NCBI GenBank assembly: GCA_024704765.1
Contig: JAKMXF010000318.1
Coordinates: 248,001 to 312,000 of the forward strand
Source: Oopsacas minuta
Taxonomy: Eukaryota > Animalia > Porifera
Direction of reading: 5' to 3'
DNA length: 64,000 nucleotides
Shown here: positions 1 through 64,000 of the stretch, in pieces
Position numbering within the stretch: the first letter of the stretch is position 1
How the letters are laid out: each line of letters starts with the position of its first letter
Notes under the pieces: model-generated
Told to the model about the DNA's origin: nothing
What the model saw: the letters and a program-made list of their open reading frames with translations, nothing else
The model's database searches: none
Translations under genes and position numbers: made by a program

Positions 1-1
1 G

Positions 2-292
2 GAAGGATATTTAGTGCAGACTATGAGAGAGAATGCTGACCTTAGAAGCAAGGTTTGGGGGCTGACTACTCGACTCACTCAGCTTGAGAAATCTGGTTCG
101 TCTAGGCCTAGCTCAATACTCAGTTTATCTGAAGTACAACATAAGGAACATCCTAGAATTCAAGATATTTCAAAGATTAAACGCTCACTGAAACTAAAGA
201 AATTCTTTGGAGAAGAACCTCCCCCTTTGTTAGAAGAGATTCCTACCTCTTTTACACACGATACCTCTCGAGAAGATGATGAGGTTGTATAA
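2..292 (+). CDS. 3' end of a gene entering from the left edge; coiled-coil-like C-terminal segment, function unknown
   Basis: Frame is open from position 2 (EGYLVQTMRENADLRSKVWGLTTRLTQLEK...) to TAA at 290-292; no family recognised. Confidence 0.5.
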   Translation, partial: EGYLVQTMRENADLRSKVWGLTTRLTQLEKSGSSRPSSILSLSEVQHKEHPRIQDISKIKRSLKLKKFFGEEPPPLLEEIPTSFTHDTSREDDEVV

Positions 293-654
293 GTTAATTG
301 ACTCCACCCCAAATGTACTCTTACTGATTGCTTTCATTGTGGCATCATAATATTGATATTTTTACATTCATATCCCTGTATTTATCTCGGTTTAATTTCT
401 GTATCTTCTGTCAATAGAGATACTAGACTACTGTACGTGACTCTAACCTATATTTTATGTTCTTATATACAGTTAACTCCCGCGATAAGTACTTCGAATT
501 CGATAAAACCGATGAAGTTTATCTTACTTTGGCGGTTTGGGAACATATTTGTACAATTCAGACTTTGATATAAACCAGTATTTCAATATAATGGGAGTTG
601 ACTGTACTTTTATTTCTCGATTAATAAATTCCTAATACATTTATTGGTGTCTAG

Positions 655-3279
655 ATGGCTAGTAGCTCATTCTCGCCCCTGAAACAGAAACAAAGCTCCA
701 GCATCACACAAGAAGGATTCCACCAACTGGGATTAGAAGCTAATACAATTCTAAGGGATTATCAACTTGTTGGAGTTAATTGGATAATTGATTGTCATAA
801 TAATAATCATGGGTGTATCCTGGGTGATGAGATGGGCCTAGGTAAAACCATACAATCTATTTCATATTTGTTGTACTTACGCAGCAAACTATCTACATTT
901 GCGTTCTTGGTTGTTTGTCCACTTTCTTTGGTGCAGAATTGGCGGAAAGAATTCGAAACCTTCGCTCCAGATCTCAAAGTTATAACTCTGGTAGGTGACA
1001 AGGGATCCCGCGAAAATACACTAACAAAAATCAAACATTCCAATACCCTCGATTCCGTTGTCATTACAACCTCAGAATATGTCCTTATAGAATCTGATCT
1101 ATCCTTGTTAAAGTGGTCTTGTATAGTTTTTGATGAAGCTCATAGATTGAAGAATCACGAGAGTAAGTTACACACGAAGTTACAAACTAAATTTAAGATC
1201 AATTTTACACTTCTTCTAACGGGTACTCCCATACAAAACAATCTCCTTGAGCTGTACTCTCTACTATCTATAATTCATGTCGATGCCTTTCCTCTTGCGA
1301 ATATTGATAAGTTTGTGGGAGAATACAAATCAATAATTGATAAGGATAATAAAGACGAAATATCTGAGCTACATTCTCTATTAAAACCTTACCTTTTACG
1401 GAGAACTAAGGAGGAAGTTCTATCTTCTCTTCCCAAGTGTTCCCAAGTACACATATACATCCCTATATCTGATATCCAAAAAAAAATCTATAGAGCTGTG
1501 TTATATAAGGATTTAAGCGCGTTTGGAGAGGCAGGTAACAAAACACGTCTCCTTAATGTACTCATGCAGTTAAGGAAGTGTGTGAACCATCCATACCTGT
1601 TTAATGGAGTAGAACCTGAGCCATTTGAGATGGGAGAACATCTCGTAACTGCTAGTGGTAAACTAGTTATACTAGATAAAATACTAAAACACTTGAAGAA
1701 GACCAAACACAAAGTTCTGCTGTTCTCTCAGATGACACACATGCTGGATATTATACAGGATTATCTTACCTATAGGAATTATACATATGAACGATTGGAT
1801 GGCTCTGTTAGGGGAGAAGAGCGTTATTTAGCTATCAATAGCTTTAACAAGAATGAAGATACTTTCGTGTTTTTACTGAGCACAAAAGCTGGAGGTGTTG
1901 GACTAAATTTGACAGCTGCTGACACTGTCATATTCTATGACAGTGATTTCAATCCTCAAAATGACATACAGGCAGCTGCTAGAGCTCATAGAATAGGACA
2001 GGAGAAACCTGTGAAAATTTTAAGACTTATAACAAAGAATTCTGTAGAAGAGATTATCATACAAAGAGCTGCTAAGAAAATTGAGGTAACTGATACCATT
2101 ATTGAAGGAGGGCACTTTGCTTTGGGAGCTGGTCAGCAGGATTATGATAAGCAGCCACTTATTGCTGAGGTGTTAAAATTCGGTTTGGGAGCTCTCTTGT
2201 CTGATGAGAGTCTGGAAGAAGAGCCTATTGATATTGAGAGGTTGCTAGGGAATAGTCATGATGGAATGTGGGTAGATAGAGACAGTACTGATATAGGAGA
2301 GAAGATTACACCAGATGATGAGATTACTAATTTGTATGAGTTTGAAGGAGAAGATTATTCTAAAGCTGCTAAGAAGTCAGATGATTCAGCATTTGATGTA
2401 ATGCTACAAGAATATATAAGTGTACAAACTGGGGATAAATCTGTACTAGGAACGAGAGTATTGAGAAGTGAGGAAGGAACTCAGAAGATTACGAAACCAT
2501 TTGAACTCGTTATTAGTAAGAAACGCGTGTTGACACCCGAACAGCTAGAGGCTAGACGTGTCAAACGTGAGGAAAACCGCGCGAAACGTCAAAAATTATT
2601 GGAAGAGAAGGAGCAGTTAAAACAAGAAGAAACACGCAAGAAACTTTTATTATTCTGGAAGAAGAATGAATACACAAGTTCTAATCTACCTCTCAATAGC
2701 GAATTAGAGGATAGTTCTAGCGGTGATTCAGAAGAGGAATTACTCTCTGGATTAGACTTGTCGGAATCTGATACAACCGAGAGGATTTGTTTCGTAAAGG
2801 GTGACGTCACTCATCCTAGTGTCAAACATGTGGGTGATAAGAATGCTATTGTAGTGCATTGTGTTGATAATTCTGGTAAATGGGGACATGGAGGCGTGTT
2901 CAGTGCCCTCAGCGCCAGATCCCTACTCCCTTCTTCTGTATACGAATTGGCTGGTAAGATGGGTGACTTAGAATTGGGACATGCTCATTTCTCGCCTATT
3001 GATGATTTACAGAGCAGAGGGGAAGGAAGGGATTTTGTGGCATTAATCGTATCACAGAGGAGAGATGAACACGGAGTATCTGGTATCAAGTTAAGTGCCT
3101 TAGATGAAGGATTACAGCGTGTTAAGAGGATTGCTATTAAAGAGAATGCTAGTGTTCATTTACCGAGGATTGGACACAGTACTCGTAATTTCAATTGGTA
3201 TGGAACAGAGAGGTTAATACAGAAGCATTTAGCTTCTAATGGTATTCCTACTTGCGTATACTACTACTCTAAGTTATGA
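655..3279 (+). CDS. CHD1L: SNF2-family chromatin remodeller with C-terminal macro domain (CHD1L/ALC1), single exon
   Basis: ILGDEMGLGKT, DEAH, LTGTPIQNNLLELYSLL, QAAARAHRIGQ; C-terminal macro domain (FVKGDVTHP, VHCVDNSGKWGHGGVF, VHLPRIG, WYGTERLI). Confidence 0.95.
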   Translation: MASSSFSPLKQKQSSSITQEGFHQLGLEANTILRDYQLVGVNWIIDCHNNNHGCILGDEMGLGKTIQSISYLLYLRSKLSTFAFLVVCPLSLVQNWRKEFETFAPDLKVITLVGDKGSRENTLTKIKHSNTLDSVVITTSEYVLIESDLSLLKWSCIVFDEAHRLKNHESKLHTKLQTKFKINFTLLLTGTPIQNNLLELYSLLSIIHVDAFPLANIDKFVGEYKSIIDKDNKDEISELHSLLKPYLLRRTKEEVLSSLPKCSQVHIYIPISDIQKKIYRAVLYKDLSAFGEAGNKTRLLNVLMQLRKCVNHPYLFNGVEPEPFEMGEHLVTASGKLVILDKILKHLKKTKHKVLLFSQMTHMLDIIQDYLTYRNYTYERLDGSVRGEERYLAINSFNKNEDTFVFLLSTKAGGVGLNLTAADTVIFYDSDFNPQNDIQAAARAHRIGQEKPVKILRLITKNSVEEIIIQRAAKKIEVTDTIIEGGHFALGAGQQDYDKQPLIAEVLKFGLGALLSDESLEEEPIDIERLLGNSHDGMWVDRDSTDIGEKITPDDEITNLYEFEGEDYSKAAKKSDDSAFDVMLQEYISVQTGDKSVLGTRVLRSEEGTQKITKPFELVISKKRVLTPEQLEARRVKREENRAKRQKLLEEKEQLKQEETRKKLLLFWKKNEYTSSNLPLNSELEDSSSGDSEEELLSGLDLSESDTTERICFVKGDVTHPSVKHVGDKNAIVVHCVDNSGKWGHGGVFSALSARSLLPSSVYELAGKMGDLELGHAHFSPIDDLQSRGEGRDFVALIVSQRRDEHGVSGIKLSALDEGLQRVKRIAIKENASVHLPRIGHSTRNFNWYGTERLIQKHLASNGIPTCVYYYSKL

Positions 3280-3493
3280 CAATTGTAGGAATGATTGTAG
3301 TTTTTAGTGAATGTTTTTAGATTTCGAATGCATGACTCATTTATTCTTAAACTTCATGAATGCAGTTAATACGAACACTAACGAACTTTCTAAATGTGTT
3401 CGCCTTAACCGGAGTAGTACCTAGGGTGTAACTACCAATGAGGCACCTCGCTCTGGGATCTCTAGTTACACCCCAGAATACCAATTGGATATA

Positions 3494-3549
3494 CAGTGAA
3501 ACCTGCATAGACCGACACTAGTTTGGGACCGGAAAACGCAGTTCTACTG
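3494..3549. mobile_element. Possible 56-bp Tc1/mariner-pogo-type DNA transposon relic
   Basis: TA|CAGTGAAACC ... GTTCTACTG|TA; ends are 7/9 complementary with TA on both sides; left end resembles pogo/Tigger-type termini. Confidence 0.35.
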
Positions 3550-3591
3550 TATTTACTAATTATTTCATATTGTTTTCTAGATAGTTTAGCT

Positions 3592-4635
3592 ATGTCAAGT
3601 TTCATAAAGAAGAAGCAGAGCTCTAACAAATCAAAACTGCCTCATCTACCGCCTGGATGTAAACCTTCTATTTATAACAACCAGACAGTAATATCATCTG
3701 GAGTAGCTGCTATAGACTTCTTGCTAGGAGGAGGTATACCTTTGGGCTCTCTTGTACTTATTGAGGAAGATGAGTTAAGGATTTATTCAAATCTTCTCTT
3801 AAGATATTTCACCAGTGAGGGTATACTCTGTGGACATAGAGTTATAGTGTCTGTAAGTATTGGAGATGATTTTATTAACCAGCTACCTGGACAAGTTGAT
3901 AATATAGAAGTACAGCAAAAAGATGAATCTGTTGGAGATTCTATGAAGATAGCATTTAGATATGAAGCTCTACAGCAGGTAGATTCTGAGTTCAGTTCTG
4001 CTATTAAATTCTGTCATTCATTCGATTTGACTCATAAACTCGATTATAACACTTTTGTACGAGAAAATCCCAACTTGACTATGATCAATAACAGATCAAG
4101 TTCTACAGCTAAGTTGCAATATTCACAGTTATTGCAATCTATTAGAGACAATTTGAATACTGCGAATGGTGTTATTAGAATTGTGTTACAACATATGGGA
4201 TCTGTCCTATGGGATAATTCTGGTCCTGATGGTTCAAGAGAGTTCATAAAGTTCCTATTCAACATTAGAGCTCTTACAAGGTGTTATCCTGTCACTTTTC
4301 TCTTATCATATCCTACATATAATCACTCAGAAATATATCTGAATAGGATCAGATATCTTAGTGATGCGGTGTACAGATTGGAATGTTTTCAGAGCTCTGA
4401 TAAGGAGGTTAGTCCTCTATTCTCGGATTATCATGGACTCTTCCATCTGGTTAAATTACCCAAAATTAATTCACTTCAATCTTTCATACCCGAAACTCTT
4501 AATTTTGGATTTAAAGCTAAGAAAAGAAAGTTTGTTATTGAGAAGTTACATCTTCCTCCAGAACTTGGAGAAGACGATAAGAAATCGACTACTAAGATTA
4601 AAGTTAGAATGGATAAGAAACTCTTGGAATTCTAA
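3592..4635 (+). CDS. ELP4: Elongator complex subunit 4
   Basis: ISSGVAAIDFLLGGGIPLGSLVLIEED, MKIAFRY, YHGLFHLVKLPKINSL, FVIEKLHLPPEL, ends LEF; ATG at 3592 preferred over the TTG at 3523. Confidence 0.92.
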   Translation: MSSFIKKKQSSNKSKLPHLPPGCKPSIYNNQTVISSGVAAIDFLLGGGIPLGSLVLIEEDELRIYSNLLLRYFTSEGILCGHRVIVSVSIGDDFINQLPGQVDNIEVQQKDESVGDSMKIAFRYEALQQVDSEFSSAIKFCHSFDLTHKLDYNTFVRENPNLTMINNRSSSTAKLQYSQLLQSIRDNLNTANGVIRIVLQHMGSVLWDNSGPDGSREFIKFLFNIRALTRCYPVTFLLSYPTYNHSEIYLNRIRYLSDAVYRLECFQSSDKEVSPLFSDYHGLFHLVKLPKINSLQSFIPETLNFGFKAKKRKFVIEKLHLPPELGEDDKKSTTKIKVRMDKKLLEF

Positions 4636-4879
4636 CTATTTATTTTATCATATTAATTACAGTTTAAACTCTACAAACGGACGCCTTGCCCGCCGTAAAT
4701 ACTACCCCGTTTCCCCCGTTTATTGACGTTCATTTGGCCGGACTAGATATTCACTCTATTTATTTTTCACTCCGTTTCTAGAAGTTCCCCGATTCCACAC
4801 CGTTTGTGGAGGTTTTACTGTAATATAAGTGTAGAACAATAACTATAAATGATAGCTTATCTTTACAACACACAAGAAT

Positions 4880-5479
4880 ATGGAGAAGTCCTCAGAAGCA
4901 AACACAATCAATTTCTTATCGAATATATCCTCTCACTATAAAGATATCCTCCCTCAACTATCTCGTCATATTAACCTAGACTCAGAGCTTATATTAGATA
5001 CAAACACCTACACCAAGAACCGGTGTAAGACACACTGTCCTCACTGCTATACCTTATTTGTACCAGGGATTAACTATTCTATCAGGACTAGGACATTGAA
5101 AAAACTAAGAATTATCCAGAAAATGGTTAGAATCGAATCAGTTACTGGATATGGCAATAGTAACATCATGTTCAGTAGACGGAGATTATCCTATTGGACA
5201 ATACTGTGTAGAACTTGTAAAACATTATTTGTTGATTTCTCATATAAATTAGTGCCTAAGAAGTCGAGAAAACAGAGAGGCATTTCAATCAAGGGAAAGT
5301 TTTCTAAATTAAGTTTAGAAACGAAATTAACCCAGAAACTTTCTAGAAAAAAACGGATTAAGAATGCAAAGATACAGAAAACTAAAATGAAAATATTAGA
5401 AAAGCGAAAGTTTCAATCTATTCAACCTAAACCTGTGTCATTGAAGGATTTTCTAATTGATTGTGATATTAAACTTTAA
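4880..5479 (+). CDS. Rpr2/Rpp21/Snm1-family zinc-ribbon RNase P/MRP subunit, more like Snm1/RMP24 (C18orf21)
   Basis: INFL helix, CPHCYTLFVPGIN and CRTC Cys pairs, long Lys/Arg-rich tail ending SLKDFL. Confidence 0.65.
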   Translation: MEKSSEANTINFLSNISSHYKDILPQLSRHINLDSELILDTNTYTKNRCKTHCPHCYTLFVPGINYSIRTRTLKKLRIIQKMVRIESVTGYGNSNIMFSRRRLSYWTILCRTCKTLFVDFSYKLVPKKSRKQRGISIKGKFSKLSLETKLTQKLSRKKRIKNAKIQKTKMKILEKRKFQSIQPKPVSLKDFLIDCDIKL

Positions 5480-5548
5480 TTACTTTTATCCTTATAACCT
5501 TTCCTATAATGATTTGTTTAACAAATTCCTATTCTCCTATATGGTAGT

Positions 5549-6100
5549 ATGGGAGCAACGATTAGCAATATGTTTAGTCTGGATGAGGTTTATAGAATGG
5601 ATAAGAGACAGCTGATAATGCAAGTATTGAATTTCTGTCTTATCGTCAGTAGTGCTCTAATGATTTGGAAATCTCTAATGCTTTTAACAGGCTCTGAATC
5701 TCCTATAGTTGTTGTATTAAGTGGTAGTATGGAACCGGCATTTTACCGTGGAGACTTGCTTATTCTCACAAATAACCTGGACGATCCGATACAAGTAGGA
5801 GATATCGTTGTATTCAATATTAAGAACAGGGATATACCTATAGTACATAGAGCTATTAAACTGCATCAATCAAAAGATGGAAAGGTAAAGTTTTTGACCA
5901 AAGGCGATAACAACTCTGTTGATGACAGATCGTTGTATGCTCCAGGACAAATGTGGTTAGAACGTACTGACGTCATAGGAAGAGCTAAGGGTTATGTTCC
6001 GTATGTTGGTATGGTAACAATATTAATGAATGATTATCCACAGCTTAAATATGCTGTATTGTTACTGCTAGGTGTGTATGTGTTGATACATAGAGAATAG
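5549..6100 (+). CDS. SEC11: Signal peptidase complex catalytic subunit SEC11
   Basis: [22 protein letters not shown] (catalytic Ser), IPIVHRAI (His), FLTKGDNN. Confidence 0.97.
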
Positions 6101-6164
6101 AAATTATTTGTTTAGGATTTGAAATATTGTGTGAATATTATTAAGAAATACGTATACGCTGAAA

Positions 6165-6295
6165 CAACGATTCACAACCTTTTTGGACCCCTGTACCAAC
6201 AGATTCTGTGGACAATGGACCCTCCCATAACCAGCAGTACAAAATTTGAGATCCCACCACCAAGGGGTCCTTAGACCCCAGGTTGAGAACCGCTA
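6165..6295. mobile_element. hAT-like MITE relic (131 bp)
   Basis: Ends CAACGATTCACAACC (6165-6179) and GGTTGAGAACCGCTA (6281-6295) are 11/15 complementary; flanking 8-mers CGCTGAAA and CGCTAAAA (7/8) fit an 8-bp TSD; internal GGACCCCT/AGGGGTCC inverted pair. Confidence 0.65.
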
Positions 6296-6367
6296 CGCTA
6301 AAACAAACATTTCTTTTATTAATTTTGTTTATTTATAATGCTAGGTTTCTGCTGTAATTATTGAATA

Positions 6368-9300
6368 ATGTCAAAGTATGTTAATCCTGAATTACGGAAA
6401 CTTATCCACTCAAAAGAGCAAGCACAGAAGAGAGGGAATTTTTCTGAGGAGGCTAAGTTCTGTAACGTTATAGGAGAGTTTTATAAGAAGGAGGGAAATC
6501 TTGCTGGAGCTCTGAAAGAACATGAGATGGAGTTACAGTTATGTGAGTCAATTGGAGATAGATTGGGGGTAGCTATTGCTAATCGTAGAGTAGGAGAGTG
6601 TAAGTCTGAGATAGGACAATTCGAAGAGGGACTGAGACATCATAAACTATACCTTAGAATAGCTAAGAGTCTTGGTAATTTGAAGGAGGAACAACGTGCC
6701 CTTGCTACTATAGGACGTAATTGTTACTTATACGCTCTCTCTCTGCCAGAACCAGATAGTAGTAAGCAGTTAGAATACTCTAAAGATGCTATACTAGAAT
6801 CTCTTAAATGTTGTGATAAACTAGAAGCTAATAAGAATGCTAATGATAAAGATGTTCTAGAAATGAAAGCTAGACTATTTTCAAACTTATCCAATTATTA
6901 CGAGCAGAAAGGGAATCTGATTTTAGCAAAGAAATACTGTCAAAAAGCTATTTTGCTGTCTAAAAGTCACAAATTTTGTTGTGCAAGTTTTTATTTCTCT
7001 CTAGGTTCTATCTACCTATCTTGTAAGGATTATACTGATGCGTTACGTCAGTTTGAGCTTGCATTTAGACAGGCTGATAGTGACAGTGATAAACCAATGT
7101 GTTCTTACGCTTTAGAGCAGATGGGTGTTGTTTTCGCGATTTTAAGAGACTTTAACTCAGCTAAATACTCTTGGAAACGAGCGTTAAAAACCGGTGCTAT
7201 TACAGGAGAAGAGAAAGTATCTCTACAGGGTAACTACATGCTAATTAAGAAGCTAATAACCTATATAGAACGACTGCCAATGATACATAAAGAAGATTAT
7301 AAACATAGAATAGAACTACTTGAGAAATTAGGTGACACTGCTTGTAAGCTAGATCTGTTTAGTATAGGAGTTGGGTACTATGAAGAGGAGTTAGAGCTAG
7401 CTGAGAAGAATGGTTACACTAAGATATCAGAGATTTGTTGCTCTATTGCTGTCACATATGCTGATCTAAAGCAGTATGATAAGGCTGTTATCTATTACGA
7501 GAGAGAATTAGAATGTTACGGTGATTGGAATAAGAATAAATGTAACAGTCTAAGAGCTCTAGGAGATGCTCATTATGAAGCTGGACATCATTACTTGGTT
7601 ATTGATGACGTGTATGAAAAAGCTAGACTTGAAGGGGAGGAGTCTGGGAATCAAAAGGCACTCGTGCGTGTATGGAAGAGTTTGTTAAGACTATACGAGA
7701 GAGAAGGTAATTATCTTGATTGACTATATTGGAATGTGATAATATACTATGAATTACAGGTAGACATCAACAGGTAATGCTAGCTAAAATGGCTATTGAT
7801 GATCTGTCTACTGCGCTTTCTGACAGCTCTGAAAGTTCGGATAGTGGTGATGAAGAAGAAGAATTTAATCTAAGTGAATCTGATATCTCAGAAGATGAGC
7901 TGGAGGATTTACAAGAAGGAACTACAGCTGTATCTAGAGTGAGGAGAGCTAAGAAAACTAATCTACATAAAGTTAATGCTAAAGGGGAAACTAAGTTACA
8001 TCAAGCTGCCATACAAGGTAATTACGCTATAGCCCTGTTGTATCGAAGACTTTGATATAACAGGAAATATTTGCAATTCTGAGATTATTACTGATACCAT
8101 ATAGGCAGAGTTCATATGGCTAAAATCCTGCTGAAACAAGGAGCTATCGTTAACACACACGATTACTGCGGCTGGTCACCTCTCCATGAAGCTTGTAATT
8201 TCGGTAACACAGAGATGGCTCTCCTACTCCTGGAGTACGGAGCTAATGTCAATGACCCTGGAGGTGAGCATTGTCACGGGATAACACCCTTACATGACGC
8301 TGTACAGAATGAGCATTATTCATGTGTTAAACTACTGATTGAATTCGGGGCTAATCCTTTCTTGAGGTATAAGAATAATGAAACTGTCATTGATATAGCA
8401 AAAGAGTTAGTAAGTGAAGCAGAAGATTTGAATTGTTCTAATAAGGAAATGGATAAAATAAACAAAATATTTAACCTGCTATTAGCATGTAAAGTTGAGA
8501 ATCATAAACCTAATCCTCTTAACTTGAATCCTTTTCATAAGAAGTGTCGCTCAACGCGGGAGGATTCTCCTCCCCCTTTGCTACCAGTAACATCTAGTCC
8601 TGTTAACACACAGCCCTGGCTTGTAGAGGATATGGGGTATAGGAATAAGAGGACTAGAATGTCCCCTAAGGCCAAATCAAAACCCACGTCATCACACGAT
8701 AATTTATCGCCTTATAAGGTAATATCTCCTCGTAAACAAACTCCTAAAAAGAAGGCTGTTAAACAGAAGAAAACTGTGGAAATGAAGAGTAGTAAAAAAC
8801 TCAAACTTTCATACTCTCCTAGCGATATAATAGATCCGAATTTAAGTTCTATATCTTTAGAAGATTATCATAGCTGTGATTCTTTTACCTTCTTTGGTGC
8901 TAATGTGGCTAACACACCTACTCCACTTACTAATTTCCCTATTATACCTGTTCCTGAGTACAAAATAGCTCACTCTTCACCCGATCACTTATCTGAACCT
9001 ACATCAGCTAACAGTATGTTTATACGTACAGAGAATATGTCAATACAAGAGGTTAAACGTGTTAAGGTTACAATAGAGAATGATCTTATAAAAATACCTT
9101 GTCTACCTAATAAGACAATTCAATGGCTATGTGAAGAGGCTAGTAAGCGTTATAGCTCATTGAGAGGAATAAAACCATTGTTACAGCTGACTGATAAGGA
9201 TGGAGCTCTGTTAATGGCTATGGATTCAATATCTGCTATATTAACTAATGATGAGGAAATAATTGGGCGTGTGGAGAGCTGGGATCTGCCCTCTTTACGT

Positions 9301-9948
9301 GACAGATACCAACAGTATTGTACAACACAGGGTGTAACTGTGTATGAAAGGCTACTTGGTCTACTACCTGATTTAGCTATTGAAAATGAACTGAATTTAT
9401 CCAATAAAATGATACCATCAGTAGAGCTTGGTCATTTGTTCAAATGCTTATCAGCTCAAGGACATTTAACCAAATTAGATCTGAGTAGTAATAAGATAGG
9501 AGATGAGTGTATGAAAATACTAGCTACTTCCCTACGTAATCTCAATACACTTCAGTGTTTAATACTGGGTTGTTGTAATATTTCTTGCAAAGGTGTTACA
9601 GCCATTCTCACACAAATTGTCACTCAACAGACTGCTAACAAACCTCTTAATAATCTCATGCATTTAGATATGAGCTTTAACTTCATCTGTGGAGATGGGG
9701 GAAGGGCCCTGTCGCAATTTCTAACACACATGCCTAACCTTGTCTTCCTCAAACTAGAATCTTGTGGACTTGATATTTGTACTGATTTCTCTCTCCTATC
9801 ACGATCTATCTGTGAATTACGTTCTCTAAAGGATCTATCGCTTATCTTCAACAAAATATCAGAGTCTGATATTAATATTTTACTTCAATCATTATCAAAT
9901 CAGGTAACACTTAATTTATCTCATAGCAAAGATACTCTTAAATTTTAA
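6368..9948 (+). CDS. TONSL: Tonsoku-like protein; exons 6368-7706, 7760-8017, 8105-9948
   Basis: TPR array, acidic linker, ankyrin repeats (GETKLHQAAI, GWSPLHEACNFG, GITPLHDAV), ubiquitin-like segment, LRRs; GT-AG introns of 53 and 87 nt (both phase 1) join three ORFs in frame. Confidence 0.92.
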
Positions 9949-10067
9949 TAATTTGATTATTCACTATTTGTGTTTTCACTCAATAAAGTAAATAAATACT
10001 ATCTTTAGAGTACTTATCAACTGTTGTTTTATCACACATAACTTATTCATACATTCGTTACTAGAAT

Positions 10068-12071
10068 ATGTTAGAAAAGATAATCTTCCATCCATACTCA
10101 CTCGTGCTTATTGCCTCAGCAGTATTGGTTTATGTAATCGCGAATTTCGTTAAAAACCGTTCCTCTCCTGCTCCCCCTGTCTCTCTTCCTGTCCCTACAA
10201 CACCTCGGACTATGGTAATAGCCTACGGTACACAGACAGGAACAAGTAGAACATTAGCTAACAATCTAGCTGCTATTTGCCGTAGAGATAACATATCTCA
10301 TAGAGTATCTTCTCTATCAACTAAGGAATGTCCTAATCCTGATGATTTCCTGTTACAGTGTGTATCAGATGAATCTTTATTGGTTATTATACTCTCTACA
10401 TATGAAGAAGGTATGCCTCCAGACGAGGTAAAATGGTTTTATACCTGGTTACAGGACGCTAGTCAGGACCATCGTGTTTCTAGAATATTCCTCCAGCGTT
10501 TGCACTACTGTGTGTTTGGTATAGGCCACTCCGTGTATGGATTAGATAGGTTTTGCACTGCAGGCAGACAGATAGACGAATGGTTAGCTTCTCTCTCAGC
10601 TAAGCGTCTACTCCCATTCAATACAGGAGATCAGGATGTAACTGCTAGTCTATACGGAGGGGTGGAACAGGATTTCAATGTGTGGTCAATTCAGTTGCTA
10701 CGAGCTTGCATGCCTCTGCTTAATACTAAATCTACAGTATTAGAGGGATTTGATGAGAGTGTGTTTGAATCTAAGTTATCTCATAAAACTAAACCTGTTC
10801 CTGCAGTAGAAGATATCTATGAGAGTAGTAGTAGTAGTGATTCAGAGCCAGACATAGCAGACTTAGAAGATATGGGAGATAGCATAGAGAATTCTATCAA
10901 ACCTAAAACTACCAGTAAAGAGCCTAGAGCTATGCTTACCCCGTTATTAAGACAGAGTCTTACTAAACAGGGGTATAAGCTGGTAGGAACTCACTCTGGA
11001 GTAAAGCTATGTCGCTGGACTAAGAGCATGCTAAGAGGGAGAGGAGGTTGTTATAAACACACTTTCTATGGGATAGAGAGTCACAGATGTATGGAGACAA
11101 CACCCTCATTGGCTTGTGCAAATAAATGCGTGTTCTGCTGGCGTCATCATACTAATCCTGTAGGAACTGAATGGAAATGGTTAATGGATCCGCCTGACTT
11201 GGTTATTGACGGTGCAATAGAAAACCATCATAAGCTAATTAACCAGTATAAGGGAGTTCCTGGAGTTAAGTCGGATAGATTGGCTGAGGCAATGGCTATA
11301 AGACACTGTGCTTTATCTCTTGTGGGAGAGCCTATAATGTACCCGGAGATTAATGCGTTTATTGGGATGTTGCATGAAAGAAGAATTTCATCTTTTCTAG
11401 TCACTAATGCTCAGTTTCCAGAACTCATTCATAACTTAACGCCTGTAACACAGCTATATGTGAGTGTTGATGCCGCGAGTGAGGGTAGTTTGAAGCTGAT
11501 AGATCGTCCACTTTTTCGCGATTTTTGGCCGCGTTTTGTTGATAGTTTGAGGGCTCTGTCAGACAAAGGGCAGAGAACTGTATACCGACTCACCCTAGTC
11601 AAGGAGTGGAATTCCGAAGAAATACAGGGGTATGCCAAGTTGGTATCACTAGGGAAACCGGATTTTATCGAGATTAAGGGTGTTACTTTCTGCGGAAATT
11701 CTGACGCTAGTAGCTTGACGATGAAAAATGTACCTTGGCATGAAGAAGTGATTGGGTTCAGTCGTTTATTAGCTGAATATCTGCCGGATTACGATCTTGC
11801 TTGTGAACATGAACATTCCAATTGTATACTTATAGCGCATCGGAAATTCTTCATTGATGGGGAGTGGTGTACTTGGATCGATTATGACAGGTTCCTAGAT
11901 CTTATTAGTAAATATGAAGTCGATAACGTCAACACTCATTTCAACTCTATGGATTATTTAGTTGTTACACCTGCTTGGGCTGTGTTCGGTAACGATAAGA
12001 GAGGATTTGATCCTGATGAACAGAGGGTGAGCAAGAAGAGACCGAGTAAGAAGGATAATTCTGGGTGTTAA
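10068..12071 (+). CDS. TYW1: tRNA 4-demethylwyosine synthase (flavodoxin + radical SAM)
   Basis: N-terminal TM, YGTQTGTS flavodoxin loop, KLCRWTK, CANKCVFC radical-SAM motif, SLVGEP, ends SGC. Confidence 0.96.
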   Translation: MLEKIIFHPYSLVLIASAVLVYVIANFVKNRSSPAPPVSLPVPTTPRTMVIAYGTQTGTSRTLANNLAAICRRDNISHRVSSLSTKECPNPDDFLLQCVSDESLLVIILSTYEEGMPPDEVKWFYTWLQDASQDHRVSRIFLQRLHYCVFGIGHSVYGLDRFCTAGRQIDEWLASLSAKRLLPFNTGDQDVTASLYGGVEQDFNVWSIQLLRACMPLLNTKSTVLEGFDESVFESKLSHKTKPVPAVEDIYESSSSSDSEPDIADLEDMGDSIENSIKPKTTSKEPRAMLTPLLRQSLTKQGYKLVGTHSGVKLCRWTKSMLRGRGGCYKHTFYGIESHRCMETTPSLACANKCVFCWRHHTNPVGTEWKWLMDPPDLVIDGAIENHHKLINQYKGVPGVKSDRLAEAMAIRHCALSLVGEPIMYPEINAFIGMLHERRISSFLVTNAQFPELIHNLTPVTQLYVSVDAASEGSLKLIDRPLFRDFWPRFVDSLRALSDKGQRTVYRLTLVKEWNSEEIQGYAKLVSLGKPDFIEIKGVTFCGNSDASSLTMKNVPWHEEVIGFSRLLAEYLPDYDLACEHEHSNCILIAHRKFFIDGEWCTWIDYDRFLDLISKYEVDNVNTHFNSMDYLVVTPAWAVFGNDKRGFDPDEQRVSKKRPSKKDNSGC

Positions 12072-12179
12072 ATTTATTAGTATACAAACTTAATGATTTC
12101 CTAAAATTTCTATATTATCTTCCTATGCTTTTTGCTTTCAAATATCTCACTATATAAATACAATATTTCTAGTTTATCA

Positions 12180-13634
12180 ATGCATACATTTCCTGTGATT
12201 ATATTCGCAGTATTGGTTCGTTGGTGTCTCTCATTATGGAAATATTCAGGAGAAGCAATCCCTCCCATGTTTGGGGATTTTGAAGCACAAAGACACTGGA
12301 TGGAGATCTGCTATCACCTACCTCCCTCTCAATGGTATGCCAATTCAACTAGCAACAATTTACTGTACTGGGGACTAGACTATCCACCGTTGACTGGCTA
12401 TCATAGTTATGTGTGCGGTGCTGTAGCTCAGCTGATTGATTCGCAGTTTATAGCACTTAACACTTCTCATGGATTCGAGAGTTATAACTTGAAATTGTTT
12501 ATGCGTGCGACTGTTCTCACCTCAGACATATTAATCTACTTCTCTTCTACTTTTTTGTATGTTCGTACTCTCCTTTCACGTCATCCTACTACTCAGAGAT
12601 CTCTATTCTTTGCTCTACTATTATTGCCATCTGCTATCCTACTCATTGACTATTGTCATTTCCAATTCAATACAGTTAGTTTAGGTCTAGCCTTACTAGC
12701 TTATACAATGCTAGCTAATAGCTATGACGTAATAGGGTGTATATTCTTCAGTTTATCTCTAAACTACAAACAAATGGAGATATACCACGCTCTACCATTC
12801 TTTTGCTATCTGTTAGGCAGGGCTTTTAAGACAAGATACGAATATATAGTATTTTATGCGATTTCTGTCATAGTTACGTTTGTTGTCATTTGGTATCCAT
12901 TTCTTGATACAACTTCAAGTGCTGTACAAGTTTTAAAGAGAATATTCCCAATTGAACGAGGCTTGTTTGAAGATAAAGTAGCTAGTGTTTGGTGTGTACT
13001 TGACATCATAATTAAAATCAGGGTATTATTTTCACAGAAATATCTTGTGTATGTTTGTTTTGTATCTACGATTATAGCACTTCTTCCTTCGTGCATTCAT
13101 TTGATTAGAAAACCGACAATTCACAACTTAATGCTATCTCTAGCTAATTCTTCCCTAACTTTCTTCCTGTTCTCATTCCATGTTCATGAGAAATCAATCC
13201 TCCTAGCTGTATTACCAGCTACTTTTCTCCTTCCATTTTATCCTTATGTTATGAACTGGTTTATTGCGATTGCATCGTTTAGTTTATTCCCTCTACTTCA
13301 ACGAGAAGGCAACATTATCCCTGCTCTCTCAATGACGATCATGTTCTACCATATTGCCAATGAATTTCTCTTCAAAACAAGTGTGATATCACTACCTATG
13401 AAACACACACATATACTGAGTATGATAGGGTGTATGATACTATCAGTACTTCCTCTTGTCCAGCAGCCTCCTACGCACTTGCCTGACTTGTGGGCTGTGC
13501 TTAACGCGGGATATTGCTGTGTACACTTCTGTGGGTTTTTATACTACTTCCATTATTTGCAGTTTACTTCACATAGAAAGAAGTTTATTGATACAAAAGG
13601 AGCTCTTATATTAAAACCCATAAAGACTGAATAA
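12180..13634 (+). CDS. ALG6: Dolichyl-PP-Man9GlcNAc2 alpha-1,3-glucosyltransferase
   Basis: PPMFGDFEAQRHWMEI, YWGLDYPPLT, NYKQMEIYHALPFF, RGLFEDKVA, FHVHEKSILL; ATG at 12180 preferred. Confidence 0.95.
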   Translation: MHTFPVIIFAVLVRWCLSLWKYSGEAIPPMFGDFEAQRHWMEICYHLPPSQWYANSTSNNLLYWGLDYPPLTGYHSYVCGAVAQLIDSQFIALNTSHGFESYNLKLFMRATVLTSDILIYFSSTFLYVRTLLSRHPTTQRSLFFALLLLPSAILLIDYCHFQFNTVSLGLALLAYTMLANSYDVIGCIFFSLSLNYKQMEIYHALPFFCYLLGRAFKTRYEYIVFYAISVIVTFVVIWYPFLDTTSSAVQVLKRIFPIERGLFEDKVASVWCVLDIIIKIRVLFSQKYLVYVCFVSTIIALLPSCIHLIRKPTIHNLMLSLANSSLTFFLFSFHVHEKSILLAVLPATFLLPFYPYVMNWFIAIASFSLFPLLQREGNIIPALSMTIMFYHIANEFLFKTSVISLPMKHTHILSMIGCMILSVLPLVQQPPTHLPDLWAVLNAGYCCVHFCGFLYYFHYLQFTSHRKKFIDTKGALILKPIKTE

Positions 13635-13735
13635 TCTATGTTGTGTAAGCTATTTGTTTAATTATGAATGAGATACTTACATGCGTTTTGATGTACAATA
13701 ATTTCAAAATGTAGTTACTGTAGAGTTTGTAAGAT

Positions 13736-14662
13736 ATGGTACAAGTTGACACTTATAATAGATGCCTAGATGCTTGGATAGAGAGATTGCATAAATGCCA
13801 ACCCCTTGAAGAGAAGCATGTAAAAATACTTTGTGAGAAAGCAAAAGAAATACTCTCCAAGGAATCCACGGTTCAAGAGGTGAAGTGTCCTGTTACTGTA
13901 TGTGGAGATGTACACGGACAGTTCTATGACTTGATGGAGCTGTTTCGCATCGGAGGAGGTAGTCCTAACACTAACTATCTCTTCATGGGAGATTACGTAG
14001 ATCGTGGCTATTACTCAGTAGAGACTGTGAGTCTGTTGGTATGTCTAAAGACCAGATATCCACAACGTGTTACTATTCTACGTGGAAACCATGAATCTCG
14101 TCAGATTACACAGGTATACGGATTCTATGATGAGTGTTTGAGAAAATACGGGAATCCAAACGTGTGGAAATATTTCACTGATCTATTTGACTATCTTCCT
14201 CTAACAGCACTGGTAGAAGGACAGATATTCTGTCTACACGGTGGTCTATCTCCTTCTATAGATACACTAGACCATATTCGTAGTCTAGATCGTATACAGG
14301 AAGTACCACATGAAGGTCCAATGTGTGACCTACTTTGGAGTGACCCAGATGACCGCTGTGGATGGGGCATTGGTTGGGGAAGTGGGTACACATTTGGACT
14401 GGACATATCAGAACAATTCAATCACTTAAATGGACTAACACTGATATCACGTGCTCATCAGCTGGTCATGGAAGGGCATAACTGGTGCCACGAGAAACGT
14501 GTAGTCACTATTTTCAGCGCGCCAAACTACTGTTATCGCTGTGGCAACCAAGCTGCGTTCTTGGAATTCGATGAACAGATGAATAACAAATGTACACAGT
14601 TTTTAGCTGCTCCTAGAATTCCTGATCAGTTACCACCTAAACCTATTACAAAATATTTCTAA
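13736..14662 (+). CDS. PP2A catalytic subunit paralogue, divergent copy
   Basis: GDVHG, GDYVDRG, GNHE, HGG, RAHQ and YCYRCG are present; WGIGWGSG replaces WGISPRGAG; ends ITKYF rather than DYFL. Confidence 0.9.
13829..14361 (+). repeat. 533-nt direct repeat, identical to 15014-15546 (PP2A core)
   Basis: Line-by-line comparison found no mismatch at offset 1185; a second identical 50-nt block is 14507-14556 = 15695-15744. Confidence 0.9.
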
Positions 14663-14793
14663 TACTTGTATATTTTTGTTTATTACTTTCAATTCTTATT
14701 TATAAATAGAAAACACACCTTCGACAAATGCTATAATTACACACTGGGTTTGGTTAACTAGAATGAGGAGGTGTGTTGATCATAGGTTGCTCT

Positions 14794-14807
14794 TATTGAC
14801 GTCAATA
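14794..14807. promoter_or_regulatory. 14-bp palindrome TATTGACGTCAATA containing a full CRE, about 115 nt upstream of PP2A copy 2
   Basis: Exact TGACGTCA at 14797-14804 in intergenic DNA; function inferred only. Confidence 0.4.
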
Positions 14808-14920
14808 TACTGGGTATCATATTGTATTTATATTTGGTAGAGTGTTGATGCAACTATATTATATCAAATTTCTAGTAAATTACGTGCCTTTGTATATTGA
14901 AATTTAATTAGTGCATTATA

Positions 14921-15853
14921 ATGGTAGAAGATCGTGTTTGGGCCAGTTCGCTCGATGGTTGGATTGAGAAATTGCAGAATTGCCAGTTTCTAGATGAGAA
15001 GGATGTAAAAACTCTTTGTGAGAAAGCAAAAGAAATACTCTCCAAGGAATCCACGGTTCAAGAGGTGAAGTGTCCTGTTACTGTATGTGGAGATGTACAC
15101 GGACAGTTCTATGACTTGATGGAGCTGTTTCGCATCGGAGGAGGTAGTCCTAACACTAACTATCTCTTCATGGGAGATTACGTAGATCGTGGCTATTACT
15201 CAGTAGAGACTGTGAGTCTGTTGGTATGTCTAAAGACCAGATATCCACAACGTGTTACTATTCTACGTGGAAACCATGAATCTCGTCAGATTACACAGGT
15301 ATACGGATTCTATGATGAGTGTTTGAGAAAATACGGGAATCCAAACGTGTGGAAATATTTCACTGATCTATTTGACTATCTTCCTCTAACAGCACTGGTA
15401 GAAGGACAGATATTCTGTCTACACGGTGGTCTATCTCCTTCTATAGATACACTAGACCATATTCGTAGTCTAGATCGTATACAGGAAGTACCACATGAAG
15501 GTCCAATGTGTGACCTACTTTGGAGTGACCCAGATGACCGCTGTGGGTGGGGGATATCCCCTAGGGGAGCTGGTTACACGTTTGGACAGGACATATCCGA
15601 TAACTTCAATCACAATAACGCTCTTACACTCATAACACGCGCTCATCAGCTTGTCATGGAAGGGTATAACTGGTGCCATGAGAAACATGTAGTTACTATT
15701 TTCAGCGCGCCAAACTACTGTTATCGCTGTGGCAACCAAGCTGCACTCATGGAATTAGATGACGTACTAAAGTACACATTCTTACAGTTCGACCCAGCCC
15801 CGAGACGTGGGGAACCTCTGGTGACAAGACGTATTCCTGACTACTTCCTATGA
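14921..15853 (+). CDS. PPP2CA: PP2A catalytic subunit, canonical copy
   Basis: All PPP motifs, [23 protein letters not shown]-terminal RRIPDYFL; alpha/beta distinction not meaningful here. Confidence 0.95.
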
Positions 15854-16114
15854 CGTCATAATTTACATCTAATAAGATAATGTGTGTTTAGGAGTTAGTA
15901 TAGATTGTAACACTGAATGAAGCATGTTATAATTAACTATTTACCCCTCTAACTGTCTCGTAATGTTGTTTTGTGAACAATTATCTTGGTCTGTAACCGA
16001 GTAGAACTGTCATAAACAAGTAATATTTTAAGAGAAATAAATTATGTATAATATATTTATTAGTTATTTTTAGATTATCATAAACATATATTTTGATTAT
16101 TCTCTTAGCCAGTT

Positions 16115-17161
16115 ATGTCATACAACTACTCTCAGGATCCTACCTACGGTACTCCAGCTCCGACCCTGTATTCCAATCCCGTTCCTACTTACGTCCCTCC
16201 TGTACCCATGTACAACCCTGCTCCTATTTATGATCCTACTCCTCAACCCATTTATAACCCAGCTCCATCTCAATACACCCCAGAACCTACCTTCGATAAC
16301 ACACAATATCAGAATTCTTATCAACCACCAAAACAGGATTATATGGACTATTCAACTAATACTCAGAGTAGTTATGAATTTGATTATCAACAACAACAAC
16401 CACAGTATCAACAGCATTCCATACAACCACATATGTTCCTAGGACAGATGGCTTCTAACTTATCCGGTGATACTTTAGCTACTACAGCTCTACAATATGG
16501 CCCTACTCTAGCAGCTTCTGGAAAGCAATTCCTAGACAATAAGCTTGATAGTTTCACCTCAGATAGCAGAGGTGTGTATAAGAGCTATTGGGACGTAGAT
16601 ACCACCTACGTATTGAAGAAGCTAGCTTATCTACTGGTACCATTTTCTTATGATACCTCAGATAGCTTCACTCCCTCTCCCTCTACTCGCTCTCTCAATG
16701 CACCAGATCTATACATACCCTCTATGTCATTTGTAACATACATCCTTATGGTAGGTTATGTGCTAGGCACTCAGGGTAGATTTGCTCCTAACTTATTAGG
16801 TATCACAGGAACCTCTGCATTAATATGGCTGTCAATTGAGATAAGTATTTCCTTGGTAGCAACTTATCTTACTGGAATGTATTCTTCAGGCTTATGGCAC
16901 CGTTTGTGTGTATTGAGTGGATATAAGTTCTTCTATATGGTGTGTTGTATTGGAGTATTTGGTGTCCTTGGTGCTTTTGGCTATTATATCAGTTTCCTGT
17001 TAACTGCATTATCCAGCATTTTATTCACAGTTAACAGTCTTAAAAGTGTATTTGACGCTCAGCTAAACTCTCCTAACAAACTATACCTTAATATCGCGAT
17101 AGCTCTTATACAGCCTCTGATGGTATACTGGTTAACATGGCATCTAGTGCATTACACGTGA
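16115..17161 (+). CDS. YIF1: YIF1 family ER-Golgi membrane protein with a Pro/Tyr/Gln-rich N-terminal extension
   Basis: YWDVDTTYVLKKL..LLVPF, NAPDLYIPSMSFVTYIL, LSGYKF, multiple TM helices. Confidence 0.9.
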   Translation: MSYNYSQDPTYGTPAPTLYSNPVPTYVPPVPMYNPAPIYDPTPQPIYNPAPSQYTPEPTFDNTQYQNSYQPPKQDYMDYSTNTQSSYEFDYQQQQPQYQQHSIQPHMFLGQMASNLSGDTLATTALQYGPTLAASGKQFLDNKLDSFTSDSRGVYKSYWDVDTTYVLKKLAYLLVPFSYDTSDSFTPSPSTRSLNAPDLYIPSMSFVTYILMVGYVLGTQGRFAPNLLGITGTSALIWLSIEISISLVATYLTGMYSSGLWHRLCVLSGYKFFYMVCCIGVFGVLGAFGYYISFLLTALSSILFTVNSLKSVFDAQLNSPNKLYLNIAIALIQPLMVYWLTWHLVHYT

Positions 17162-17340
17162 AGGGAGGGTAGTATTTGTTTCTTATATATCAATGCAATT
17201 GAATTAGGTGTGTGTTAATTGTTCTTATATATATTCAATTAATTCATATTTGCATTCTTTATAAGTAAGGCCAGTTCTACCCTGGCAACCATCTTTTACA
17301 TAAAATATGTAAATTTTATAATTTTTATAACAGCTGTTTT

Positions 17341-18399
17341 ATGAGCCCAGTGCGTATAAAGAGAAGATATATCATATTAGTGGTGGGTGTGGGCCTAATA
17401 ATACTCTTTGCAGTTACGCAATTTCGGTGTTACGAATCCAGTGATGATACAAACTATGATATCTTGAAATTTGAAAGGGAATTAATAGCTAGGAACTTTC
17501 TCATAGAGCTGTTGAACGATATAGACACAAAAGATGATTCTTATAACAGTGACGTAATAGAATTAATTGATAGGGTGACGCAATGGAATGTGAATCATGA
17601 TATAATGAGGCAGATAATATTCGTGGGCGGTGTCCCGAGGAGTGGAACTACTCTAATGCGAGTGTTATTAGACGCACATAAGAATATTTCATGTGGTCAA
17701 GAGACAAGGATCATTCCTCGTATTTTGAAGATGATATCTCAATGGAATAAATCGAGTAAAGAAGTGCAGAGATTGGATGAAGCTTCTCTAGATGAGAATG
17801 CGATTAATAGAGTAATGGGTGTTATGTTTATGCAAATATTTCGCGAGCAGTCTGAAGGCACACCTGAACACTTCTGTAACAAAGATCCTTTCAATTTAGC
17901 ACACATACACGATTTAGAGAATATTTTTCCAAACGCGAAATTTATTTTAATGATTCGTGACGGAAGAGCAGTAACACATTCCATCACGACACGAGGTGTT
18001 ACAATTTCCGGTGTAGATATTAGAAGTGAAGAAAAGGTTCTTGGTTTCTGGAACTCAGCCTGTGAAAACATGATACGTGAATGTTCTTATATAAATCATA
18101 AATACGCACACCCCCACTGTTTAGAGGTATTCTATGAAAAATTGATAAGTGATACGGAGAGAGAGCTAAAACGAGTATTCACATTCTTGGATATAACCTG
18201 GGATAATAGGATATTACACCACGAACAATTGGTAGATAACGGGGGAATAAAGTTATCTAAATTGGAACCTTCTAGCAAGCAAGTATCTAAAGCTATTTAT
18301 AACGAATCTCTTTATAAATGGAGATCAGAACTATCTCCACGGTTTTTAGTAAAAGCTCACGAATCAGCGCCTTTATTAGCACGACTCGGCTACACATAA
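17341..18399 (+). CDS. TPST: Protein-tyrosine sulfotransferase
   Basis: Type II signal anchor; IFVGGVPRSGTTLMRVLLDAH, CGQETRIIP, CNKDPF, MIRDGRA, YEKL. Confidence 0.93.
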   Translation: MSPVRIKRRYIILVVGVGLIILFAVTQFRCYESSDDTNYDILKFERELIARNFLIELLNDIDTKDDSYNSDVIELIDRVTQWNVNHDIMRQIIFVGGVPRSGTTLMRVLLDAHKNISCGQETRIIPRILKMISQWNKSSKEVQRLDEASLDENAINRVMGVMFMQIFREQSEGTPEHFCNKDPFNLAHIHDLENIFPNAKFILMIRDGRAVTHSITTRGVTISGVDIRSEEKVLGFWNSACENMIRECSYINHKYAHPHCLEVFYEKLISDTERELKRVFTFLDITWDNRILHHEQLVDNGGIKLSKLEPSSKQVSKAIYNESLYKWRSELSPRFLVKAHESAPLLARLGYT

Positions 18400-18549
18400 T
18401 AAATCATATTTTACTCGAACACATAATCCTCAGATGAGCAGCAGTAATGACTTAGACTGTATATATGTTGTATAATGTGTAACAATAATATTTGTGTATA
18501 TCGTTAATCTTAATTTTTGTTTATTAATCTGTTTGAATACACAACTAGA

Positions 18550-19043
18550 ATGGCTAAATTTATCCAGAAAGCTAAGTCTAGATTCCACTTCGCTACACAG
18601 GGAGGATCTGGTACTGTACTCGGTGCTTCGAGTGACCCAAAATCTCCTCAACCTCAACTTCCTTCTCCTGTCACTACTCAGCCTGCAGCTAGACCGTAAG
18701 TTAATATACTTACCTAAGCTTATGTATTATTGCTATTCCTTGTGTTATTATAGAGAGAGCAGTTCTTCTAAAACAGCTGGAGAAGCTGCCTTAGCTCGCT
18801 ACGAGAATAAAACCACAGGACAGAAACCACGACCTGTTACTACGAGCTCGGGTCCGGTTGCTAGGAAAGAGATAGGAATGTTGAGGGAAGCTAGAAGAGA
18901 AATAGAGAGAGAGAAGCCTCCTCAAGATAACACAGATAAAGTAGCAGTTAAGATAGCTAAGAAATTAACAATAGATCAATCTAATGAGCCTGTTAGAAGT
19001 ACTGTAGGAACAGCTAGGGTACTCGTTGATTGTCCTCTAACAG
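18550..19043 (+). CDS. UBXN6: UBXN6/UBXD1 exons 1-2 (18550-18695, 18754-19043)
   Basis: MAKFIQKAK start, VIM-like AGEAALARYE, ends VLVDCPLT-G; 58-nt phase-2 GT-AG intron; donor CAG|GTTAG at 19044. Confidence 0.85.
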
Positions 19044-19137
19044 GTTAGCTAATAGTAATACCATTATGCTCTACATAGGTGGATAACTAATATGGCAGAT
19101 AACTATTCGTATGCTTTTAGTAAGAATTAGAGTTTAA

Positions 19138-20397
19138 ATGTCTGAATTGACTCATCGCATAAAATCTATGGATAAAGCTACCAAGCCTGAGCCTCAAGCA
19201 GGAGAGAGGATACCTACTAATCCAGTAGTATCTAATTGCTCTGTGTGTATGAAAATACTCATTTCTCTCCTTGTTGTTATCGTATCAATCATAATCGCCA
19301 TTCCTTCTCCTATTTCTCCTGTCTCTTATACTCTTTCTGCTGCTAATCCCAATCTATCAGATGACGTTACCAATATCCTTAAAGTATCTGAGAAGATTCA
19401 TCTACCAGGCTGTGAGTCTGTTGTAATAGACTCTAACGGATATATATACACAGGGACTTATAACGGATTGGTTGTACAGATATCTCCTGATTTCTCTGAA
19501 GTCAGACCCCTGATACGTACAGGCTCTGCTCCTGTAGACGATGATAAGTGTAATAATAGCTCTCTAGCTGATAACGTCACTGATTGTGGGAAGGTTATGG
19601 GAGTTCGTATGCTGAATGAAGATACTCTGATTGTGGTAGATTCTATGTATGGAATATTCTCTATTTCTATAAAACTCAAGTCTAAGACCCTTCTATTCGA
19701 TCTCAAGAATCAACCTGAGTACCTAGACATACCTATAATTCTCCCAAACAGTGTAGTTATACTACCAGATGATAACAGTTTATTATTCACTGATTCTTTC
19801 ACTAAATTTACTCAAAAGAGAGGCATACTTGCTTTAATAGAACACGGCACAGATGGTAGAGTGTACAAATATGATTTTAACACGCGGAAAGTAACACTTT
19901 TCCTCTCAAACTTACACTTCCCTAACGGAATAGAGCTCCATAGAGACGGAGAATCAATCTTAATAGCAGAATTCTCTATTTGTCGTATAATTCGTTATTA
20001 CTACAGAGGAAATAAGAAAGGGACGACAGAGATATTCAGTGACAACTTTATTGGGGTACCGGACAATATCCAGAGGGCGAGAGGGAGTGGGTATTGGGTA
20101 GGGGTCCCCTTAGAACGAGATAATGTGTATGACGTAATGCTTAAGTACCCAATAATAGGATCTCTTATAACTAAGCTATTTGATGCTGAATTCCTTGAAA
20201 AACAAACTACTACTAATTTTGGGAAGGGGATTGCTGTGAAGTTGAGTGAGGAGGGGGAGATGTTAGAATTCGTGTATGATCCCGAAGGGGAACATGCCTA
20301 TTTCGTCACCGAGGCTGTAGACAGTGATAATGGATTCCTATACTTCGCTTCATTCTCAGGGGACTATTTCGTACGAACCTCGTATCCTATTCAATAA
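19138..20397 (+). CDS. APMAP: Strictosidine-synthase-like / APMAP-like beta-propeller, nested on the same strand in UBXN6 intron 2
   Basis: N-terminal TM, GCESVV, CGKVMGVR, LPNSVV, FTDS, DGRVYKYD, LHFPNGIEL, GVPDNI. Confidence 0.8.
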   Translation: MSELTHRIKSMDKATKPEPQAGERIPTNPVVSNCSVCMKILISLLVVIVSIIIAIPSPISPVSYTLSAANPNLSDDVTNILKVSEKIHLPGCESVVIDSNGYIYTGTYNGLVVQISPDFSEVRPLIRTGSAPVDDDKCNNSSLADNVTDCGKVMGVRMLNEDTLIVVDSMYGIFSISIKLKSKTLLFDLKNQPEYLDIPIILPNSVVILPDDNSLLFTDSFTKFTQKRGILALIEHGTDGRVYKYDFNTRKVTLFLSNLHFPNGIELHRDGESILIAEFSICRIIRYYYRGNKKGTTEIFSDNFIGVPDNIQRARGSGYWVGVPLERDNVYDVMLKYPIIGSLITKLFDAEFLEKQTTTNFGKGIAVKLSEEGEMLEFVYDPEGEHAYFVTEAVDSDNGFLYFASFSGDYFVRTSYPIQ

Positions 20398-20517
20398 TAA
20401 TACGTATTAACATTTAGACAACACTAGAATGTGATTATCATGCTTTTTCGTTATTTTATATGTCTATATATAGTACAGTATGTTGTTGTGAATACTGTTT
20501 ATGAATTTATTTTATAG

Positions 20518-21488
20518 GAAAAACAATAGAGTATGGACAGAGACTATCTCATCTCCAGAACGCACTACAGGACATGTACCTACAGGAACCTCTGTACGCC
20601 TCCTGTCTCATGATACACACCCTAGGTACAAACTCCCCACTCACTACTCATCTAGTAGGTACTAGTGTGGGACTAATAGAGAAGGATAAATTGACTGCTT
20701 GCATAGAAACAATCAATAAATGTTTGAAGAATATTCTAGAACATCCTGATGAAGATAAGTACAGAAGTATACGATGTGAAAGTAAAGTACTCAAAGATAA
20801 AGTATTGCCTGTTACAGGATCAGAGCTATTCCTCAGTTCAGTAGGATTTGTACAAGAGCTGAATGACTATCAGGGAAACGAAGTGTTATTCTACGTTCTA
20901 GCTAAACCCAAAAATGTTGATGAAGTAGCTACACAGATGGAACACTTGACTACTGCTTTTGATATGTTGAATAATGTGACTCCTGTAAAGTTAGAATTGA
21001 ATAGAGACATACATGTATATAAAGCTACGTCATCAGTTAACAGATTCCCAGAACTACCTTCATCATTCTTTATCCTAAAACCGGAAGAAGTTATGAAAGA
21101 GAATCAGCTGAGAAGAGAACAGGTGGAGATTAATGAGATGTTATTAACTCGTGCTCAGAGAGAGAGACTAGAACAACAAACTACTAGACAGTATCAGTTC
21201 TGTGTGGTAAGAGTCAGATTGCCGGAAGGAATAGTTCTGCAAGCAACTTTCAGAGCTAAAGAGAAACTGAGTGATTTGTTTTATTTCCTAAGTCAGTCGC
21301 TTAGAAACGAAGCTATGCAATTTTCATTATTTCATCAGGGTGGTAAGAAATTAGAAAATATGAATCTATCTCTCCAAGAAGCTGAGCTAGTCCCTGCCGC
21401 ACTCGTGAACTTACGTATTGACTTAGGTTCACAGACTGATGCAATTCTAAAACCATCCTTAATGAGAAATATTGAAAGAATGAGCTAA
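20518..21488 (+). CDS. UBXN6: UBXN6 3' exon(s): PUB and UBX domains
   Basis: Acceptor TTTATAG|GA at 20517 restores CPLTGKTIEYGQRLSHLQNAL; PUB (NILEHPDEDKYRSI), UBX (VRVRLPEGIVLQATF, LVPAALV). Confidence 0.9.
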
Positions 21489-21742
21489 TTGATTCTAGGA
21501 TGGCACGAACCACTGAATTATTTGTTTTTCATACTACGTCACTGGAATTAATTACTGAGAAACTCAAATTGTTAATTAATTGACTCACCTTGTATGGTAG
21601 TGACATATATGTCAATGATTGCTTGCAACTTCATATTTATGAAGAGATAGCTACATGTTTGGTATAAAAGTGTGCTATAGCTGAAGTTGTATAAATTCTC
21701 TGCATTTTTGTTTCGATATTATACACATATATTATATTATTA

Positions 21743-23020
21743 ATGGCTTCTAATATTACTGAATTTGAGAGTTTTGAGACTTTGGTAGAGAAGCTCCGTC
21801 AGGAAATCAGATGCAGATGTCACGAGTTAGTATGGATTATACAGACAAGAGAGTCAGAGCTGTTGAAAGAATTAGAATCAATTGCTATACCCCAAAAGGA
21901 TCGGAAGAGACAGGAAGGAAAATTAAAAGAACTCAGAGATCTCTATGACCTGAATGAACGTAACTTCAGATCTAACGAGCTACAAGCTGTACAGCAGAAT
22001 ATTCTAGAGGGATTGAGTAATGAGATTAACAAGTTAAAGAAAGAATTAACTCTCCCATATGGTTTCTCTTATAACCCAGATATTGTTCAAAATCTGAGAG
22101 ATTTCGGTGAACTTAAGACGATTGTAGCTAAACAGCCTATTCCACCAGTTCCATCCTACAAACCTCCTCTTCCATCAAGTACAATTGTGCCTAAGCCTGC
22201 TGTCTCTGTCTACAGCACGATAACGCATCCTATATACGGTGTGTGCAATAAAGGAAATGGAAGCGAGGATCTGGATAGAGCATGGGGTATAGATATACAC
22301 TATCCAACAGGGAATATATTCATAGCGGATCAATGTAACCATAGGATACAGGTATTTAATGGGGACGGTGTACATCTACTCACGTACTTAGTCTCATCGG
22401 GTAGAGGGCAGATGAAATGGCCAATATGTCTAGCAATACATAATGATAAGCTATTTGTCAGTCAGCACGGTAACGATTGTGTAACTGTATTTGGAATGAA
22501 GGGCTCTTTCGTAAACCAGTTCGGAAAGTCAGGCAAGAAGAACGGAGAGTTCAAATCTCCTCGTGGAATAACCATGGAGGAAATGAGTGGAGACATTTTC
22601 GTATGTGACTACGGTAACAACAGAGTACAGGTATTCACTGGAGATTACAAATTCAAGTCTAAATTTGGTATATTTATCCATCCTATGTGTATACAGCTAT
22701 CTGGTACCTGTATTATCGTACTAGATGAAGGGAACCCTTGTTTGCATATTTATAATCTTAACCAAACTCTGAAGAGAAGCATTATCAGCAATGGACTGTT
22801 TGGACAAGTACGGTCTCCAAGGACATTCTGTCTAGACTCTATTGGGAATATTCTAATGACGGATAATGACTGTAATTGTATATGTATCTTCAATCCAGCG
22901 GGAGTACTCGTCCACCAGATTACCAAGGGTGTTCTAAGACCCGTAGGGGTCACACTTGACACCAGAGGTCGGATAGTACTCGTATCTCATCGTGACGATG
23001 ACTGTCTACAATTCTTCTAA
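21743..23020 (+). CDS. Coiled-coil + NHL-repeat beta-propeller protein (TRIM-NHL-like, no RING/B-box)
   Basis: N-terminal coiled coil, Pro-rich linker, NHL repeats (AWGIDI..IFIADQCNHRIQVF, SPRGI..IFVCDYGNNRVQVF). Confidence 0.85.
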   Translation: MASNITEFESFETLVEKLRQEIRCRCHELVWIIQTRESELLKELESIAIPQKDRKRQEGKLKELRDLYDLNERNFRSNELQAVQQNILEGLSNEINKLKKELTLPYGFSYNPDIVQNLRDFGELKTIVAKQPIPPVPSYKPPLPSSTIVPKPAVSVYSTITHPIYGVCNKGNGSEDLDRAWGIDIHYPTGNIFIADQCNHRIQVFNGDGVHLLTYLVSSGRGQMKWPICLAIHNDKLFVSQHGNDCVTVFGMKGSFVNQFGKSGKKNGEFKSPRGITMEEMSGDIFVCDYGNNRVQVFTGDYKFKSKFGIFIHPMCIQLSGTCIIVLDEGNPCLHIYNLNQTLKRSIISNGLFGQVRSPRTFCLDSIGNILMTDNDCNCICIFNPAGVLVHQITKGVLRPVGVTLDTRGRIVLVSHRDDDCLQFF

Positions 23021-23109
23021 TATTATCTATACATGTATTCTATATATTGTTGGTTTGAGTAGTGTAAATATTTGCAACTAAACATTATTAATTTTTATTC
23101 AACAGTGCA

Positions 23110-24642
23110 ATGTTTTCTGACGCAGAAACACAAGTAGTAGATATAATCTCCAGATGGTTATATTCTAAATCTAAAGATGATAACTCTACTCAGACGGCTA
23201 ATATACTCATTACTTCACAAGGGTGTAATTCTACTGAGCTAGCAGAGGTACCATGTCAAACTGATGAGACAATAGTGGAAGATAAGGAGATGGCAGAGGA
23301 TAGCAACCCTTCTGCTACATTGGAATTCCTCCTTAGAGTAGAGCCTGAAATTACAAAGATTCTAAAGCAGAATTTGCTTAGTCATGCATTTGATAGTTGT
23401 AGTCTATCTTGGGATAATATAACTCCTGATAAGAAAACAGGACCTCTATTCACTCTTAAACACAAACCCCCATCTGATTCAGAGACTGACATGCCAGTAA
23501 CAGCTTTGACATGGAGTGCTACTGGGAGTGTTATAGCAGCTGGTTACGGACACTTCAACCATATTGACCTGTGTTGGCACAAATCTAGTTTATTAACATG
23601 GAATCTGGATAGACACGCTTCTAAAGCAGCTGATCCTGATACAAGTCTACTAGTAGATAATTGTATTATGTCTCTAGCATTTCATCCTGAGAGAGCTGTT
23701 ATACTGACTGGGGGGGTGTTCAATGGTAATATTATAGTGTGGGATCTGGGTAGAGAGGATGAACATGCAGTAGTTAGTACTTTTCTATTACAATTTGGAC
23801 ATACAGATCCAGTTAATCAGATTCAATGGATAAAATCAGGAAATAAATCTAGACTCAAACAGTATAATATACTCAGTTTTGGTGGAGATGGTAGGATTAT
23901 TATATGGGAGGTAGAATTGGTTAAGAAGTCTATTGTACCTATGTTCCAATGCAGACTGGTCACTTCATGTATTCCCAAGAATATACGGGTTAAAAAAGGC
24001 AGAGCTCAAGATGCACTGGGTATCTCTTATGCTGGATTATCCCATGATGACAGCAAGATATTAATAGTAGGCACAGAGGGAGGAAATGTGTTTAAATGTT
24101 CTCTACACGGTATAGTGCTTAAGGAGAGAACACTACTGGATAAAGTAATAGAAGATAGTATTGTTAATCTAGCATTTAAGCCTATTATCGGCCCAATATA
24201 CAGTGTATCATGCTCTTACTTCCACAGAAATATATTCTTAACTTGTGGTACTGATGCTGCTGTGTCTATATACTCTATGCTAGACATTAATCCTATAATG
24301 ATGATACATACTAACTCACATCATTATCTTTTTTGCGCTGAGTGGTCGCCTTTTCGCCCTGGAGTGTTTATTTGTGGGAGTGGTAGTGGTGAAATACTGA
24401 TTTATGATATATGTCATTCACGTCACGTCCCTGTAGATACGATACTAACTAACATAGAGAAGAGACCCGTGTATACTGTGAAGTTTAACGAGAAGAGAAG
24501 ACAACTAGTAGCTAGTGGAGATGGTACGGGTACTGTTGTTATATGGGAGCTAAGTAGTGAGTTGTGTAATCAAAAACAGAATGAGTTAAAAGTTCTAGAA
24601 AGATTACATGCTAATGCACGTGATGTATCACATATTGTATAA
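23110..24642 (+). CDS. DYNC2I2: Dynein-2 intermediate chain WDR34
   Basis: FLLRVEPEITKILKQNLLSHAFD, LTWSATGSVIAAGYG, WD40 repeats, YFHRNIFLTCG, WSPFRPGVF. Confidence 0.88.
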   Translation: MFSDAETQVVDIISRWLYSKSKDDNSTQTANILITSQGCNSTELAEVPCQTDETIVEDKEMAEDSNPSATLEFLLRVEPEITKILKQNLLSHAFDSCSLSWDNITPDKKTGPLFTLKHKPPSDSETDMPVTALTWSATGSVIAAGYGHFNHIDLCWHKSSLLTWNLDRHASKAADPDTSLLVDNCIMSLAFHPERAVILTGGVFNGNIIVWDLGREDEHAVVSTFLLQFGHTDPVNQIQWIKSGNKSRLKQYNILSFGGDGRIIIWEVELVKKSIVPMFQCRLVTSCIPKNIRVKKGRAQDALGISYAGLSHDDSKILIVGTEGGNVFKCSLHGIVLKERTLLDKVIEDSIVNLAFKPIIGPIYSVSCSYFHRNIFLTCGTDAAVSIYSMLDINPIMMIHTNSHHYLFCAEWSPFRPGVFICGSGSGEILIYDICHSRHVPVDTILTNIEKRPVYTVKFNEKRRQLVASGDGTGTVVIWELSSELCNQKQNELKVLERLHANARDVSHIV

Positions 24643-24712
24643 TATGTTATAAAATGAACACTTAAATTGGTATAGGACGTCCAAGGGTGAAAAGGTGGTA
24701 ATTCCAGAATTA

Positions 24713-25424
24713 ACGGGTGAGTACTAAAAAATTAGACAATTTTCATCTTGTTTGAGTATGTAACAATTATCAACAGAGTATTGTATAATTCGATCATATT
24801 TGTTTAATTACATTTTCATTTAGCTAGAACTCAATGGATCGCTGCTAATGGGCCATTGTCTGCAGATTTTCGGATATTCGTCTTGACAATTCTTGTTCGA
24901 GTTTGCTATCTGGGACTCGCTTACATTTACGATATGTAACACCATTCTCTTTGATAATCTTACGAACATATGATTGAGAGATATCGAATTTTCGAGCCAT
25001 TTTTCTGGTGGAGACTCCAATTTTATTGCTAATTTTGCACAATAGAGATCGCCGGAGCCTCTTGGGCATTTTGACAGACTTGCGACCGCTACCCAACTTC
25101 CTGTTTAGGGTTCCTCTATTCTTGATAGTAGAAATGATGTTGTAGATAGTAGATCTTGCGATTCCAAACGCCAAAAAATGCTTAACAGTATAAGAAATCC
25201 CATACTCATAATTTTTACGAAAAAATTGTCCAATAATGTGTCGCCGTTGTGTCACTTTCAAATGATCCATCTCCAGATGCTATGTTCTAAAATAATCGAA
25301 AATGGTTTGAATTTGAAATCTATATACAAGTAATGCATTGGTGAAAAAAAGATTTATGAATTTGGAAATATCTCGTTGTTATGGTGAACTACAAAATATG
25401 TCTGAAAGTTTAGTGCTCACCAGT
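24713..25424 (-). mobile_element. Internally deleted Tc1/mariner-superfamily (maT/DD37D-like) element, 712 bp
   Basis: 26-bp TIRs 24713-24738 and 25399-25424 (20/26 match), TA at 24711-12 and 25425-26; contains a transposase fragment. Confidence 0.8.
24845..25270 (-). pseudogene. Truncated transposase (N-terminal HTH DNA-binding region only)
   Basis: GIARSTIYNII, RKLGSGR, STRKMARKFDISQSYVRKII, YRKCKRVP; no DDD catalytic domain; W-P-like remnant in another frame. Confidence 0.75.
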
Positions 25425-25513
25425 TATTTATGGTTCAGCCACTTTGAATGGCTATATCTCAAAATAATCGGGCCATGTTTAATGTATTGGTTCCTTAATT
25501 AGTTTATAAATTG

Positions 25514-26101
25514 ATGAGTTCGTTCTTGCGACTGTTGTCTATATACTCTCAAAAACAAAGTATTATTTCTAAAACATTGTGCTCCAACTATCTTATATTC
25601 ACTCCACAAGCTAACAGAGCCTCTACTGAAAGTGTATTCCAGTCAATTAACTCTAAACTAACTTTTCAGAGAGATGGACATACTAGTCAATTGGAAAAGG
25701 AATTACCGACATCTGTACCTATAGATTATAAAAAAGTGTTACTGCTAGTAAAGAGTTTTAACTGTATTCACGTTAGGATCACTAAACACAATGTAATCAC
25801 TACTCTCACAACACCAGAGGGAAAACCTCTAGATTTCGCAACCTGTGGGCTGCTTGGCTTCAAGAACGCTAGGAAAAGAACAGAGTTTGCTTCTACTGCA
25901 GTTGGTAAATGTATTGGTGAAAAAGCATTAGCAAAACGTGTCAAACAGGTTCACATAAAGATACAAGGCCTGGCTATGAATAGGAGATTAGCTACTGTTA
26001 AAGGAATTGTCAGTTCAGGACTGAAGGTAATGGCTATAACAGACAACACACCGCTACCCTTTAGTAAGGGTAGGAAACCACCAGCTGTTCGCTCCTTATA
26101 G
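25514..26101 (+). CDS. MRPS11: Mitochondrial ribosomal protein uS11m
   Basis: IHVRITKHNVITTL, CGLLGFKNARKRT, VHIKIQG, ITDNTPLP; basic N-terminal presequence. Confidence 0.88.
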   Translation: MSSFLRLLSIYSQKQSIISKTLCSNYLIFTPQANRASTESVFQSINSKLTFQRDGHTSQLEKELPTSVPIDYKKVLLLVKSFNCIHVRITKHNVITTLTTPEGKPLDFATCGLLGFKNARKRTEFASTAVGKCIGEKALAKRVKQVHIKIQGLAMNRRLATVKGIVSSGLKVMAITDNTPLPFSKGRKPPAVRSL

Positions 26102-26194
26102 GTCAATTAGCAAATAAATAATATTAAATTGTTATTATTTGACAGGGGGTAATAAAGTGTAAAGACATAACAAAGTGGTATAGTATAAAAATAG

Positions 26195-27595
<1,401 letters not shown>

Positions 27596-27671
27596 ATAAT
27601 ACATTATTGTTTATGGGCTATAATTGGTTCAATATTATTCTAATGCTAATTAGTACTTTTAATATTAGACA

Positions 27672-28522
27672 ATGGGAGAAGATTTAGTATACGCGGAGCT
27701 ACCCCCTGATGAGGGATTAGAGATCTACGAGGAGTTGGTTACAGAAATGGGACAGCCTGTTGAAAAACCTGCTCAAACAAATGGACCTCCTCCTGTACCT
27801 TCATCTAATAGACCGCTACCCCAGGCACCCTCACTCCCTGAGAGAAATCAAGTAACGCCACAGAGAGCGCCGCCTATTGCAGGTAAAGGTAATAAATCTA
27901 CCTTTTTTGACCAACAGCCATCACCTACCAAGAGGCCAGCTGCTGCTTTGCCCCCTGTTCCTACTCAACCGGTACATGCAGGAGGAGAGGAGCTCAGGGT
28001 CTCACAGGCCTTCCAGATCTTCATACAGTCCAAGAAGACTGGTACCTCCAAATCACGATACTCTACCCCCTGGGCCAAGAGGACAGATACAAGTGGTCAA
28101 GAGATGGAGTTTATATCTCTACAAGGATCTGATTCTAACATTCCATTTGTACCACCTAATATCCTGGTGAAGATGCCAGAAGCAACTGAAGTAGCTACTG
28201 GGAATTATTTACGTCTTTTCATCCCTCCAGCTTCCTCTTCACAGCAACCTCCACAAAGATCTACAGCTGGTATAGAGATGGAAAACTCTACAGCAGCTGG
28301 AGAGGATGGTCAAGAACTTGTCTATGATGATACAATCAATGCTAACACAGAGGAGACTTATGATGACGTACTTCAAAAACCAGACGTAATACCTAAAACA
28401 GCTGACGATTTTAACCAGGATACACATAATGACGTAAATATTAAACCATCTGAAGAAACGTATGATGACGTAACAGTAAGACAGGAGGATACTTATGATG
28501 ACGTAATCCAAAAACCAAATAA
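27672..28522 (+). CDS. Exon 1 of a FYB/ADAP/PRAM1-like adaptor (Pro-rich region + YDDV repeats)
   Basis: PPPVP and RPLP motifs, repeated (E/D)TYDDV; frame ends at a consensus donor AA|GTAAG (28523, phase 2). Confidence 0.7.
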
Positions 28523-28574
28523 GTAAGCTATTCGTCAAAGTAATAATATTATCCATATGTAGATTCTATAGCAG

Positions 28575-29559
28575 CTATTTGTTAGCTTTTGGATCCATGG
28601 TTATTATTAGAGCAATGAGATCCTCACTTCCTTCATCTAACCAGAATTCACACTTCTCTGTCACTAGCAGACTGTCCTGTTTCTTGAGATTATCCACCTC
28701 TACTGTACCAGCTGTTGTCTTGACTGTAGCTTTACAGCTTCCTTCTAACACCCAGATGAATGCTTCTAGTCCAGCTGGTGTGGTTGATGGTCCGTACTTT
28801 GCACCCTTAACCGCCTCGACCCTCAGCTCTCCTTTTCCGAATATTGAGCTGGTAGTGTTATGTTTCATATTTGACAGGTAGGTGTTGAGTGTCATGGGAG
28901 CTGTCACTTCTGTCGAGACGTCTAACTTGATGGGAGGGTCTGTGAACACCCTACCAGCTGGGGGTTGTCCAGTCTTGTGTTCCTCTGATGCGAAATATTC
29001 TCCTATCACTGGACCTAATAAATGCAGTAGAATAAATCTAATTAATATATATGTTTAGTGAATAGCATACCTAACTGCTTTCCTAGATCATAGCAATAAA
29101 ACCATTTCTCCCATAGAATATCAGTAGACCCCTCCTGATAGTATCTCAATCCATCTGTCTCGTGTTCGTATCTCTCTCTCTCTACCACTAGTCCTACTGT
29201 ATTAGCTTGTCTCTGAGGAGAATGGGGTATCCTGCTGGGTAGTTGGAACATCTCGCCTTCCTTTATTACTATATCTTTGTGTTGCCCTATACAATTATAA
29301 TATAATTTGTTTTTACTTATATAAATGTTTGTATACCTTTCTCTACAATCTTCAGTACCATGTCTCCTCTTATTTGATAGAACAACTCCTCCCCTTCTTC
29401 CATATGGTAATCCTTTCTGACATTAGGACCTCCTATGAACATTATCTTTAGTTGTCCTGCCCCATGCATCAACTTGTTGCAGACAGGAGGGACGAAGCTT
29501 GGCTCGTTTGTAGTTATCCAATCTGGGATGTTGAATAGTAGAGTATCACTCGCGGCCAT
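28575..29559 (-). CDS. HAAO: 3-hydroxyanthranilate 3,4-dioxygenase; exons 29337-29559, 29071-29286, 28575-29014 (292 aa); nested antisense in the FYB-like intron
   Basis: [49 protein letters not shown]; 50- and 56-nt GT-AG introns give 879 nt in frame. Confidence 0.95.
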
Positions 29560-29819
29560 TTGCTTTAGAGATTTGTAATATCGCTTGTATGCGAAAACAG
29601 TATTCTCTATAAATTAACCTCCTCTAATGTAACTATTTTGGTTTCGTAATAGTTCACGATTATACAACATATTGCATAAGTATGACAGCATAGCAATTCT
29701 TCTATCCTGTATTTCCCCTCTAATCTATATTTCTTCATTCATATAAATGATTTTCAGAATGACAGAATATTTTGACACTTTTGGATTATAAATAGTAACA
29801 AATCCATGAGTTACCTTAC

Positions 29820-30194
29820 ATGGCAGAAGCTACGCCAGCTGGATTAGTAGATAAGCTGCGACTAATAGAGTTTATATTAGTTGATAATTGGGCGGAGATA
29901 TGTCATGGAGTTAGGTTTAAGGATCTGTTGGATATCAATAAACTAGCTCGTACTAAGGCTGTAGAGTTTAAAGATAAAATGAGAGATCCCCGCTTCACAG
30001 AGGAAGAGAGAGCTATCGTATCGAATGAGAACTTATATGCTATAAGAACTCTAGCGAGTAAATCTAGTAAGGATAGACAATCAGCTGATGAGAAGGGTGC
30101 GAAAAAATTGAGTGAGGAGAAGAGAGAGTTAGAGCAACAGAAGGAAGTTATAGAGCAAGAGTTAGCTAATGTCCATAAGCAACAGAAGAATTAG
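29820..30194 (+). CDS. Hypothetical 124-aa helical/coiled-coil protein inside the FYB-like intron
   Basis: ATG-to-TAG ORF with codon usage like neighbours; in-frame TAA at 29796 argues against it being a FYB exon. Confidence 0.5.
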   Translation: MAEATPAGLVDKLRLIEFILVDNWAEICHGVRFKDLLDINKLARTKAVEFKDKMRDPRFTEEERAIVSNENLYAIRTLASKSSKDRQSADEKGAKKLSEEKRELEQQKEVIEQELANVHKQQKN

Positions 30195-30345
30195 ACCTAT
30201 TTAGATATCATAAAGTCTCCCATGGGATATAGCATAGCTTTACAATCGCTACTGCTTCTTTGTAATATATTTGTGCGTTAACAAGATTTGTGTTTGTTTG
30301 TTACAATTAAAAACTGTTTATTATTAATTAATTGCATTCGTGTAG

Positions 30346-30778
30346 GAAGTTTGCTGTAACAGAGGAGTTAGTCTATGATGACGTAGAAATTACCCCTCGC
30401 GGGAGTAGGGCGAGTTCTCCCACTCCAAGCGGTAATTCTGTAGCTAGTGCTAGCTTGAAGACGAAAGACAAGAAACAACAGAAACTTGATAAAGACAAAG
30501 CTAAGAAACGAGACAAAAGTGTTAAACATTTCAAACAATTCGGTCTGAAGACGAGCGATCCTTCTATACAGGAATTAGTAGCTACTGTATCAAGCGAGAA
30601 GAGTAAAGATAAGGATATGTTACAAATCGCGATAGGCGAGAAAGTACAATTAGTTATGAGGGATCATCCTAAAATGAAGCCAGACATGTGGCTAGTAGAG
30701 AAATCTGATGGTACGATGGGACTAGCTCGAGCTAATATATTCGCAGAGGGAGAAGCTGAGCTGTATGAAACTTGCTAG
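30346..30778 (+). CDS. Exon 2 of the FYB/ADAP-like adaptor (YDDV + helically extended SH3 domain)
   Basis: Acceptor GTGTAG|G at 30345 is in frame with the phase-2 donor; ELVYDDVE, basic helix, LQIAIGEKVQLV, WLVEKSDGTMGL, ends ELYETC. Confidence 0.7.
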
Positions 30779-30810
30779 ACTATCAGTTCTACTTTATTTT
30801 GAAGTGTATA

Positions 30811-30840
30811 TATTTGTATATATTTGTATATATTTGTATA
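30811..30840. repeat. Tandem repeat (TATTTGTATA)x3 just downstream of the FYB-like stop
   Basis: Three exact 10-nt units read directly. Confidence 0.9.
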
Positions 30841-30984
30841 ATTATGTAAATATTCGGTAATTATAGTGTTGTTATAGCTGCTGTTAGTAAGTTTTGAGAT
30901 TTTAGATGAGTTATTTATGCTTATTATTTTAGGAAATGTATTTGTCTAAAAATGTAATTTTTTATAAATTATTGTAGCTCTATT

Positions 30985-31827
30985 ATGAGCGGTGTTACTG
31001 GGGATAGCAATGTGTTGTATGGACAACCTGATCACTTCTCTAAAGAGATGAAAGAGCTAATAAACTCTCCTAACTACTCAGATGTAAAGTTCTATGTAGG
31101 AGAGGATCGTACCCTATTCACAGGTCATAAATGTCTCCTATCTACCAGATGTGAGGTGTTTAAAGCTGTGTTTGACGCCCCAGTAGGAGACCCAGAAGCT
31201 CCACTGATTCTAGCGGATATAAGACCAAAGATATTCCATACAGTATTGGAGTATATCTACACGAATAGTGCTACTATTACTACTGATGGAGTATGTGATC
31301 TGCTAGCTGCTGCTGTAGAATTCAGTCTAGATGGATTGAAGAAGTTATGCAACCAATTTATGAGAGATTATTGTGATAAAGACTTGGTTTGTGAGTTCCT
31401 ACAAGCTGGCATATGTCATTCACAGGATCACATAGTAACACACTGTATTCAGTTCATTGAGGAGTATACAGAGGATGTTTTCTCATCTGTCAAATTCAAA
31501 GAGATATCAGAGCATGCATTACGTTGTGTGTTACAGAGTGATCGACTTAGAATAGATGAAGCTAAGTTGATAGGTTATGTCAAAGAATGGGCTCATATAA
31601 ATGCTGTAGTAACAGGAGAATCAATGGAGACTGTAGCTACTAATGTAATACAGTTTATACGTTTACCTATACTGGATGGAGAGACTCTGTCCCGTATAGA
31701 ATATGAGAATGAGAGTCTGCATTATATTCCGCTAAGTATGATAGCTTATGCTTGGAAATGTCATGCTCTGAAGCTCAGTAACCCCAAGGATCCACTACTG
31801 AGACATAGGAATCCTCCTGATAACTAA
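30985..31827 (+). CDS. BTBD19: BTB-BACK protein BTBD19
   Basis: LINSPNYSDVKFYVG, HKCLLSTRC, VLEYIYTNS, LQSDRLRIDE, AWKCHAL. Confidence 0.8.
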   Translation: MSGVTGDSNVLYGQPDHFSKEMKELINSPNYSDVKFYVGEDRTLFTGHKCLLSTRCEVFKAVFDAPVGDPEAPLILADIRPKIFHTVLEYIYTNSATITTDGVCDLLAAAVEFSLDGLKKLCNQFMRDYCDKDLVCEFLQAGICHSQDHIVTHCIQFIEEYTEDVFSSVKFKEISEHALRCVLQSDRLRIDEAKLIGYVKEWAHINAVVTGESMETVATNVIQFIRLPILDGETLSRIEYENESLHYIPLSMIAYAWKCHALKLSNPKDPLLRHRNPPDN

Positions 31828-31924
31828 TTTCCCATATTTACTTATTTGTTTATTTATATCTTAATTGTTTACTTTTTTCGTTATGTTTTATTGATTATCT
31901 GTAATTCTATAGTATAGCGTTCCA

Positions 31925-34372
31925 ATGTCCTTGTTGGAACAGACCTTACAGATGGCTAACACCCTCTTAATGAGATACTGCATACCTCGTATTGTCTACC
32001 AAATATCAGACTGTGATTCTATTACTTTCATTGCACTGTTTGAGAGCATTACTCACTCAGCAGTCCCATCAGTCAACAGACTACCTTCTCTACCTCAAGA
32101 ACACGTGGATAATTATATTATTATCCTGTCACAGATATCTGTATTCCTACCTCAAGACATTAATCTTGATCATATCGATCCTACAGCTCTCTCCACACAC
32201 GATTCTATAAGTATACACAATCTATTGGAACTAATGAGTGTATTGGGAGAAATTCTTATAGAGAACTCATCTCCTCAATACGACAATACACCCTCTCCTC
32301 TGTTTGCGGATCCTCCTATGTACCCTGATATTATACCAGGGTTCTCTCAGGAGTCAGCTGGTATTCCTATGACGTCATATACCAACTTAAATGCTGATGA
32401 GCTGAGTTTAGACAGGTTCCAAGAGAAGATGGAGAGGTTACACGTGACAGATGACAGATATATGACAACCCAATCACCTAAGACATTCCAATTGTTGACA
32501 GATGTTGCTACGCCTGACATGAGAACAAATGGCTTATCTCATCACACTAGCCTAGAGTCAATAGAGATTTTATCTCTACCTTCTTCTCATTACGGAGAGC
32601 AAGATAGTGCAGATGAACGTCCTCTCTCTCCTCTCCCTCCTTTCCATGATGTGGATATACAGTCTCTAGCAGATACACAAGAAGTACCACAGATTAGCAT
32701 AACAGAGCTAGAACACACGAATAACACGACACAATCTCCTATCCCCTATCCCCCTGTTGTTATACTAAATAGAAGAAATGAAGGAACAGGTCCTCTTATA
32801 CCACTCAATTCAGTGCCACTACAGAGGATATTAACATCAGATTCTGATATATATCCAAGACCAGAACCTATACCTAGACCCTTCTCTCCTCCCCGTATTC
32901 TTTCTAATATGGATTCACCTAATCTGGAAATAAACTCTATTCTAATCTCAGAGGATAGCTTAGCTATAGAAACTGATCCTAACAAGACCCTCACCCCCCA
33001 AAGGACTCCTCACTCTATGAGCAAGAAGAAATATAAAACAGAGGATCTAGCTAGAATGGATTCTGATAACTATTGTATTGTTAAAGATGTACATCACGGA
33101 ATATTTGCCCCATTAACTAAACCAGGTATCACCCACAAGAGTCCATACTCTGTGCCTGTTATACAGAAAGGTAACAGTAAGACATTAGTCAGAACTCCTA
33201 GTAAACCTCTCAAGAGTCCTGGTAAGCTACAGCGGAGTAGTAATAAGAAGGATAAAGTTCAGTTCTCTCAGAGTACACAGTTCAGAGATCAGATACGTGA
33301 GATTGGTAAGGAACTACTTACTAATCTTAATGATACTATACAAGTAGGTGAGAAGGGAATTGAAGCTGAGAGGAGAGCAGAAGCTAATAATGCTACTGTC
33401 AGAAGGGACATATTGAAACACATGTATAGTCAATATATGAAAGATAAGAAACATGAACATAAGAATAGTAAGAAGGAAAATAAATCAAATCGCAAGAAAC
33501 AATGTGAAGAATTCTATGATATAACTAACACATCTTCTACACAAGATTACGTCACAGAATATGACATATCAAACTACGATCCTCCTCAAGATAGAGTTAC
33601 AAGGACAGATGATAACCTATTCCCTATGATAAAGAGAGAATTTCCTTATATGGAATTAAGTCCTACTGCATCACGGAGACTATGGAATAAACAGATACAT
33701 CAAATAGAATCTTTAACCAAATCAGCTAAACCTACACAAACTAAACAATACAGAGAGTTGTTGGAAGCTGAGAAGAGACAGATATCTACCATAGATATAT
33801 TAAATAAGGATCTGCAGCATGCCAGGAGGGTACGGGATATGCAAGCTAAGGCACATAGCGAACAGCTGATGAAATCTCAGTTGAGAGATCGACGTACTGC
33901 TCAAGCTAAATCCAAGCAGTACTACAAAGAATACGAGCTGAGGATGAAGTCTAGATTGCAGAAGAAGAGAACAAAAGAAGAGGTTGTTTTTCAAAAAATA
34001 TTCGAGGATGCTCTTGATATTCAGAAGGAGCGAGTTAAAGAGCTGAGACATTTCGCGAGGGAGAAGCAAGCTGTAGAAATGCAGGCACAACAAGATTCCC
34101 TACAATCTCTAGAGAATTACTATAAAGATAGATTCACGATGTTAACAGAAAAGATTACACGAGAAACCAGGGATGAGACTAAGAGAAAGAGAAACGAGAA
34201 TATTGAAACTAAAAAGATGAGAAGAGAGGGTAGACAGAGATTGGAGCAGGAAATACAAAAGTTACAGGACCATATTGATGATGTAGAGAATGACACTCAC
34301 TTCAGAGAGCTAGATGCTGTTAAATTTCGCGATAGCTTACGAGCAGCCACTTTCTTAGCACCAATAAAATAA
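31925..34372 (+). CDS. CEP95: Centrosomal protein of 95 kDa
   Basis: ANTLL..ISDCDSITFIALFESI N-terminal domain, LSHIDP-like segment, C-terminal coiled coil with KRTKEEVVFQKIFE and HFRELDA. Confidence 0.8.
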   Translation: MSLLEQTLQMANTLLMRYCIPRIVYQISDCDSITFIALFESITHSAVPSVNRLPSLPQEHVDNYIIILSQISVFLPQDINLDHIDPTALSTHDSISIHNLLELMSVLGEILIENSSPQYDNTPSPLFADPPMYPDIIPGFSQESAGIPMTSYTNLNADELSLDRFQEKMERLHVTDDRYMTTQSPKTFQLLTDVATPDMRTNGLSHHTSLESIEILSLPSSHYGEQDSADERPLSPLPPFHDVDIQSLADTQEVPQISITELEHTNNTTQSPIPYPPVVILNRRNEGTGPLIPLNSVPLQRILTSDSDIYPRPEPIPRPFSPPRILSNMDSPNLEINSILISEDSLAIETDPNKTLTPQRTPHSMSKKKYKTEDLARMDSDNYCIVKDVHHGIFAPLTKPGITHKSPYSVPVIQKGNSKTLVRTPSKPLKSPGKLQRSSNKKDKVQFSQSTQFRDQIREIGKELLTNLNDTIQVGEKGIEAERRAEANNATVRRDILKHMYSQYMKDKKHEHKNSKKENKSNRKKQCEEFYDITNTSSTQDYVTEYDISNYDPPQDRVTRTDDNLFPMIKREFPYMELSPTASRRLWNKQIHQIESLTKSAKPTQTKQYRELLEAEKRQISTIDILNKDLQHARRVRDMQAKAHSEQLMKSQLRDRRTAQAKSKQYYKEYELRMKSRLQKKRTKEEVVFQKIFEDALDIQKERVKELRHFAREKQAVEMQAQQDSLQSLENYYKDRFTMLTEKITRETRDETKRKRNENIETKKMRREGRQRLEQEIQKLQDHIDDVENDTHFRELDAVKFRDSLRAATFLAPIK

Positions 34373-34513
34373 CTTTCTATTAGCATATAAATATTGGTAT
34401 AAACAAGAAATGCATTACAATAAGCTATGTACTATTCTTATTATGCTAGTGACTTATTATCTCCTAATTTATAATTGAATTTATTACAACTTATCCATGG
34501 TTCTGTCTATAGT

Positions 34514-36487
34514 ATGCCGGCTAAGAAAGGATTTGAATGGTTGGGATTAGATGAAGATATTCTTAAAGGTGTTAGGAAGAAAGGTTATGTCACTCCTACT
34601 CCTATTCAGAAGAAAGCTATTCCTCTCGTCCTTGATGGTAGAGATGTGGTAGCGATGGCTAGGACAGGGTCAGGTAAAACAGCTGCTTACCTGTTACCAT
34701 TATTTCAACACCTATTATTACATTCAGACAGAATTGGTATAAAAGGATTGATTCTGTCTCCAACCAGAGAACTAGCTCAACAGATTTGGAAATTCTCCAA
34801 AGAATTAGGACATTTTCTTCCTTTCAAATTCGCACTCTTAACAGGAGGAGACAAGATAGAGAAACACTTCTCTCTTATCCATAGTACCCCTGACGTCATA
34901 ATAGCTACTCCAGGGAGATTACTACACCTACTTGTAGAGATGGAGCTAAAATTAGAAACTGTATCATTTGTAGTGCTAGATGAAGCTGATAGGTTATTTG
35001 AGTTAGGATTCTCAGAATCTCTTCATGAGATGTTTGCTAGAATACCTAGAGATAAACAGCTGTTACTATTCTCTGCTACATTACCGGAAATGGTAGCTGA
35101 ATTTGCTACAGCTAAACTAAATAATCCTATTCTCATACGTCTAGACTTGGAGCATAAATTGAGTCCATCTCTTAAACTAACAAACTTCCTAATTAGACAT
35201 GAGGATAAGGAAGCTGCTCTATTACATCTATTGAGAGTTATAATACCAGAGGATAATCTAACTGCTATATTCCTTCCTACACGTTGTCATGTGGAGTATT
35301 TTAAAGATCTGCTAACTGAGGCTAACTTGAAATGTTCCTATCTCTACAGCTCTCTAGATCATACGGCAAGGAAGATACAAACAGCTCTCTTCTTTAAGAA
35401 ACAAACCTCCTATCTACTCGTCACTGACATAGCAGCTCGTGGGATAGACATACCCTGGCTAGATAATGTTATTAACTTTGATCTTCCTCCACCTAAGATA
35501 TTCCTTCATAGGGTAGGGAGGGTGGCTAGAGCAGGGCGATTAGGAAATGCTTACTCTTTCATTTGCTTAGAAGAACTATCATATTTATTCGATTTAACAT
35601 TATTCTTAGGCTACCCATTGAAGAGTGTAGATACGACTAAGGAACAAAATGATGTACTGTACATAGGAGAAGTACCTAATACAGTTTTCTATTCTGAGAT
35701 TGATAAGATTAAGAGTATTAAAATGAATAACTCTAATATCGGAGTGCTAGAAGAAGCGAAGGACAGAGCTTATAAGAAATATTTGCAAACTAAACAATTG
35801 ACTAATATAGAGTCTGTTAGACGAGGCAAAGAGTTCATAGCTTCTAATGAACTACAGTGTCATTCTTTATTTGGTGATAAGAAGTCAGAGGATAGTGTTA
35901 TAGAGTTCCAGAAAGCTCTCAAGAACTTCAGGCCGTCTATGACTGTATTTGAAATACAGAATAGTAAAGGGAAGATGAGATTTAGAAATTCTGCTCAATC
36001 CAAACTATCAGCTGATTTTAAGGGGAAGGAACAGAATATTCGCACTGATTTTAAAGATAATACGTTTGTCAACTACGAGGCTAAAGATAGTTTTGTTAAC
36101 GAGCAATTATCAGTGACCAGGTCTATCAGGAATAATATACTAGATATGATGGGTGATGAGGATAACCTTACTGTAAGACCAAAGGGGAGTAAGTGGGATA
36201 GGAAAAGGAAGAGATTTGTGAATGCAGACAGTGAGAGTAAAGCAAAGAAAGTTAAATCAGAAAGTGGACAATGGATAAACGCTACTTATAAGACTGATAA
36301 CTATAAGAGATGGTTAGAGAAGAATAAAGTGCATTCGAATGATGCTCATAAGTTTATATCAAGGACAGATCATAAGCAGAGAGGTAAGTTATCTGCTAGA
36401 CAACCTCTTGGTAAGAAAGGAGGAAAGAGGAAAAACATAGCAAATAAACATAAGTCTGGTAAAAAAGTGAAAAAGTTTAGAAAATAG
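34514..36487 (+). CDS. DDX54: DEAD-box RNA helicase DDX54/Dbp10
   Basis: MARTGSGKT, PTRELAQQ, DEAD, SAT, HRVGRVARAGR; DBP10CT (KWDRKRKRFV, KSESGQWINATYKT). Confidence 0.93.
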   Translation: MPAKKGFEWLGLDEDILKGVRKKGYVTPTPIQKKAIPLVLDGRDVVAMARTGSGKTAAYLLPLFQHLLLHSDRIGIKGLILSPTRELAQQIWKFSKELGHFLPFKFALLTGGDKIEKHFSLIHSTPDVIIATPGRLLHLLVEMELKLETVSFVVLDEADRLFELGFSESLHEMFARIPRDKQLLLFSATLPEMVAEFATAKLNNPILIRLDLEHKLSPSLKLTNFLIRHEDKEAALLHLLRVIIPEDNLTAIFLPTRCHVEYFKDLLTEANLKCSYLYSSLDHTARKIQTALFFKKQTSYLLVTDIAARGIDIPWLDNVINFDLPPPKIFLHRVGRVARAGRLGNAYSFICLEELSYLFDLTLFLGYPLKSVDTTKEQNDVLYIGEVPNTVFYSEIDKIKSIKMNNSNIGVLEEAKDRAYKKYLQTKQLTNIESVRRGKEFIASNELQCHSLFGDKKSEDSVIEFQKALKNFRPSMTVFEIQNSKGKMRFRNSAQSKLSADFKGKEQNIRTDFKDNTFVNYEAKDSFVNEQLSVTRSIRNNILDMMGDEDNLTVRPKGSKWDRKRKRFVNADSESKAKKVKSESGQWINATYKTDNYKRWLEKNKVHSNDAHKFISRTDHKQRGKLSARQPLGKKGGKRKNIANKHKSGKKVKKFRK

Positions 36488-36698
36488 AATCGATTCTTGT
36501 TAACTTCAACAATTATACATAATTTAGTATGTTTCTTATTGTTTGTATTTGTAACTTCCACAAACGGGGCCTGTGATAAGGAGGAACTTTAGCCAATTCC
36601 TAGTCCCATACAAATGTGCCTACACAAACGTGGTAACCTTTTTCGGCGTCACTGTATTTATGCAAGAGTGTATAACAAATTAGATAATTATCTTTCAA

Positions 36699-39600
36699 AT
36701 GAACTCTGACAGTGAGATCTCATCAGTAGACTCTCTTCTCAATAAACTCGATCTGAGCGATAAAATCAAATCAAGAATATCAACGGTATTCGCATCAGAA
36801 GGATTGAATGATCTATCTTTAAATACTATAATAGAGTTTAGTGATAAAGAGCTGAAGGATATTGGATTAACTTTATTAGAAAGAAAGTCTTATACCAAAG
36901 CTTTAGGCAATATAATATGGATACAATATTTTGATAGTATTAGCTTGCTAGCGAATGAACACGTTACAGAGTCTTTGAAGTATCCTAAGCTAGCTGGTAT
37001 TTGTAAAGAATTCTTCTCTCTTATCATCCACGTAGTCTATCAATTCGAGCATATGGATTTACAGGTTAATTGTACCAGGGATACAGACTTATATTTGTCG
37101 ATATTCGATCAGACTTCACCGGATGCTTTCTATCTGCAAGCATTAGAAGTAAGGTGTCTGTTACAACAGAGATTAATTGATTTGAAAGATTCTGCCTATC
37201 ACTTCTATAACTATAAAACAGACTATGCAGAACAGTTATGGTCTAAAGAGGCTTGTAAACACATAAATATACTGATCAGAGAGATAGATGCATATTCTGA
37301 GAGATTGATTGTAGCTTGCACTAGACCACCTAGACTGTACTTATTCTTTGAAGCGTTAGAATTGAATAAGAAAGAAAGACTAGCTCTTCTGTATATTATA
37401 TTTAATAATATGCCTTCTTCATTATTCGCGAGGAATTGTCGTGAATGTGTTGAAAAGCGCACTCAGGGACCTCTAGGAGGATCCATGCAGGCTCTGGCGT
37501 CAATTTTCGCAGAATTCACACCCTATGAGAATCTGTCCTTTTTCCATATGTCAGACCGTATTCACCTTAAGCAGGAATTATTCGAAACGGACGACTTTAC
37601 TACACTCCTGGACGCTCCCCTTCTTAAAATATCTCCTCAGACCTTATACTCTCTGTGCGGGGGAGAACTTACCCCTGATGACTTCTACAAGATAGACAAG
37701 ACTGCTCTAGCTGATATTCTATTGCTAGAGGATAGCAGTAAATTGTCTGACGTCATGCTGACTACTCATGAGTCATCAGAGAGTGATGAAGATTATCATC
37801 AATCTACCAAAAATGGAGATGTGAAAGCTGGTATGGAGGATCTAGCTATAGTCAATTCTAAGCCTGATTCAGTTAAACCTGACTCTTCTGTATCAGAACA
37901 CGGAGACGATGCCTCTAGCTTTCAAGCATACACAACTGATCTAGAGTATCTACAGGATAACCTAGAGTACATATCAGCACTGATAAAAGTACAACAAGCA
38001 AGTAGTGAGGATAATAATCTTATTCATCAGAAGAAATCAGCAGAAGTAGTGACTAGAGAGCATCAGGCTAAAGCTAGAGCTATGAGGTCTAAAGTAGAGC
38101 GTCGTCTACAAGTTACACTTCATAGTGATAAGTTTAAACCTAAGCTAGAGACTCTGAGTGCTACACACGGATTGTGTGGATTTGAGAAAGAAGTTCTGTT
38201 GATTCTATGCGGTGCAGTTGTATCACCAAAGTTCCAACAGACTGTTAACGATTTGATTGGGGTTAAGAGTTATTTTATGTCACGCCTATCTATCGGTATG
38301 ATAATTAGTATTCTATCTAATGACGTCAGGAAGCAGATAGAGGCTAGAGTACATTTCTACAAGTCTGGGAAGCTTGTTAAGAACGGATTTGTGAGGGTAA
38401 TTGATAACATATTCCGTAAGAGTAATATCCTAGACTGTGAGGTGTTGATAGATAGACAGATGTTAGACTATATAGTAGGTCTAGACACAGAGATAGGAGA
38501 GCTAGTGGATGGTAGCGAGCTAATAACCCCCAAGATAACGCTTGATAAAGTATCGCTACCCCCTGACGTCAAGAGCTCTATCATACACTCTGTGCAGTCT
38601 CATGAAAAGTTTAAAGAGATAGTTGGTGAGCTTGAGTTAGGCAATAAGAGTTCTATATCACATTTCAATAAAGGACTAAGGATGCTGTTTCATGGACCAC
38701 CAGGCACAGGTAAGACTATGACAGCTCATGGACTGGCAAACCATTTAGGTAAGAAGCTGTTAACGATCGGTTTATCGTCTTTCCCAGAAGATATATCATT
38801 CTCTGAATTTTTAAAGTTTTTATTCAGAGAATGTAAGATACACAATGCTATACTATTCTTTGATGAGTGTGAGTTGTTGTTTCATAGTCGTGATATTTCG
38901 CGAAATGACATACTTTCATCTCTACTCACAGACATAGAAGATCACACAGGTATTATTATCCTAGCAACCAATAGGCCTGCTAATCTTGATGAAGCATTCC
39001 ATCGCCGCATTCAGTTGTCAGTACCGTTCACTATCCCAGACTTCAAACTCAGAGCTCAGATCTGGGAGTCTCATGTACCACATAACATGGTTGACGTCAT
39101 AGATTGGGAGGAGCTAGCTAGTAACTGTGAACTGACCGGAGGCCTGATAAAGAACGCTGTATTGAGTGCTATAGCTGTAGCTATAGAGAGACAGGAGACT
39201 CCTCTTAAACTTACATTACAGGATCTGTCTAAAGGAGCGAAAAAACAGCTGAGAAATATGCTAGAAATGTGTGATTTTGAACATCGTGTTATACCGGATA
39301 CAGGTTTCAATGGACTAGCTTTTAACGCTGAGGTTATGGCAGAGCTATCAGAGTTTGTAAAGGCTGCTAAATCCAGTAGACTCCTGTCTACTCAGTGGGG
39401 GTTTGGCACTTCTAAGGCTAATTCTGCGCTTTGTGGCAGCTTAACAGCTATACTATGGGGTGTCAGTGGATCTGGTAAGACTTCAGTAGCACACGCATTA
39501 GCTTATGAACTGAGTCAACCGCTAAAAGTCGCGAATGTATGCGAACTGTTAGCACACGGGAAAACTAACGTTAACAGGAATAGAAGTTTAGCTGTATTCT

Positions 39601-40103
39601 TTGAAGAAGCTAAACTAGCTAATGCTATGATTCTATTAGAAGATGCTGATCCTATTCTAACCATGGATTGTCAGAACTCATCAGGCATTACTCATCTATT
39701 GGAGTATGATCTATTCGGATTATTCTACGAAATACGACAGTTCTCAGGACCTCTCGTACTAACTACAAAGCTCAATAAGGATAGGATTAATGACTTTATT
39801 CAAAAGTCTATACGGTTTGTCATAGGGTTACCAGGACCTACATACGATCTACGCAGAGAACTTTGGGAGAAACTAATCCCTAGTACTACCCCTGTAGAAG
39901 GAGAGATAGATTTTGAGAAGTTAGCTCAAGAGTTCAATTTGAATGGAGGAGGGATTAATGTAGCTATTAATCAAGCAGCGATGCGTGCAGCAGCTAGACA
40001 GGGAGATAAGATCGCTCTCACACAAGAGGACCTGTTAAATGCCGCGAACGAGATTTGTATTAAACTATCTGATACTTTTAATCACACTAGTTTGTATCAA
40101 TAG
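36699..40103 (+). CDS. Tandem AAA+ ATPase with a bacterial-type winged-helix N-domain
   Basis: D1: GPPGTGKT, ILFFDE, ATN, AFHRR; D2: GVSGSGKT, MILLED; upstream HGLCGFEKEVLLILC and LIDRQMLDYIVG segments. Confidence 0.8.
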   Translation: MNSDSEISSVDSLLNKLDLSDKIKSRISTVFASEGLNDLSLNTIIEFSDKELKDIGLTLLERKSYTKALGNIIWIQYFDSISLLANEHVTESLKYPKLAGICKEFFSLIIHVVYQFEHMDLQVNCTRDTDLYLSIFDQTSPDAFYLQALEVRCLLQQRLIDLKDSAYHFYNYKTDYAEQLWSKEACKHINILIREIDAYSERLIVACTRPPRLYLFFEALELNKKERLALLYIIFNNMPSSLFARNCRECVEKRTQGPLGGSMQALASIFAEFTPYENLSFFHMSDRIHLKQELFETDDFTTLLDAPLLKISPQTLYSLCGGELTPDDFYKIDKTALADILLLEDSSKLSDVMLTTHESSESDEDYHQSTKNGDVKAGMEDLAIVNSKPDSVKPDSSVSEHGDDASSFQAYTTDLEYLQDNLEYISALIKVQQASSEDNNLIHQKKSAEVVTREHQAKARAMRSKVERRLQVTLHSDKFKPKLETLSATHGLCGFEKEVLLILCGAVVSPKFQQTVNDLIGVKSYFMSRLSIGMIISILSNDVRKQIEARVHFYKSGKLVKNGFVRVIDNIFRKSNILDCEVLIDRQMLDYIVGLDTEIGELVDGSELITPKITLDKVSLPPDVKSSIIHSVQSHEKFKEIVGELELGNKSSISHFNKGLRMLFHGPPGTGKTMTAHGLANHLGKKLLTIGLSSFPEDISFSEFLKFLFRECKIHNAILFFDECELLFHSRDISRNDILSSLLTDIEDHTGIIILATNRPANLDEAFHRRIQLSVPFTIPDFKLRAQIWESHVPHNMVDVIDWEELASNCELTGGLIKNAVLSAIAVAIERQETPLKLTLQDLSKGAKKQLRNMLEMCDFEHRVIPDTGFNGLAFNAEVMAELSEFVKAAKSSRLLSTQWGFGTSKANSALCGSLTAILWGVSGSGKTSVAHALAYELSQPLKVANVCELLAHGKTNVNRNRSLAVFFEEAKLANAMILLEDADPILTMDCQNSSGITHLLEYDLFGLFYEIRQFSGPLVLTTKLNKDRINDFIQKSIRFVIGLPGPTYDLRRELWEKLIPSTTPVEGEIDFEKLAQEFNLNGGGINVAINQAAMRAAARQGDKIALTQEDLLNAANEICIKLSDTFNHTSLYQ

Positions 40104-40302
40104 CAGAGCCTTGCATGTACTGATAGGAATATTTCGTATCATTCATAGAGTATCAGTTGTAGATATTATCCATTTTACATGGCTCGTATTTGAAGACTTG
40201 TATGTATATATTCTTATAAGATATAGTTACACAAAATATTAGGAATAATAGCTCGAACTAAGAATGGATAAAAGTCTCAAATAAATATACATTATTCATT
40301 AA

Positions 40303-40803
40303 TTATTTCCAGCCTCTGCCTTCGAAGTTGTCGAATGCGTTATGTACCTTCACAACTTCTGCCATGTGTAGTCCCGTATCTCCAGCAAGGATACTTTTCT
40401 GGAAGAGTAAGACCCCTAGGGCCTGGGGGAGGAGTAACATCCGTTTGTTCCTTAGTACCCCGTCAACGATACTGTCTACTGCCTCCTCGGGACTGTAGGA
40501 CTTAATAGTAGATCCCCTTTGAGCACCCTTGGCTAGAGGGGTGGATACAAAGTAAGGATGAACACAGGATATAAATATTCCCTTGGGGTTTGATATAGTA
40601 GCTAGCTTCTTCATGTTAAATAATTCGCAGTACAGAGACTCGGTTAGACCTGTAACCGCGAATTTAGAAGCGCAATAGGGGGCTAATCTGCTCACACCGA
40701 ATAGACCAGCTGATGAGGATATTGACACGATATGACCTCTGTTCCTCTCTAGCATACCGGGCAGGAAGGACTTTATTGTCCAGAAATTGGACATGATATT
40801 AAT
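40303..40803 (-). CDS. Exon 2 of a short-chain dehydrogenase/reductase (SDR16C, RDH10/HSD17B11-like)
   Basis: Acceptor TTATAG| at 40804 gives INIMSNFWTIKSFLPGM; GHIVSISS, catalytic YCASK. Confidence 0.88.
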   Translation of the reverse strand: MNIMSNFWTIKSFLPGMLERNRGHIVSISSSAGLFGVSRLAPYCASKFAVTGLTESLYCELFNMKKLATISNPKGIFISCVHPYFVSTPLAKGAQRGSTIKSYSPEEAVDSIVDGVLRNKRMLLLPQALGVLLFQKSILAGDTGLHMAEVVKVHNAFDNFEGRGWK

Positions 40804-40836
40804 CTATAACAAATAATAATAATAAATTAGTTATTA

Positions 40837-43800
40837 ATGGAGGAAGAATTGAATAAACTCAAACAGAAGATTAAGCTATGGGAACATGGGTTCAAATCTA
40901 GAGAGGGTAGGGCTCCTGATAAGTCGGATATAGACAAGAGTGATACTAAGGAAGATTATCTAAGATATAATCAGCTGAAGATACACAAACTAAATTGTAA
41001 TAAAGAGATTGATAATAAAAACAAGATTCCTGAATGGAAAAAGTTAAGTACAAAAAGCTTCTCTTTGGAAAGAAATAGAAAAGTTCAGAAGGAAAGTTCA
41101 GTTGTAAAAGTTATAGACATTACCTCAGAAGAGATTGTAAATAATCCAATTTCACAGCCAGAGCTGAGTAATGAGAATATTAGCTTGACAAATGACAGGC
41201 CAAATCATGTACATATTCCTGCTCCCTCCAGTTTAACATCCATGAAGAGAGTACCCTCTCAAGAGGACACACAGTCACCCACACGTATACCACAACATTA
41301 TAACTTAGTACAGAAACAAAAGGCCCGTGAGTTATACAGCAGGACAATATCTACAGAATGGATAGACAGACATAGTGCTGATATAGGTGAAGATATATGC
41401 AACCCGAATACTTGTAACAACAGCTCTTATAACCAAAACAGAAATATAATTAAAGAACCTATAGCATCTACTCTATTTACTAGGCTGTATGAAGTAGACA
41501 CACCCCGAGAGGACACCCCTCTGATGAATTTAGGGATAGAGGAGCTGATTGAGAAGTGTTCTAATCAACAGCTGATAGAACCAGATATTACCCACAAGAG
41601 TGACATCCCTCCTTCTAATAGCAGTATAGAACCAACTACTAGCAATGTTACAACAGTGGAATGCAGTGTAACAGAGGAATCTAGTGTTCGAGACGATGTG
41701 ACTGAGCTCTTAGAAGAATCAGAATTGTTAGAAATAGAACACTTTAATGATATAACTCTGGATAAAGATGAAAATATTATAGATCAGAAATCTAACAAAG
41801 ATATCTCTTCTCTAGCTCTAGAAATAACAGATACTCCCTGTACACATAATTTAGAAGTAAGCGAGGTTATAACTGGACAGAAGAGAACAAGGAAATCAGC
41901 TGTTCCAAGCTCAAAGCGTCCTAAACTCAACAATTCTCTTAGTGATAATTTTGTGAGATTGGATCTGAGAAGGAAGCATTATAAAGCTAAAGGTAGAGGG
42001 ATGTCTGCAAAGACCTATAAAAGGAATATGTTTAAGAAGAAACAATTCGATAATGATCGTGGGGGTGTGTCACACAGGGGTGGGGGTATGGGTAAGGGGA
42101 CTAGATGCTTTAAGTGTGGAGAGGTAGGACATTGGGCTAGGAACTGCTCCAAGAAAGTAGCAGAGAATGATTTGGGTAAATTCGCGGGAGAGGCTTGTAG
42201 TTACCAGGATACTGATACGTGTGCTGAAGATGAACAAGAAATATTTGAGTCTCCTCTCCCTACGTTAGAGGAGGCTGGGCTTATGGCTCAAGGCAAGACT
42301 CTAACAGAAATAAGAGACACAGGAGATAGAGAAGATAGCATACACATACCAATGGGTGCTATGGTTACTATGAACAATACTATAATAAGACAGGAAATAG
42401 ACCCGCTATTCCCAGAAGACATGACTCAGAGAGAGATAGAGGATAGATTGGATACAGCTCTTAAGACCCTTAATCACACCAGCTTCAGAGAGGGACAGAG
42501 ACAAGCTGTAACGAGGATACTACAGGGCAGATCCACTCTTGTACTGTTAGGTACAGGAGGTGGTAAATCCCTCTGTTATCAACTACCAGCTATGATGTAT
42601 GCACAGAGACAGAGCTCTACTGTACTAGTTGTATCACCGTTAGTATCATTAATGGAAGATCAGTGCTTACACATGCCATCTGTAATCAGTGCTACTTGTC
42701 TACATACTAATCAAACTCCAAAGCAGAGAGAGAAAATACTACTAGCTATGAAGGAGAATAAGTTCTCTGTAATATTACTGTCTCCAGAGATGATAGCTTC
42801 TCAGGAGAAGAATGTTAGCGAAGTGTTCTCTCTCCTCCCTCCTATCCCATTCGTGTGTATAGATGAGGTACATTGCCTGTCTCAATGGTCTCATAACTTT
42901 AGACCCTCCTACTTGAGACTGTGTAAGCTAATCAAGGAGAGGTTTGAAGTCAGCTGTATCCTGGCTCTAACAGCTACTGCTACTATTAATACTGTTAATG
43001 ATCTAATGACTCGTCTGAGAATAACCAATGAAGATGGAGTTATAAAAGGGCCTATACTACCCAGCAATCTTAACCTGTCTGTATCTCGGTCACAAGATCG
43101 TGATAATGCTCTTATAGAATTGTTTAATACAGACAGATACACAAATCTAACTTCTATAATAGTCTATTGTATTAGACAGAAAGAGACTGAGAGAATAGCA
43201 CAACTCCTACGTATCTGTTTATCCGACCCTTCTACAGGGAAATCCTCTATCTCTAGAGTAGCAGAGTGTTACCATGCTGGTATGACAGCACACAAACGAA
43301 ATCAGGTACAGAAAGGATTCATGACTGGTAAGCTTAAGATAGTAGTAGCTACTCTAGCTTTTGGTATGGGACTTAATAAATCTGACGTCAGAGCTATAAT
43401 ACACTACAATATGCCTAGCAGCTGTGAAAACTATGTACAAGAGGTAGGGAGAGCAGGGAGAGATGGAGTGACGTCATATTGTCGTGTGTTCCTTGATGCG
43501 GATAATGCGGATCTCAGTGAGTTAAGGAAACATGCTTATGCTAATGGAATGGATAAACAAAGTATTAAGGGTTTCGTTAAGGCTGTGTTCCCAGCTTGTG
43601 AGTGTGAATTTTTGCGAGATAACAATATAGAGTGTCCCGGTCATAAAGTAGGACTGAGTATTGACAGGTCTGTGACAGATTTTGACATACCAGAAGGCAG
43701 TCTAGGAACAATGCTATGTTACTGTGAAGAGAGAGGATGGATAGATTTGTCTAGACAGCAGTATGATACCTGTCATATCAAATGCTACGGGAGAGAAAAA

Positions 43801-44481
43801 CAGCTGAGGAGGCTAGCAGAAAAGATGCCAGTCATAGCAGCAGGTATAGCTTTACAAAACAGCTGTGAAGCTGTTAAAAAAGGTTGTGTGAGTGTTAGAA
43901 TATCAGAGGTAAGTAGGAAGATGGGATGGGAGTATACTACACTAAAGAGAGAGTTAGGATCTCTTGCTTATAATGACAGAGGAACTGGAGGAAAGCAAGG
44001 ATCTAGTGTTATCGTTGAAATGACAGATCTAGCTTATATATTCCAGATGTATCATCGTGATGATAACAGTATACAGGATATTGTTAGATTCCTGGAAGAA
44101 AAGATACAAGATACTGAATTAATGTCTTTAAGCAAACTAACGCTATTCTCTAACATGCTGACCAGCACCGCTAGTGATAGAGATGAGACTGTATTCAGGG
44201 AGAGGATTAGAAAATATTTTGAAGAGAACATGAGTGCTACCATCCCTCCTAATCTCACAGACCTTACTATACTCCCACGACTGAGGCAAGAGATCAACGC
44301 ATTTATCACCACACACACTGATTCTAAATTAACAGGAAGAATTATAGCTAGAATTTTCCAAGGTATTTCTAGTCCTAATTACCCAGCACATATGTGGGGG
44401 AGTACTCCTTACTGGAGAAGCTATATGGCTACTGATTTTCATATGATTAGAAAGATGGCGGAGAAAGAACTACAGAGCTAA
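40837..44481 (+). CDS. RECQL4: RecQ4 helicase, single exon, nested antisense in the SDR intron
   Basis: Sld2-like N-terminus (KIKLWEHGF..GRAP), Zn knuckle CFKCGEVGHWARNC, GTGGGKSLCYQLP, DEVH, QEVGRAGRDG, GRIIARIFQGISSP. Confidence 0.95.
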   Translation: MEEELNKLKQKIKLWEHGFKSREGRAPDKSDIDKSDTKEDYLRYNQLKIHKLNCNKEIDNKNKIPEWKKLSTKSFSLERNRKVQKESSVVKVIDITSEEIVNNPISQPELSNENISLTNDRPNHVHIPAPSSLTSMKRVPSQEDTQSPTRIPQHYNLVQKQKARELYSRTISTEWIDRHSADIGEDICNPNTCNNSSYNQNRNIIKEPIASTLFTRLYEVDTPREDTPLMNLGIEELIEKCSNQQLIEPDITHKSDIPPSNSSIEPTTSNVTTVECSVTEESSVRDDVTELLEESELLEIEHFNDITLDKDENIIDQKSNKDISSLALEITDTPCTHNLEVSEVITGQKRTRKSAVPSSKRPKLNNSLSDNFVRLDLRRKHYKAKGRGMSAKTYKRNMFKKKQFDNDRGGVSHRGGGMGKGTRCFKCGEVGHWARNCSKKVAENDLGKFAGEACSYQDTDTCAEDEQEIFESPLPTLEEAGLMAQGKTLTEIRDTGDREDSIHIPMGAMVTMNNTIIRQEIDPLFPEDMTQREIEDRLDTALKTLNHTSFREGQRQAVTRILQGRSTLVLLGTGGGKSLCYQLPAMMYAQRQSSTVLVVSPLVSLMEDQCLHMPSVISATCLHTNQTPKQREKILLAMKENKFSVILLSPEMIASQEKNVSEVFSLLPPIPFVCIDEVHCLSQWSHNFRPSYLRLCKLIKERFEVSCILALTATATINTVNDLMTRLRITNEDGVIKGPILPSNLNLSVSRSQDRDNALIELFNTDRYTNLTSIIVYCIRQKETERIAQLLRICLSDPSTGKSSISRVAECYHAGMTAHKRNQVQKGFMTGKLKIVVATLAFGMGLNKSDVRAIIHYNMPSSCENYVQEVGRAGRDGVTSYCRVFLDADNADLSELRKHAYANGMDKQSIKGFVKAVFPACECEFLRDNNIECPGHKVGLSIDRSVTDFDIPEGSLGTMLCYCEERGWIDLSRQQYDTCHIKCYGREKQLRRLAEKMPVIAAGIALQNSCEAVKKGCVSVRISEVSRKMGWEYTTLKRELGSLAYNDRGTGGKQGSSVIVEMTDLAYIFQMYHRDDNSIQDIVRFLEEKIQDTELMSLSKLTLFSNMLTSTASDRDETVFRERIRKYFEENMSATIPPNLTDLTILPRLRQEINAFITTHTDSKLTGRIIARIFQGISSPNYPAHMWGSTPYWRSYMATDFHMIRKMAEKELQS

Positions 44482-44523
44482 TAAATCTAGAAACACATTT
44501 TAATTGTTAATTAATAAACTTAC

Positions 44524-45000
44524 TTGCATTGTTTTCTCTATAGTCTCATCACTCGTCTCTAGCAATCTTCTTCCACACATTATACCTGCGTTATTTATCA
44601 GCATACTAACTTCACCTACCTCACTCTTGACACGTTTGGCTACTTCGTATATTTTATTACGGTCTGATACGTCACACGTATACCCCCAAGCCTGTATCCC
44701 TCCCTCTTTTAACTTGTCTACCGTCTCCTCTAACTGTTTCTCCTGTATATCCCAAAGCACTATTTTAGCTCCTAACTTACCAAACCTCTCTCCCATTATA
44801 GCCCCCATACCCATAGCACCCCCAGTTATAAGTATGATGTCATCCTTAACTGATTTACGGGGTGGTGGAACGAAATGTTGGTATATTCCTATTGGGTTGT
44901 AGTAGCAAAGAGTCAGTAGTACTTTGAATTGCTTTGGTGCGAACACTGCCAGTACTATTACTAGCAATGCGATTACTCCTACGATGAATTGGAACCACAT
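44524..45000 (-). CDS. Exon 1 of the SDR16C gene
   Basis: N-terminal TM, ITGGAMGMG, VLWDI, CDVS, LINNAGI; donor CAA|GTAAGT at 44523, phase 0. Confidence 0.88.
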
Positions 45001-45179
45001 TTCTCCTGCCTTATATCTATCAGGTTATTTATAAGTATAATAAGCAGTGCATAAGTATACTGTAATATGATTCCTAATTAATCCCCAATTACAATTACAG
45101 TACAAGAGTTTATAACCGATATGATAGTGTTTATAGCATTTGACATGATCATGTTTTGCTACATAAGATGACTCCTAAG

Positions 45180-45272
45180 TAGCGGTTCCCAACCTTTCAC
45201 CCGTGGATTGTGGAACATTTAAGCTAATTTTTACACACTCTGTGGGTCCTATGGGGTGGTTGGGAACCTCTT
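45180..45272. mobile_element. hAT-like MITE relic with the same terminal motif as 6165-6295
   Basis: TAGCGGTTCCCAACC ... GGTTGGGAACCTCTT; perfect 11-bp inverted pair 45184-45194 / 45258-45268; no clear TSD. Confidence 0.5.
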
Positions 45273-45334
45273 CCATAAATTTAGATAATTAAAGTGTGGA
45301 TAATGAATTTAAGAATGAAATAATCCTCATATAA

Positions 45335-47095
45335 TTAGTCCCATAGTTTTATGAGCCCATCCCAACCACATGTCGCTACCTTAGAGGTCTCTAAGGGATG
45401 CCATAGACAGCCTATACACACGTTTGTATGTGCCTTCAACTTGTTAAATAATCTACAAGTCTTCCAGTCCCACATAACTAGATGTCCTTGTGAGTCTCCA
45501 CTGATGACGTAAGAACCGTCTGGAGAGAACCCCACCTGACAAGCATAACCGGCTACAAGATGGCCTTTAAATACTTTCTTACGGTTCATAGAGAACCGAT
45601 GTGTTCCGAATACTAACACCTGATTATCCATGGATTGACAACCAAGCCATTTCCCGGTAGGATGGAGTGTAACAGCTGGCATTGAATGTAGGCTAGGGTC
45701 ACTAATGTATTTCCAGTCTACAGGGATATCCCATTCCCACACACGGAGTGATTTATCGTCTGACGTAGTCACGAATCTGCGGTTATCATCAACAAATGTT
45801 ATCGTGTTGACAGCCCCTAGATGTCTGTCATATTCTTGGATAACATCCCCTGAGTGAGTATCCCATGTAAGTATCTTCTTATCAGAGTATCCAGCTACGA
45901 ATAAGTGCTGTTTGTTACCATCTGGATTGAACTTAACACAATATGGCATCTTCCTATTGCTAAATGTATGCAGTAGCTTACCATTCTCAGTGTCCCATAG
46001 TTTAATAGTCTTATCGTATGAAGCACTCAGGAATTTAGTACCGTCATAAGAGAAGGAGATATCTCTAACGGATGCTCCATGACCTATATAAGTCCGTATA
46101 CATCTCCTTTCGTTATAAACTTCCCAGAGCTTAATTTTAGCATCCATACTACAAGAGAGCAGGAGATGAGCTGACCGGGGGTACCATCTTATAGCTGATA
46201 CCCCCTTAGAATGTCCCTCCCATGTATGGAGATGTTTCTTAGGAAGAAAACACTTATCTGGAGTAGACGGAGAATTGAAGTTTATTCCTACATCTCTAGG
46301 AGGAGATAGAAAAGATCTACCTTGATAATCTATAGGCTCTGAAATATGTAGAATTGTTTTAGCCTCTACTACATTATCAGGTTCTTTATCTGGTCCCCTT
46401 CTGTGAGGTTTGAATCGTTTCTGAGCTTCTATAATAGCCATCTCTTCTTCAGTCGGTTTGGAAACTCTAATCTCATTTTCATATTTTGCCCAGGGACCAT
46501 TGTACCCATCTACGTTAGAAGGTTCCCCGAATTCCTCTCTAACTCTCTTGGTTCTCTTTTCTTTACTCTTCTCACATTTTTCATAATTCATTATCCCCTT
46601 ATTTTCAATATAACTCTCTTTATCTCCTATAATACTACTGGAGGGATCTGTAGACTCTGTGTTAGGCTGTACATTAGTTGATGGATCATTCGCATACCCG
46701 TACTGGATGAAGGTTCGTCTCTGTGACTCAAAATCAAACTCCTGCATGTGAGCAGGTTCGTAATAACCCCCGTATGAATTCTTGATTCCCTTCTCGTAGT
46801 CAGATTTATATGGATTTTCAGGTCCTAGTACTGGTGCATACATTTGCTCGTAAGTAGGATTATACATTACTATTTTGCTGTCAGGTGGGACGTAATATGT
46901 ATCTGTTTTTGCTTTTATAGTTGTTTGGGATATTTCTGGCGCGCTATTTACCAATGGTAAGTTGACTTCTGGTAATGCTGGGGTTATTTCTTTAGGTCCC
47001 GTGGGTACTTGGGTAACATGTGGGTGTGCATCCGTACACGTACCCTTATTATCTTCTTCATCACTACTGCTAGCATAAGCTCGTAAGAGCTCCAT
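45335..47095 (-). CDS. CDC40: Pre-mRNA splicing factor CDC40/PRP17
   Basis: YNPTYEQMYAPVLGPENP, YQGRSFL, CFLPKKHLHTWEGH, WD40 repeats, ends GLIKLWD. Confidence 0.95.
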   Translation of the reverse strand: MELLRAYASSSDEEDNKGTCTDAHPHVTQVPTGPKEITPALPEVNLPLVNSAPEISQTTIKAKTDTYYVPPDSKIVMYNPTYEQMYAPVLGPENPYKSDYEKGIKNSYGGYYEPAHMQEFDFESQRRTFIQYGYANDPSTNVQPNTESTDPSSSIIGDKESYIENKGIMNYEKCEKSKEKRTKRVREEFGEPSNVDGYNGPWAKYENEIRVSKPTEEEMAIIEAQKRFKPHRRGPDKEPDNVVEAKTILHISEPIDYQGRSFLSPPRDVGINFNSPSTPDKCFLPKKHLHTWEGHSKGVSAIRWYPRSAHLLLSCSMDAKIKLWEVYNERRCIRTYIGHGASVRDISFSYDGTKFLSASYDKTIKLWDTENGKLLHTFSNRKMPYCVKFNPDGNKQHLFVAGYSDKKILTWDTHSGDVIQEYDRHLGAVNTITFVDDNRRFVTTSDDKSLRVWEWDIPVDWKYISDPSLHSMPAVTLHPTGKWLGCQSMDNQVLVFGTHRFSMNRKKVFKGHLVAGYACQVGFSPDGSYVISGDSQGHLVMWDWKTCRLFNKLKAHTNVCIGCLWHPLETSKVATCGWDGLIKLWD

Positions 47096-47330
47096 CTTAA
47101 ATGTATAGTAAACTACCGTTATAACAAAGTGATATTTATCCCTTATAGCTTGAAAATAATTGATTTTACTCAGCTACAACGACACGAATCCTAGGTCCCT
47201 GAGCACATCGTTATAACGAGAGTATTCTGTATATTCATTACTTGTATAAATGTAATTGTAAATGTTTGTCTAAATTAATTAGTATATTGTTAAGTGATAA
47301 TTATTCGAGATTGGGTTCCTATAATTATGT

Positions 47331-48011
47331 CTAGTTCACCTTACAAGCAATGTAGTAAGCATTCTCCCCTAATTCGCTATGATAAGCCAAGCATCTCTTC
47401 TCCAGCACAGTCCATACGCCTGTCTTTTCCATTTCTTCAACTTGCTTAGCAAATCCTAACTCTGTATCTTCCCAGGTAATGTCTCTAATGCTGAAACACA
47501 CAACTCCTCCCGTTCTCACGAATTTAGCTACTTTTTGCATAATTTCGGGCCTCAACTGTCCAGCTGTAAATGTACCTATGGATATAACAGTATCAAAATT
47601 ATTTGAGTAATTTGATAGATCGTCTTTATACATGTCTACAGGATTTAGTTCTTTGTAGATTCCTTTCTTACTGGCTTCTTCTAGCATCTTCTCTGATAGA
47701 TCTATTCCTGTTATGTTTGAATATCCAAATTTATGCATCTCTTCTCCAACTAGACCGGTACCAGCTCCTACGTCGAGTATCTTGCAATCCTTATTGAATT
47801 TGAGTTTAGATAGAACATCATCTAACAGCTTAGCACCATGGATATGACCTTTCCAACCTGTTTTTACATAGAAGCCCTCGTATTCTCCTGCAATTCTACC
47901 ATGTATTTGTTTAACTTCTTCAACTGTTATACCGTGATGTCTTTTTACTGTCCAATTGTATAATTCAGATTCCTTATCACTCTCGGAGAATACAGTGTTC
48001 GATCCAGCCAT
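47331..48011 (-). CDS. Class I SAM methyltransferase, METTL27/WBSCR27-like
   Basis: ILDVGAGTGLVG, GIDLSEKML, VISIGTFTAG, VRTGG. Confidence 0.75.
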   Translation of the reverse strand: MAGSNTVFSESDKESELYNWTVKRHHGITVEEVKQIHGRIAGEYEGFYVKTGWKGHIHGAKLLDDVLSKLKFNKDCKILDVGAGTGLVGEEMHKFGYSNITGIDLSEKMLEEASKKGIYKELNPVDMYKDDLSNYSNNFDTVISIGTFTAGQLRPEIMQKVAKFVRTGGVVCFSIRDITWEDTELGFAKQVEEMEKTGVWTVLEKRCLAYHSELGENAYYIACKVN

Positions 48012-48167
48012 CAATTGCCTCAATTATTCAACTAGATATTAGATTAGTGCAATTATTCTGTCGGTACAGATTTTTTAACTTAAGTTTGTATATTTCGTGT
48101 TAAGCTGCTAGGATTAATTTCTATCAATATTTAAATTATCATATACAGTGAGTTGAAACAAAATATT

Positions 48168-50987
48168 TTAAAGAGATTTTCTAAATTTATGTTGAGCAGG
48201 TTCATGTGAGTCACTAGAAGGACGTTTCATTCCTCTCGGATCAGGCTGCATCTCGTTACCTGACAACGGGGGAGGAGGAAAGAGAGGAGCACGGTTCCAA
48301 CGGTTGTGACTCGGCATAGTGAAAGTGTTTTGAGGAGGGAAGGGAGGCTGTTCAGGAGGTCTCTGTGGGAAGCTCATGAACGGGTTAACTCTTGTCATCC
48401 CTCTATGACCTCGTGTTTGTGATGGCAGGCTATTTGTTAACATTCTCTTAGCAGGGCTAATCTCAGTACTGTGATGTCTGTGTCCGAAGTATTTCCCTGG
48501 TCCTTTCTCTGCTCCCAGAACCGGGGGAGGGAATTGTGCACCCTCCAACAAATCCGGCTTAAAGATAAAGCCTTCATGGAAAGAAGGGTTATCGTAGAAA
48601 CAATTTATTATTTGATTATCATTTATACTTTCAAGTTGATCCAAGGGAGTATAGATAGGTAGCTGAGGTAGACAAGGAGAAGGATCTATCTTTACCATAC
48701 CAGACATTCCAGAGAAGATCTCACTAGGAATCTGTACAAAAGCTGTACTAGGATTCTCATATATCGTACATATGTATTTGAAACCTGTGTGTTTGTGACT
48801 GAGAAAGAACTTTTCGTTAGAAGTACAATTCCTATCCTTCTCTTCTTCAGTAAGATCGTAGTACACTGGTTGTAGAGCCTCTAATAACCTTTCTTCATCC
48901 ACAAAGGGGAGGAGACCTACTCCTTGCCAGGCATACTTCTTTCCGTTAAGGTCTACCTCAAAATTCGTCGGATAGAAGTCAATGATTGATGATTCAGGGT
49001 CTAGCATGTATTTCTGCCAAGACACAGGTAAAAACTTCCTGCTAGCAGCTGGAAACACACCCATGAGTTGTTCCATAGGGCTGAATGGTTTCGTTCCTGA
49101 CTCAAACGTGTTAGGAACATAAGATACATCTCCGAAATCTGATGCGAATGGTGCGTAATGGAATGGATAGAACCATTTCCAGTTAGCACAGCCCTGATAG
49201 TAATAGGAAAATACCCAGCATAGACCTTGTGTATAGTAGTACACTATTCTGGTTATGAAATCTGTATCATCTCTTGATATACTGAATTTATCGTTATAGT
49301 ATCTCTCCTTCCATCCATCTTCCCAGAGTCTTACTCTATCCTCTTCTGCTTCATCATCTGATTCGTGGCTTGTACCCATATTGTGTTGTGTTCTGGTGTT
49401 ATAGTTGTATCCATATTGTGGCCTATTGTAACCATGGTTCACTTTGTATAATATGGTAGAGTTAGGCGGCTGATTGGGGGAGGATTTGGGAGTGATGGAC
49501 ATTTGAAGATCTTTAGCTGCTGAGAAATTATCGTTATCATTTCTGGCGTTTATAAACCTGAGAGCTCTAGGATTGCCTCGGGCTGCTCCAGAATATCTCT
49601 GAGAAGCAGAATGAGGATTAAACTCGTCTCTCCCTGAATGAGGATTGTACTCTTGGTTACCATGGATTGGCTCGTTGTGCCAATAGTGTCGAGGTTCATT
49701 GAAATCCCGCCTCTTGTTTCTAAACTTTGCCTGATTCTTTCTCCTCAATTCATCTTCCCTTCTCCTCTTGAAGATAGAATCTTCAACTTCTCCAAGTTTT
49801 GCTAGAATGGTGGTTACCTTCGCCAAATCAACTTTACCATGATAAGTGATATATCCCTGAGTTTCATGTAGACTCTCTTTATAAATCTTTATCAGTCTGT
49901 CTATCGCTTCTTCTCTTATTTCAAGAGATGGAAGATGAGGGAGGAAGTCATTTCCCACAAAGAAACACATAAATATCCAATCATCCAGTGCTCTTTCGAA
50001 ATTAAACTCTAAACTTCCTATCCTATCAAATGTCATTTCCTTCTCCAAATATTCCCGTAAAATATACAGCTTTATGAATACAAACTGTTTAGAGATTGCA
50101 AAAGTACTTGAGTTAGTCTCTCCTATATCCTCATCATCATCATTAGTCAGGCCCTGACATTGCTCGTAGGAGTGTCCCAGCTGTCCACATATCTCACAGG
50201 GACGTGGCTTGTTAGGTGTAAATTCCTCTCTAATGATGGTGAAGTGAGGCTCATGGGTAGCTAGCCCTAGCATAATGAGGTCAGCATCAGCTCCGTAGAG
50301 TACATGTCTCGTATTGGGGTTGTACCCTACTGATGCTCTCTGTTTCCTTATATAATCCATGATTTTGTGCTCTCCTTCTCCAGGAGAGTTTGCATCAGAT
50401 AGAACAGCAGTCAATCCCTGCCATCCTGAATCGTAATTGAGACGTTGAGATATGTAGAATTGTAGACATTTGGATAGATGGTACATAAAGTCAGTACCTG
50501 GAGTAATGCAATTACTGTCGAAAGGTTCTTGTGCACTCTTCTGGGGAGGTACATGCACACCCTGTTCATGGAGTCTTTGTCTAACCTCTGACATTTTATC
50601 CTGTTTATCTTTAGCCTCCTTAGCAGCACGGAACCTGCGGGACCTTTGCTGGTTCATTTTAGCGCGAGGAGCTACTCCATCAATTGCGAAATACACGAGT
50701 TTACGAGGACGTACAATAGAAAATATACAGTCTATGTAAGCGAATATAGCCATAATCATGTCATCCATTGTAGCAGGCTCAGAGCCATCCTCTGGATGAC
50801 AGCAAGGATGTATTATACCATTCATATCTAGATAGAGATTGTCATACTCTATCTCATTAGGATTAGGCTTACTAGTGTCAATTGGTACTTCTACTCCTGA
50901 TACCATGCTACTCTTCTCTTGGATACAGTACACTAGGATAGAGGGGTACTTCCTGGATAGCCAGCGGAAGAATGCGGGGACTCCCAT
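48168..50987 (-). CDS. XRN2: 5'-3' exoribonuclease 2
   Basis: MGVPAFFRWL, LYLDMNGIIHPC, DGVAPRAKMNQQRSRRF, PGEGEHKI, GNDFLPHLP, CCHC knuckle, WKWFYPFHYAP. Confidence 0.96.
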   Translation of the reverse strand: MGVPAFFRWLSRKYPSILVYCIQEKSSMVSGVEVPIDTSKPNPNEIEYDNLYLDMNGIIHPCCHPEDGSEPATMDDMIMAIFAYIDCIFSIVRPRKLVYFAIDGVAPRAKMNQQRSRRFRAAKEAKDKQDKMSEVRQRLHEQGVHVPPQKSAQEPFDSNCITPGTDFMYHLSKCLQFYISQRLNYDSGWQGLTAVLSDANSPGEGEHKIMDYIRKQRASVGYNPNTRHVLYGADADLIMLGLATHEPHFTIIREEFTPNKPRPCEICGQLGHSYEQCQGLTNDDDEDIGETNSSTFAISKQFVFIKLYILREYLEKEMTFDRIGSLEFNFERALDDWIFMCFFVGNDFLPHLPSLEIREEAIDRLIKIYKESLHETQGYITYHGKVDLAKVTTILAKLGEVEDSIFKRRREDELRRKNQAKFRNKRRDFNEPRHYWHNEPIHGNQEYNPHSGRDEFNPHSASQRYSGAARGNPRALRFINARNDNDNFSAAKDLQMSITPKSSPNQPPNSTILYKVNHGYNRPQYGYNYNTRTQHNMGTSHESDDEAEEDRVRLWEDGWKERYYNDKFSISRDDTDFITRIVYYYTQGLCWVFSYYYQGCANWKWFYPFHYAPFASDFGDVSYVPNTFESGTKPFSPMEQLMGVFPAASRKFLPVSWQKYMLDPESSIIDFYPTNFEVDLNGKKYAWQGVGLLPFVDEERLLEALQPVYYDLTEEEKDRNCTSNEKFFLSHKHTGFKYICTIYENPSTAFVQIPSEIFSGMSGMVKIDPSPCLPQLPIYTPLDQLESINDNQIINCFYDNPSFHEGFIFKPDLLEGAQFPPPVLGAEKGPGKYFGHRHHSTEISPAKRMLTNSLPSQTRGHRGMTRVNPFMSFPQRPPEQPPFPPQNTFTMPSHNRWNRAPLFPPPPLSGNEMQPDPRGMKRPSSDSHEPAQHKFRKSL

Positions 50988-51117
50988 GAATTATAATATT
51001 TCTAATTTAATGTTTGTCATCATTCGTAAATAAAAGAAAATAAGAGAAGGGTAGTTATGTGTAAGTGCATTAAGTGTATAAGAATAAATATAAGAAATGT
51101 TAATAGTGAACAATAGC

Positions 51118-52353
51118 TTACCACATCTGTAGACAATCCTCTTGTTTGTTGTTAACAATTATAATTCTTCCATTAATATCCAGAGCTATACCGAGAGGCT
51201 GGTGGAGTCCTCCAAACTGATGTATAAGCACTCCTTCTTTATCAAACACGTATACGAACCCAGTAGAGAAATCTGTCATATAGATATTACAGTCTGCATC
51301 TAGACAGAAGAAGTAACTGCAACATATTTGTTTAGTACACCCTCTGTTTATGATACTGTGTAGCGGGGCGTGGTTAGAACTATTAAACACATGCATACAA
51401 GGGTTAGACTCGTCTAACACGAATATACATTGATGAGCTAGTTTTATATCAACAGGTCGTCTGAATGTGTTCTGCCATAGGATTGTTATGAAAGATAATT
51501 GTGTAGAGAATATCTGGATGCGGTTATTACCACCATCACATACATATATATCCCCGTTAACTTCATTGATAGCTAGGCTATATGGATTGTTGAGCTGACC
51601 CTCTCCCTTACCAGAACATCCTATTTGATTCATAAACACCCCATCCAGCTTGTATATTAGAATACAGTGTTCACTGAATTGACTGACAAATACTCTTCCG
51701 TCAGATATACAAATACCCAATGGTTTATGCATCTTCCCTTCACCTGCTGTCTCTCCAAAAGTAAACAAATAATTGCCTTCTTGAGAGAAAACCTGCACTC
51801 TGTGATTAGAGTGATCTGCAACGTATATTTTTGAACTTAAATTGTCGACTGCTACCCCCCAAGGGAAATCTAGCTCCCCCTCACCATTGCCCTTATTAGT
51901 CACTGTCAAGGCTGGACGTACCTTTTTTTTATAATCAATTTTAGAACCTTTTTGAAAGCCACACCCCTCTGTAACTCTTATGCTACCCAATCTAGTGACG
52001 TCGCTGATCAGCTGTTCTCTCCATACAAATTCTATGTTACGATTCTGCATTTGTATTCGCATATGTTTCAACTTTTCTTCTATTTTAGCTATTACATCTT
52101 GTTGTAGAGGTCTAAGATCTGAGTAATTGATATTCTCTTCTATCAATTTCTTTGTAGTCTCTAGTTCTAATCTCATTCCTTCCTGTTCCTTTATTTTATC
52201 TCTGTATTGTAGGGATATAGTCTCTAATTCTTGTAGAAGCTCTGCTTCTCTAGTTCTTAAACTGTCAATTAATTCACTGAATCTCTTCGTAATCTCAGTC
52301 TGTAGTTTTTCTACACGATTGAAGAAATCTACTGTCTCTTCCGGATTAGCCAT
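51118..52353 (-). CDS. Coiled-coil + NHL-repeat protein, paralogue of 21743-23020
   Basis: LRTREAELLQELE coiled coil; FPWGVAVD..IYVADHSNHRVQVF, PYSLAI..IYVCDGGNNRIQIF; ATG at 52353. Confidence 0.85.
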   Translation of the reverse strand: MANPEETVDFFNRVEKLQTEITKRFSELIDSLRTREAELLQELETISLQYRDKIKEQEGMRLELETTKKLIEENINYSDLRPLQQDVIAKIEEKLKHMRIQMQNRNIEFVWREQLISDVTRLGSIRVTEGCGFQKGSKIDYKKKVRPALTVTNKGNGEGELDFPWGVAVDNLSSKIYVADHSNHRVQVFSQEGNYLFTFGETAGEGKMHKPLGICISDGRVFVSQFSEHCILIYKLDGVFMNQIGCSGKGEGQLNNPYSLAINEVNGDIYVCDGGNNRIQIFSTQLSFITILWQNTFRRPVDIKLAHQCIFVLDESNPCMHVFNSSNHAPLHSIINRGCTKQICCSYFFCLDADCNIYMTDFSTGFVYVFDKEGVLIHQFGGLHQPLGIALDINGRIIIVNNKQEDCLQMW

Positions 52354-52574
52354 AACTTTATAATCTAATATGTATAAAACCAAGGTTTAAAATACAAAAT
52401 GTATTACGTAATTAAGTTAGCTAAATATGAAGTCTCTTTAATATGAACAAGATGTTTTGTTTCGTTAGGGTTCACAATAATCGCTCTGACTGTACCATTA
52501 CAGCAGCTAAACACTATCAAACTAAATCATCTGAATGGTAGCGTCTTGACGGTAAAAAATTAATAAATAGTGCG

Positions 52575-55500
52575 TTAATTATTTGTAGGTGAATCGTCGT
52601 CAGAATTTCCATCGCTTAGAAACCCTCTGTCTCTATCTGAAGGAGAATCTTCACTGCTGGATACTGGCATACGTACATACGTTCTGTTACGATCCTCATC
52701 ACTACTGCTATTGAATATTAATTCAAATCTATCAAAGTCTACAGCTATTCGATGTTGTTTCTGTTCAGCTAGTGTTGCAGTGAGGTAAGGCCAGATAGCA
52801 CGCTCTGATTTAACCAATGCAAATAGTACTTCTGTACCGTACATGTGACGAATAATTTCGTTATTTACTGCAGCGAATAAAGGGAAAGAAGCAGAGTATA
52901 GCTTGTCTCTTGTACGGATATATATTTCTAAGTTAGAAGGAGATGCGAAAATATCCGCAGAGATAGCGTTCTCAATTTTGCAACTAATCTTAATTTTAGC
53001 TTTAGTCTGACTCCAGAGGGGAGAGAGCAGAGCTCTTGTCTGATTGGGGTGAGGAACATTAGAGGGCATTTTGAATAAAGAATATTTAGACGATGGTCTA
53101 CCTCGACGTGTACGAGGATTAGTTTGTGATGAAATGAATAATGTTATCTCTTCAAATTTCCCTGTAATTCTAGTATCCTTATAACCCTTGGATAAGCTCT
53201 GAAGGATCTGTAGCTTATCTTTGAGTAGCTGTTTAAGGGTCTGGCTATTTCTAACGAGTAGAGAGAGCAAGCGGAATAGAGTGTAACACTCATTGGTGTT
53301 ATCACTAACAGACAATTGAGAGAGGAGATGGAATACTCTCTCCCAATCTATCAATTCTACAATCTTATCTCTGAGTACCGAGTAGCCTGATAGAGCCAGG
53401 AGTAGCTCTGAGAATATGTAGGGGATATTACTTAGCATACAATCTTTTAATATTCCAGATTCTAGTACTAGACGAGCAGAGCTTTCAGAACGCTGAGAGA
53501 TAGAAATCAGGAACAAAATTAAGGTATTTTGAGTTTTATTGCAATTCAGTTCATGAAATAGTCTAACAATCCAGAGCAATAGGTCACTGGATAGTAAGGA
53601 CTTATAGAAAGCTTCACTCTCCTCAATCACTGTTAAAATGCGAAATATAACACATTTTGATTCTACTGACATGTCTAATGGAAGGATAGTATTTGTAAAT
53701 TTACTCAGACATACTCTAACCTTATTCCCCTGATTCAGTGTAGTTACTACTCTAAGCACAGCACTCATCAGACACCATACATCTGTGTAGTGTGTAGATT
53801 TGACTACACATTTGCCTAATTCTGTCCAGTCTTCTACTTCTAGCAATGACTCATCATTGTACCCTGCCAAACAGTTGACAATATCTTCAAATACTGTATG
53901 TGTGTATGCTTCTTGATTCAGCAGGGCTTGACAGCTTGTACGGAACTTGGATACAGTTTGTGTACAGAGGTTAGACTGATGTTGTAATCCTATTTGTGTA
54001 TGTAATGTGTCTAGTATATTACTTGTAGACTTACTGGATTGAGCGTATAATTCTACCGAATAGGTAGGAATATTTTGATGTAGTTCACTAGTAGATAGAG
54101 ACATTTCCAAAGCAAACAATAGCGTATCTCCTCGTGTCAAATCCCATAGAGTATCACCAGCTGAAGAGAGCTCATTGTAAGTCTCTGAGCTAGCTTCTGA
54201 AGAATTTATAGCTACAAATCCATGTAGACTACAAGGAATAGCTTGTGCATTCATTAGGAACAGGAAATGATCGCTTATAGGATATACTTCACGGTTTTTT
54301 ATCCATTCTACATCTCCGTAATCAATGAAATATATCTCATAAGCCCCCTCTATAGATATAGTTATAACCTTGCCTCTATATAACCTGCTGTCTACTGATA
54401 GCCTAGCTACACAGTACTGTCCTACACGCAAGACATAAGGGTTGAATGTAGGAAGAGAATACGCATTTAATACAGTGCTGAGTTCATTTAATTTGTTAAG
54501 ATTTGATGATTTCTGAACGTAGAATAGATTGGGAGTTTCTATAGCAGAAATATTTACAGTTACATCTGAATTCAGCTCTAAGGACTCTGATGGGACAGCT
54601 GGCGTATCATCATCAGCTGGTGGATGGATACCTAGCTTATCGAAATGAGAGGGATTGTGTATAGCCCAGTCTTTGTTAATAGCTTGTTGTGGATATGACA
54701 TGGTAGCACCCGTGATGTTTAGTGATTTTAAGGAGTACGTGTTCTCCAATAGATCTATAAACAGGAGTCCATTAAAGTTATAAGCTATCCTACCTGTGAA
54801 TTTCTTCCCCTTTAAACATTTTGTAGCAAATTCACAAGCTTGTGGTGACCAGTCGTAATCTCTGTCTACTGGCTTAATACTACAACACACCATCTCTACT
54901 ACTTGTCTAGGTACTTGGTAGAGATGACATGGTAGTGGTAGTAGCTGGTTAGCATAGACTACCTTCATTTCTCCTGTGTCAATACAACGCACTTCAACTT
55001 GCTCTCTGTGATAGAATATCAGCTGATCTAGAGCTCTGCTGAAATTCAGAGTCTGTACTCGATAATACAAGTTATCAGCAGCATCATATAGAGCATAGTA
55101 GTTACCTAATTTAGGTACACATACCTTATCCTTAGTGCTCCAGGAAGAACTGAATGTCTGGATCTCACGATTGAGAGTCAAGGCTTGAGATGCACTGAAA
55201 CATGGACACGTGACGTCACCTAACTTCTCTGGATAATGCTCTAGGATTCTAACCCATATCTGGCTGGGATTGGACACATGAGAGACCAGGACTACTACAG
55301 ACCCGCTCTGGGGGGTGTCAGGATGTGAAATGACCTCTGTCTGCTCGAGAGAGGATTGTAATGTGCTGGTTGATCTGGTGGGGGAGTCAGCAGATGGAAT
55401 TCGGTGTAGAAAGCTACAAGATTCATGAGGACACTCTCCAAATGATTTGAAATAAAAACAGAGTTCTCCTTGTTTAGAGAATTTGGTTGTTTCTCTTATT

Positions 55501-57542
55501 CTAGTCAGCTGATTGGATACTTCAATGGGTACACTATAGCCAAGACGTGTATGGAAATTGGATAGATAAGATATCTTATTTCCCAGCTCTTTGGTGAGGA
55601 AGACAAGAGACTGACAGGAAGTAGCCATACCGTTATTAAAGCTATCCGTGAGTAGATGATATCTACCTCTGAATACTTTCTTAGTATTACCTGTATTAGG
55701 GAATTCTAAATGAATGAGTGTAGTTACTTGCAGGTAAGACAGATTAATGGTGAATCTCTCTATTGCATCATCAAATAGTATTAATATATCACTTTTAGCT
55801 TTGGTCTCGTCTTGTTTCGCTTCCCACTCATTCAACAGCTGCATAGCTTCTTTGGAAGATTCAATATTTTGACTCAATACATGGAATTGGTAGTCATTAG
55901 ATGATAAGACATGTGACAGCTCTGCTAGTGTTGACATGTTTGACAGACATATGGCAGCTCTGTATGAATTTTTTGGTAGATATTCCACCAGTTTATCTAG
56001 CTTTTCTGTCATCTTGCAGTTGATCAGCTGTTGAGGTACTCCTTGGAAAACACTTGCTTCTATTGGACATGTTATAAGAGTTATTCTATTTTTGGTATAC
56101 GCGCGCATGAGGCTGAGAATAGCCGCAGAATATGAAGCTGAAAAGATCAGTATCTGGGGAGGAATGCGGATATTTACAACAATTTCTTGTAAGAGTGTGG
56201 CATAAGTTCGCATAAATTGCTTAATTTCAGTCTCATATTTAACTACTAGTACATCTGAGTTATCAAACACTAAATAAGCAAGTCTAGCTAGGGATATAGT
56301 ATGTGCAGACAATAGTCTTATAGCTGAGCAGGGTGTACATACTAGTATATCAGCTCCAGAGCCTAGACAGTCAACAGCTGATGCTTCATGTCCCTGATAA
56401 GCTAGAGCACACAAATTCACCTTACTTTGATCTTTCCAGGATATAATATTCCTACACACCATATGTACGTACTCTGCTTCTCTAGCGGAACCGCAGAATA
56501 CTAGGATAAGAGGGCCGCTCTGAGCTTGGAGATGTTCGTAACACTCATCAGTGAATAAATATCGATGTAGGAGAGGAAGGATATAAGATAGAGTCTTACC
56601 TGACTGAGTAGGAGAGATACACAATAGGTCTCTACCAGATAGGATAGCAGGCCATGCATGAGCTTGTACTAGGGTAGGACCAGGGAAAGATAGAGATTTT
56701 AAGCGGGTATTAAATATATCAGAGAAGCACTGGGAAGCAGCTAGCACCATGGGGGGTATACTGTCTCCTTGAAGGAAAGATTGTGGATGATATGAACTGT
56801 GATAAGCTTTGAATGCTGATACTTGTGATTGAGTAGAAATAGCTGTAGATTTACTTAGCTCACTCCTCCTCTCTTGTGTAGTTACTGACTCCTCATCTGT
56901 GCGTTCTAGGAGAGAAGGGAAGCCTGTGTACTCCTCTGCTAGCCCTGATGATATCAATTCTGATCCAATCAGCTGGTTGCTATTCGTATGGTAGCAGGAT
57001 ACAAATGCTACTGAACCAACATAACCTTTGATCTCTGCTCTGAACTCCAGTTTATTAGAATGAGATATACCAAGTTGTTCGTCTATCTTATAACCCCATT
57101 GCTCACGTAGGAGAGAAGATGACTCAAACTTCTCAGCTGTTCTTATACCGAACATACCGTATCTCTTAGCTAGAGGCTTACAGTCCAGGAATAGGGCTGG
57201 CATCGCTAAGATCTGCTCCATCCCGATAGTCCGTGTTACTCCAAAGTCTATAAAGAACACTTCTATAAGATAATCTAGTTTACGTCTCAATCTCCTGCCG
57301 CATTGACCTCTAGCCCAGATATAATCTAGCATAGCTATGCAGTAGTCATTTCTGTGTGTAATGTCAATCAGTTCAGCTTCTGGTGACATAGCATACTCAG
57401 TTATTCGTTCTGTTATGTCATCTTGTAACGATAATGTACTGTGACCCCCACTGGTACTGCTCTCTAGAGCCCAGAATAGACTGGGATATGTGAAATGTAG
57501 AGGTATAAGCTCTAGAGTATCTGATTCTGAATTATCTGCCAT
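52575..57542 (-). CDS. TDRD12: Tudor + DEAD-like helicase + Tudor + CS-domain piRNA factor (TDRD12-like)
   Basis: Tudor (FFIDFG, CIDTGE, FIDYGD), PTLVQAHAWPAILSGRD..SGKT, DNSD at the DEAD position, CCCH-like finger, C-terminal CS-like domain. Confidence 0.8.
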   Translation of the reverse strand: MADNSESDTLELIPLHFTYPSLFWALESSTSGGHSTLSLQDDITERITEYAMSPEAELIDITHRNDYCIAMLDYIWARGQCGRRLRRKLDYLIEVFFIDFGVTRTIGMEQILAMPALFLDCKPLAKRYGMFGIRTAEKFESSSLLREQWGYKIDEQLGISHSNKLEFRAEIKGYVGSVAFVSCYHTNSNQLIGSELISSGLAEEYTGFPSLLERTDEESVTTQERRSELSKSTAISTQSQVSAFKAYHSSYHPQSFLQGDSIPPMVLAASQCFSDIFNTRLKSLSFPGPTLVQAHAWPAILSGRDLLCISPTQSGKTLSYILPLLHRYLFTDECYEHLQAQSGPLILVFCGSAREAEYVHMVCRNIISWKDQSKVNLCALAYQGHEASAVDCLGSGADILVCTPCSAIRLLSAHTISLARLAYLVFDNSDVLVVKYETEIKQFMRTYATLLQEIVVNIRIPPQILIFSASYSAAILSLMRAYTKNRITLITCPIEASVFQGVPQQLINCKMTEKLDKLVEYLPKNSYRAAICLSNMSTLAELSHVLSSNDYQFHVLSQNIESSKEAMQLLNEWEAKQDETKAKSDILILFDDAIERFTINLSYLQVTTLIHLEFPNTGNTKKVFRGRYHLLTDSFNNGMATSCQSLVFLTKELGNKISYLSNFHTRLGYSVPIEVSNQLTRIRETTKFSKQGELCFYFKSFGECPHESCSFLHRIPSADSPTRSTSTLQSSLEQTEVISHPDTPQSGSVVVLVSHVSNPSQIWVRILEHYPEKLGDVTCPCFSASQALTLNREIQTFSSSWSTKDKVCVPKLGNYYALYDAADNLYYRVQTLNFSRALDQLIFYHREQVEVRCIDTGEMKVVYANQLLPLPCHLYQVPRQVVEMVCCSIKPVDRDYDWSPQACEFATKCLKGKKFTGRIAYNFNGLLFIDLLENTYSLKSLNITGATMSYPQQAINKDWAIHNPSHFDKLGIHPPADDDTPAVPSESLELNSDVTVNISAIETPNLFYVQKSSNLNKLNELSTVLNAYSLPTFNPYVLRVGQYCVARLSVDSRLYRGKVITISIEGAYEIYFIDYGDVEWIKNREVYPISDHFLFLMNAQAIPCSLHGFVAINSSEASSETYNELSSAGDTLWDLTRGDTLLFALEMSLSTSELHQNIPTYSVELYAQSSKSTSNILDTLHTQIGLQHQSNLCTQTVSKFRTSCQALLNQEAYTHTVFEDIVNCLAGYNDESLLEVEDWTELGKCVVKSTHYTDVWCLMSAVLRVVTTLNQGNKVRVCLSKFTNTILPLDMSVESKCVIFRILTVIEESEAFYKSLLSSDLLLWIVRLFHELNCNKTQNTLILFLISISQRSESSARLVLESGILKDCMLSNIPYIFSELLLALSGYSVLRDKIVELIDWERVFHLLSQLSVSDNTNECYTLFRLLSLLVRNSQTLKQLLKDKLQILQSLSKGYKDTRITGKFEEITLFISSQTNPRTRRGRPSSKYSLFKMPSNVPHPNQTRALLSPLWSQTKAKIKISCKIENAISADIFASPSNLEIYIRTRDKLYSASFPLFAAVNNEIIRHMYGTEVLFALVKSERAIWPYLTATLAEQKQHRIAVDFDRFELIFNSSSDEDRNRTYVRMPVSSSEDSPSDRDRGFLSDGNSDDDSPTNN

Positions 57543-57775
57543 CTAACAAGTATCAGTTATGAAACAAATGTTAAATTCGTCCGATTTATTTCCAAATCTC
57601 TGCTTTAATAATCAAATAATTCGACAAACAAATACTATGTAACTGATTAGATTACAAATTTACAATATTCCAAAAGTGTTTATAAGTCAGTACAATTGCC
57701 AGATGAGGCTACATTACAACAAGATCAGAGACCTAACTTAGGATACAATTCAGAACACAGTGCGCCTCACTGTAC

Positions 57776-58801
57776 TTAGAACATTTTTTGGGGATACATA
57801 GTGACAGGAGTAGGACTATCCAGGTAGTCTGGTTTGGAGGTTGTATCAAACTCACCCACTGACTGTTGTGACAGGTTCGACAAGGGCATGTCAGTATCCA
57901 TCATTGAAATAGCGTTAGATTTAGAATCGATTTTCCCTGCTAAAGAAATGTCCTCATCTTCTTGAGAAGAGAAAGATCCCATCAGCAATGTCCATTCAGA
58001 GAGCTTTCTATCTTGATTGTTAGGCAGATTGGCTAAGTTTCTGGGTTGCAATGGCATGTTCCTCTTCTCCGGGAGAGAGGGGGCTATAGGCTGAGGAACA
58101 GGCTCTGTATTCTTGAAAAATTGTGAATATATTTCGTGTGGGATATTTCGCTTGATAGTAGCGTGTAGGTCTCGTTTTATGAGAGCTAAGGTGTTAGATC
58201 GTTTCAAATAGTCCTGAGGGCTAATACTATGTAACAAATTATGTTCTATCTCTTTGAAGGGAATATCATTATTACTGGTTTGTTGAGAATCTTTGTCTTG
58301 CTTAGTTGAATGGCAATTGGATTCTGTAGGTTTGTGTCTTAGTGCAGACTTCTGGTTATCAGACTCTGGTGTAGTTAGTTTCGATATGTCCATCATTGTA
58401 TGTTCTTGGTTCTGAAATGACTGGTCAAGGGATTGCTGACTGTTTTGATTTATTACACGAGTTATCATGGAGCTGTCTTCCTGATCCATCATTGAATTGT
58501 CCTGCTGAGCTGTGAGAGGTCCTCTGGAAACTGTTTTTGACACCTTAGCCATGTTGAATATACCGGCTTGTGTCGTGATCCTGTTCCTAGTGATCATAGT
58601 CGGTTTATCTGTCTGTTGAATAGGATTAGGCTTAGGCAAGGTATTGCCTATGTCTGTCAGCAGACGTGAATTCTTATTCCCAGTAGTAGCTCTCTCTGAT
58701 TCTTTAACAATTGGAAACTTTGTTGATTTCTTAGGTAGAGGTCTCACCTTACGTTGTGGTTTCAAAAATATACTATTTTTATTAATGACAGACATAGACA
58801 C
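57776..58801 (-). CDS. Hypothetical low-complexity (Ser/Gln/Asn-rich) protein
   Basis: 341-codon ATG-initiated ORF filling the intergenic space; no recognised domain. Confidence 0.6.
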   Translation of the reverse strand: MSMSVINKNSIFLKPQRKVRPLPKKSTKFPIVKESERATTGNKNSRLLTDIGNTLPKPNPIQQTDKPTMITRNRITTQAGIFNMAKVSKTVSRGPLTAQQDNSMMDQEDSSMITRVINQNSQQSLDQSFQNQEHTMMDISKLTTPESDNQKSALRHKPTESNCHSTKQDKDSQQTSNNDIPFKEIEHNLLHSISPQDYLKRSNTLALIKRDLHATIKRNIPHEIYSQFFKNTEPVPQPIAPSLPEKRNMPLQPRNLANLPNNQDRKLSEWTLLMGSFSSQEDEDISLAGKIDSKSNAISMMDTDMPLSNLSQQSVGEFDTTSKPDYLDSPTPVTMYPQKMF

Positions 58802-58947
58802 TATTCGACATAATTATCCTTGGTTTAGTTAACAAATTGTGTAGACAATCGAGGCTTATATAATTGAGAAATAATAAAATAATGAATACATATTATTTTA
58901 GTGCGGGAATTATTGAATGACTGATATTTACTGAATAGCTACTGAAT

Positions 58948-59928
58948 ATGGATTCTAATAAAAGCATGGAAGTTATAGACATAACTCAGCCCAGATGGAA
59001 ACAAAACACATTTCTGGGACGTTTCAAACACTTCACAGAGCTTACTCATCCTAAACACATGTTCCATTCCTCTAATAGACTCAATAAGGCTGACAAGATA
59101 ATATCTGGTTATAAATCTGGAGAAGATAACTCTCTACAAAAGCTAAGTATCAAAGAACAATGGAGAATAAAATACATTTATGACAGTGCTTTCCATCCAG
59201 ACACAGGCGATAAGATGTTACTTCCATTCCGTATGTGTGCACAGATTCCCTCAGCTATTTTAATAGTATCGGGCATACTCACGTATCACCATACACTGAG
59301 TGGAGTATTATTCTGGCAATGGTTCAATCAATCATATTGCGCTACACTTAACTTTACAAACAGAAACGCTACTTCTAAAGTAACAAATAAACATATCCTT
59401 ATGGCATATACCTCTGCTACTACCGGGGCAGTAGCTGTATCAGTATTACTGAATAGGATGGTTACTACTACTCATTCTCTATCTGGTAGACTGGTACCTT
59501 TTCTAGCTATAACTATGGCTAATGCTATTAATATACCTCTCATGAGGCAGAATGAGCTAAAGGATGGAGTTACTGTTTCTACTGAAGGAGGAGAGAGTTG
59601 TGGGAGTTCTAGGCGAGCTGCAGCTGTTGGAATATTTCAAACTCTCCTCGGTCGATTAGTATTTGCAGGTCCCTCGTTCATATTCTCTCCTATAATATAT
59701 ACACGACTTATACGTCACTTCCCTATTCTACACGCAAGCAAATCTCTGTCAATTATAATACAAGGACTCCTGACAGGACTTCTATACATACCCTCTATTC
59801 CATTAGGATGTAGTTTGTTCCCCCAGAGATCTCACTTATCAGTAAACTCATTAGAACATAATGTCAAGCAGTGTGTACAGCGTAAACACCCTAATGCTAA
59901 ATATGTTTATTTCAATAAGGGCTTATAG
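58948..59928 (+). CDS. SFXN: Sideroflexin (mitochondrial tricarboxylate/serine carrier family)
   Basis: QPRWKQNTFLGRFKHF, DSAFHPDTG, PFRMCAQIP, FWQWFNQS, ends YFNKGL. Confidence 0.93.
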   Translation: MDSNKSMEVIDITQPRWKQNTFLGRFKHFTELTHPKHMFHSSNRLNKADKIISGYKSGEDNSLQKLSIKEQWRIKYIYDSAFHPDTGDKMLLPFRMCAQIPSAILIVSGILTYHHTLSGVLFWQWFNQSYCATLNFTNRNATSKVTNKHILMAYTSATTGAVAVSVLLNRMVTTTHSLSGRLVPFLAITMANAINIPLMRQNELKDGVTVSTEGGESCGSSRRAAAVGIFQTLLGRLVFAGPSFIFSPIIYTRLIRHFPILHASKSLSIIIQGLLTGLLYIPSIPLGCSLFPQRSHLSVNSLEHNVKQCVQRKHPNAKYVYFNKGL

Positions 59929-60020
59929 TGTTGGGTAGAATAATTCATTCAAATCTAATTATCTAATTGATAAATATATTACTGTTATATCTCTAAATTA
60001 ATTCACGAGTTATACGAATA

Positions 60021-60920
60021 ATGTCAGTTCCAGCTGATTCTGATCGTGTATGTACTACCTTCCCGAAGGTTAAGGAGGTAAGGGCCTATATCAAGGACTC
60101 CGAGAAGGGAGGACAAGTTGGACAAGGAGGGGATTGTCATGATGTACCCACGGGACACTGGATAGGCGGGAGTGCTCCCCACATGCCAATCGCTAACCCT
60201 ATGTCTGGATACGAGATGTACGAGGACGACCGGAATTCTTGGGGTATCGGAGCTCTAGGCAGTCTGGTAGTTGAGGTAGAGACGACAGAGGGGGACAAGG
60301 GGGTGGGGGTGAGTCTAGGGGGAGAGGCAGGGTGCTATATCGTAGAGAAACACCTCTCAAGGTTCGTAGAAGGACAGAACCCAGCTGATATTGAGCTCAT
60401 GTGGGATCAAATGTATAAATCTACTATCAATTATGGAAGAAAAGGATTACCATTACAAGCTATTAGTGCTGTGGATTTAGCTTTGTGGGATCTGTTAGGA
60501 CATTTGAGGAGAGAGCCTGTCTATCAGATGCTGGGGGGCAGAACCAAGCCTTATCTACCTGTATACTCTACTACATGTGATGCTCTACAGGCTAAGAAGT
60601 TTGGGTTCGTTGGTGCTAAGATAGGATGTCCTTACGGTCCTAGTGCAGGGGGGGAGGGGCTGAAGAAGAACGTAGAAATGTTCAAAAATACTAGGAAGCA
60701 GGTTAAGTAATAATATCTATTGGTTATATACTCCTGGATTGAATGCTGTAATACAGGTAGGAGATGAATTCCCTTTGATGCTTGACTGCTACATGGCTCT
60801 AACACTATCATACTCTATACAGCTAGCTAGAGAACTTAAGGATCTTAAGTTCAAGTGGATAGAGGAAGCATTACCCCCTGATGATTATCAGGGATACAGA
60901 GAACTTACTAGTGTTTGCAG
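60021..60920 (+). CDS. L-rhamnonate dehydratase-like enolase-superfamily gene; exons 60021-60701 and 60757-60920; 3' part absent from this window
   Basis: GGDCHD..HWI..PIANPMS, GSLVVEVE, GCYIVEKHLSRFVEG, SAVDLALWDLLG, LMLDCYM, WIEEALPP; 55-nt phase-0 intron; ends at donor CAG|GTAAGA. Confidence 0.85.
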
Positions 60921-60991
60921 GTAAGATAAATACTTGTCATAAATTTGATTGTATATATAAGTGTCAATCAATAACATACGATAGAGATAGC

Positions 60992-61540
60992 TCAGTGTTT
61001 GTGTTCTCTGGATAGGAGAGATACACCCTTGATTAGCGTGTGGTCTGCTACTTCATCTTGATAACTAGCTGTTGTTAGTACTGTAGCTGTTACAGGGAGA
61101 ATCAATGTATTGATTTCTGAGATAATCTCTAAATTGTGTTCCACATGTCCTTGTCCTATCTCTCCCATAACTCCCACAGGTACTGCATACACTTCTATCT
61201 GGAATGAAGAACTCATACCAGCAGCAATTGGATGTGGAGTGTATATGATCTTTATACCGGTAGAAGGAGGAGGTGGCTTAATCTTATATCTATAATAAAT
61301 ACTAAATAACTTAGCTATCAGATAGCTATATAGTCAATACCTTGTACTTCTTATTCCAGTATTCTTTATGATTACTGTGTAAGAATAATTGCATCCTTCC
61401 TCCAGCATTCCAAAGTCTACTTCTGTCTCTAGGAGACTGATCCCCTGCTTCAGATTCTTGGAGAGGGGCATAGATAGAGAGGCAGTGTTTAGTTGCCTCT
61501 TGGTCTCATCTATGCACTCTCTATCTCCAGGTCTCAATGT
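60992..61540 (-). CDS. SPAG17: SPAG17 last two exons (61341-61540, 60992-61289)
   Basis: DFGMLEEGCNYSYTVIIKNTG-R-YKIKPPPPSTGIKIIYTPHPIAAGM..HNLEIISE..LPVTATV; 51-nt phase-2 intron. Confidence 0.82.
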
Positions 61541-61830
61541 CTATAATAATAATAATAAGCAATAATGTTATAGCAGCTCACGATCTGGTTCGTGACTATT
61601 GTATCTATGGTTTTTTGTTTAAATTGCAATAGAGTCACGAGAAATTACATTATTCATTAAGTTCACAAGCCTGAGAGTCTTGTGATAGTATTTAAATGCT
61701 TCTAATTATGAATTACGTAATGGTAATATACAAGGAATGCTAAATTGACTAAAATAGTTATAGGGATTGGTAACCGAGTTCGTTAGGTATATATTCGAGA
61801 ATTCAGTAATATGCACACCAAACTGATTCA

Positions 61831-62679
61831 ATGGAAGTTATCTCTGTTCCTTTATCTACCCCCTCAAACTCTGAGAAAGAGTTTAGGAAGATGGATGAAG
61901 ATCCAGATTCTGCTCCCGAGCTAGTCAAAGAAACTTACAGAAAGATGCACACTTTCCAGACCGTTGAGTTTGGGAAGAAAATGCGAGAGAAGTGGGGCAA
62001 ATACAATTACTGTGAAATGACAGTTATGGAAGCACTGGACACATTGAATGAGTTGGTGGATGAGAGTGACCCTGACTTTGTAGGACTGCCCAATAACTAC
62101 CATGCATTCCAGACGGCAGAACTGTTGCGTAGATACAACCCAGATTTAGATTGGTTACATGTAGTAGGACTTATACATGACATGGGTAAGGTGATAGGAC
62201 TAGTGGATCCTGATACAGAGCAGTGGGCACTTGTAGGGGACACATTTCCTGTAGGGTGTGAACCTCAGAAATCTGTGGTATTTCAGAATCTAGGATTTCC
62301 TGAAAATCCTGACACCAAAGATCCTCGTTACAACACTAAGCTAGGAATGTATCAAGAGAACTGCGGACTAGATAACGTAATGATGTCATGGGGACATGAT
62401 GAATACTTGTACAGAGTACTCAAGAACCATGTTAATATGAAACTACCAGATGAAGCTCTGTTCATTATCAGGTACCATTCATTTTATCCGCTACACCATC
62501 GAGATGATTATCAGTATCTACTCAGTGATGCTGACAAAGATAAGATAAAGTTGGTTAAATTATTCCAAAAATTTGATCTATACAGTAAGGAAAAAGATGC
62601 TATCCCAGAGGTAGATCAGCTGAAGGATTATTACCAGAAGCTCATAGACAAATATGTCCCTGGTAAGATAAAGTTCTGA
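61831..62679 (+). CDS. MIOX: myo-inositol oxygenase, nested antisense in a SPAG17 intron
   Basis: VDESDPD, HAFQTAE, LIHDMGK, VGDTFPVGC, SWGHDEYLY, IRYHSFYP, DLYSK. Confidence 0.95.
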   Translation: MEVISVPLSTPSNSEKEFRKMDEDPDSAPELVKETYRKMHTFQTVEFGKKMREKWGKYNYCEMTVMEALDTLNELVDESDPDFVGLPNNYHAFQTAELLRRYNPDLDWLHVVGLIHDMGKVIGLVDPDTEQWALVGDTFPVGCEPQKSVVFQNLGFPENPDTKDPRYNTKLGMYQENCGLDNVMMSWGHDEYLYRVLKNHVNMKLPDEALFIIRYHSFYPLHHRDDYQYLLSDADKDKIKLVKLFQKFDLYSKEKDAIPEVDQLKDYYQKLIDKYVPGKIKF

Positions 62680-62775
62680 CTAGCTTATCTCTCTCTTACT
62701 AGCTTATATCCTCGCTAGCTAACTTATTTATTATTCACGAATATCATACGTAATGTTAGTTACTTTAGTATTTAC

Positions 62776-64000
62776 CTTTAGAGAGTTGGGTAGTTTAACT
62801 GGTGCTGTTCTGGGAATTCCTGCTACGTTATAGAATAAATACTCAGGTATAGGGTTAGCCGTATCCTCAGCTCCTGCTGCTACTGGTGTAGCTTTATTAG
62901 GACGGTCTGTATCTGTATCTATTGGCGGTAGCTTAGAGGGAGAGAACACAGGACTCTCCTCTGTAGTGACTATACTAGGATCAGCTGATGTAGATATATG
63001 AGGTGATGGGTTATCAGGACGATCTCTAGCTAGAGATACAGTAGATGTAGAGTTATCTGGGAGTAGAATAGTAGTGCTAGCATAACCTGGGACTAACTGT
63101 CCAGCTTCTTGAGATAGCTCTGATAGACGTGGGTTAATCAATCTCTCAGATTTAAGGACAGGTTCAGGAGGGGTATTACCACGACCTCTACGCATTGCTA
63201 TAGGGAGTTCATCTGTTAGACGCTGTATATCAGGGGGATTGTTCTGTAGAAATTTGTTACCATCTTCGCTATAGAAATAACCAGGTATATCTTTTGTACG
63301 TAATGCTTGCAGGTTAGCTTGAAACTCTTCCAGCTCTGCTCTATCAGCTTCTACTCTCTCAGGCCTTCTCTCAGAGGATGCGTGTATTGTCTCCTGAGTA
63401 GGAGGTGATAGCACTAGGTCCTTGAACTCTTGTATCAGTTTATCATCATTATCTTCTGTGTGTATATTATATCTATTGAATATGTCAGTAGCTTGTTCTT
63501 GTACTGAGTCAGTTTTTATCTCTACAGGAGAGAAGGAGTCTCTCTCCTTATTTATTTCATCCCACCAGGAATTAACTGCATTCAAGCTAGCTACAAAAGC
63601 ACTCATCATTTCCTGCCCAATTGGTTTATGTTCTAACAACTCTCTGCGTCTAAAACCGCGAGGAACCTTCTTATTCTCTGTACGTCTAACAACAGTTCCT
63701 ATATCCAGGCCACGACCCACCCCGCTACCAAATACCATATCTTTATCTTTCTCACATTTGTTTAAGCCTAGAGGGAAATAATACTGAGTCCTCAGGTTTA
63801 TAGGTATAATGTCATCCTCTGTATAAGGGAGGTGTGTCAACTTGTGAGAGGGAGTGTTAATAGGACTAATAACGGAGTGTACAATAACAGTAGAGTCTCC
63901 AGGGAGAGCATGTGATTGTAACAACATCCCATCTTTAGCACGCCATCTCTCCAATTCCTTTCCTGAGTATTCCTTGCTGAGCAGTTCTATGCCAGATCCG
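62776..64000 (-). CDS. SPAG17: SPAG17 internal exon running off the right edge
   Basis: Frame open to the window end (GSGIELL...), EDDIIPINLR, FGSGVGRGL, NVAGIPR..VKLP; phase-0 donor AAG|GTAAAT at 62775 (alternative at 62763). Confidence 0.75.

Follow-up and report, generated by a model that had tools for sequence, protein, structure and literature searches.

A compact block of nested genes and gene-bearing introns of Oopsacas minuta, a glass sponge

The window, i.e. the whole 64,000-nt stretch of Oopsacas minuta contig JAKMXF010000318.1 that was analysed, contains a series of genes whose introns hold other genes. The first of these hosts was UBXN6 (UBXD1; 18550..21488, plus strand), which has three exons: exon 1 (18550-18695) and exon 2 (18754-19043) are separated by an intron of 58 nt (18696-18753), and an intron of 1474 nt (19044-20517) precedes exon 3 (20518-21488). 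Exon 3 aligned with residues 165-440 of human UBXN6 (E = 1.7e-43), and the Pfam domains PUB and UBX were found in the gene. Spliced genes were searched against Pfam and PDB exon by exon, with single exons as queries, and the PDB sequence search gave no useful match for the N-terminal exons of UBXN6; we take exons 1 and 2 to resemble the N-terminus of the human protein (MxKF..., AALAR, CPLTG). Nested in the long intron on the same strand as the host was a single-exon strictosidine-synthase/APMAP-like gene (19138..20397, plus strand; 419 aa; Pfam Str_synth, 3.2e-23), which occupies the position between the same UBXN6 pieces in the related loci L005 and L006.

In the RNA-like run X4, a contig joint skipped the 1474 nt from GT to AG and joined UBXN6 exon 2 to exon 3, and the 58-nt intron was also removed as a GT..AG joint. 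Neither joint occurred in the DNA runs of that sample, X1 and X2, and its DNA contigs were colinear with the assembly at UBXN6. From the spliced joints, the leader-bearing ends and the uneven, fragmented contigs, we infer that X4 is RNA. The APMAP-like gene, the only nested gene compared with RNA contigs, was covered by X4 contigs, one of which begins at 19119 with the leader letters AAAAAACTTAC ahead of it. These observations bear on another reading of the locus, according to which the host halves are separate genes, dead fragments or products of misassembly and there are no long introns at all. The gene calls of the protein collection, which give each exon as an ORF of its own, favour that reading, as does the lack of PDB matches for the N-terminal exons of UBXN6 and for both exons of the host gene X described below; against it stands a spliced RNA contig over 1474 nt in a place where the DNA contigs match the assembly.

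A short-chain dehydrogenase-type (SDR, adh_short) host gene (40303..45000, minus strand) was likewise divided, with exon 1 (44524-45000) and exon 2 (40303-40803) on either side of a 3720-nt intron (40804-44523) that has a GTAAGT donor and a TTATAG acceptor. One piece covers positions 2-109 and the other positions 107-190 of Pfam adh_short, and in P0137, a full-length homologue, the alignments of the two exons covered residues 17-147 and 148-304 and abutted at 147|148. RecQ4 (40837..44481, plus strand; single exon, 1214 aa; Pfam Sld2 N-terminus, zinc knuckle, DEAD and Helicase_C) is nested antisense in this intron and takes up 98% of it, leaving margins of 33 and 42 nt. RecQ4 was flanked by two opposite-strand adh_short pieces in three other assemblies as well (loci L032, L033 and L034).

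Near its end the window enters a further host, MR_MLE (RhmD-like dehydratase), which runs on the plus strand from 60021 past 64000. Exon 1 (60021-60701), an intron of 55 nt (60702-60756) and exon 2 (60757-60920) are followed by a long intron of 9680 nt (60921-70600) and a last exon (70601-71102), the numbering being continued beyond the window end. Pfam returned MR_MLE_N, and MR_MLE_C with positions 40-92 before the long intron and 93-218 after it, such that the profile is contiguous at 92|93 across 9680 nt; the gene order of the locus matches that of the related locus L001. Nested in this intron on the minus strand is a second host (60992 to 69576, past the window), which we presume to be SPAG17-like from its resemblance to the C-terminus of human SPAG17. 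Its last exon (60992-61289), an intron of 51 nt (61290-61340), an exon (61341-61540), an intron of 1235 nt (61541-62775) and an exon from 62776 onward were delineated. The 1235-nt intron holds MIOX (myo-inositol oxygenase; 61831..62679, plus strand; Pfam MIOX, 1.5e-101), which is thus doubly nested, in the SPAG17-like intron inside the MR_MLE intron. The same arrangement occurs in L001, where the counterpart of the 1235-nt intron measures 1187 nt with MIOX inside, and where conservation with the SPAG17-like gene begins exactly at the acceptor (TLRPGD...) and ends at the donor (...NSLK). From these conserved splice sites and exon edges, the SPAG17-like gene is predicted to be spliced across the 1235 nt. 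A zf-TRAF gene lies past the window end, inside a further intron of the SPAG17-like gene (1422 nt, 65083-66504).

The remaining host, here called host gene X (27672..30778, plus strand), consists of exon A (27672-28522), an intron of 1823 nt (28523-30345) and exon B (30346-30778). Neither exon had a match in Pfam or PDB, and a word-based protein search returned only exon-sized glass-sponge ORF calls and no spliced full-length relative; the gene probably encodes a glass-sponge-specific protein. Both exons carry repeated YDDV motifs, and O. minuta, L005 and L006 all have a donor, an acceptor and the same phase, 2; this conservation of the splice sites, of the phase and of the exon limits suggests that host gene X is spliced across the 1823 nt. 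Its intron holds two genes. HAAO (3-hydroxyanthranilate dioxygenase; 28575..29559, minus strand, antisense to the host) has three exons and introns of 50 nt (29287-29336) and 56 nt (29015-29070), with splice sites read from the sequence; it was recognised by Pfam 3-HAO (2.6e-29) and lies at the same place in L005 and L006. The second nested gene is an ORF of 124 aa (29820..30194, plus strand) that had no Pfam match and is kept, from Met to stop, in both L005 and L006. This ORF ends without a donor and hence does not serve as an exon upstream of exon B.

Exon B of host gene X contains no methionine in L006 and hence has no start codon there, which argues against the view that the host halves are independent genes. 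The same view is opposed by the collinearity, to the residue, of SDR and MR_MLE with a homologue or a profile, and by the retention of splice sites, phases and exon edges in three other assemblies. It is already contradicted for UBXN6, SDR and MR_MLE, and we give it almost no credence for the locus as a whole. Splicing across kilobases of coding DNA, as proposed in the first-pass annotation, was instead borne out by the RNA joint of UBXN6 (1474 nt), by the 147|148 junction of SDR and by the 92|93 junction of MR_MLE_C; RNA support, in the form of a single contig, applies to one of the six long junctions, and homology and conservation support the other five.

Every coordinate that was checked agreed with what had been described from the letters alone. 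The four closed long introns (1474, 1823, 3720 and 1235 nt) were at the positions claimed, all GT..AG, each of the four contained complete genes from ATG to stop, and the nested-gene margins of 33, 42, 94, 120, 96 and 290 nt were recovered. Seven short introns had also been listed, and five of them (58, 50, 56, 55 and 51 nt) were located in the window; those of 53 and 87 nt were not found, a brute-force GT..AG scan for short introns being very noisy. The absence of long empty introns from the window held too, with no ORF-free gap in 18550-64000 above about 480 nt, and was almost inevitable because ORFs of at least 100 aa cover 88% of the window. Two further gene-filled long introns were added, one of 9680 nt that starts in the window and closes outside it, and one of 1422 nt just past its end. 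Between 18550 and 71102, all eight short introns located measured 50-58 nt, all six long introns (1.2-9.7 kb) bore one or more genes, and no intron fell between these classes. Six of the eight nested genes are antisense to their host, and two lie at a second nesting level. Full Pfam domains were found in ORFs inside the intron bounds (Str_synth, 3-HAO, the RecQ4 domains, MIOX and zf-TRAF), although it is doubtful, with margins of 33-50 nt, that RecQ4 and HAAO are fully contained at the transcript level. The remaining genes of the window have an ATG near the beginning of one single ORF. The same nesting was found in six loci (L001, L005, L006, L032, L033 and L034) of three other glass-sponge assemblies.

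This pattern of eight short introns and six long gene-bearing ones, with none between, fits the first-pass proposal of a genome-wide rule, in which an intron measures about 55 nt except where a whole gene lies inside it and genes are systematically packed into introns. The rule did not survive examination of ten kinase loci in the same genome: it would allow no empty introns from about 100 nt up to gene-holding sizes, and eight were found there (221, 329, 390, 396, 411, 442, 898 and 1364 nt). All eight were GT..AG and phase-consistent, with a longest internal open frame of 98 aa, and the 1364-nt intron interrupts conserved AMPK-alpha sequence (KRMLE|VDQLKR). The kinase loci were chosen for an interrupted domain, such that they show that empty introns exist, give no frequency for them and are likely to miss gene-holding introns. 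The Pfam family search of the genome, which scored only the best candidates, did not report the split SDR of the window; C-terminal kinase pieces of loci L014, L015 and L018 were looked for and not found. In L001, the counterpart of the 51-nt SPAG17-like intron is an empty intron of 254 nt, which also counts against the rule. Moreover, published mean intron sizes of 194-341 bp (PMC10282587, PMC10280926) imply a substantial tail of longer introns, and the published O. minuta annotation includes only 83 nested genes (PMC10282587, Table 1). We consider a genome-wide rule very improbable. ORF density was 88% in the window and averaged 51% in ten other loci (the kinase flanks), a difference of about 1.7-fold, and the size pattern is best regarded as local, given that empty introns of 0.2-1.4 kb occur where the genome is less dense.

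A spliced leader is present on host as well as nested mRNAs. In the RNA contigs, spliced-leader acceptor AGs were located at 18547-18548, 19119-19120, 21787-21788 and 23104-23105, and loose ends of X4 contigs, all ending in ...TCTTCATAAAAAACTTAC, were found before 18547, 19119, 21787 and 23102; the genome has an AG at each of these four places. The leader was thus identical ahead of four acceptor sites, on mRNAs of unrelated genes. At the APMAP-like gene, the acceptor (19120|19121) lies 77 nt into the UBXN6 intron, and the leader is therefore gained inside an intron that is itself removed. Four spliced-leader RNA genes (L007-L010; three on contig C10 and one on C16) were 94% identical over 200 nt, and in each the leader is followed directly by a donor (...CTTACAG|GTAAGT); neither these genes nor the leader had a family in Rfam. 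Spliced-leader trans-splicing is already known in glass sponges.

These leader sites raise the question of whether some nested genes are expressed through their hosts. Same-strand nested genes could be promoterless and be released from the host pre-mRNA by spliced-leader trans-splicing and polyadenylation, steps that would compete with removal of the host intron in cis; the candidates would be the APMAP-like gene in UBXN6 and the 124-aa ORF in host gene X. The leader on the APMAP-like mRNA, joined at 19121 within a host intron that is itself spliced out, is consistent with such an operon-like arrangement, as are the long runs of same-strand genes with spacers of 70-250 nt and an X4 contig (21343-21816) that reaches without a break from the end of UBXN6 into the following gene. 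However, a contig across two genes is no proof of one molecule, six of the eight nested genes are antisense and not explicable in this way, and operons are unreported for hexactinellids (PMC7986045). On balance, we regard this arrangement as rather unlikely. The corresponding broader proposal, that introns of glass sponges carry extra cistrons and that a same-strand nested gene is matured from the host pre-mRNA by trans-splicing at an intronic acceptor, is tentative and, in our judgement, probably incorrect. If it were true, each precursor would yield either the host mRNA by cis-splicing or the nested mRNA, the relative expression of the two would depend on the balance between these reactions, and the arrangement would amount to an intronic form of the operon in a phylum for which operons are unreported.

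Taken together, we consider it highly probable that the locus is a hyper-compact, conserved block of O. minuta genes with classical nesting, in which hosts are spliced across their inserts and the two classes of intron size are a local feature. On this account, ordinary spliceosomal introns here would have shrunk to about 50-58 nt, and the six long introns would have remained long because each bears at least one functional gene whose deletion would not be tolerated. The hosts are then ordinary genes with GT..AG sites that pair over their inserts, and the mRNAs, including that of the same-strand nested gene, obtain their 5' ends through trans-splicing of the leader to an AG lying a few bases ahead of the ATG, which would permit margins of only 33-290 nt. 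The two size classes would then represent a local survivorship effect of extreme compaction under deletion bias.

The locus provides a clean example of extreme compaction with splicing still functional over kilobases. It also matters for annotation. Within about 52 kb, no fewer than five hosts (UBXN6, host gene X, SDR, the RhmD-like gene and the SPAG17-like gene) depend on introns of 1.2-9.7 kb, and such introns are easily missed with the published O. minuta settings (a maximum intron of 5000 in read mapping and a predictor without nested genes by default). Gene counts and gene-loss claims for O. minuta hinge on correct host models.

Nesting and the leader have both been published for glass sponges already, and the locus represents no new kind of genome organisation. 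In Aphrocallistes vastus, 2432 genes (12.4%) lie in introns of others and many of these are shared with O. minuta; a trans-spliced leader has been reported as well (Francis et al. 2023, PMC10282587). The same paper noted that nested genes of glass sponges are a problem for automatic annotation and called the level of nesting in A. vastus comparable to that of other well-annotated animals; the suggestion in the first-pass annotation that nesting is unusual for animals was thus overstated. The two sponges belong to the same animal class, and both combine a genome that is small and compact with short introns and many genes of a single exon, although mean intron length is smaller in O. minuta, and the present loci, multi-level nesting and the local all-or-none sizes are not described in that paper. 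Nested genes in Drosophila and human (PMC5174743) are likewise complete genes in introns, mostly on the opposite strand, with host splicing across them. There, however, they take up little of introns that are large and mostly non-coding, whereas in O. minuta up to 98% of an intron is filled, and with margins of 33-290 nt the transcript ends must overlap host exons or come from trans-splicing. Nematodes and Oikopleura resemble O. minuta in having a common leader from a spliced-leader RNA gene with a GT donor, an AG just ahead of the ATG and very short spacers between co-oriented genes, but they have operons, which are unreported for hexactinellids (PMC7986045).

Open reading frames (ORFs) of at least 100 aa, taken over both strands together, covered 88% of the bases of the window (G000:C318:248001-312000; GC 0.34–0.42), which belongs to an assembly of the glass sponge Oopsacas minuta of 61,460,524 bases in 365 contigs, described as 61.46 Mb in 365 scaffolds (Francis et al. 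2023, PMC10282587) and as 365 scaffolds with a GC content of 36% (Santini et al. 2023, PMC10280926). Pfam named most of the long ORFs, giving UBXN6, strictosidine-synthase-like, NHL, WD40, MRPS11, MORN, HAAO, BTB-BACK, DBP10, tandem AAA+ protein, SDR, RecQ4, XRN2, Tudor-helicase, sideroflexin, MR_MLE dehydratase and MIOX genes. From 18550 to 71102, including sequence past the window end, there were eight short introns of 50–58 nt and six long ones of 1.2–9.7 kb, with none of intermediate size, and 8 of about 28 genes were nested, six of these antisense to their host. The first-pass annotation had reported that four closed long introns (1474, 1823, 3720 and 1235 nt) held complete genes and that no long intron was empty; both statements were borne out, two more gene-holding introns (9680 and 1422 nt) were found, and all coordinates checked agreed. 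Its short introns of 58, 50, 56, 55 and 51 nt were recovered, and those of 53 and 87 nt were not located in the window. ORF density in the window is unusually high: ORFs of at least 100 aa occupied on average only 51% (36–81%) of the bases of ten kinase-flank loci elsewhere in the genome, and ORF-free stretches of 0.4–3 kb were many in those loci and almost lacking here. There is no long empty intron in the window because this density leaves no room for one.

The hosts are ordinary spliced genes, and the genes inside them are also ordinary, mostly antisense and mostly single-exon. UBXN6 starts at 18550, has a 58-nt intron (18696-18753), and resumes at 20518 after exon 2 ends at 19043; the resulting 1474-nt intron contains a complete strictosidine-synthase/APMAP-like gene (19138-20397) on the same strand. 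Exon 3 aligned to residues 165–440 of human UBXN6, and exons 1 and 2 presumably resemble its N-terminus. Host X, a protein gene with YDDV motifs for which a protein search found no homologues outside glass sponges, has a 1823-nt intron (28523-30345) holding, on the minus strand, HAAO with introns of its own of 50 and 56 nt and, on the plus strand, a conserved ORF of 124 aa. The YDDV motif occurs in both host X exons. Exon A is closed by a phase-2 donor and exon B opens at an acceptor not just in O. minuta but also in two relatives. Exon B lacks a methionine in the related locus L006 and therefore cannot be an independent gene; the 124-aa ORF upstream of it has a conserved stop and no donor, so it is not the partner of exon B. 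In the minus-strand SDR gene, a 3720-nt intron (donor GT 44523-44522, acceptor AG 40805-40804) is 98% filled by RecQ4 (40837-44481), leaving margins of 33 and 42 nt, and the two exons aligned to residues 17–147 and 148–304 of a full-length homologue (P0137). In the MR_MLE gene, a 55-nt intron is followed by one of 9680 nt (60921-70600) that closes beyond the window end, is flanked by Pfam MR_MLE_C positions 40–92 and 93–218, and contains a CmcI-like methyltransferase gene and the whole of a gene that we take to be SPAG17-like. Two introns of the latter hold MIOX (61541-62775, 1235 nt) and a zf-TRAF gene (65083-66504, 1422 nt), respectively.

Homologous loci in three other ENA assemblies of glass sponges, whose sideroflexin was 65–79% identical to that of the window, had Str_synth between the UBXN6 pieces, HAAO together with the 124-aa ORF between exons A and B of host X, and RecQ4 between two adh_short pieces. 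In one of them (L001), MIOX and zf-TRAF lay between SPAG17-like pieces downstream of MR_MLE_N, and SPAG17-like conservation began exactly at the acceptor and ended exactly at the donor. Because the nesting recurs in these loci, the arrangement is old. In L006 (4789-5847), which comes from the most distant relative, PUB and UBX of UBXN6 were encoded by separate ORFs 55 nt apart, which suggests an additional short intron that is absent in O. minuta.

Several further genes of the block were recorded. Three are of bacterial type: the RhmD-like (MR_MLE) dehydratase (window 60021-60920 and C318:318601-319102), whose spliceosomal introns mark it as a resident sponge gene rather than contamination, the tandem AAA+ ATPase (window 36699-40103) and the CmcI-like methyltransferase (C318:317684-318580). 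MRPS11 and the WD40 gene flank a 141-aa minus-strand ORF (24845-25270) whose two helix-turn-helix motifs resemble the DNA-binding end of a Tc1/mariner transposase. No gene is called at this position in the related loci L005 and L006, so the ORF appears to be an insertion specific to O. minuta. Between the WD40 and SDR genes, two relatives carry a P53-domain gene (L033:5484-6584 and L034:5402-6754) where O. minuta (45001-45334) and a third related locus (L032) contain just a spacer of ~335 nt; this copy therefore appears to have been lost locally.

Contigs from three sequencing runs of one sample were compared with positions 18400-24399 of the window. Runs X1 and X2 gave long contigs colinear with the assembly and behave as DNA. 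The contigs of run X4, 195 in number, were short and very unevenly covered, and we infer from these features, together with its spliced joints and leader-bearing ends, that it is RNA, no run being recorded as such. Two X4 joints with GT..AG ends, both absent from X1 and X2, skipped 58 nt (18695 to 18754) and, in one contig, the 1474 nt between UBXN6 exons 2 and 3; the spliceosome therefore pairs sites across a 1.5-kb intron with a same-strand gene inside. RNA support covers this one long junction, and the kind of evidence differs among hosts: splicing across kilobases of coding DNA, as first proposed, was upheld by the X4 joint for UBXN6 and by homology for SDR and MR_MLE, and conservation supports it for host X and the SPAG17-like gene. 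Nesting and splicing are established.

Four X4 contigs opened with common foreign letters (...TCTTCATAAAAAACTTAC) directly before 18547, 19119, 21787 and 23102, with a genomic AG at each join; in three cases, UBXN6, a WD40 gene and the nested APMAP-like gene, the join preceded the ATG by 1–17 nt. The nested APMAP-like gene therefore acquires its 5' end through trans-splicing; the acceptor lies 77 nt into the host intron that is spliced out, and trans-splicing would explain such small margins. Maturation of same-strand nested genes from the host precursor seems unlikely, although contigs cannot tell whether a nested gene is cut from it. The join at 21787-21789 (+) fell at an AG within the NHL ORF, 45 nt past its first ATG (21743), with the next ATGs out of frame, and represents either a cryptic acceptor or a wrongly placed start codon. 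The leader sequence was found in four near-identical genes (G000:C10:47273, C10:77411, C10:92158 on the minus strand, and C16:67138), 94% identical over 200 nt including ~35 nt upstream, in which it continues ...CTTACAG, is ~44 nt long, ends ...TCTTCATAAAAAACTTACAG and is followed directly by GTAAGT. These are spliced leader (SL) RNA genes; the AATTATTG stretch after the leader may be an Sm site, and no Rfam family matched them. A fifth copy (G000:C314:274344-274361, minus strand), including ~22 nt of the upstream part of the leader, runs into other sequence (...CTTACacagagatg...) with no GT donor next, and could be either a defunct SL gene or the retro-copy of a trans-spliced mRNA. The spliced leader is not new in kind, as one has been reported in A. 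vastus (Francis et al. 2023, PMC10282587) and hexactinellids are included among the groups with SL trans-splicing (PMC7986045).

Intron sizes outside the window were sampled with a Pfam Pkinase search of the O. minuta genome: 10 kb around each of ten interrupted domains was taken, and a profile made from ten intact kinases of the species served to locate the absent pieces. Of the 127 domains scored, about 110 were uninterrupted single ORFs, in line with published figures (1.59 introns per gene, with many single-exon genes). The sampled loci contained seven empty introns (221, 329, 390, 396, 411, 442 and 898 nt), all GT..AG, with phases agreeing with the codon-aligned domain pieces, GC of 0.28–0.37 and open frames of at most 98 aa. 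An eighth, of 1364 nt (C321:504468-505831; longest open frame 91 aa), interrupts the conserved KRMLE|VDQLKR of AMPK-alpha just upstream of its recognised autoinhibitory domain. These eight contradict the proposal that introns are tiny genome-wide unless they hold a gene; since the loci were picked for interrupted domains, they prove that empty introns exist, not how frequent they are. Two of the empty introns (L012:2070-2240, AMPK-alpha, and L016:8590-8760) carry a short, inverted-end repeat (CAGTCAACTCCTGTTATATCGA ... TCGATATAACGAGAGTTGACTG) that resembles a miniature transposon, and such insertions may make those introns long. An empty 254-nt intron in L001 is homologous to the 51-nt SPAG17-like intron of O. 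minuta. Within the block, compaction would have shrunk every reducible intron to ~50–58 nt, and only those guarded by a gene inside would have remained long; survivorship of this kind is the probable cause of the size pattern.

In A. vastus, 2432 nested genes (12.4%) have been described as difficult for automatic annotation, and the O. minuta annotation holds only 83, low counts being ascribed to gene-predictor settings (Francis et al. 2023, PMC10282587). That annotation used Braker/Augustus with RNA mapped at a maximum intron of 5000 (Santini et al., PMC10280926), so the 9680-nt intron would be missed. The O. minuta block therefore adds one more well-documented case of a known phenomenon, the gene nesting described in A. 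vastus (Francis et al. 2023), together with a local, non-generalising intron-size pattern.

Follow-up and report, generated by a model that had tools for sequence, protein, structure and literature searches.

In humans, the very large NF1 gene encloses OMG, EVI2A and EVI2B in one of its introns, itself very large, forming a single level of nesting. Like NF1, the host gene described here from the glass sponge Oopsacas minuta harbors several complete genes of the opposite strand in one intron. In Drosophila, Russian-doll nests and several guests per host can be found (Assis et al., 2008, cited in Assis, 2016, PMC5174743), and fly host genes tend to be long and rich in long introns. Unlike these, the sponge host is a small enzyme gene with two introns; the genome measures 61 Mb, and an ordinary intron in it is about 50 nt long. 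Its guests occupy about 99% of the intron that holds them, and the layout has been kept across relatives despite saturated synonymous divergence. In the same animal class, 2,432 nested genes (12.4%) have been counted in Aphrocallistes vastus, while the O. minuta annotation lists just 83 (PMC10282587). The available part of that paper describes a compact genome with many single-exon intronic genes and conserved microsynteny with O. minuta; this locus and multi-level nesting are not among what is described there. That nested genes are frequent in glass sponges is already known, and the present locus is a new, well-supported example.

The window, i.e., the whole stretch of DNA analysed, comprises 64,000 nucleotides. 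For features beyond it, L004 and L005 coordinates are used, L004:921 being position 60921 of the window and C318:308921 on the contig, and L005:600 being C318:318600. With a probability of about 0.9, this O. minuta locus is a genuine three-level ("Russian doll") nest. A three-exon dehydratase gene with a 9,680-nt second intron would constitute the first level, SPAG17 and a CmcI-like gene, both on the opposite strand within this intron, the second, and a single-exon MIOX gene and a TRAF4-like gene, both on the strand of the host and each in its own SPAG17 intron, the third. The nest is richer than the initial annotation had predicted, with the CmcI-like gene in the host intron and the TRAF4-like gene in another SPAG17 intron.

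The host gene begins with exon 1 (60021..60701, + strand), an open reading frame with its ATG at 60021, which comprises 227 codons and ends in phase 0 at the donor CAG|GTTAAG (60701|60702). It encodes the N-terminal capping domain, matches PF02746 (MR_MLE_N) in the Pfam search (E 5.7e-11), and aligns with residues 4-206 of PDB entry 2oz3 (E 6.9e-60) as well as with the L-rhamnonate dehydratases 2i5q and 3fxg. Following intron 1 (60702..60756, + strand, 55 nt, GT..AG), exon 2 (60757..60920, + strand) contributes 54 codons plus 2 nt; its product is VGDEFPLMLDCY...WIEEALPPDDYQGYRELTSVC, then the 2 nt of a split codon, and its 3' end is GTGTTTGCAG. It corresponds to positions 40-92 of PF13378 (MR_MLE_C) in the genome-wide Pfam scan (41-92 in the search of the window) and to residues 207-256 of 2oz3, with metal ligands in LMLDC and WIEEA. 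The initial annotation had described a dehydratase frame intact and spliced up to the donor CAG|GTAAGA at 60921, a SPAG17 stop codon 71 nt later, and no GEH, QPD or PHG motif in 60921-64000. All of this is borne out: the donor is present with its GT at 60921-60922, the minus-strand stop codon lies at 60992-60994 (71 nt past the donor), and no coding sequence for the three motifs was found in 60921-64000 when the missing C-terminal exons were searched for.

The sole genome-wide Pfam match that completes the domain is found on the contig and strand of exon 2, 9.68 kb further downstream (C318:318599-318982, + strand; PF13378 positions 93-218). Intron 2 (+ strand, 9,680 nt) can accordingly be drawn from window 60921..64000 onward to L005:600 (C318:308921-318600). 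The motifs had been expected on the + strand beyond the window, behind a phase-2 acceptor, and a single last exon was found there. This exon 3 (L005:601-1102, C318:318601-319102, + strand) consists of 1 nt, 166 codons and a TAG; the A behind its phase-2 acceptor, ttattatttag|A, turns the split codon into AG|A (Arg), and its product, QLGILVTTGEHEY...IQPDITW...IPHGSS... to the stop, carries the GEH, QPD and PHG motifs. Exon 3 matches PF13378 positions 96-218 (E 2.2e-23) and aligns with residues 263-395 of 2oz3 and with 3fxg (E 5.9e-39), so that the three exons are colinear on 2oz3.

In the spliced model (448 codons by exon arithmetic, searched exon by exon), both the MR_MLE_N capping domain and the MR_MLE_C barrel domain are present, the barrel being divided between exons 2 and 3. 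The catalytic residues are divided as well, with Asp (LMLDC) and Glu (WIEEA) in exon 2 and Glu (GEH), Asp (QPD) and His (PHG) in exon 3; all five motifs align with their counterparts in 2oz3, 2i5q and 3fxg, and none of them varies in the five to six relatives. By alignment to RhmD chains, with positions as given in the RhmD literature, these residues correspond to the three metal-binding carboxylates and the catalytic His-Asp dyad. The host is named by similarity as a putative L-rhamnonate-dehydratase-like gene of the enolase superfamily: RhmD entries (2i5q, 2p3z, 3fxg and 2oz3) are the best matches for all three exons, and the two domains, the ligands and the dyad are common to both. Unlike RhmD, the sponge host belongs to an animal: spliceosomal introns interrupt the gene, and its product has a conserved tail of about 35 aa at the C-terminus.

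Regarding transcripts, run X4 was taken as RNA because its contigs are spliced, its depth is uneven and it contains TruSeq adapters, no run being on record as RNA. An X4 contig with a depth of 903 skips the 55 nt of host intron 1 at its GT..AG borders. Two short-read X4 contigs match the window up to 60920 and from there pass into a 25-letter overhang that equals L005:601-625, the joint being read from the exon 2 side only; positions 60933-60950 are covered by no X4 contig. The flanking host exons are thus joined in X4, and both SPAG17 and the CmcI-like gene lie inside the interval removed (L004:921-L005:600), in agreement with the initial annotation, according to which intron 2 encloses all of SPAG17 together with MIOX. 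Host exons 1-2, SPAG17, MIOX and the TRAF4-like gene all carry X4 contigs, while host exon 3 and the CmcI-like gene fall outside the stretch aligned; the open reading frames of all five genes are intact, and the five genes are conserved in the relatives.

The public annotation presents the locus differently, with a 282-aa, 3'-truncated dehydratase (KAI6649790.1) and a 129-aa C-terminal protein (KAI6649797.1) as two separate genes or relics and the others as plain neighbours; the NCBI names of the host fragments are 'L-galactonate dehydratase-like' and 'ENOSF1-like'. While read-through of the exon 2 donor, which meets a stop after one codon, fits such a split, this reading is highly improbable given that the X4 contigs join 60920 to L005:601 and that neither fragment alone has the full metal-ligand set and the His-Asp dyad. 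It is also at odds with the splice sites, phase and split Arg codon conserved in relatives and with the low dN/dS (about 0.03-0.10) on both parts; moreover, the 129-aa model begins at an internal Met and omits the conserved GEH and QPD located just upstream in the same exon. A 3'-truncated pseudogene, which the initial annotation had kept as an alternative, is rejected on the basis of the RNA junction and the intact, conserved exons. KAI6649790.1 and KAI6649797.1 should thus be corrected to one functional 3-exon gene; with the host divided between two models, the nest is invisible in the public annotation.

SPAG17 (L004:992-9576, - strand) lies wholly inside host intron 2 and has seven exons totalling 5,718 nt or 1,906 codons (1905 aa). 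Borders between E1 (L004:8409-9576), E2 (L004:8156-8353) and E3 (L004:6505-8102) were set from GT..AG sites and frame. Next comes the intron holding the TRAF4-like gene (L004:5083-6504), across which the loose end of an X4 contig at 5084 is identical to L004:6507-6536. E4 (L004:4888-5082) is connected to E5 (L004:2776-4836, window part 62776..64000, with a SPAG17 match) by an X4 joint, 4836->4888, that removes intron 4837-4887. The intron holding MIOX (61541..62775, 1,235 nt, CT..AC on the + strand) is also spliced out in X4, where the loose end before 2776 is L004:1519-1540, so that 1540 is joined to 2776. E6 (61341..61540) has an open frame, and X4 contigs connect it to the exon on either side; a 51-nt intron (61290..61340, CT..AC on the + strand, with an X4 loose end at 1291 equal to L004:1343-1362) separates it from the last exon, E7 (60992..61289), which is joined to E6 in an X4 contig and ends with the stop TGA at 60994-60992.

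Profile searches of the locus returned no SPAG17 family in Pfam, and the identity of this guest comes from PDB chain 9ijj_x (SPAG17, 2320 aa), of which E1 matches residues 13-374 (E 2.1e-13), E5 residues 1434-1478 (E 1.4e-10) and E7 residues 2207-2284 (E 2.7e-20). The minus-strand guest is identified from this homology at both N- and C-terminus as SPAG17. SPAG17, or PF6, is a protein of the central pair of cilia.

At the third level of nesting, MIOX (myo-inositol oxygenase; 61831..62679, + strand, single exon, 282 aa) matches PF05153 over its full length (profile positions 3-249 of 249, E 1.4e-101), and the single-exon TRAF4-like gene (L004:5199-6440, + strand) matches PF02176. Both coding sequences are enclosed by SPAG17 introns, 1541-2775 and 5083-6504 respectively, that are removed in X4. 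The CmcI-like methyltransferase gene (L004:9684 to L005:580, - strand; PF04989) is located inside host intron 2 and outside SPAG17. Taken together, guest gene bodies span about 99% of intron 2, beginning 72 nt past the donor and leaving a 3' margin of 21 nt before the acceptor.

Comparison with six other related assemblies indicates that gene order and strands are identical in all of them. The host exons are 73-87% identical and stop-free in these relatives (80-85% amino acid identity for exon 1), and dN/dS is 0.02-0.10 on each of the three host exons, dS being saturated. GT/AG sites and phase are conserved, the split codon being either AG|A or CG|G, both for Arg. The position of intron 1 is kept with a length of 47-484 nt, intron 2 measures 9,753-11,704 nt, and MIOX orthologues, 72-84% identical, are found at the same place in the six assemblies. 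That the block of SPAG17 and its guests was misplaced inside the dehydratase gene during assembly has next to no chance of being correct, considering that this layout recurs in the six assemblies and that independent DNA contigs cross the exon 2/SPAG17 border: one of X1, unbroken over L004:1-3575, and others of X2 (same sample as X1) and X5 (organism B, about 96% identical). Nothing was found in favour of such a misplacement, which was weighed because exon 3 is situated beyond the window.

The host mRNA would be produced by ordinary cis-splicing from donor 60920|60921 to acceptor L005:600|601, because the RNA junction exists and because the frame and the catalytic residues are completed in no other way. 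An RNA polymerase on the host would then cross four transcription units, two of which probably have 3'-end signals in the sense orientation, and the nested genes would use their own promoters; host-guest interference is therefore expected. No polymerase would have to cross the four nested genes if two pre-mRNAs, one with exons 1-2 and the other with exon 3, were trans-spliced, and the X4 contigs are without power to reveal the precursor molecule. Glass sponges are reported to use spliced-leader trans-splicing (PMC10282587); nevertheless, trans-splicing at this locus is improbable, the donor and acceptor being canonical sites that are colinear within a single contig and strand in every relative. 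Furthermore, cis-splicing of 9.7-kb introns is routine in animals, and no separate promoter or leader was seen for exon 3. The intron occupancy of about 99%, along with the way in which the genes interlock, may be the reason that the layout stayed fixed.

Such a clean three-level nest, with RNA and comparative support, is of interest because the animal branches early and its genome is very compact, and nested loci of this type can serve as test beds for the coexistence of splicing, polyadenylation and transcription in interleaved genes. Such loci also make clear why glass-sponge genes are undercounted and cut short by prediction programs that do not allow nesting.

With regard to origin, it can be speculated that the nest is more than a frozen accident, intron 2 stemming from the capture of a gene block in a coding exon and MIOX being metabolically coupled to the host, but this is unlikely. 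MIOX produces D-glucuronate from inositol; if the idea were true, MIOX and its same-strand host would perform consecutive or coupled sugar-acid steps, with their expression linked through host read-through. Orthologues of the host, 427-440 aa long, can be found in molluscs, a brachiopod, demosponges, a homoscleromorph and a choanoflagellate. From these sequences, the host dehydratase is regarded as a vertically inherited metazoan gene; horizontal transfer of an RhmD-like gene is ruled out by the wide occurrence of orthologues in animals and in the choanoflagellate. Neither host intron position is common to the demosponge orthologues examined (Amphimedon and Dysidea), and the orthologue in the oyster Pinctada has no introns; accordingly, the giant intron may be a gain of the glass-sponge lineage.

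The RhmD-like dehydratase gene (+) comprises three exons, the last of which lies beyond the window. Exon 1 (60021-60701) is open from the ATG at 60021 to the donor CAG|GTTAAG at 60701|60702, and is separated by a 55-nt GT..AG intron (between 60701 and 60757) from exon 2 (60757-60920), which codes for VGDEFPLMLDCY...KWIEEALPPDDYQGYRELTSVC, has two further bases and stops at the donor CAG|GTAAGA. Exon 3 occupies L005:601-1102 (L005 is C318:318001-328000 of contig JAKMXF010000318.1, and L004 the adjoining C318:308001-318000); it follows the acceptor ttattatttag|A, has the frame QLGILVTTGEHEYTRYGYKQLLESPSACDVIQPDITWMGG...NTPVIPHGSSVYSYH... and terminates with TAG at L005:1100-1102. With its first base the split codon reads AG|A (Arg), and the exon lengths (681 + 164 + 502) amount to 1,347 nt, or 448 codons and a stop. 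Intron 2 extends over 9,680 nt (C318:308921-318600), from the donor after 60920 to the acceptor at L005:600|601. The initial annotation had described 60021-64000 correctly, with a dehydratase ORF intact and spliced up to the donor after 60920 and a SPAG17 stop 71 nt past it (the minus-strand stop codon at 60992-60994), and the last exon that it expected past the window, with GEH, QPD, PHG and a phase-2 acceptor, is this exon 3, 9.68 kb downstream.

Each exon was compared separately with Pfam profiles and PDB chains. Exon 1 holds the MR_MLE_N domain and aligns with residues 4-206 of 2oz3 (E 6.9e-60), the L-rhamnonate dehydratases 2i5q, 2p3z and 3fxg also being matched. Exon 2 corresponds to MR_MLE_C profile positions 41-92 (of 219) and to 2oz3 residues 207-256, and exon 3 to PF13378 positions 96-218, 2oz3 residues 263-395 and residues 271-390 of 3fxg, a rhamnonate dehydratase from Gibberella (E about 1e-38). 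Aligned with these RhmD chains, exon 2 provides two metal ligands, the Asp of LMLDC and the Glu of WIEEA, and exon 3 the third ligand (GEH), the Asp of QPD and the catalytic His (PHG); a working enzyme is impossible from exons 1-2 or exon 3 alone. No coding sequence for the missing third of the enzyme was found within 60921-64000. Scanned in all six frames with PF13378, the genome (61,460,524 bases, 365 contigs) gave three matches: exon 2 (profile 40-92), a same-strand stretch at C318:318599-318982 (profile 93-218, E 4.3e-22), which abuts the former exactly along the profile, and a weak, unrelated match on a different contig (C222:203638-203898). The latter, a weaker MR_MLE_C match, lies inside a 443-aa open frame that is probably another enolase-superfamily gene, perhaps of the ENOSF1/L-fuconate dehydratase type.

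Five sequencing runs were available, none of them recorded as RNA, and alignment was over L004:1-6000. X1 and X2 behave as DNA of the source sample; X4, from that sample too, was taken as RNA on the grounds of its spliced contigs, its TruSeq adapters and a strongly uneven depth. Since one X1 contig is unbroken over L004:1-3575, the exon 2/SPAG17 border is no assembly seam. In X4, host intron 1 is removed (a 55-nt skip), depth is zero at the intron 2 places listed (L004:933-950), and two contigs ending at L004:920 carry on with ACAGCTGGGAATACTGGTTACTACA, which occurs a single time in the downstream DNA examined, at L005:601-625. This continuation from 60920 to L005:601 matches the bases predicted for the exon 2-exon 3 junction, and exon 2 is joined to exon 3 in mature RNA. 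Taken alone, such contigs would also be compatible with trans-splicing of two separate precursors, a minor alternative that we consider very improbable; a single host precursor would instead cross two guests in antisense (SPAG17, methyltransferase gene) and two in sense (MIOX, TRAF4-like gene).

Regarding the guests of intron 2, SPAG17 (-) has seven exons, namely L004:9576-8409, 8353-8156, 8102-6505, 5082-4888, 4836-2776, 1540-1341 and 1289-992, totalling 5,718 nt or exactly 1,906 codons. The first, fifth and last match residues 13-374, 1434-1478 and 2207-2284, respectively, of the SPAG17 chain 9ijj_x (2320 aa). The 3' border of the first exon, both borders of the second and the adjoining border of the third were placed by GT..AG sites and frame; the border between the third and fourth exons, and the splicing of the fourth and sixth, come from X4, in which four of the six introns are spliced out (L004:1290-1340, 51 nt; 1541-2775, 1,235 nt; 4837-4887, 51 nt; 5083-6504, 1,422 nt). 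The 1,235-nt intron contains the single-exon MIOX (L004:1831-2679, +; PF05153, E 1.4e-101) and the 1,422-nt intron a single-exon TRAF4-like gene (L004:5199-6440, +; PF02176); SPAG17 is spliced around both, and X4 contigs are present on each. Between the SPAG17 start and exon 3 lies a CmcI-like gene (-) whose 299-aa ORF (L004:9684-L005:580, C318:317684-318580) carries the Rhamnosyl O-methyltransferase/CmcI domain PF04989; this family is typical of bacteria. The gene's ATG (L005:580-578) is separated by just 20 nt from the acceptor of intron 2, so its promoter and 5' UTR must overlap exon 3 in antisense. From the SPAG17 stop to this ATG, 9,589 of the 9,680 bases of intron 2 (about 99%) are taken up.

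Guests would be transcribed from their own promoters, and host polymerases reading through the two sense guests, MIOX and the TRAF4-like gene, would have to ignore the 3'-end signals of both. Collisions and promoter occlusion would then be expected to cause interference between host and guest expression. A low-depth X4 contig (52.6; window 61513-61861, L004:1513-1861) runs from the sixth SPAG17 exon through the intron and reaches 31 bases into the MIOX CDS; it represents either SPAG17 precursor that has not been spliced or an extended MIOX 5' UTR lying antisense over that SPAG17 exon. X4 contig depth at window 61801-62600 is 9,000-28,000 for MIOX versus about 430-900 for host exons and about 1,200-1,300 for SPAG17 exons, which is no more than a hint of highest expression in the innermost gene, as contig depth cannot rank genes.

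A MIOX search returned six close homologues in other assemblies (72-84% identical; next best match 59%), on contigs of ERZ20067936, ERZ25766962, ERZ25072740, ERZ25072730, ERZ25069837 and ERZ23490157/ERZ23489137 (ENA). As far as each contig extends, gene order and strands are identical: sideroflexin (+), MR_MLE_N (+), SPAG17 3' end (-), MIOX (+), SPAG17 (-), TRAF (+), SPAG17 (-), CmcI (-), MR_MLE_C (+) and NSE2-type zinc finger (-), the CmcI-like gene being kept at the same place in all. Intron 2 measures 9,753-11,704 nt in these relatives and in all of them is bounded by xxG|gt[ag]ag on the exon 2 side and by tag| on the exon 3 side. At the split codon three genomes read AG|A and three CG|G, so it was altered on both sides of the junction with the encoded Arg unchanged. 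Host identity is 80-85% in exon 1, 76-87% in exon 2 and 73-82% in exon 3, without stops; GEH, QPD and PHG are invariant, and dN/dS is 0.02-0.10 for each exon, with saturated synonymous differences (proportions 0.56-1.0). The flanking genes, a single-exon sideroflexin (window 58948-59928, +), an NSE2/MMS21-type SP-RING gene (L005:1151-1948, -) and a 775-aa secreted/membrane protein without Pfam match (L005:2181-4508, -), are also conserved. Organism B (run X5), whose DNA is about 96% identical, is likewise colinear over L004:7-6000; its small indels fall only in non-coding spacers (window 60933-60950, 61737-61779 and 62720), among them a 41-nt deletion upstream of MIOX, and its coding parts have substitutions only.

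In the public annotation of the glass sponge Oopsacas minuta the host is broken into two models and the nest is not visible: KAI6649790.1 (282 aa, 'L-galactonate dehydratase-like') covers exons 1-2 plus a read-through codon, and KAI6649797.1 (129 aa, 'Mitochondrial enolase superfamily member 1-like') the portion of exon 3 starting at an internal Met. Both fragment models belong to one gene, which is a concrete correction. According to PMC10282587, glass sponges have abundant and frequently conserved nested genes, with 2,432 counted in A. vastus against only 83 annotated in O. minuta, the latter put down to annotation method; Russian-doll structures are reported in Drosophila (Assis et al., 2008, as cited in PMC5174743). 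The locus is therefore a further, well-documented case of a known phenomenon, distinctive for its three levels, four guests, intron occupancy and deep conservation.

A search using the exon 1 portion of one relative's ORF returned full-length 427-440-aa 'L-rhamnonate dehydratase-like' proteins (59-69% identity) from molluscs, Lingula, the demosponges Amphimedon, Dysidea and Halichondria, the homoscleromorph Corticium, and Salpingoeca. Such a distribution indicates an old, vertically inherited gene and not a recent import from bacteria. The Amphimedon gene (3.1 kb, about ten introns) has no guests and different neighbours, and in the two demosponges examined, Amphimedon and Dysidea, introns are absent at either glass-sponge position; the orthologue of the oyster Pinctada imbricata (GCA_033119305.1) is intronless. 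On these few outgroups (Amphimedon, Dysidea, Pinctada), the giant intron may or may not be a gain of the glass-sponge lineage. Intron content of the dehydratase gene varies greatly among animals, from none in the oyster to about ten in demosponges. A conserved C-terminal tail (...NAEYLDSFS.D.EVKPIYPF; L005:602-1099 and exon 3 of the relatives) is common to the glass-sponge dehydratases and differs from the Amphimedon C-terminus.
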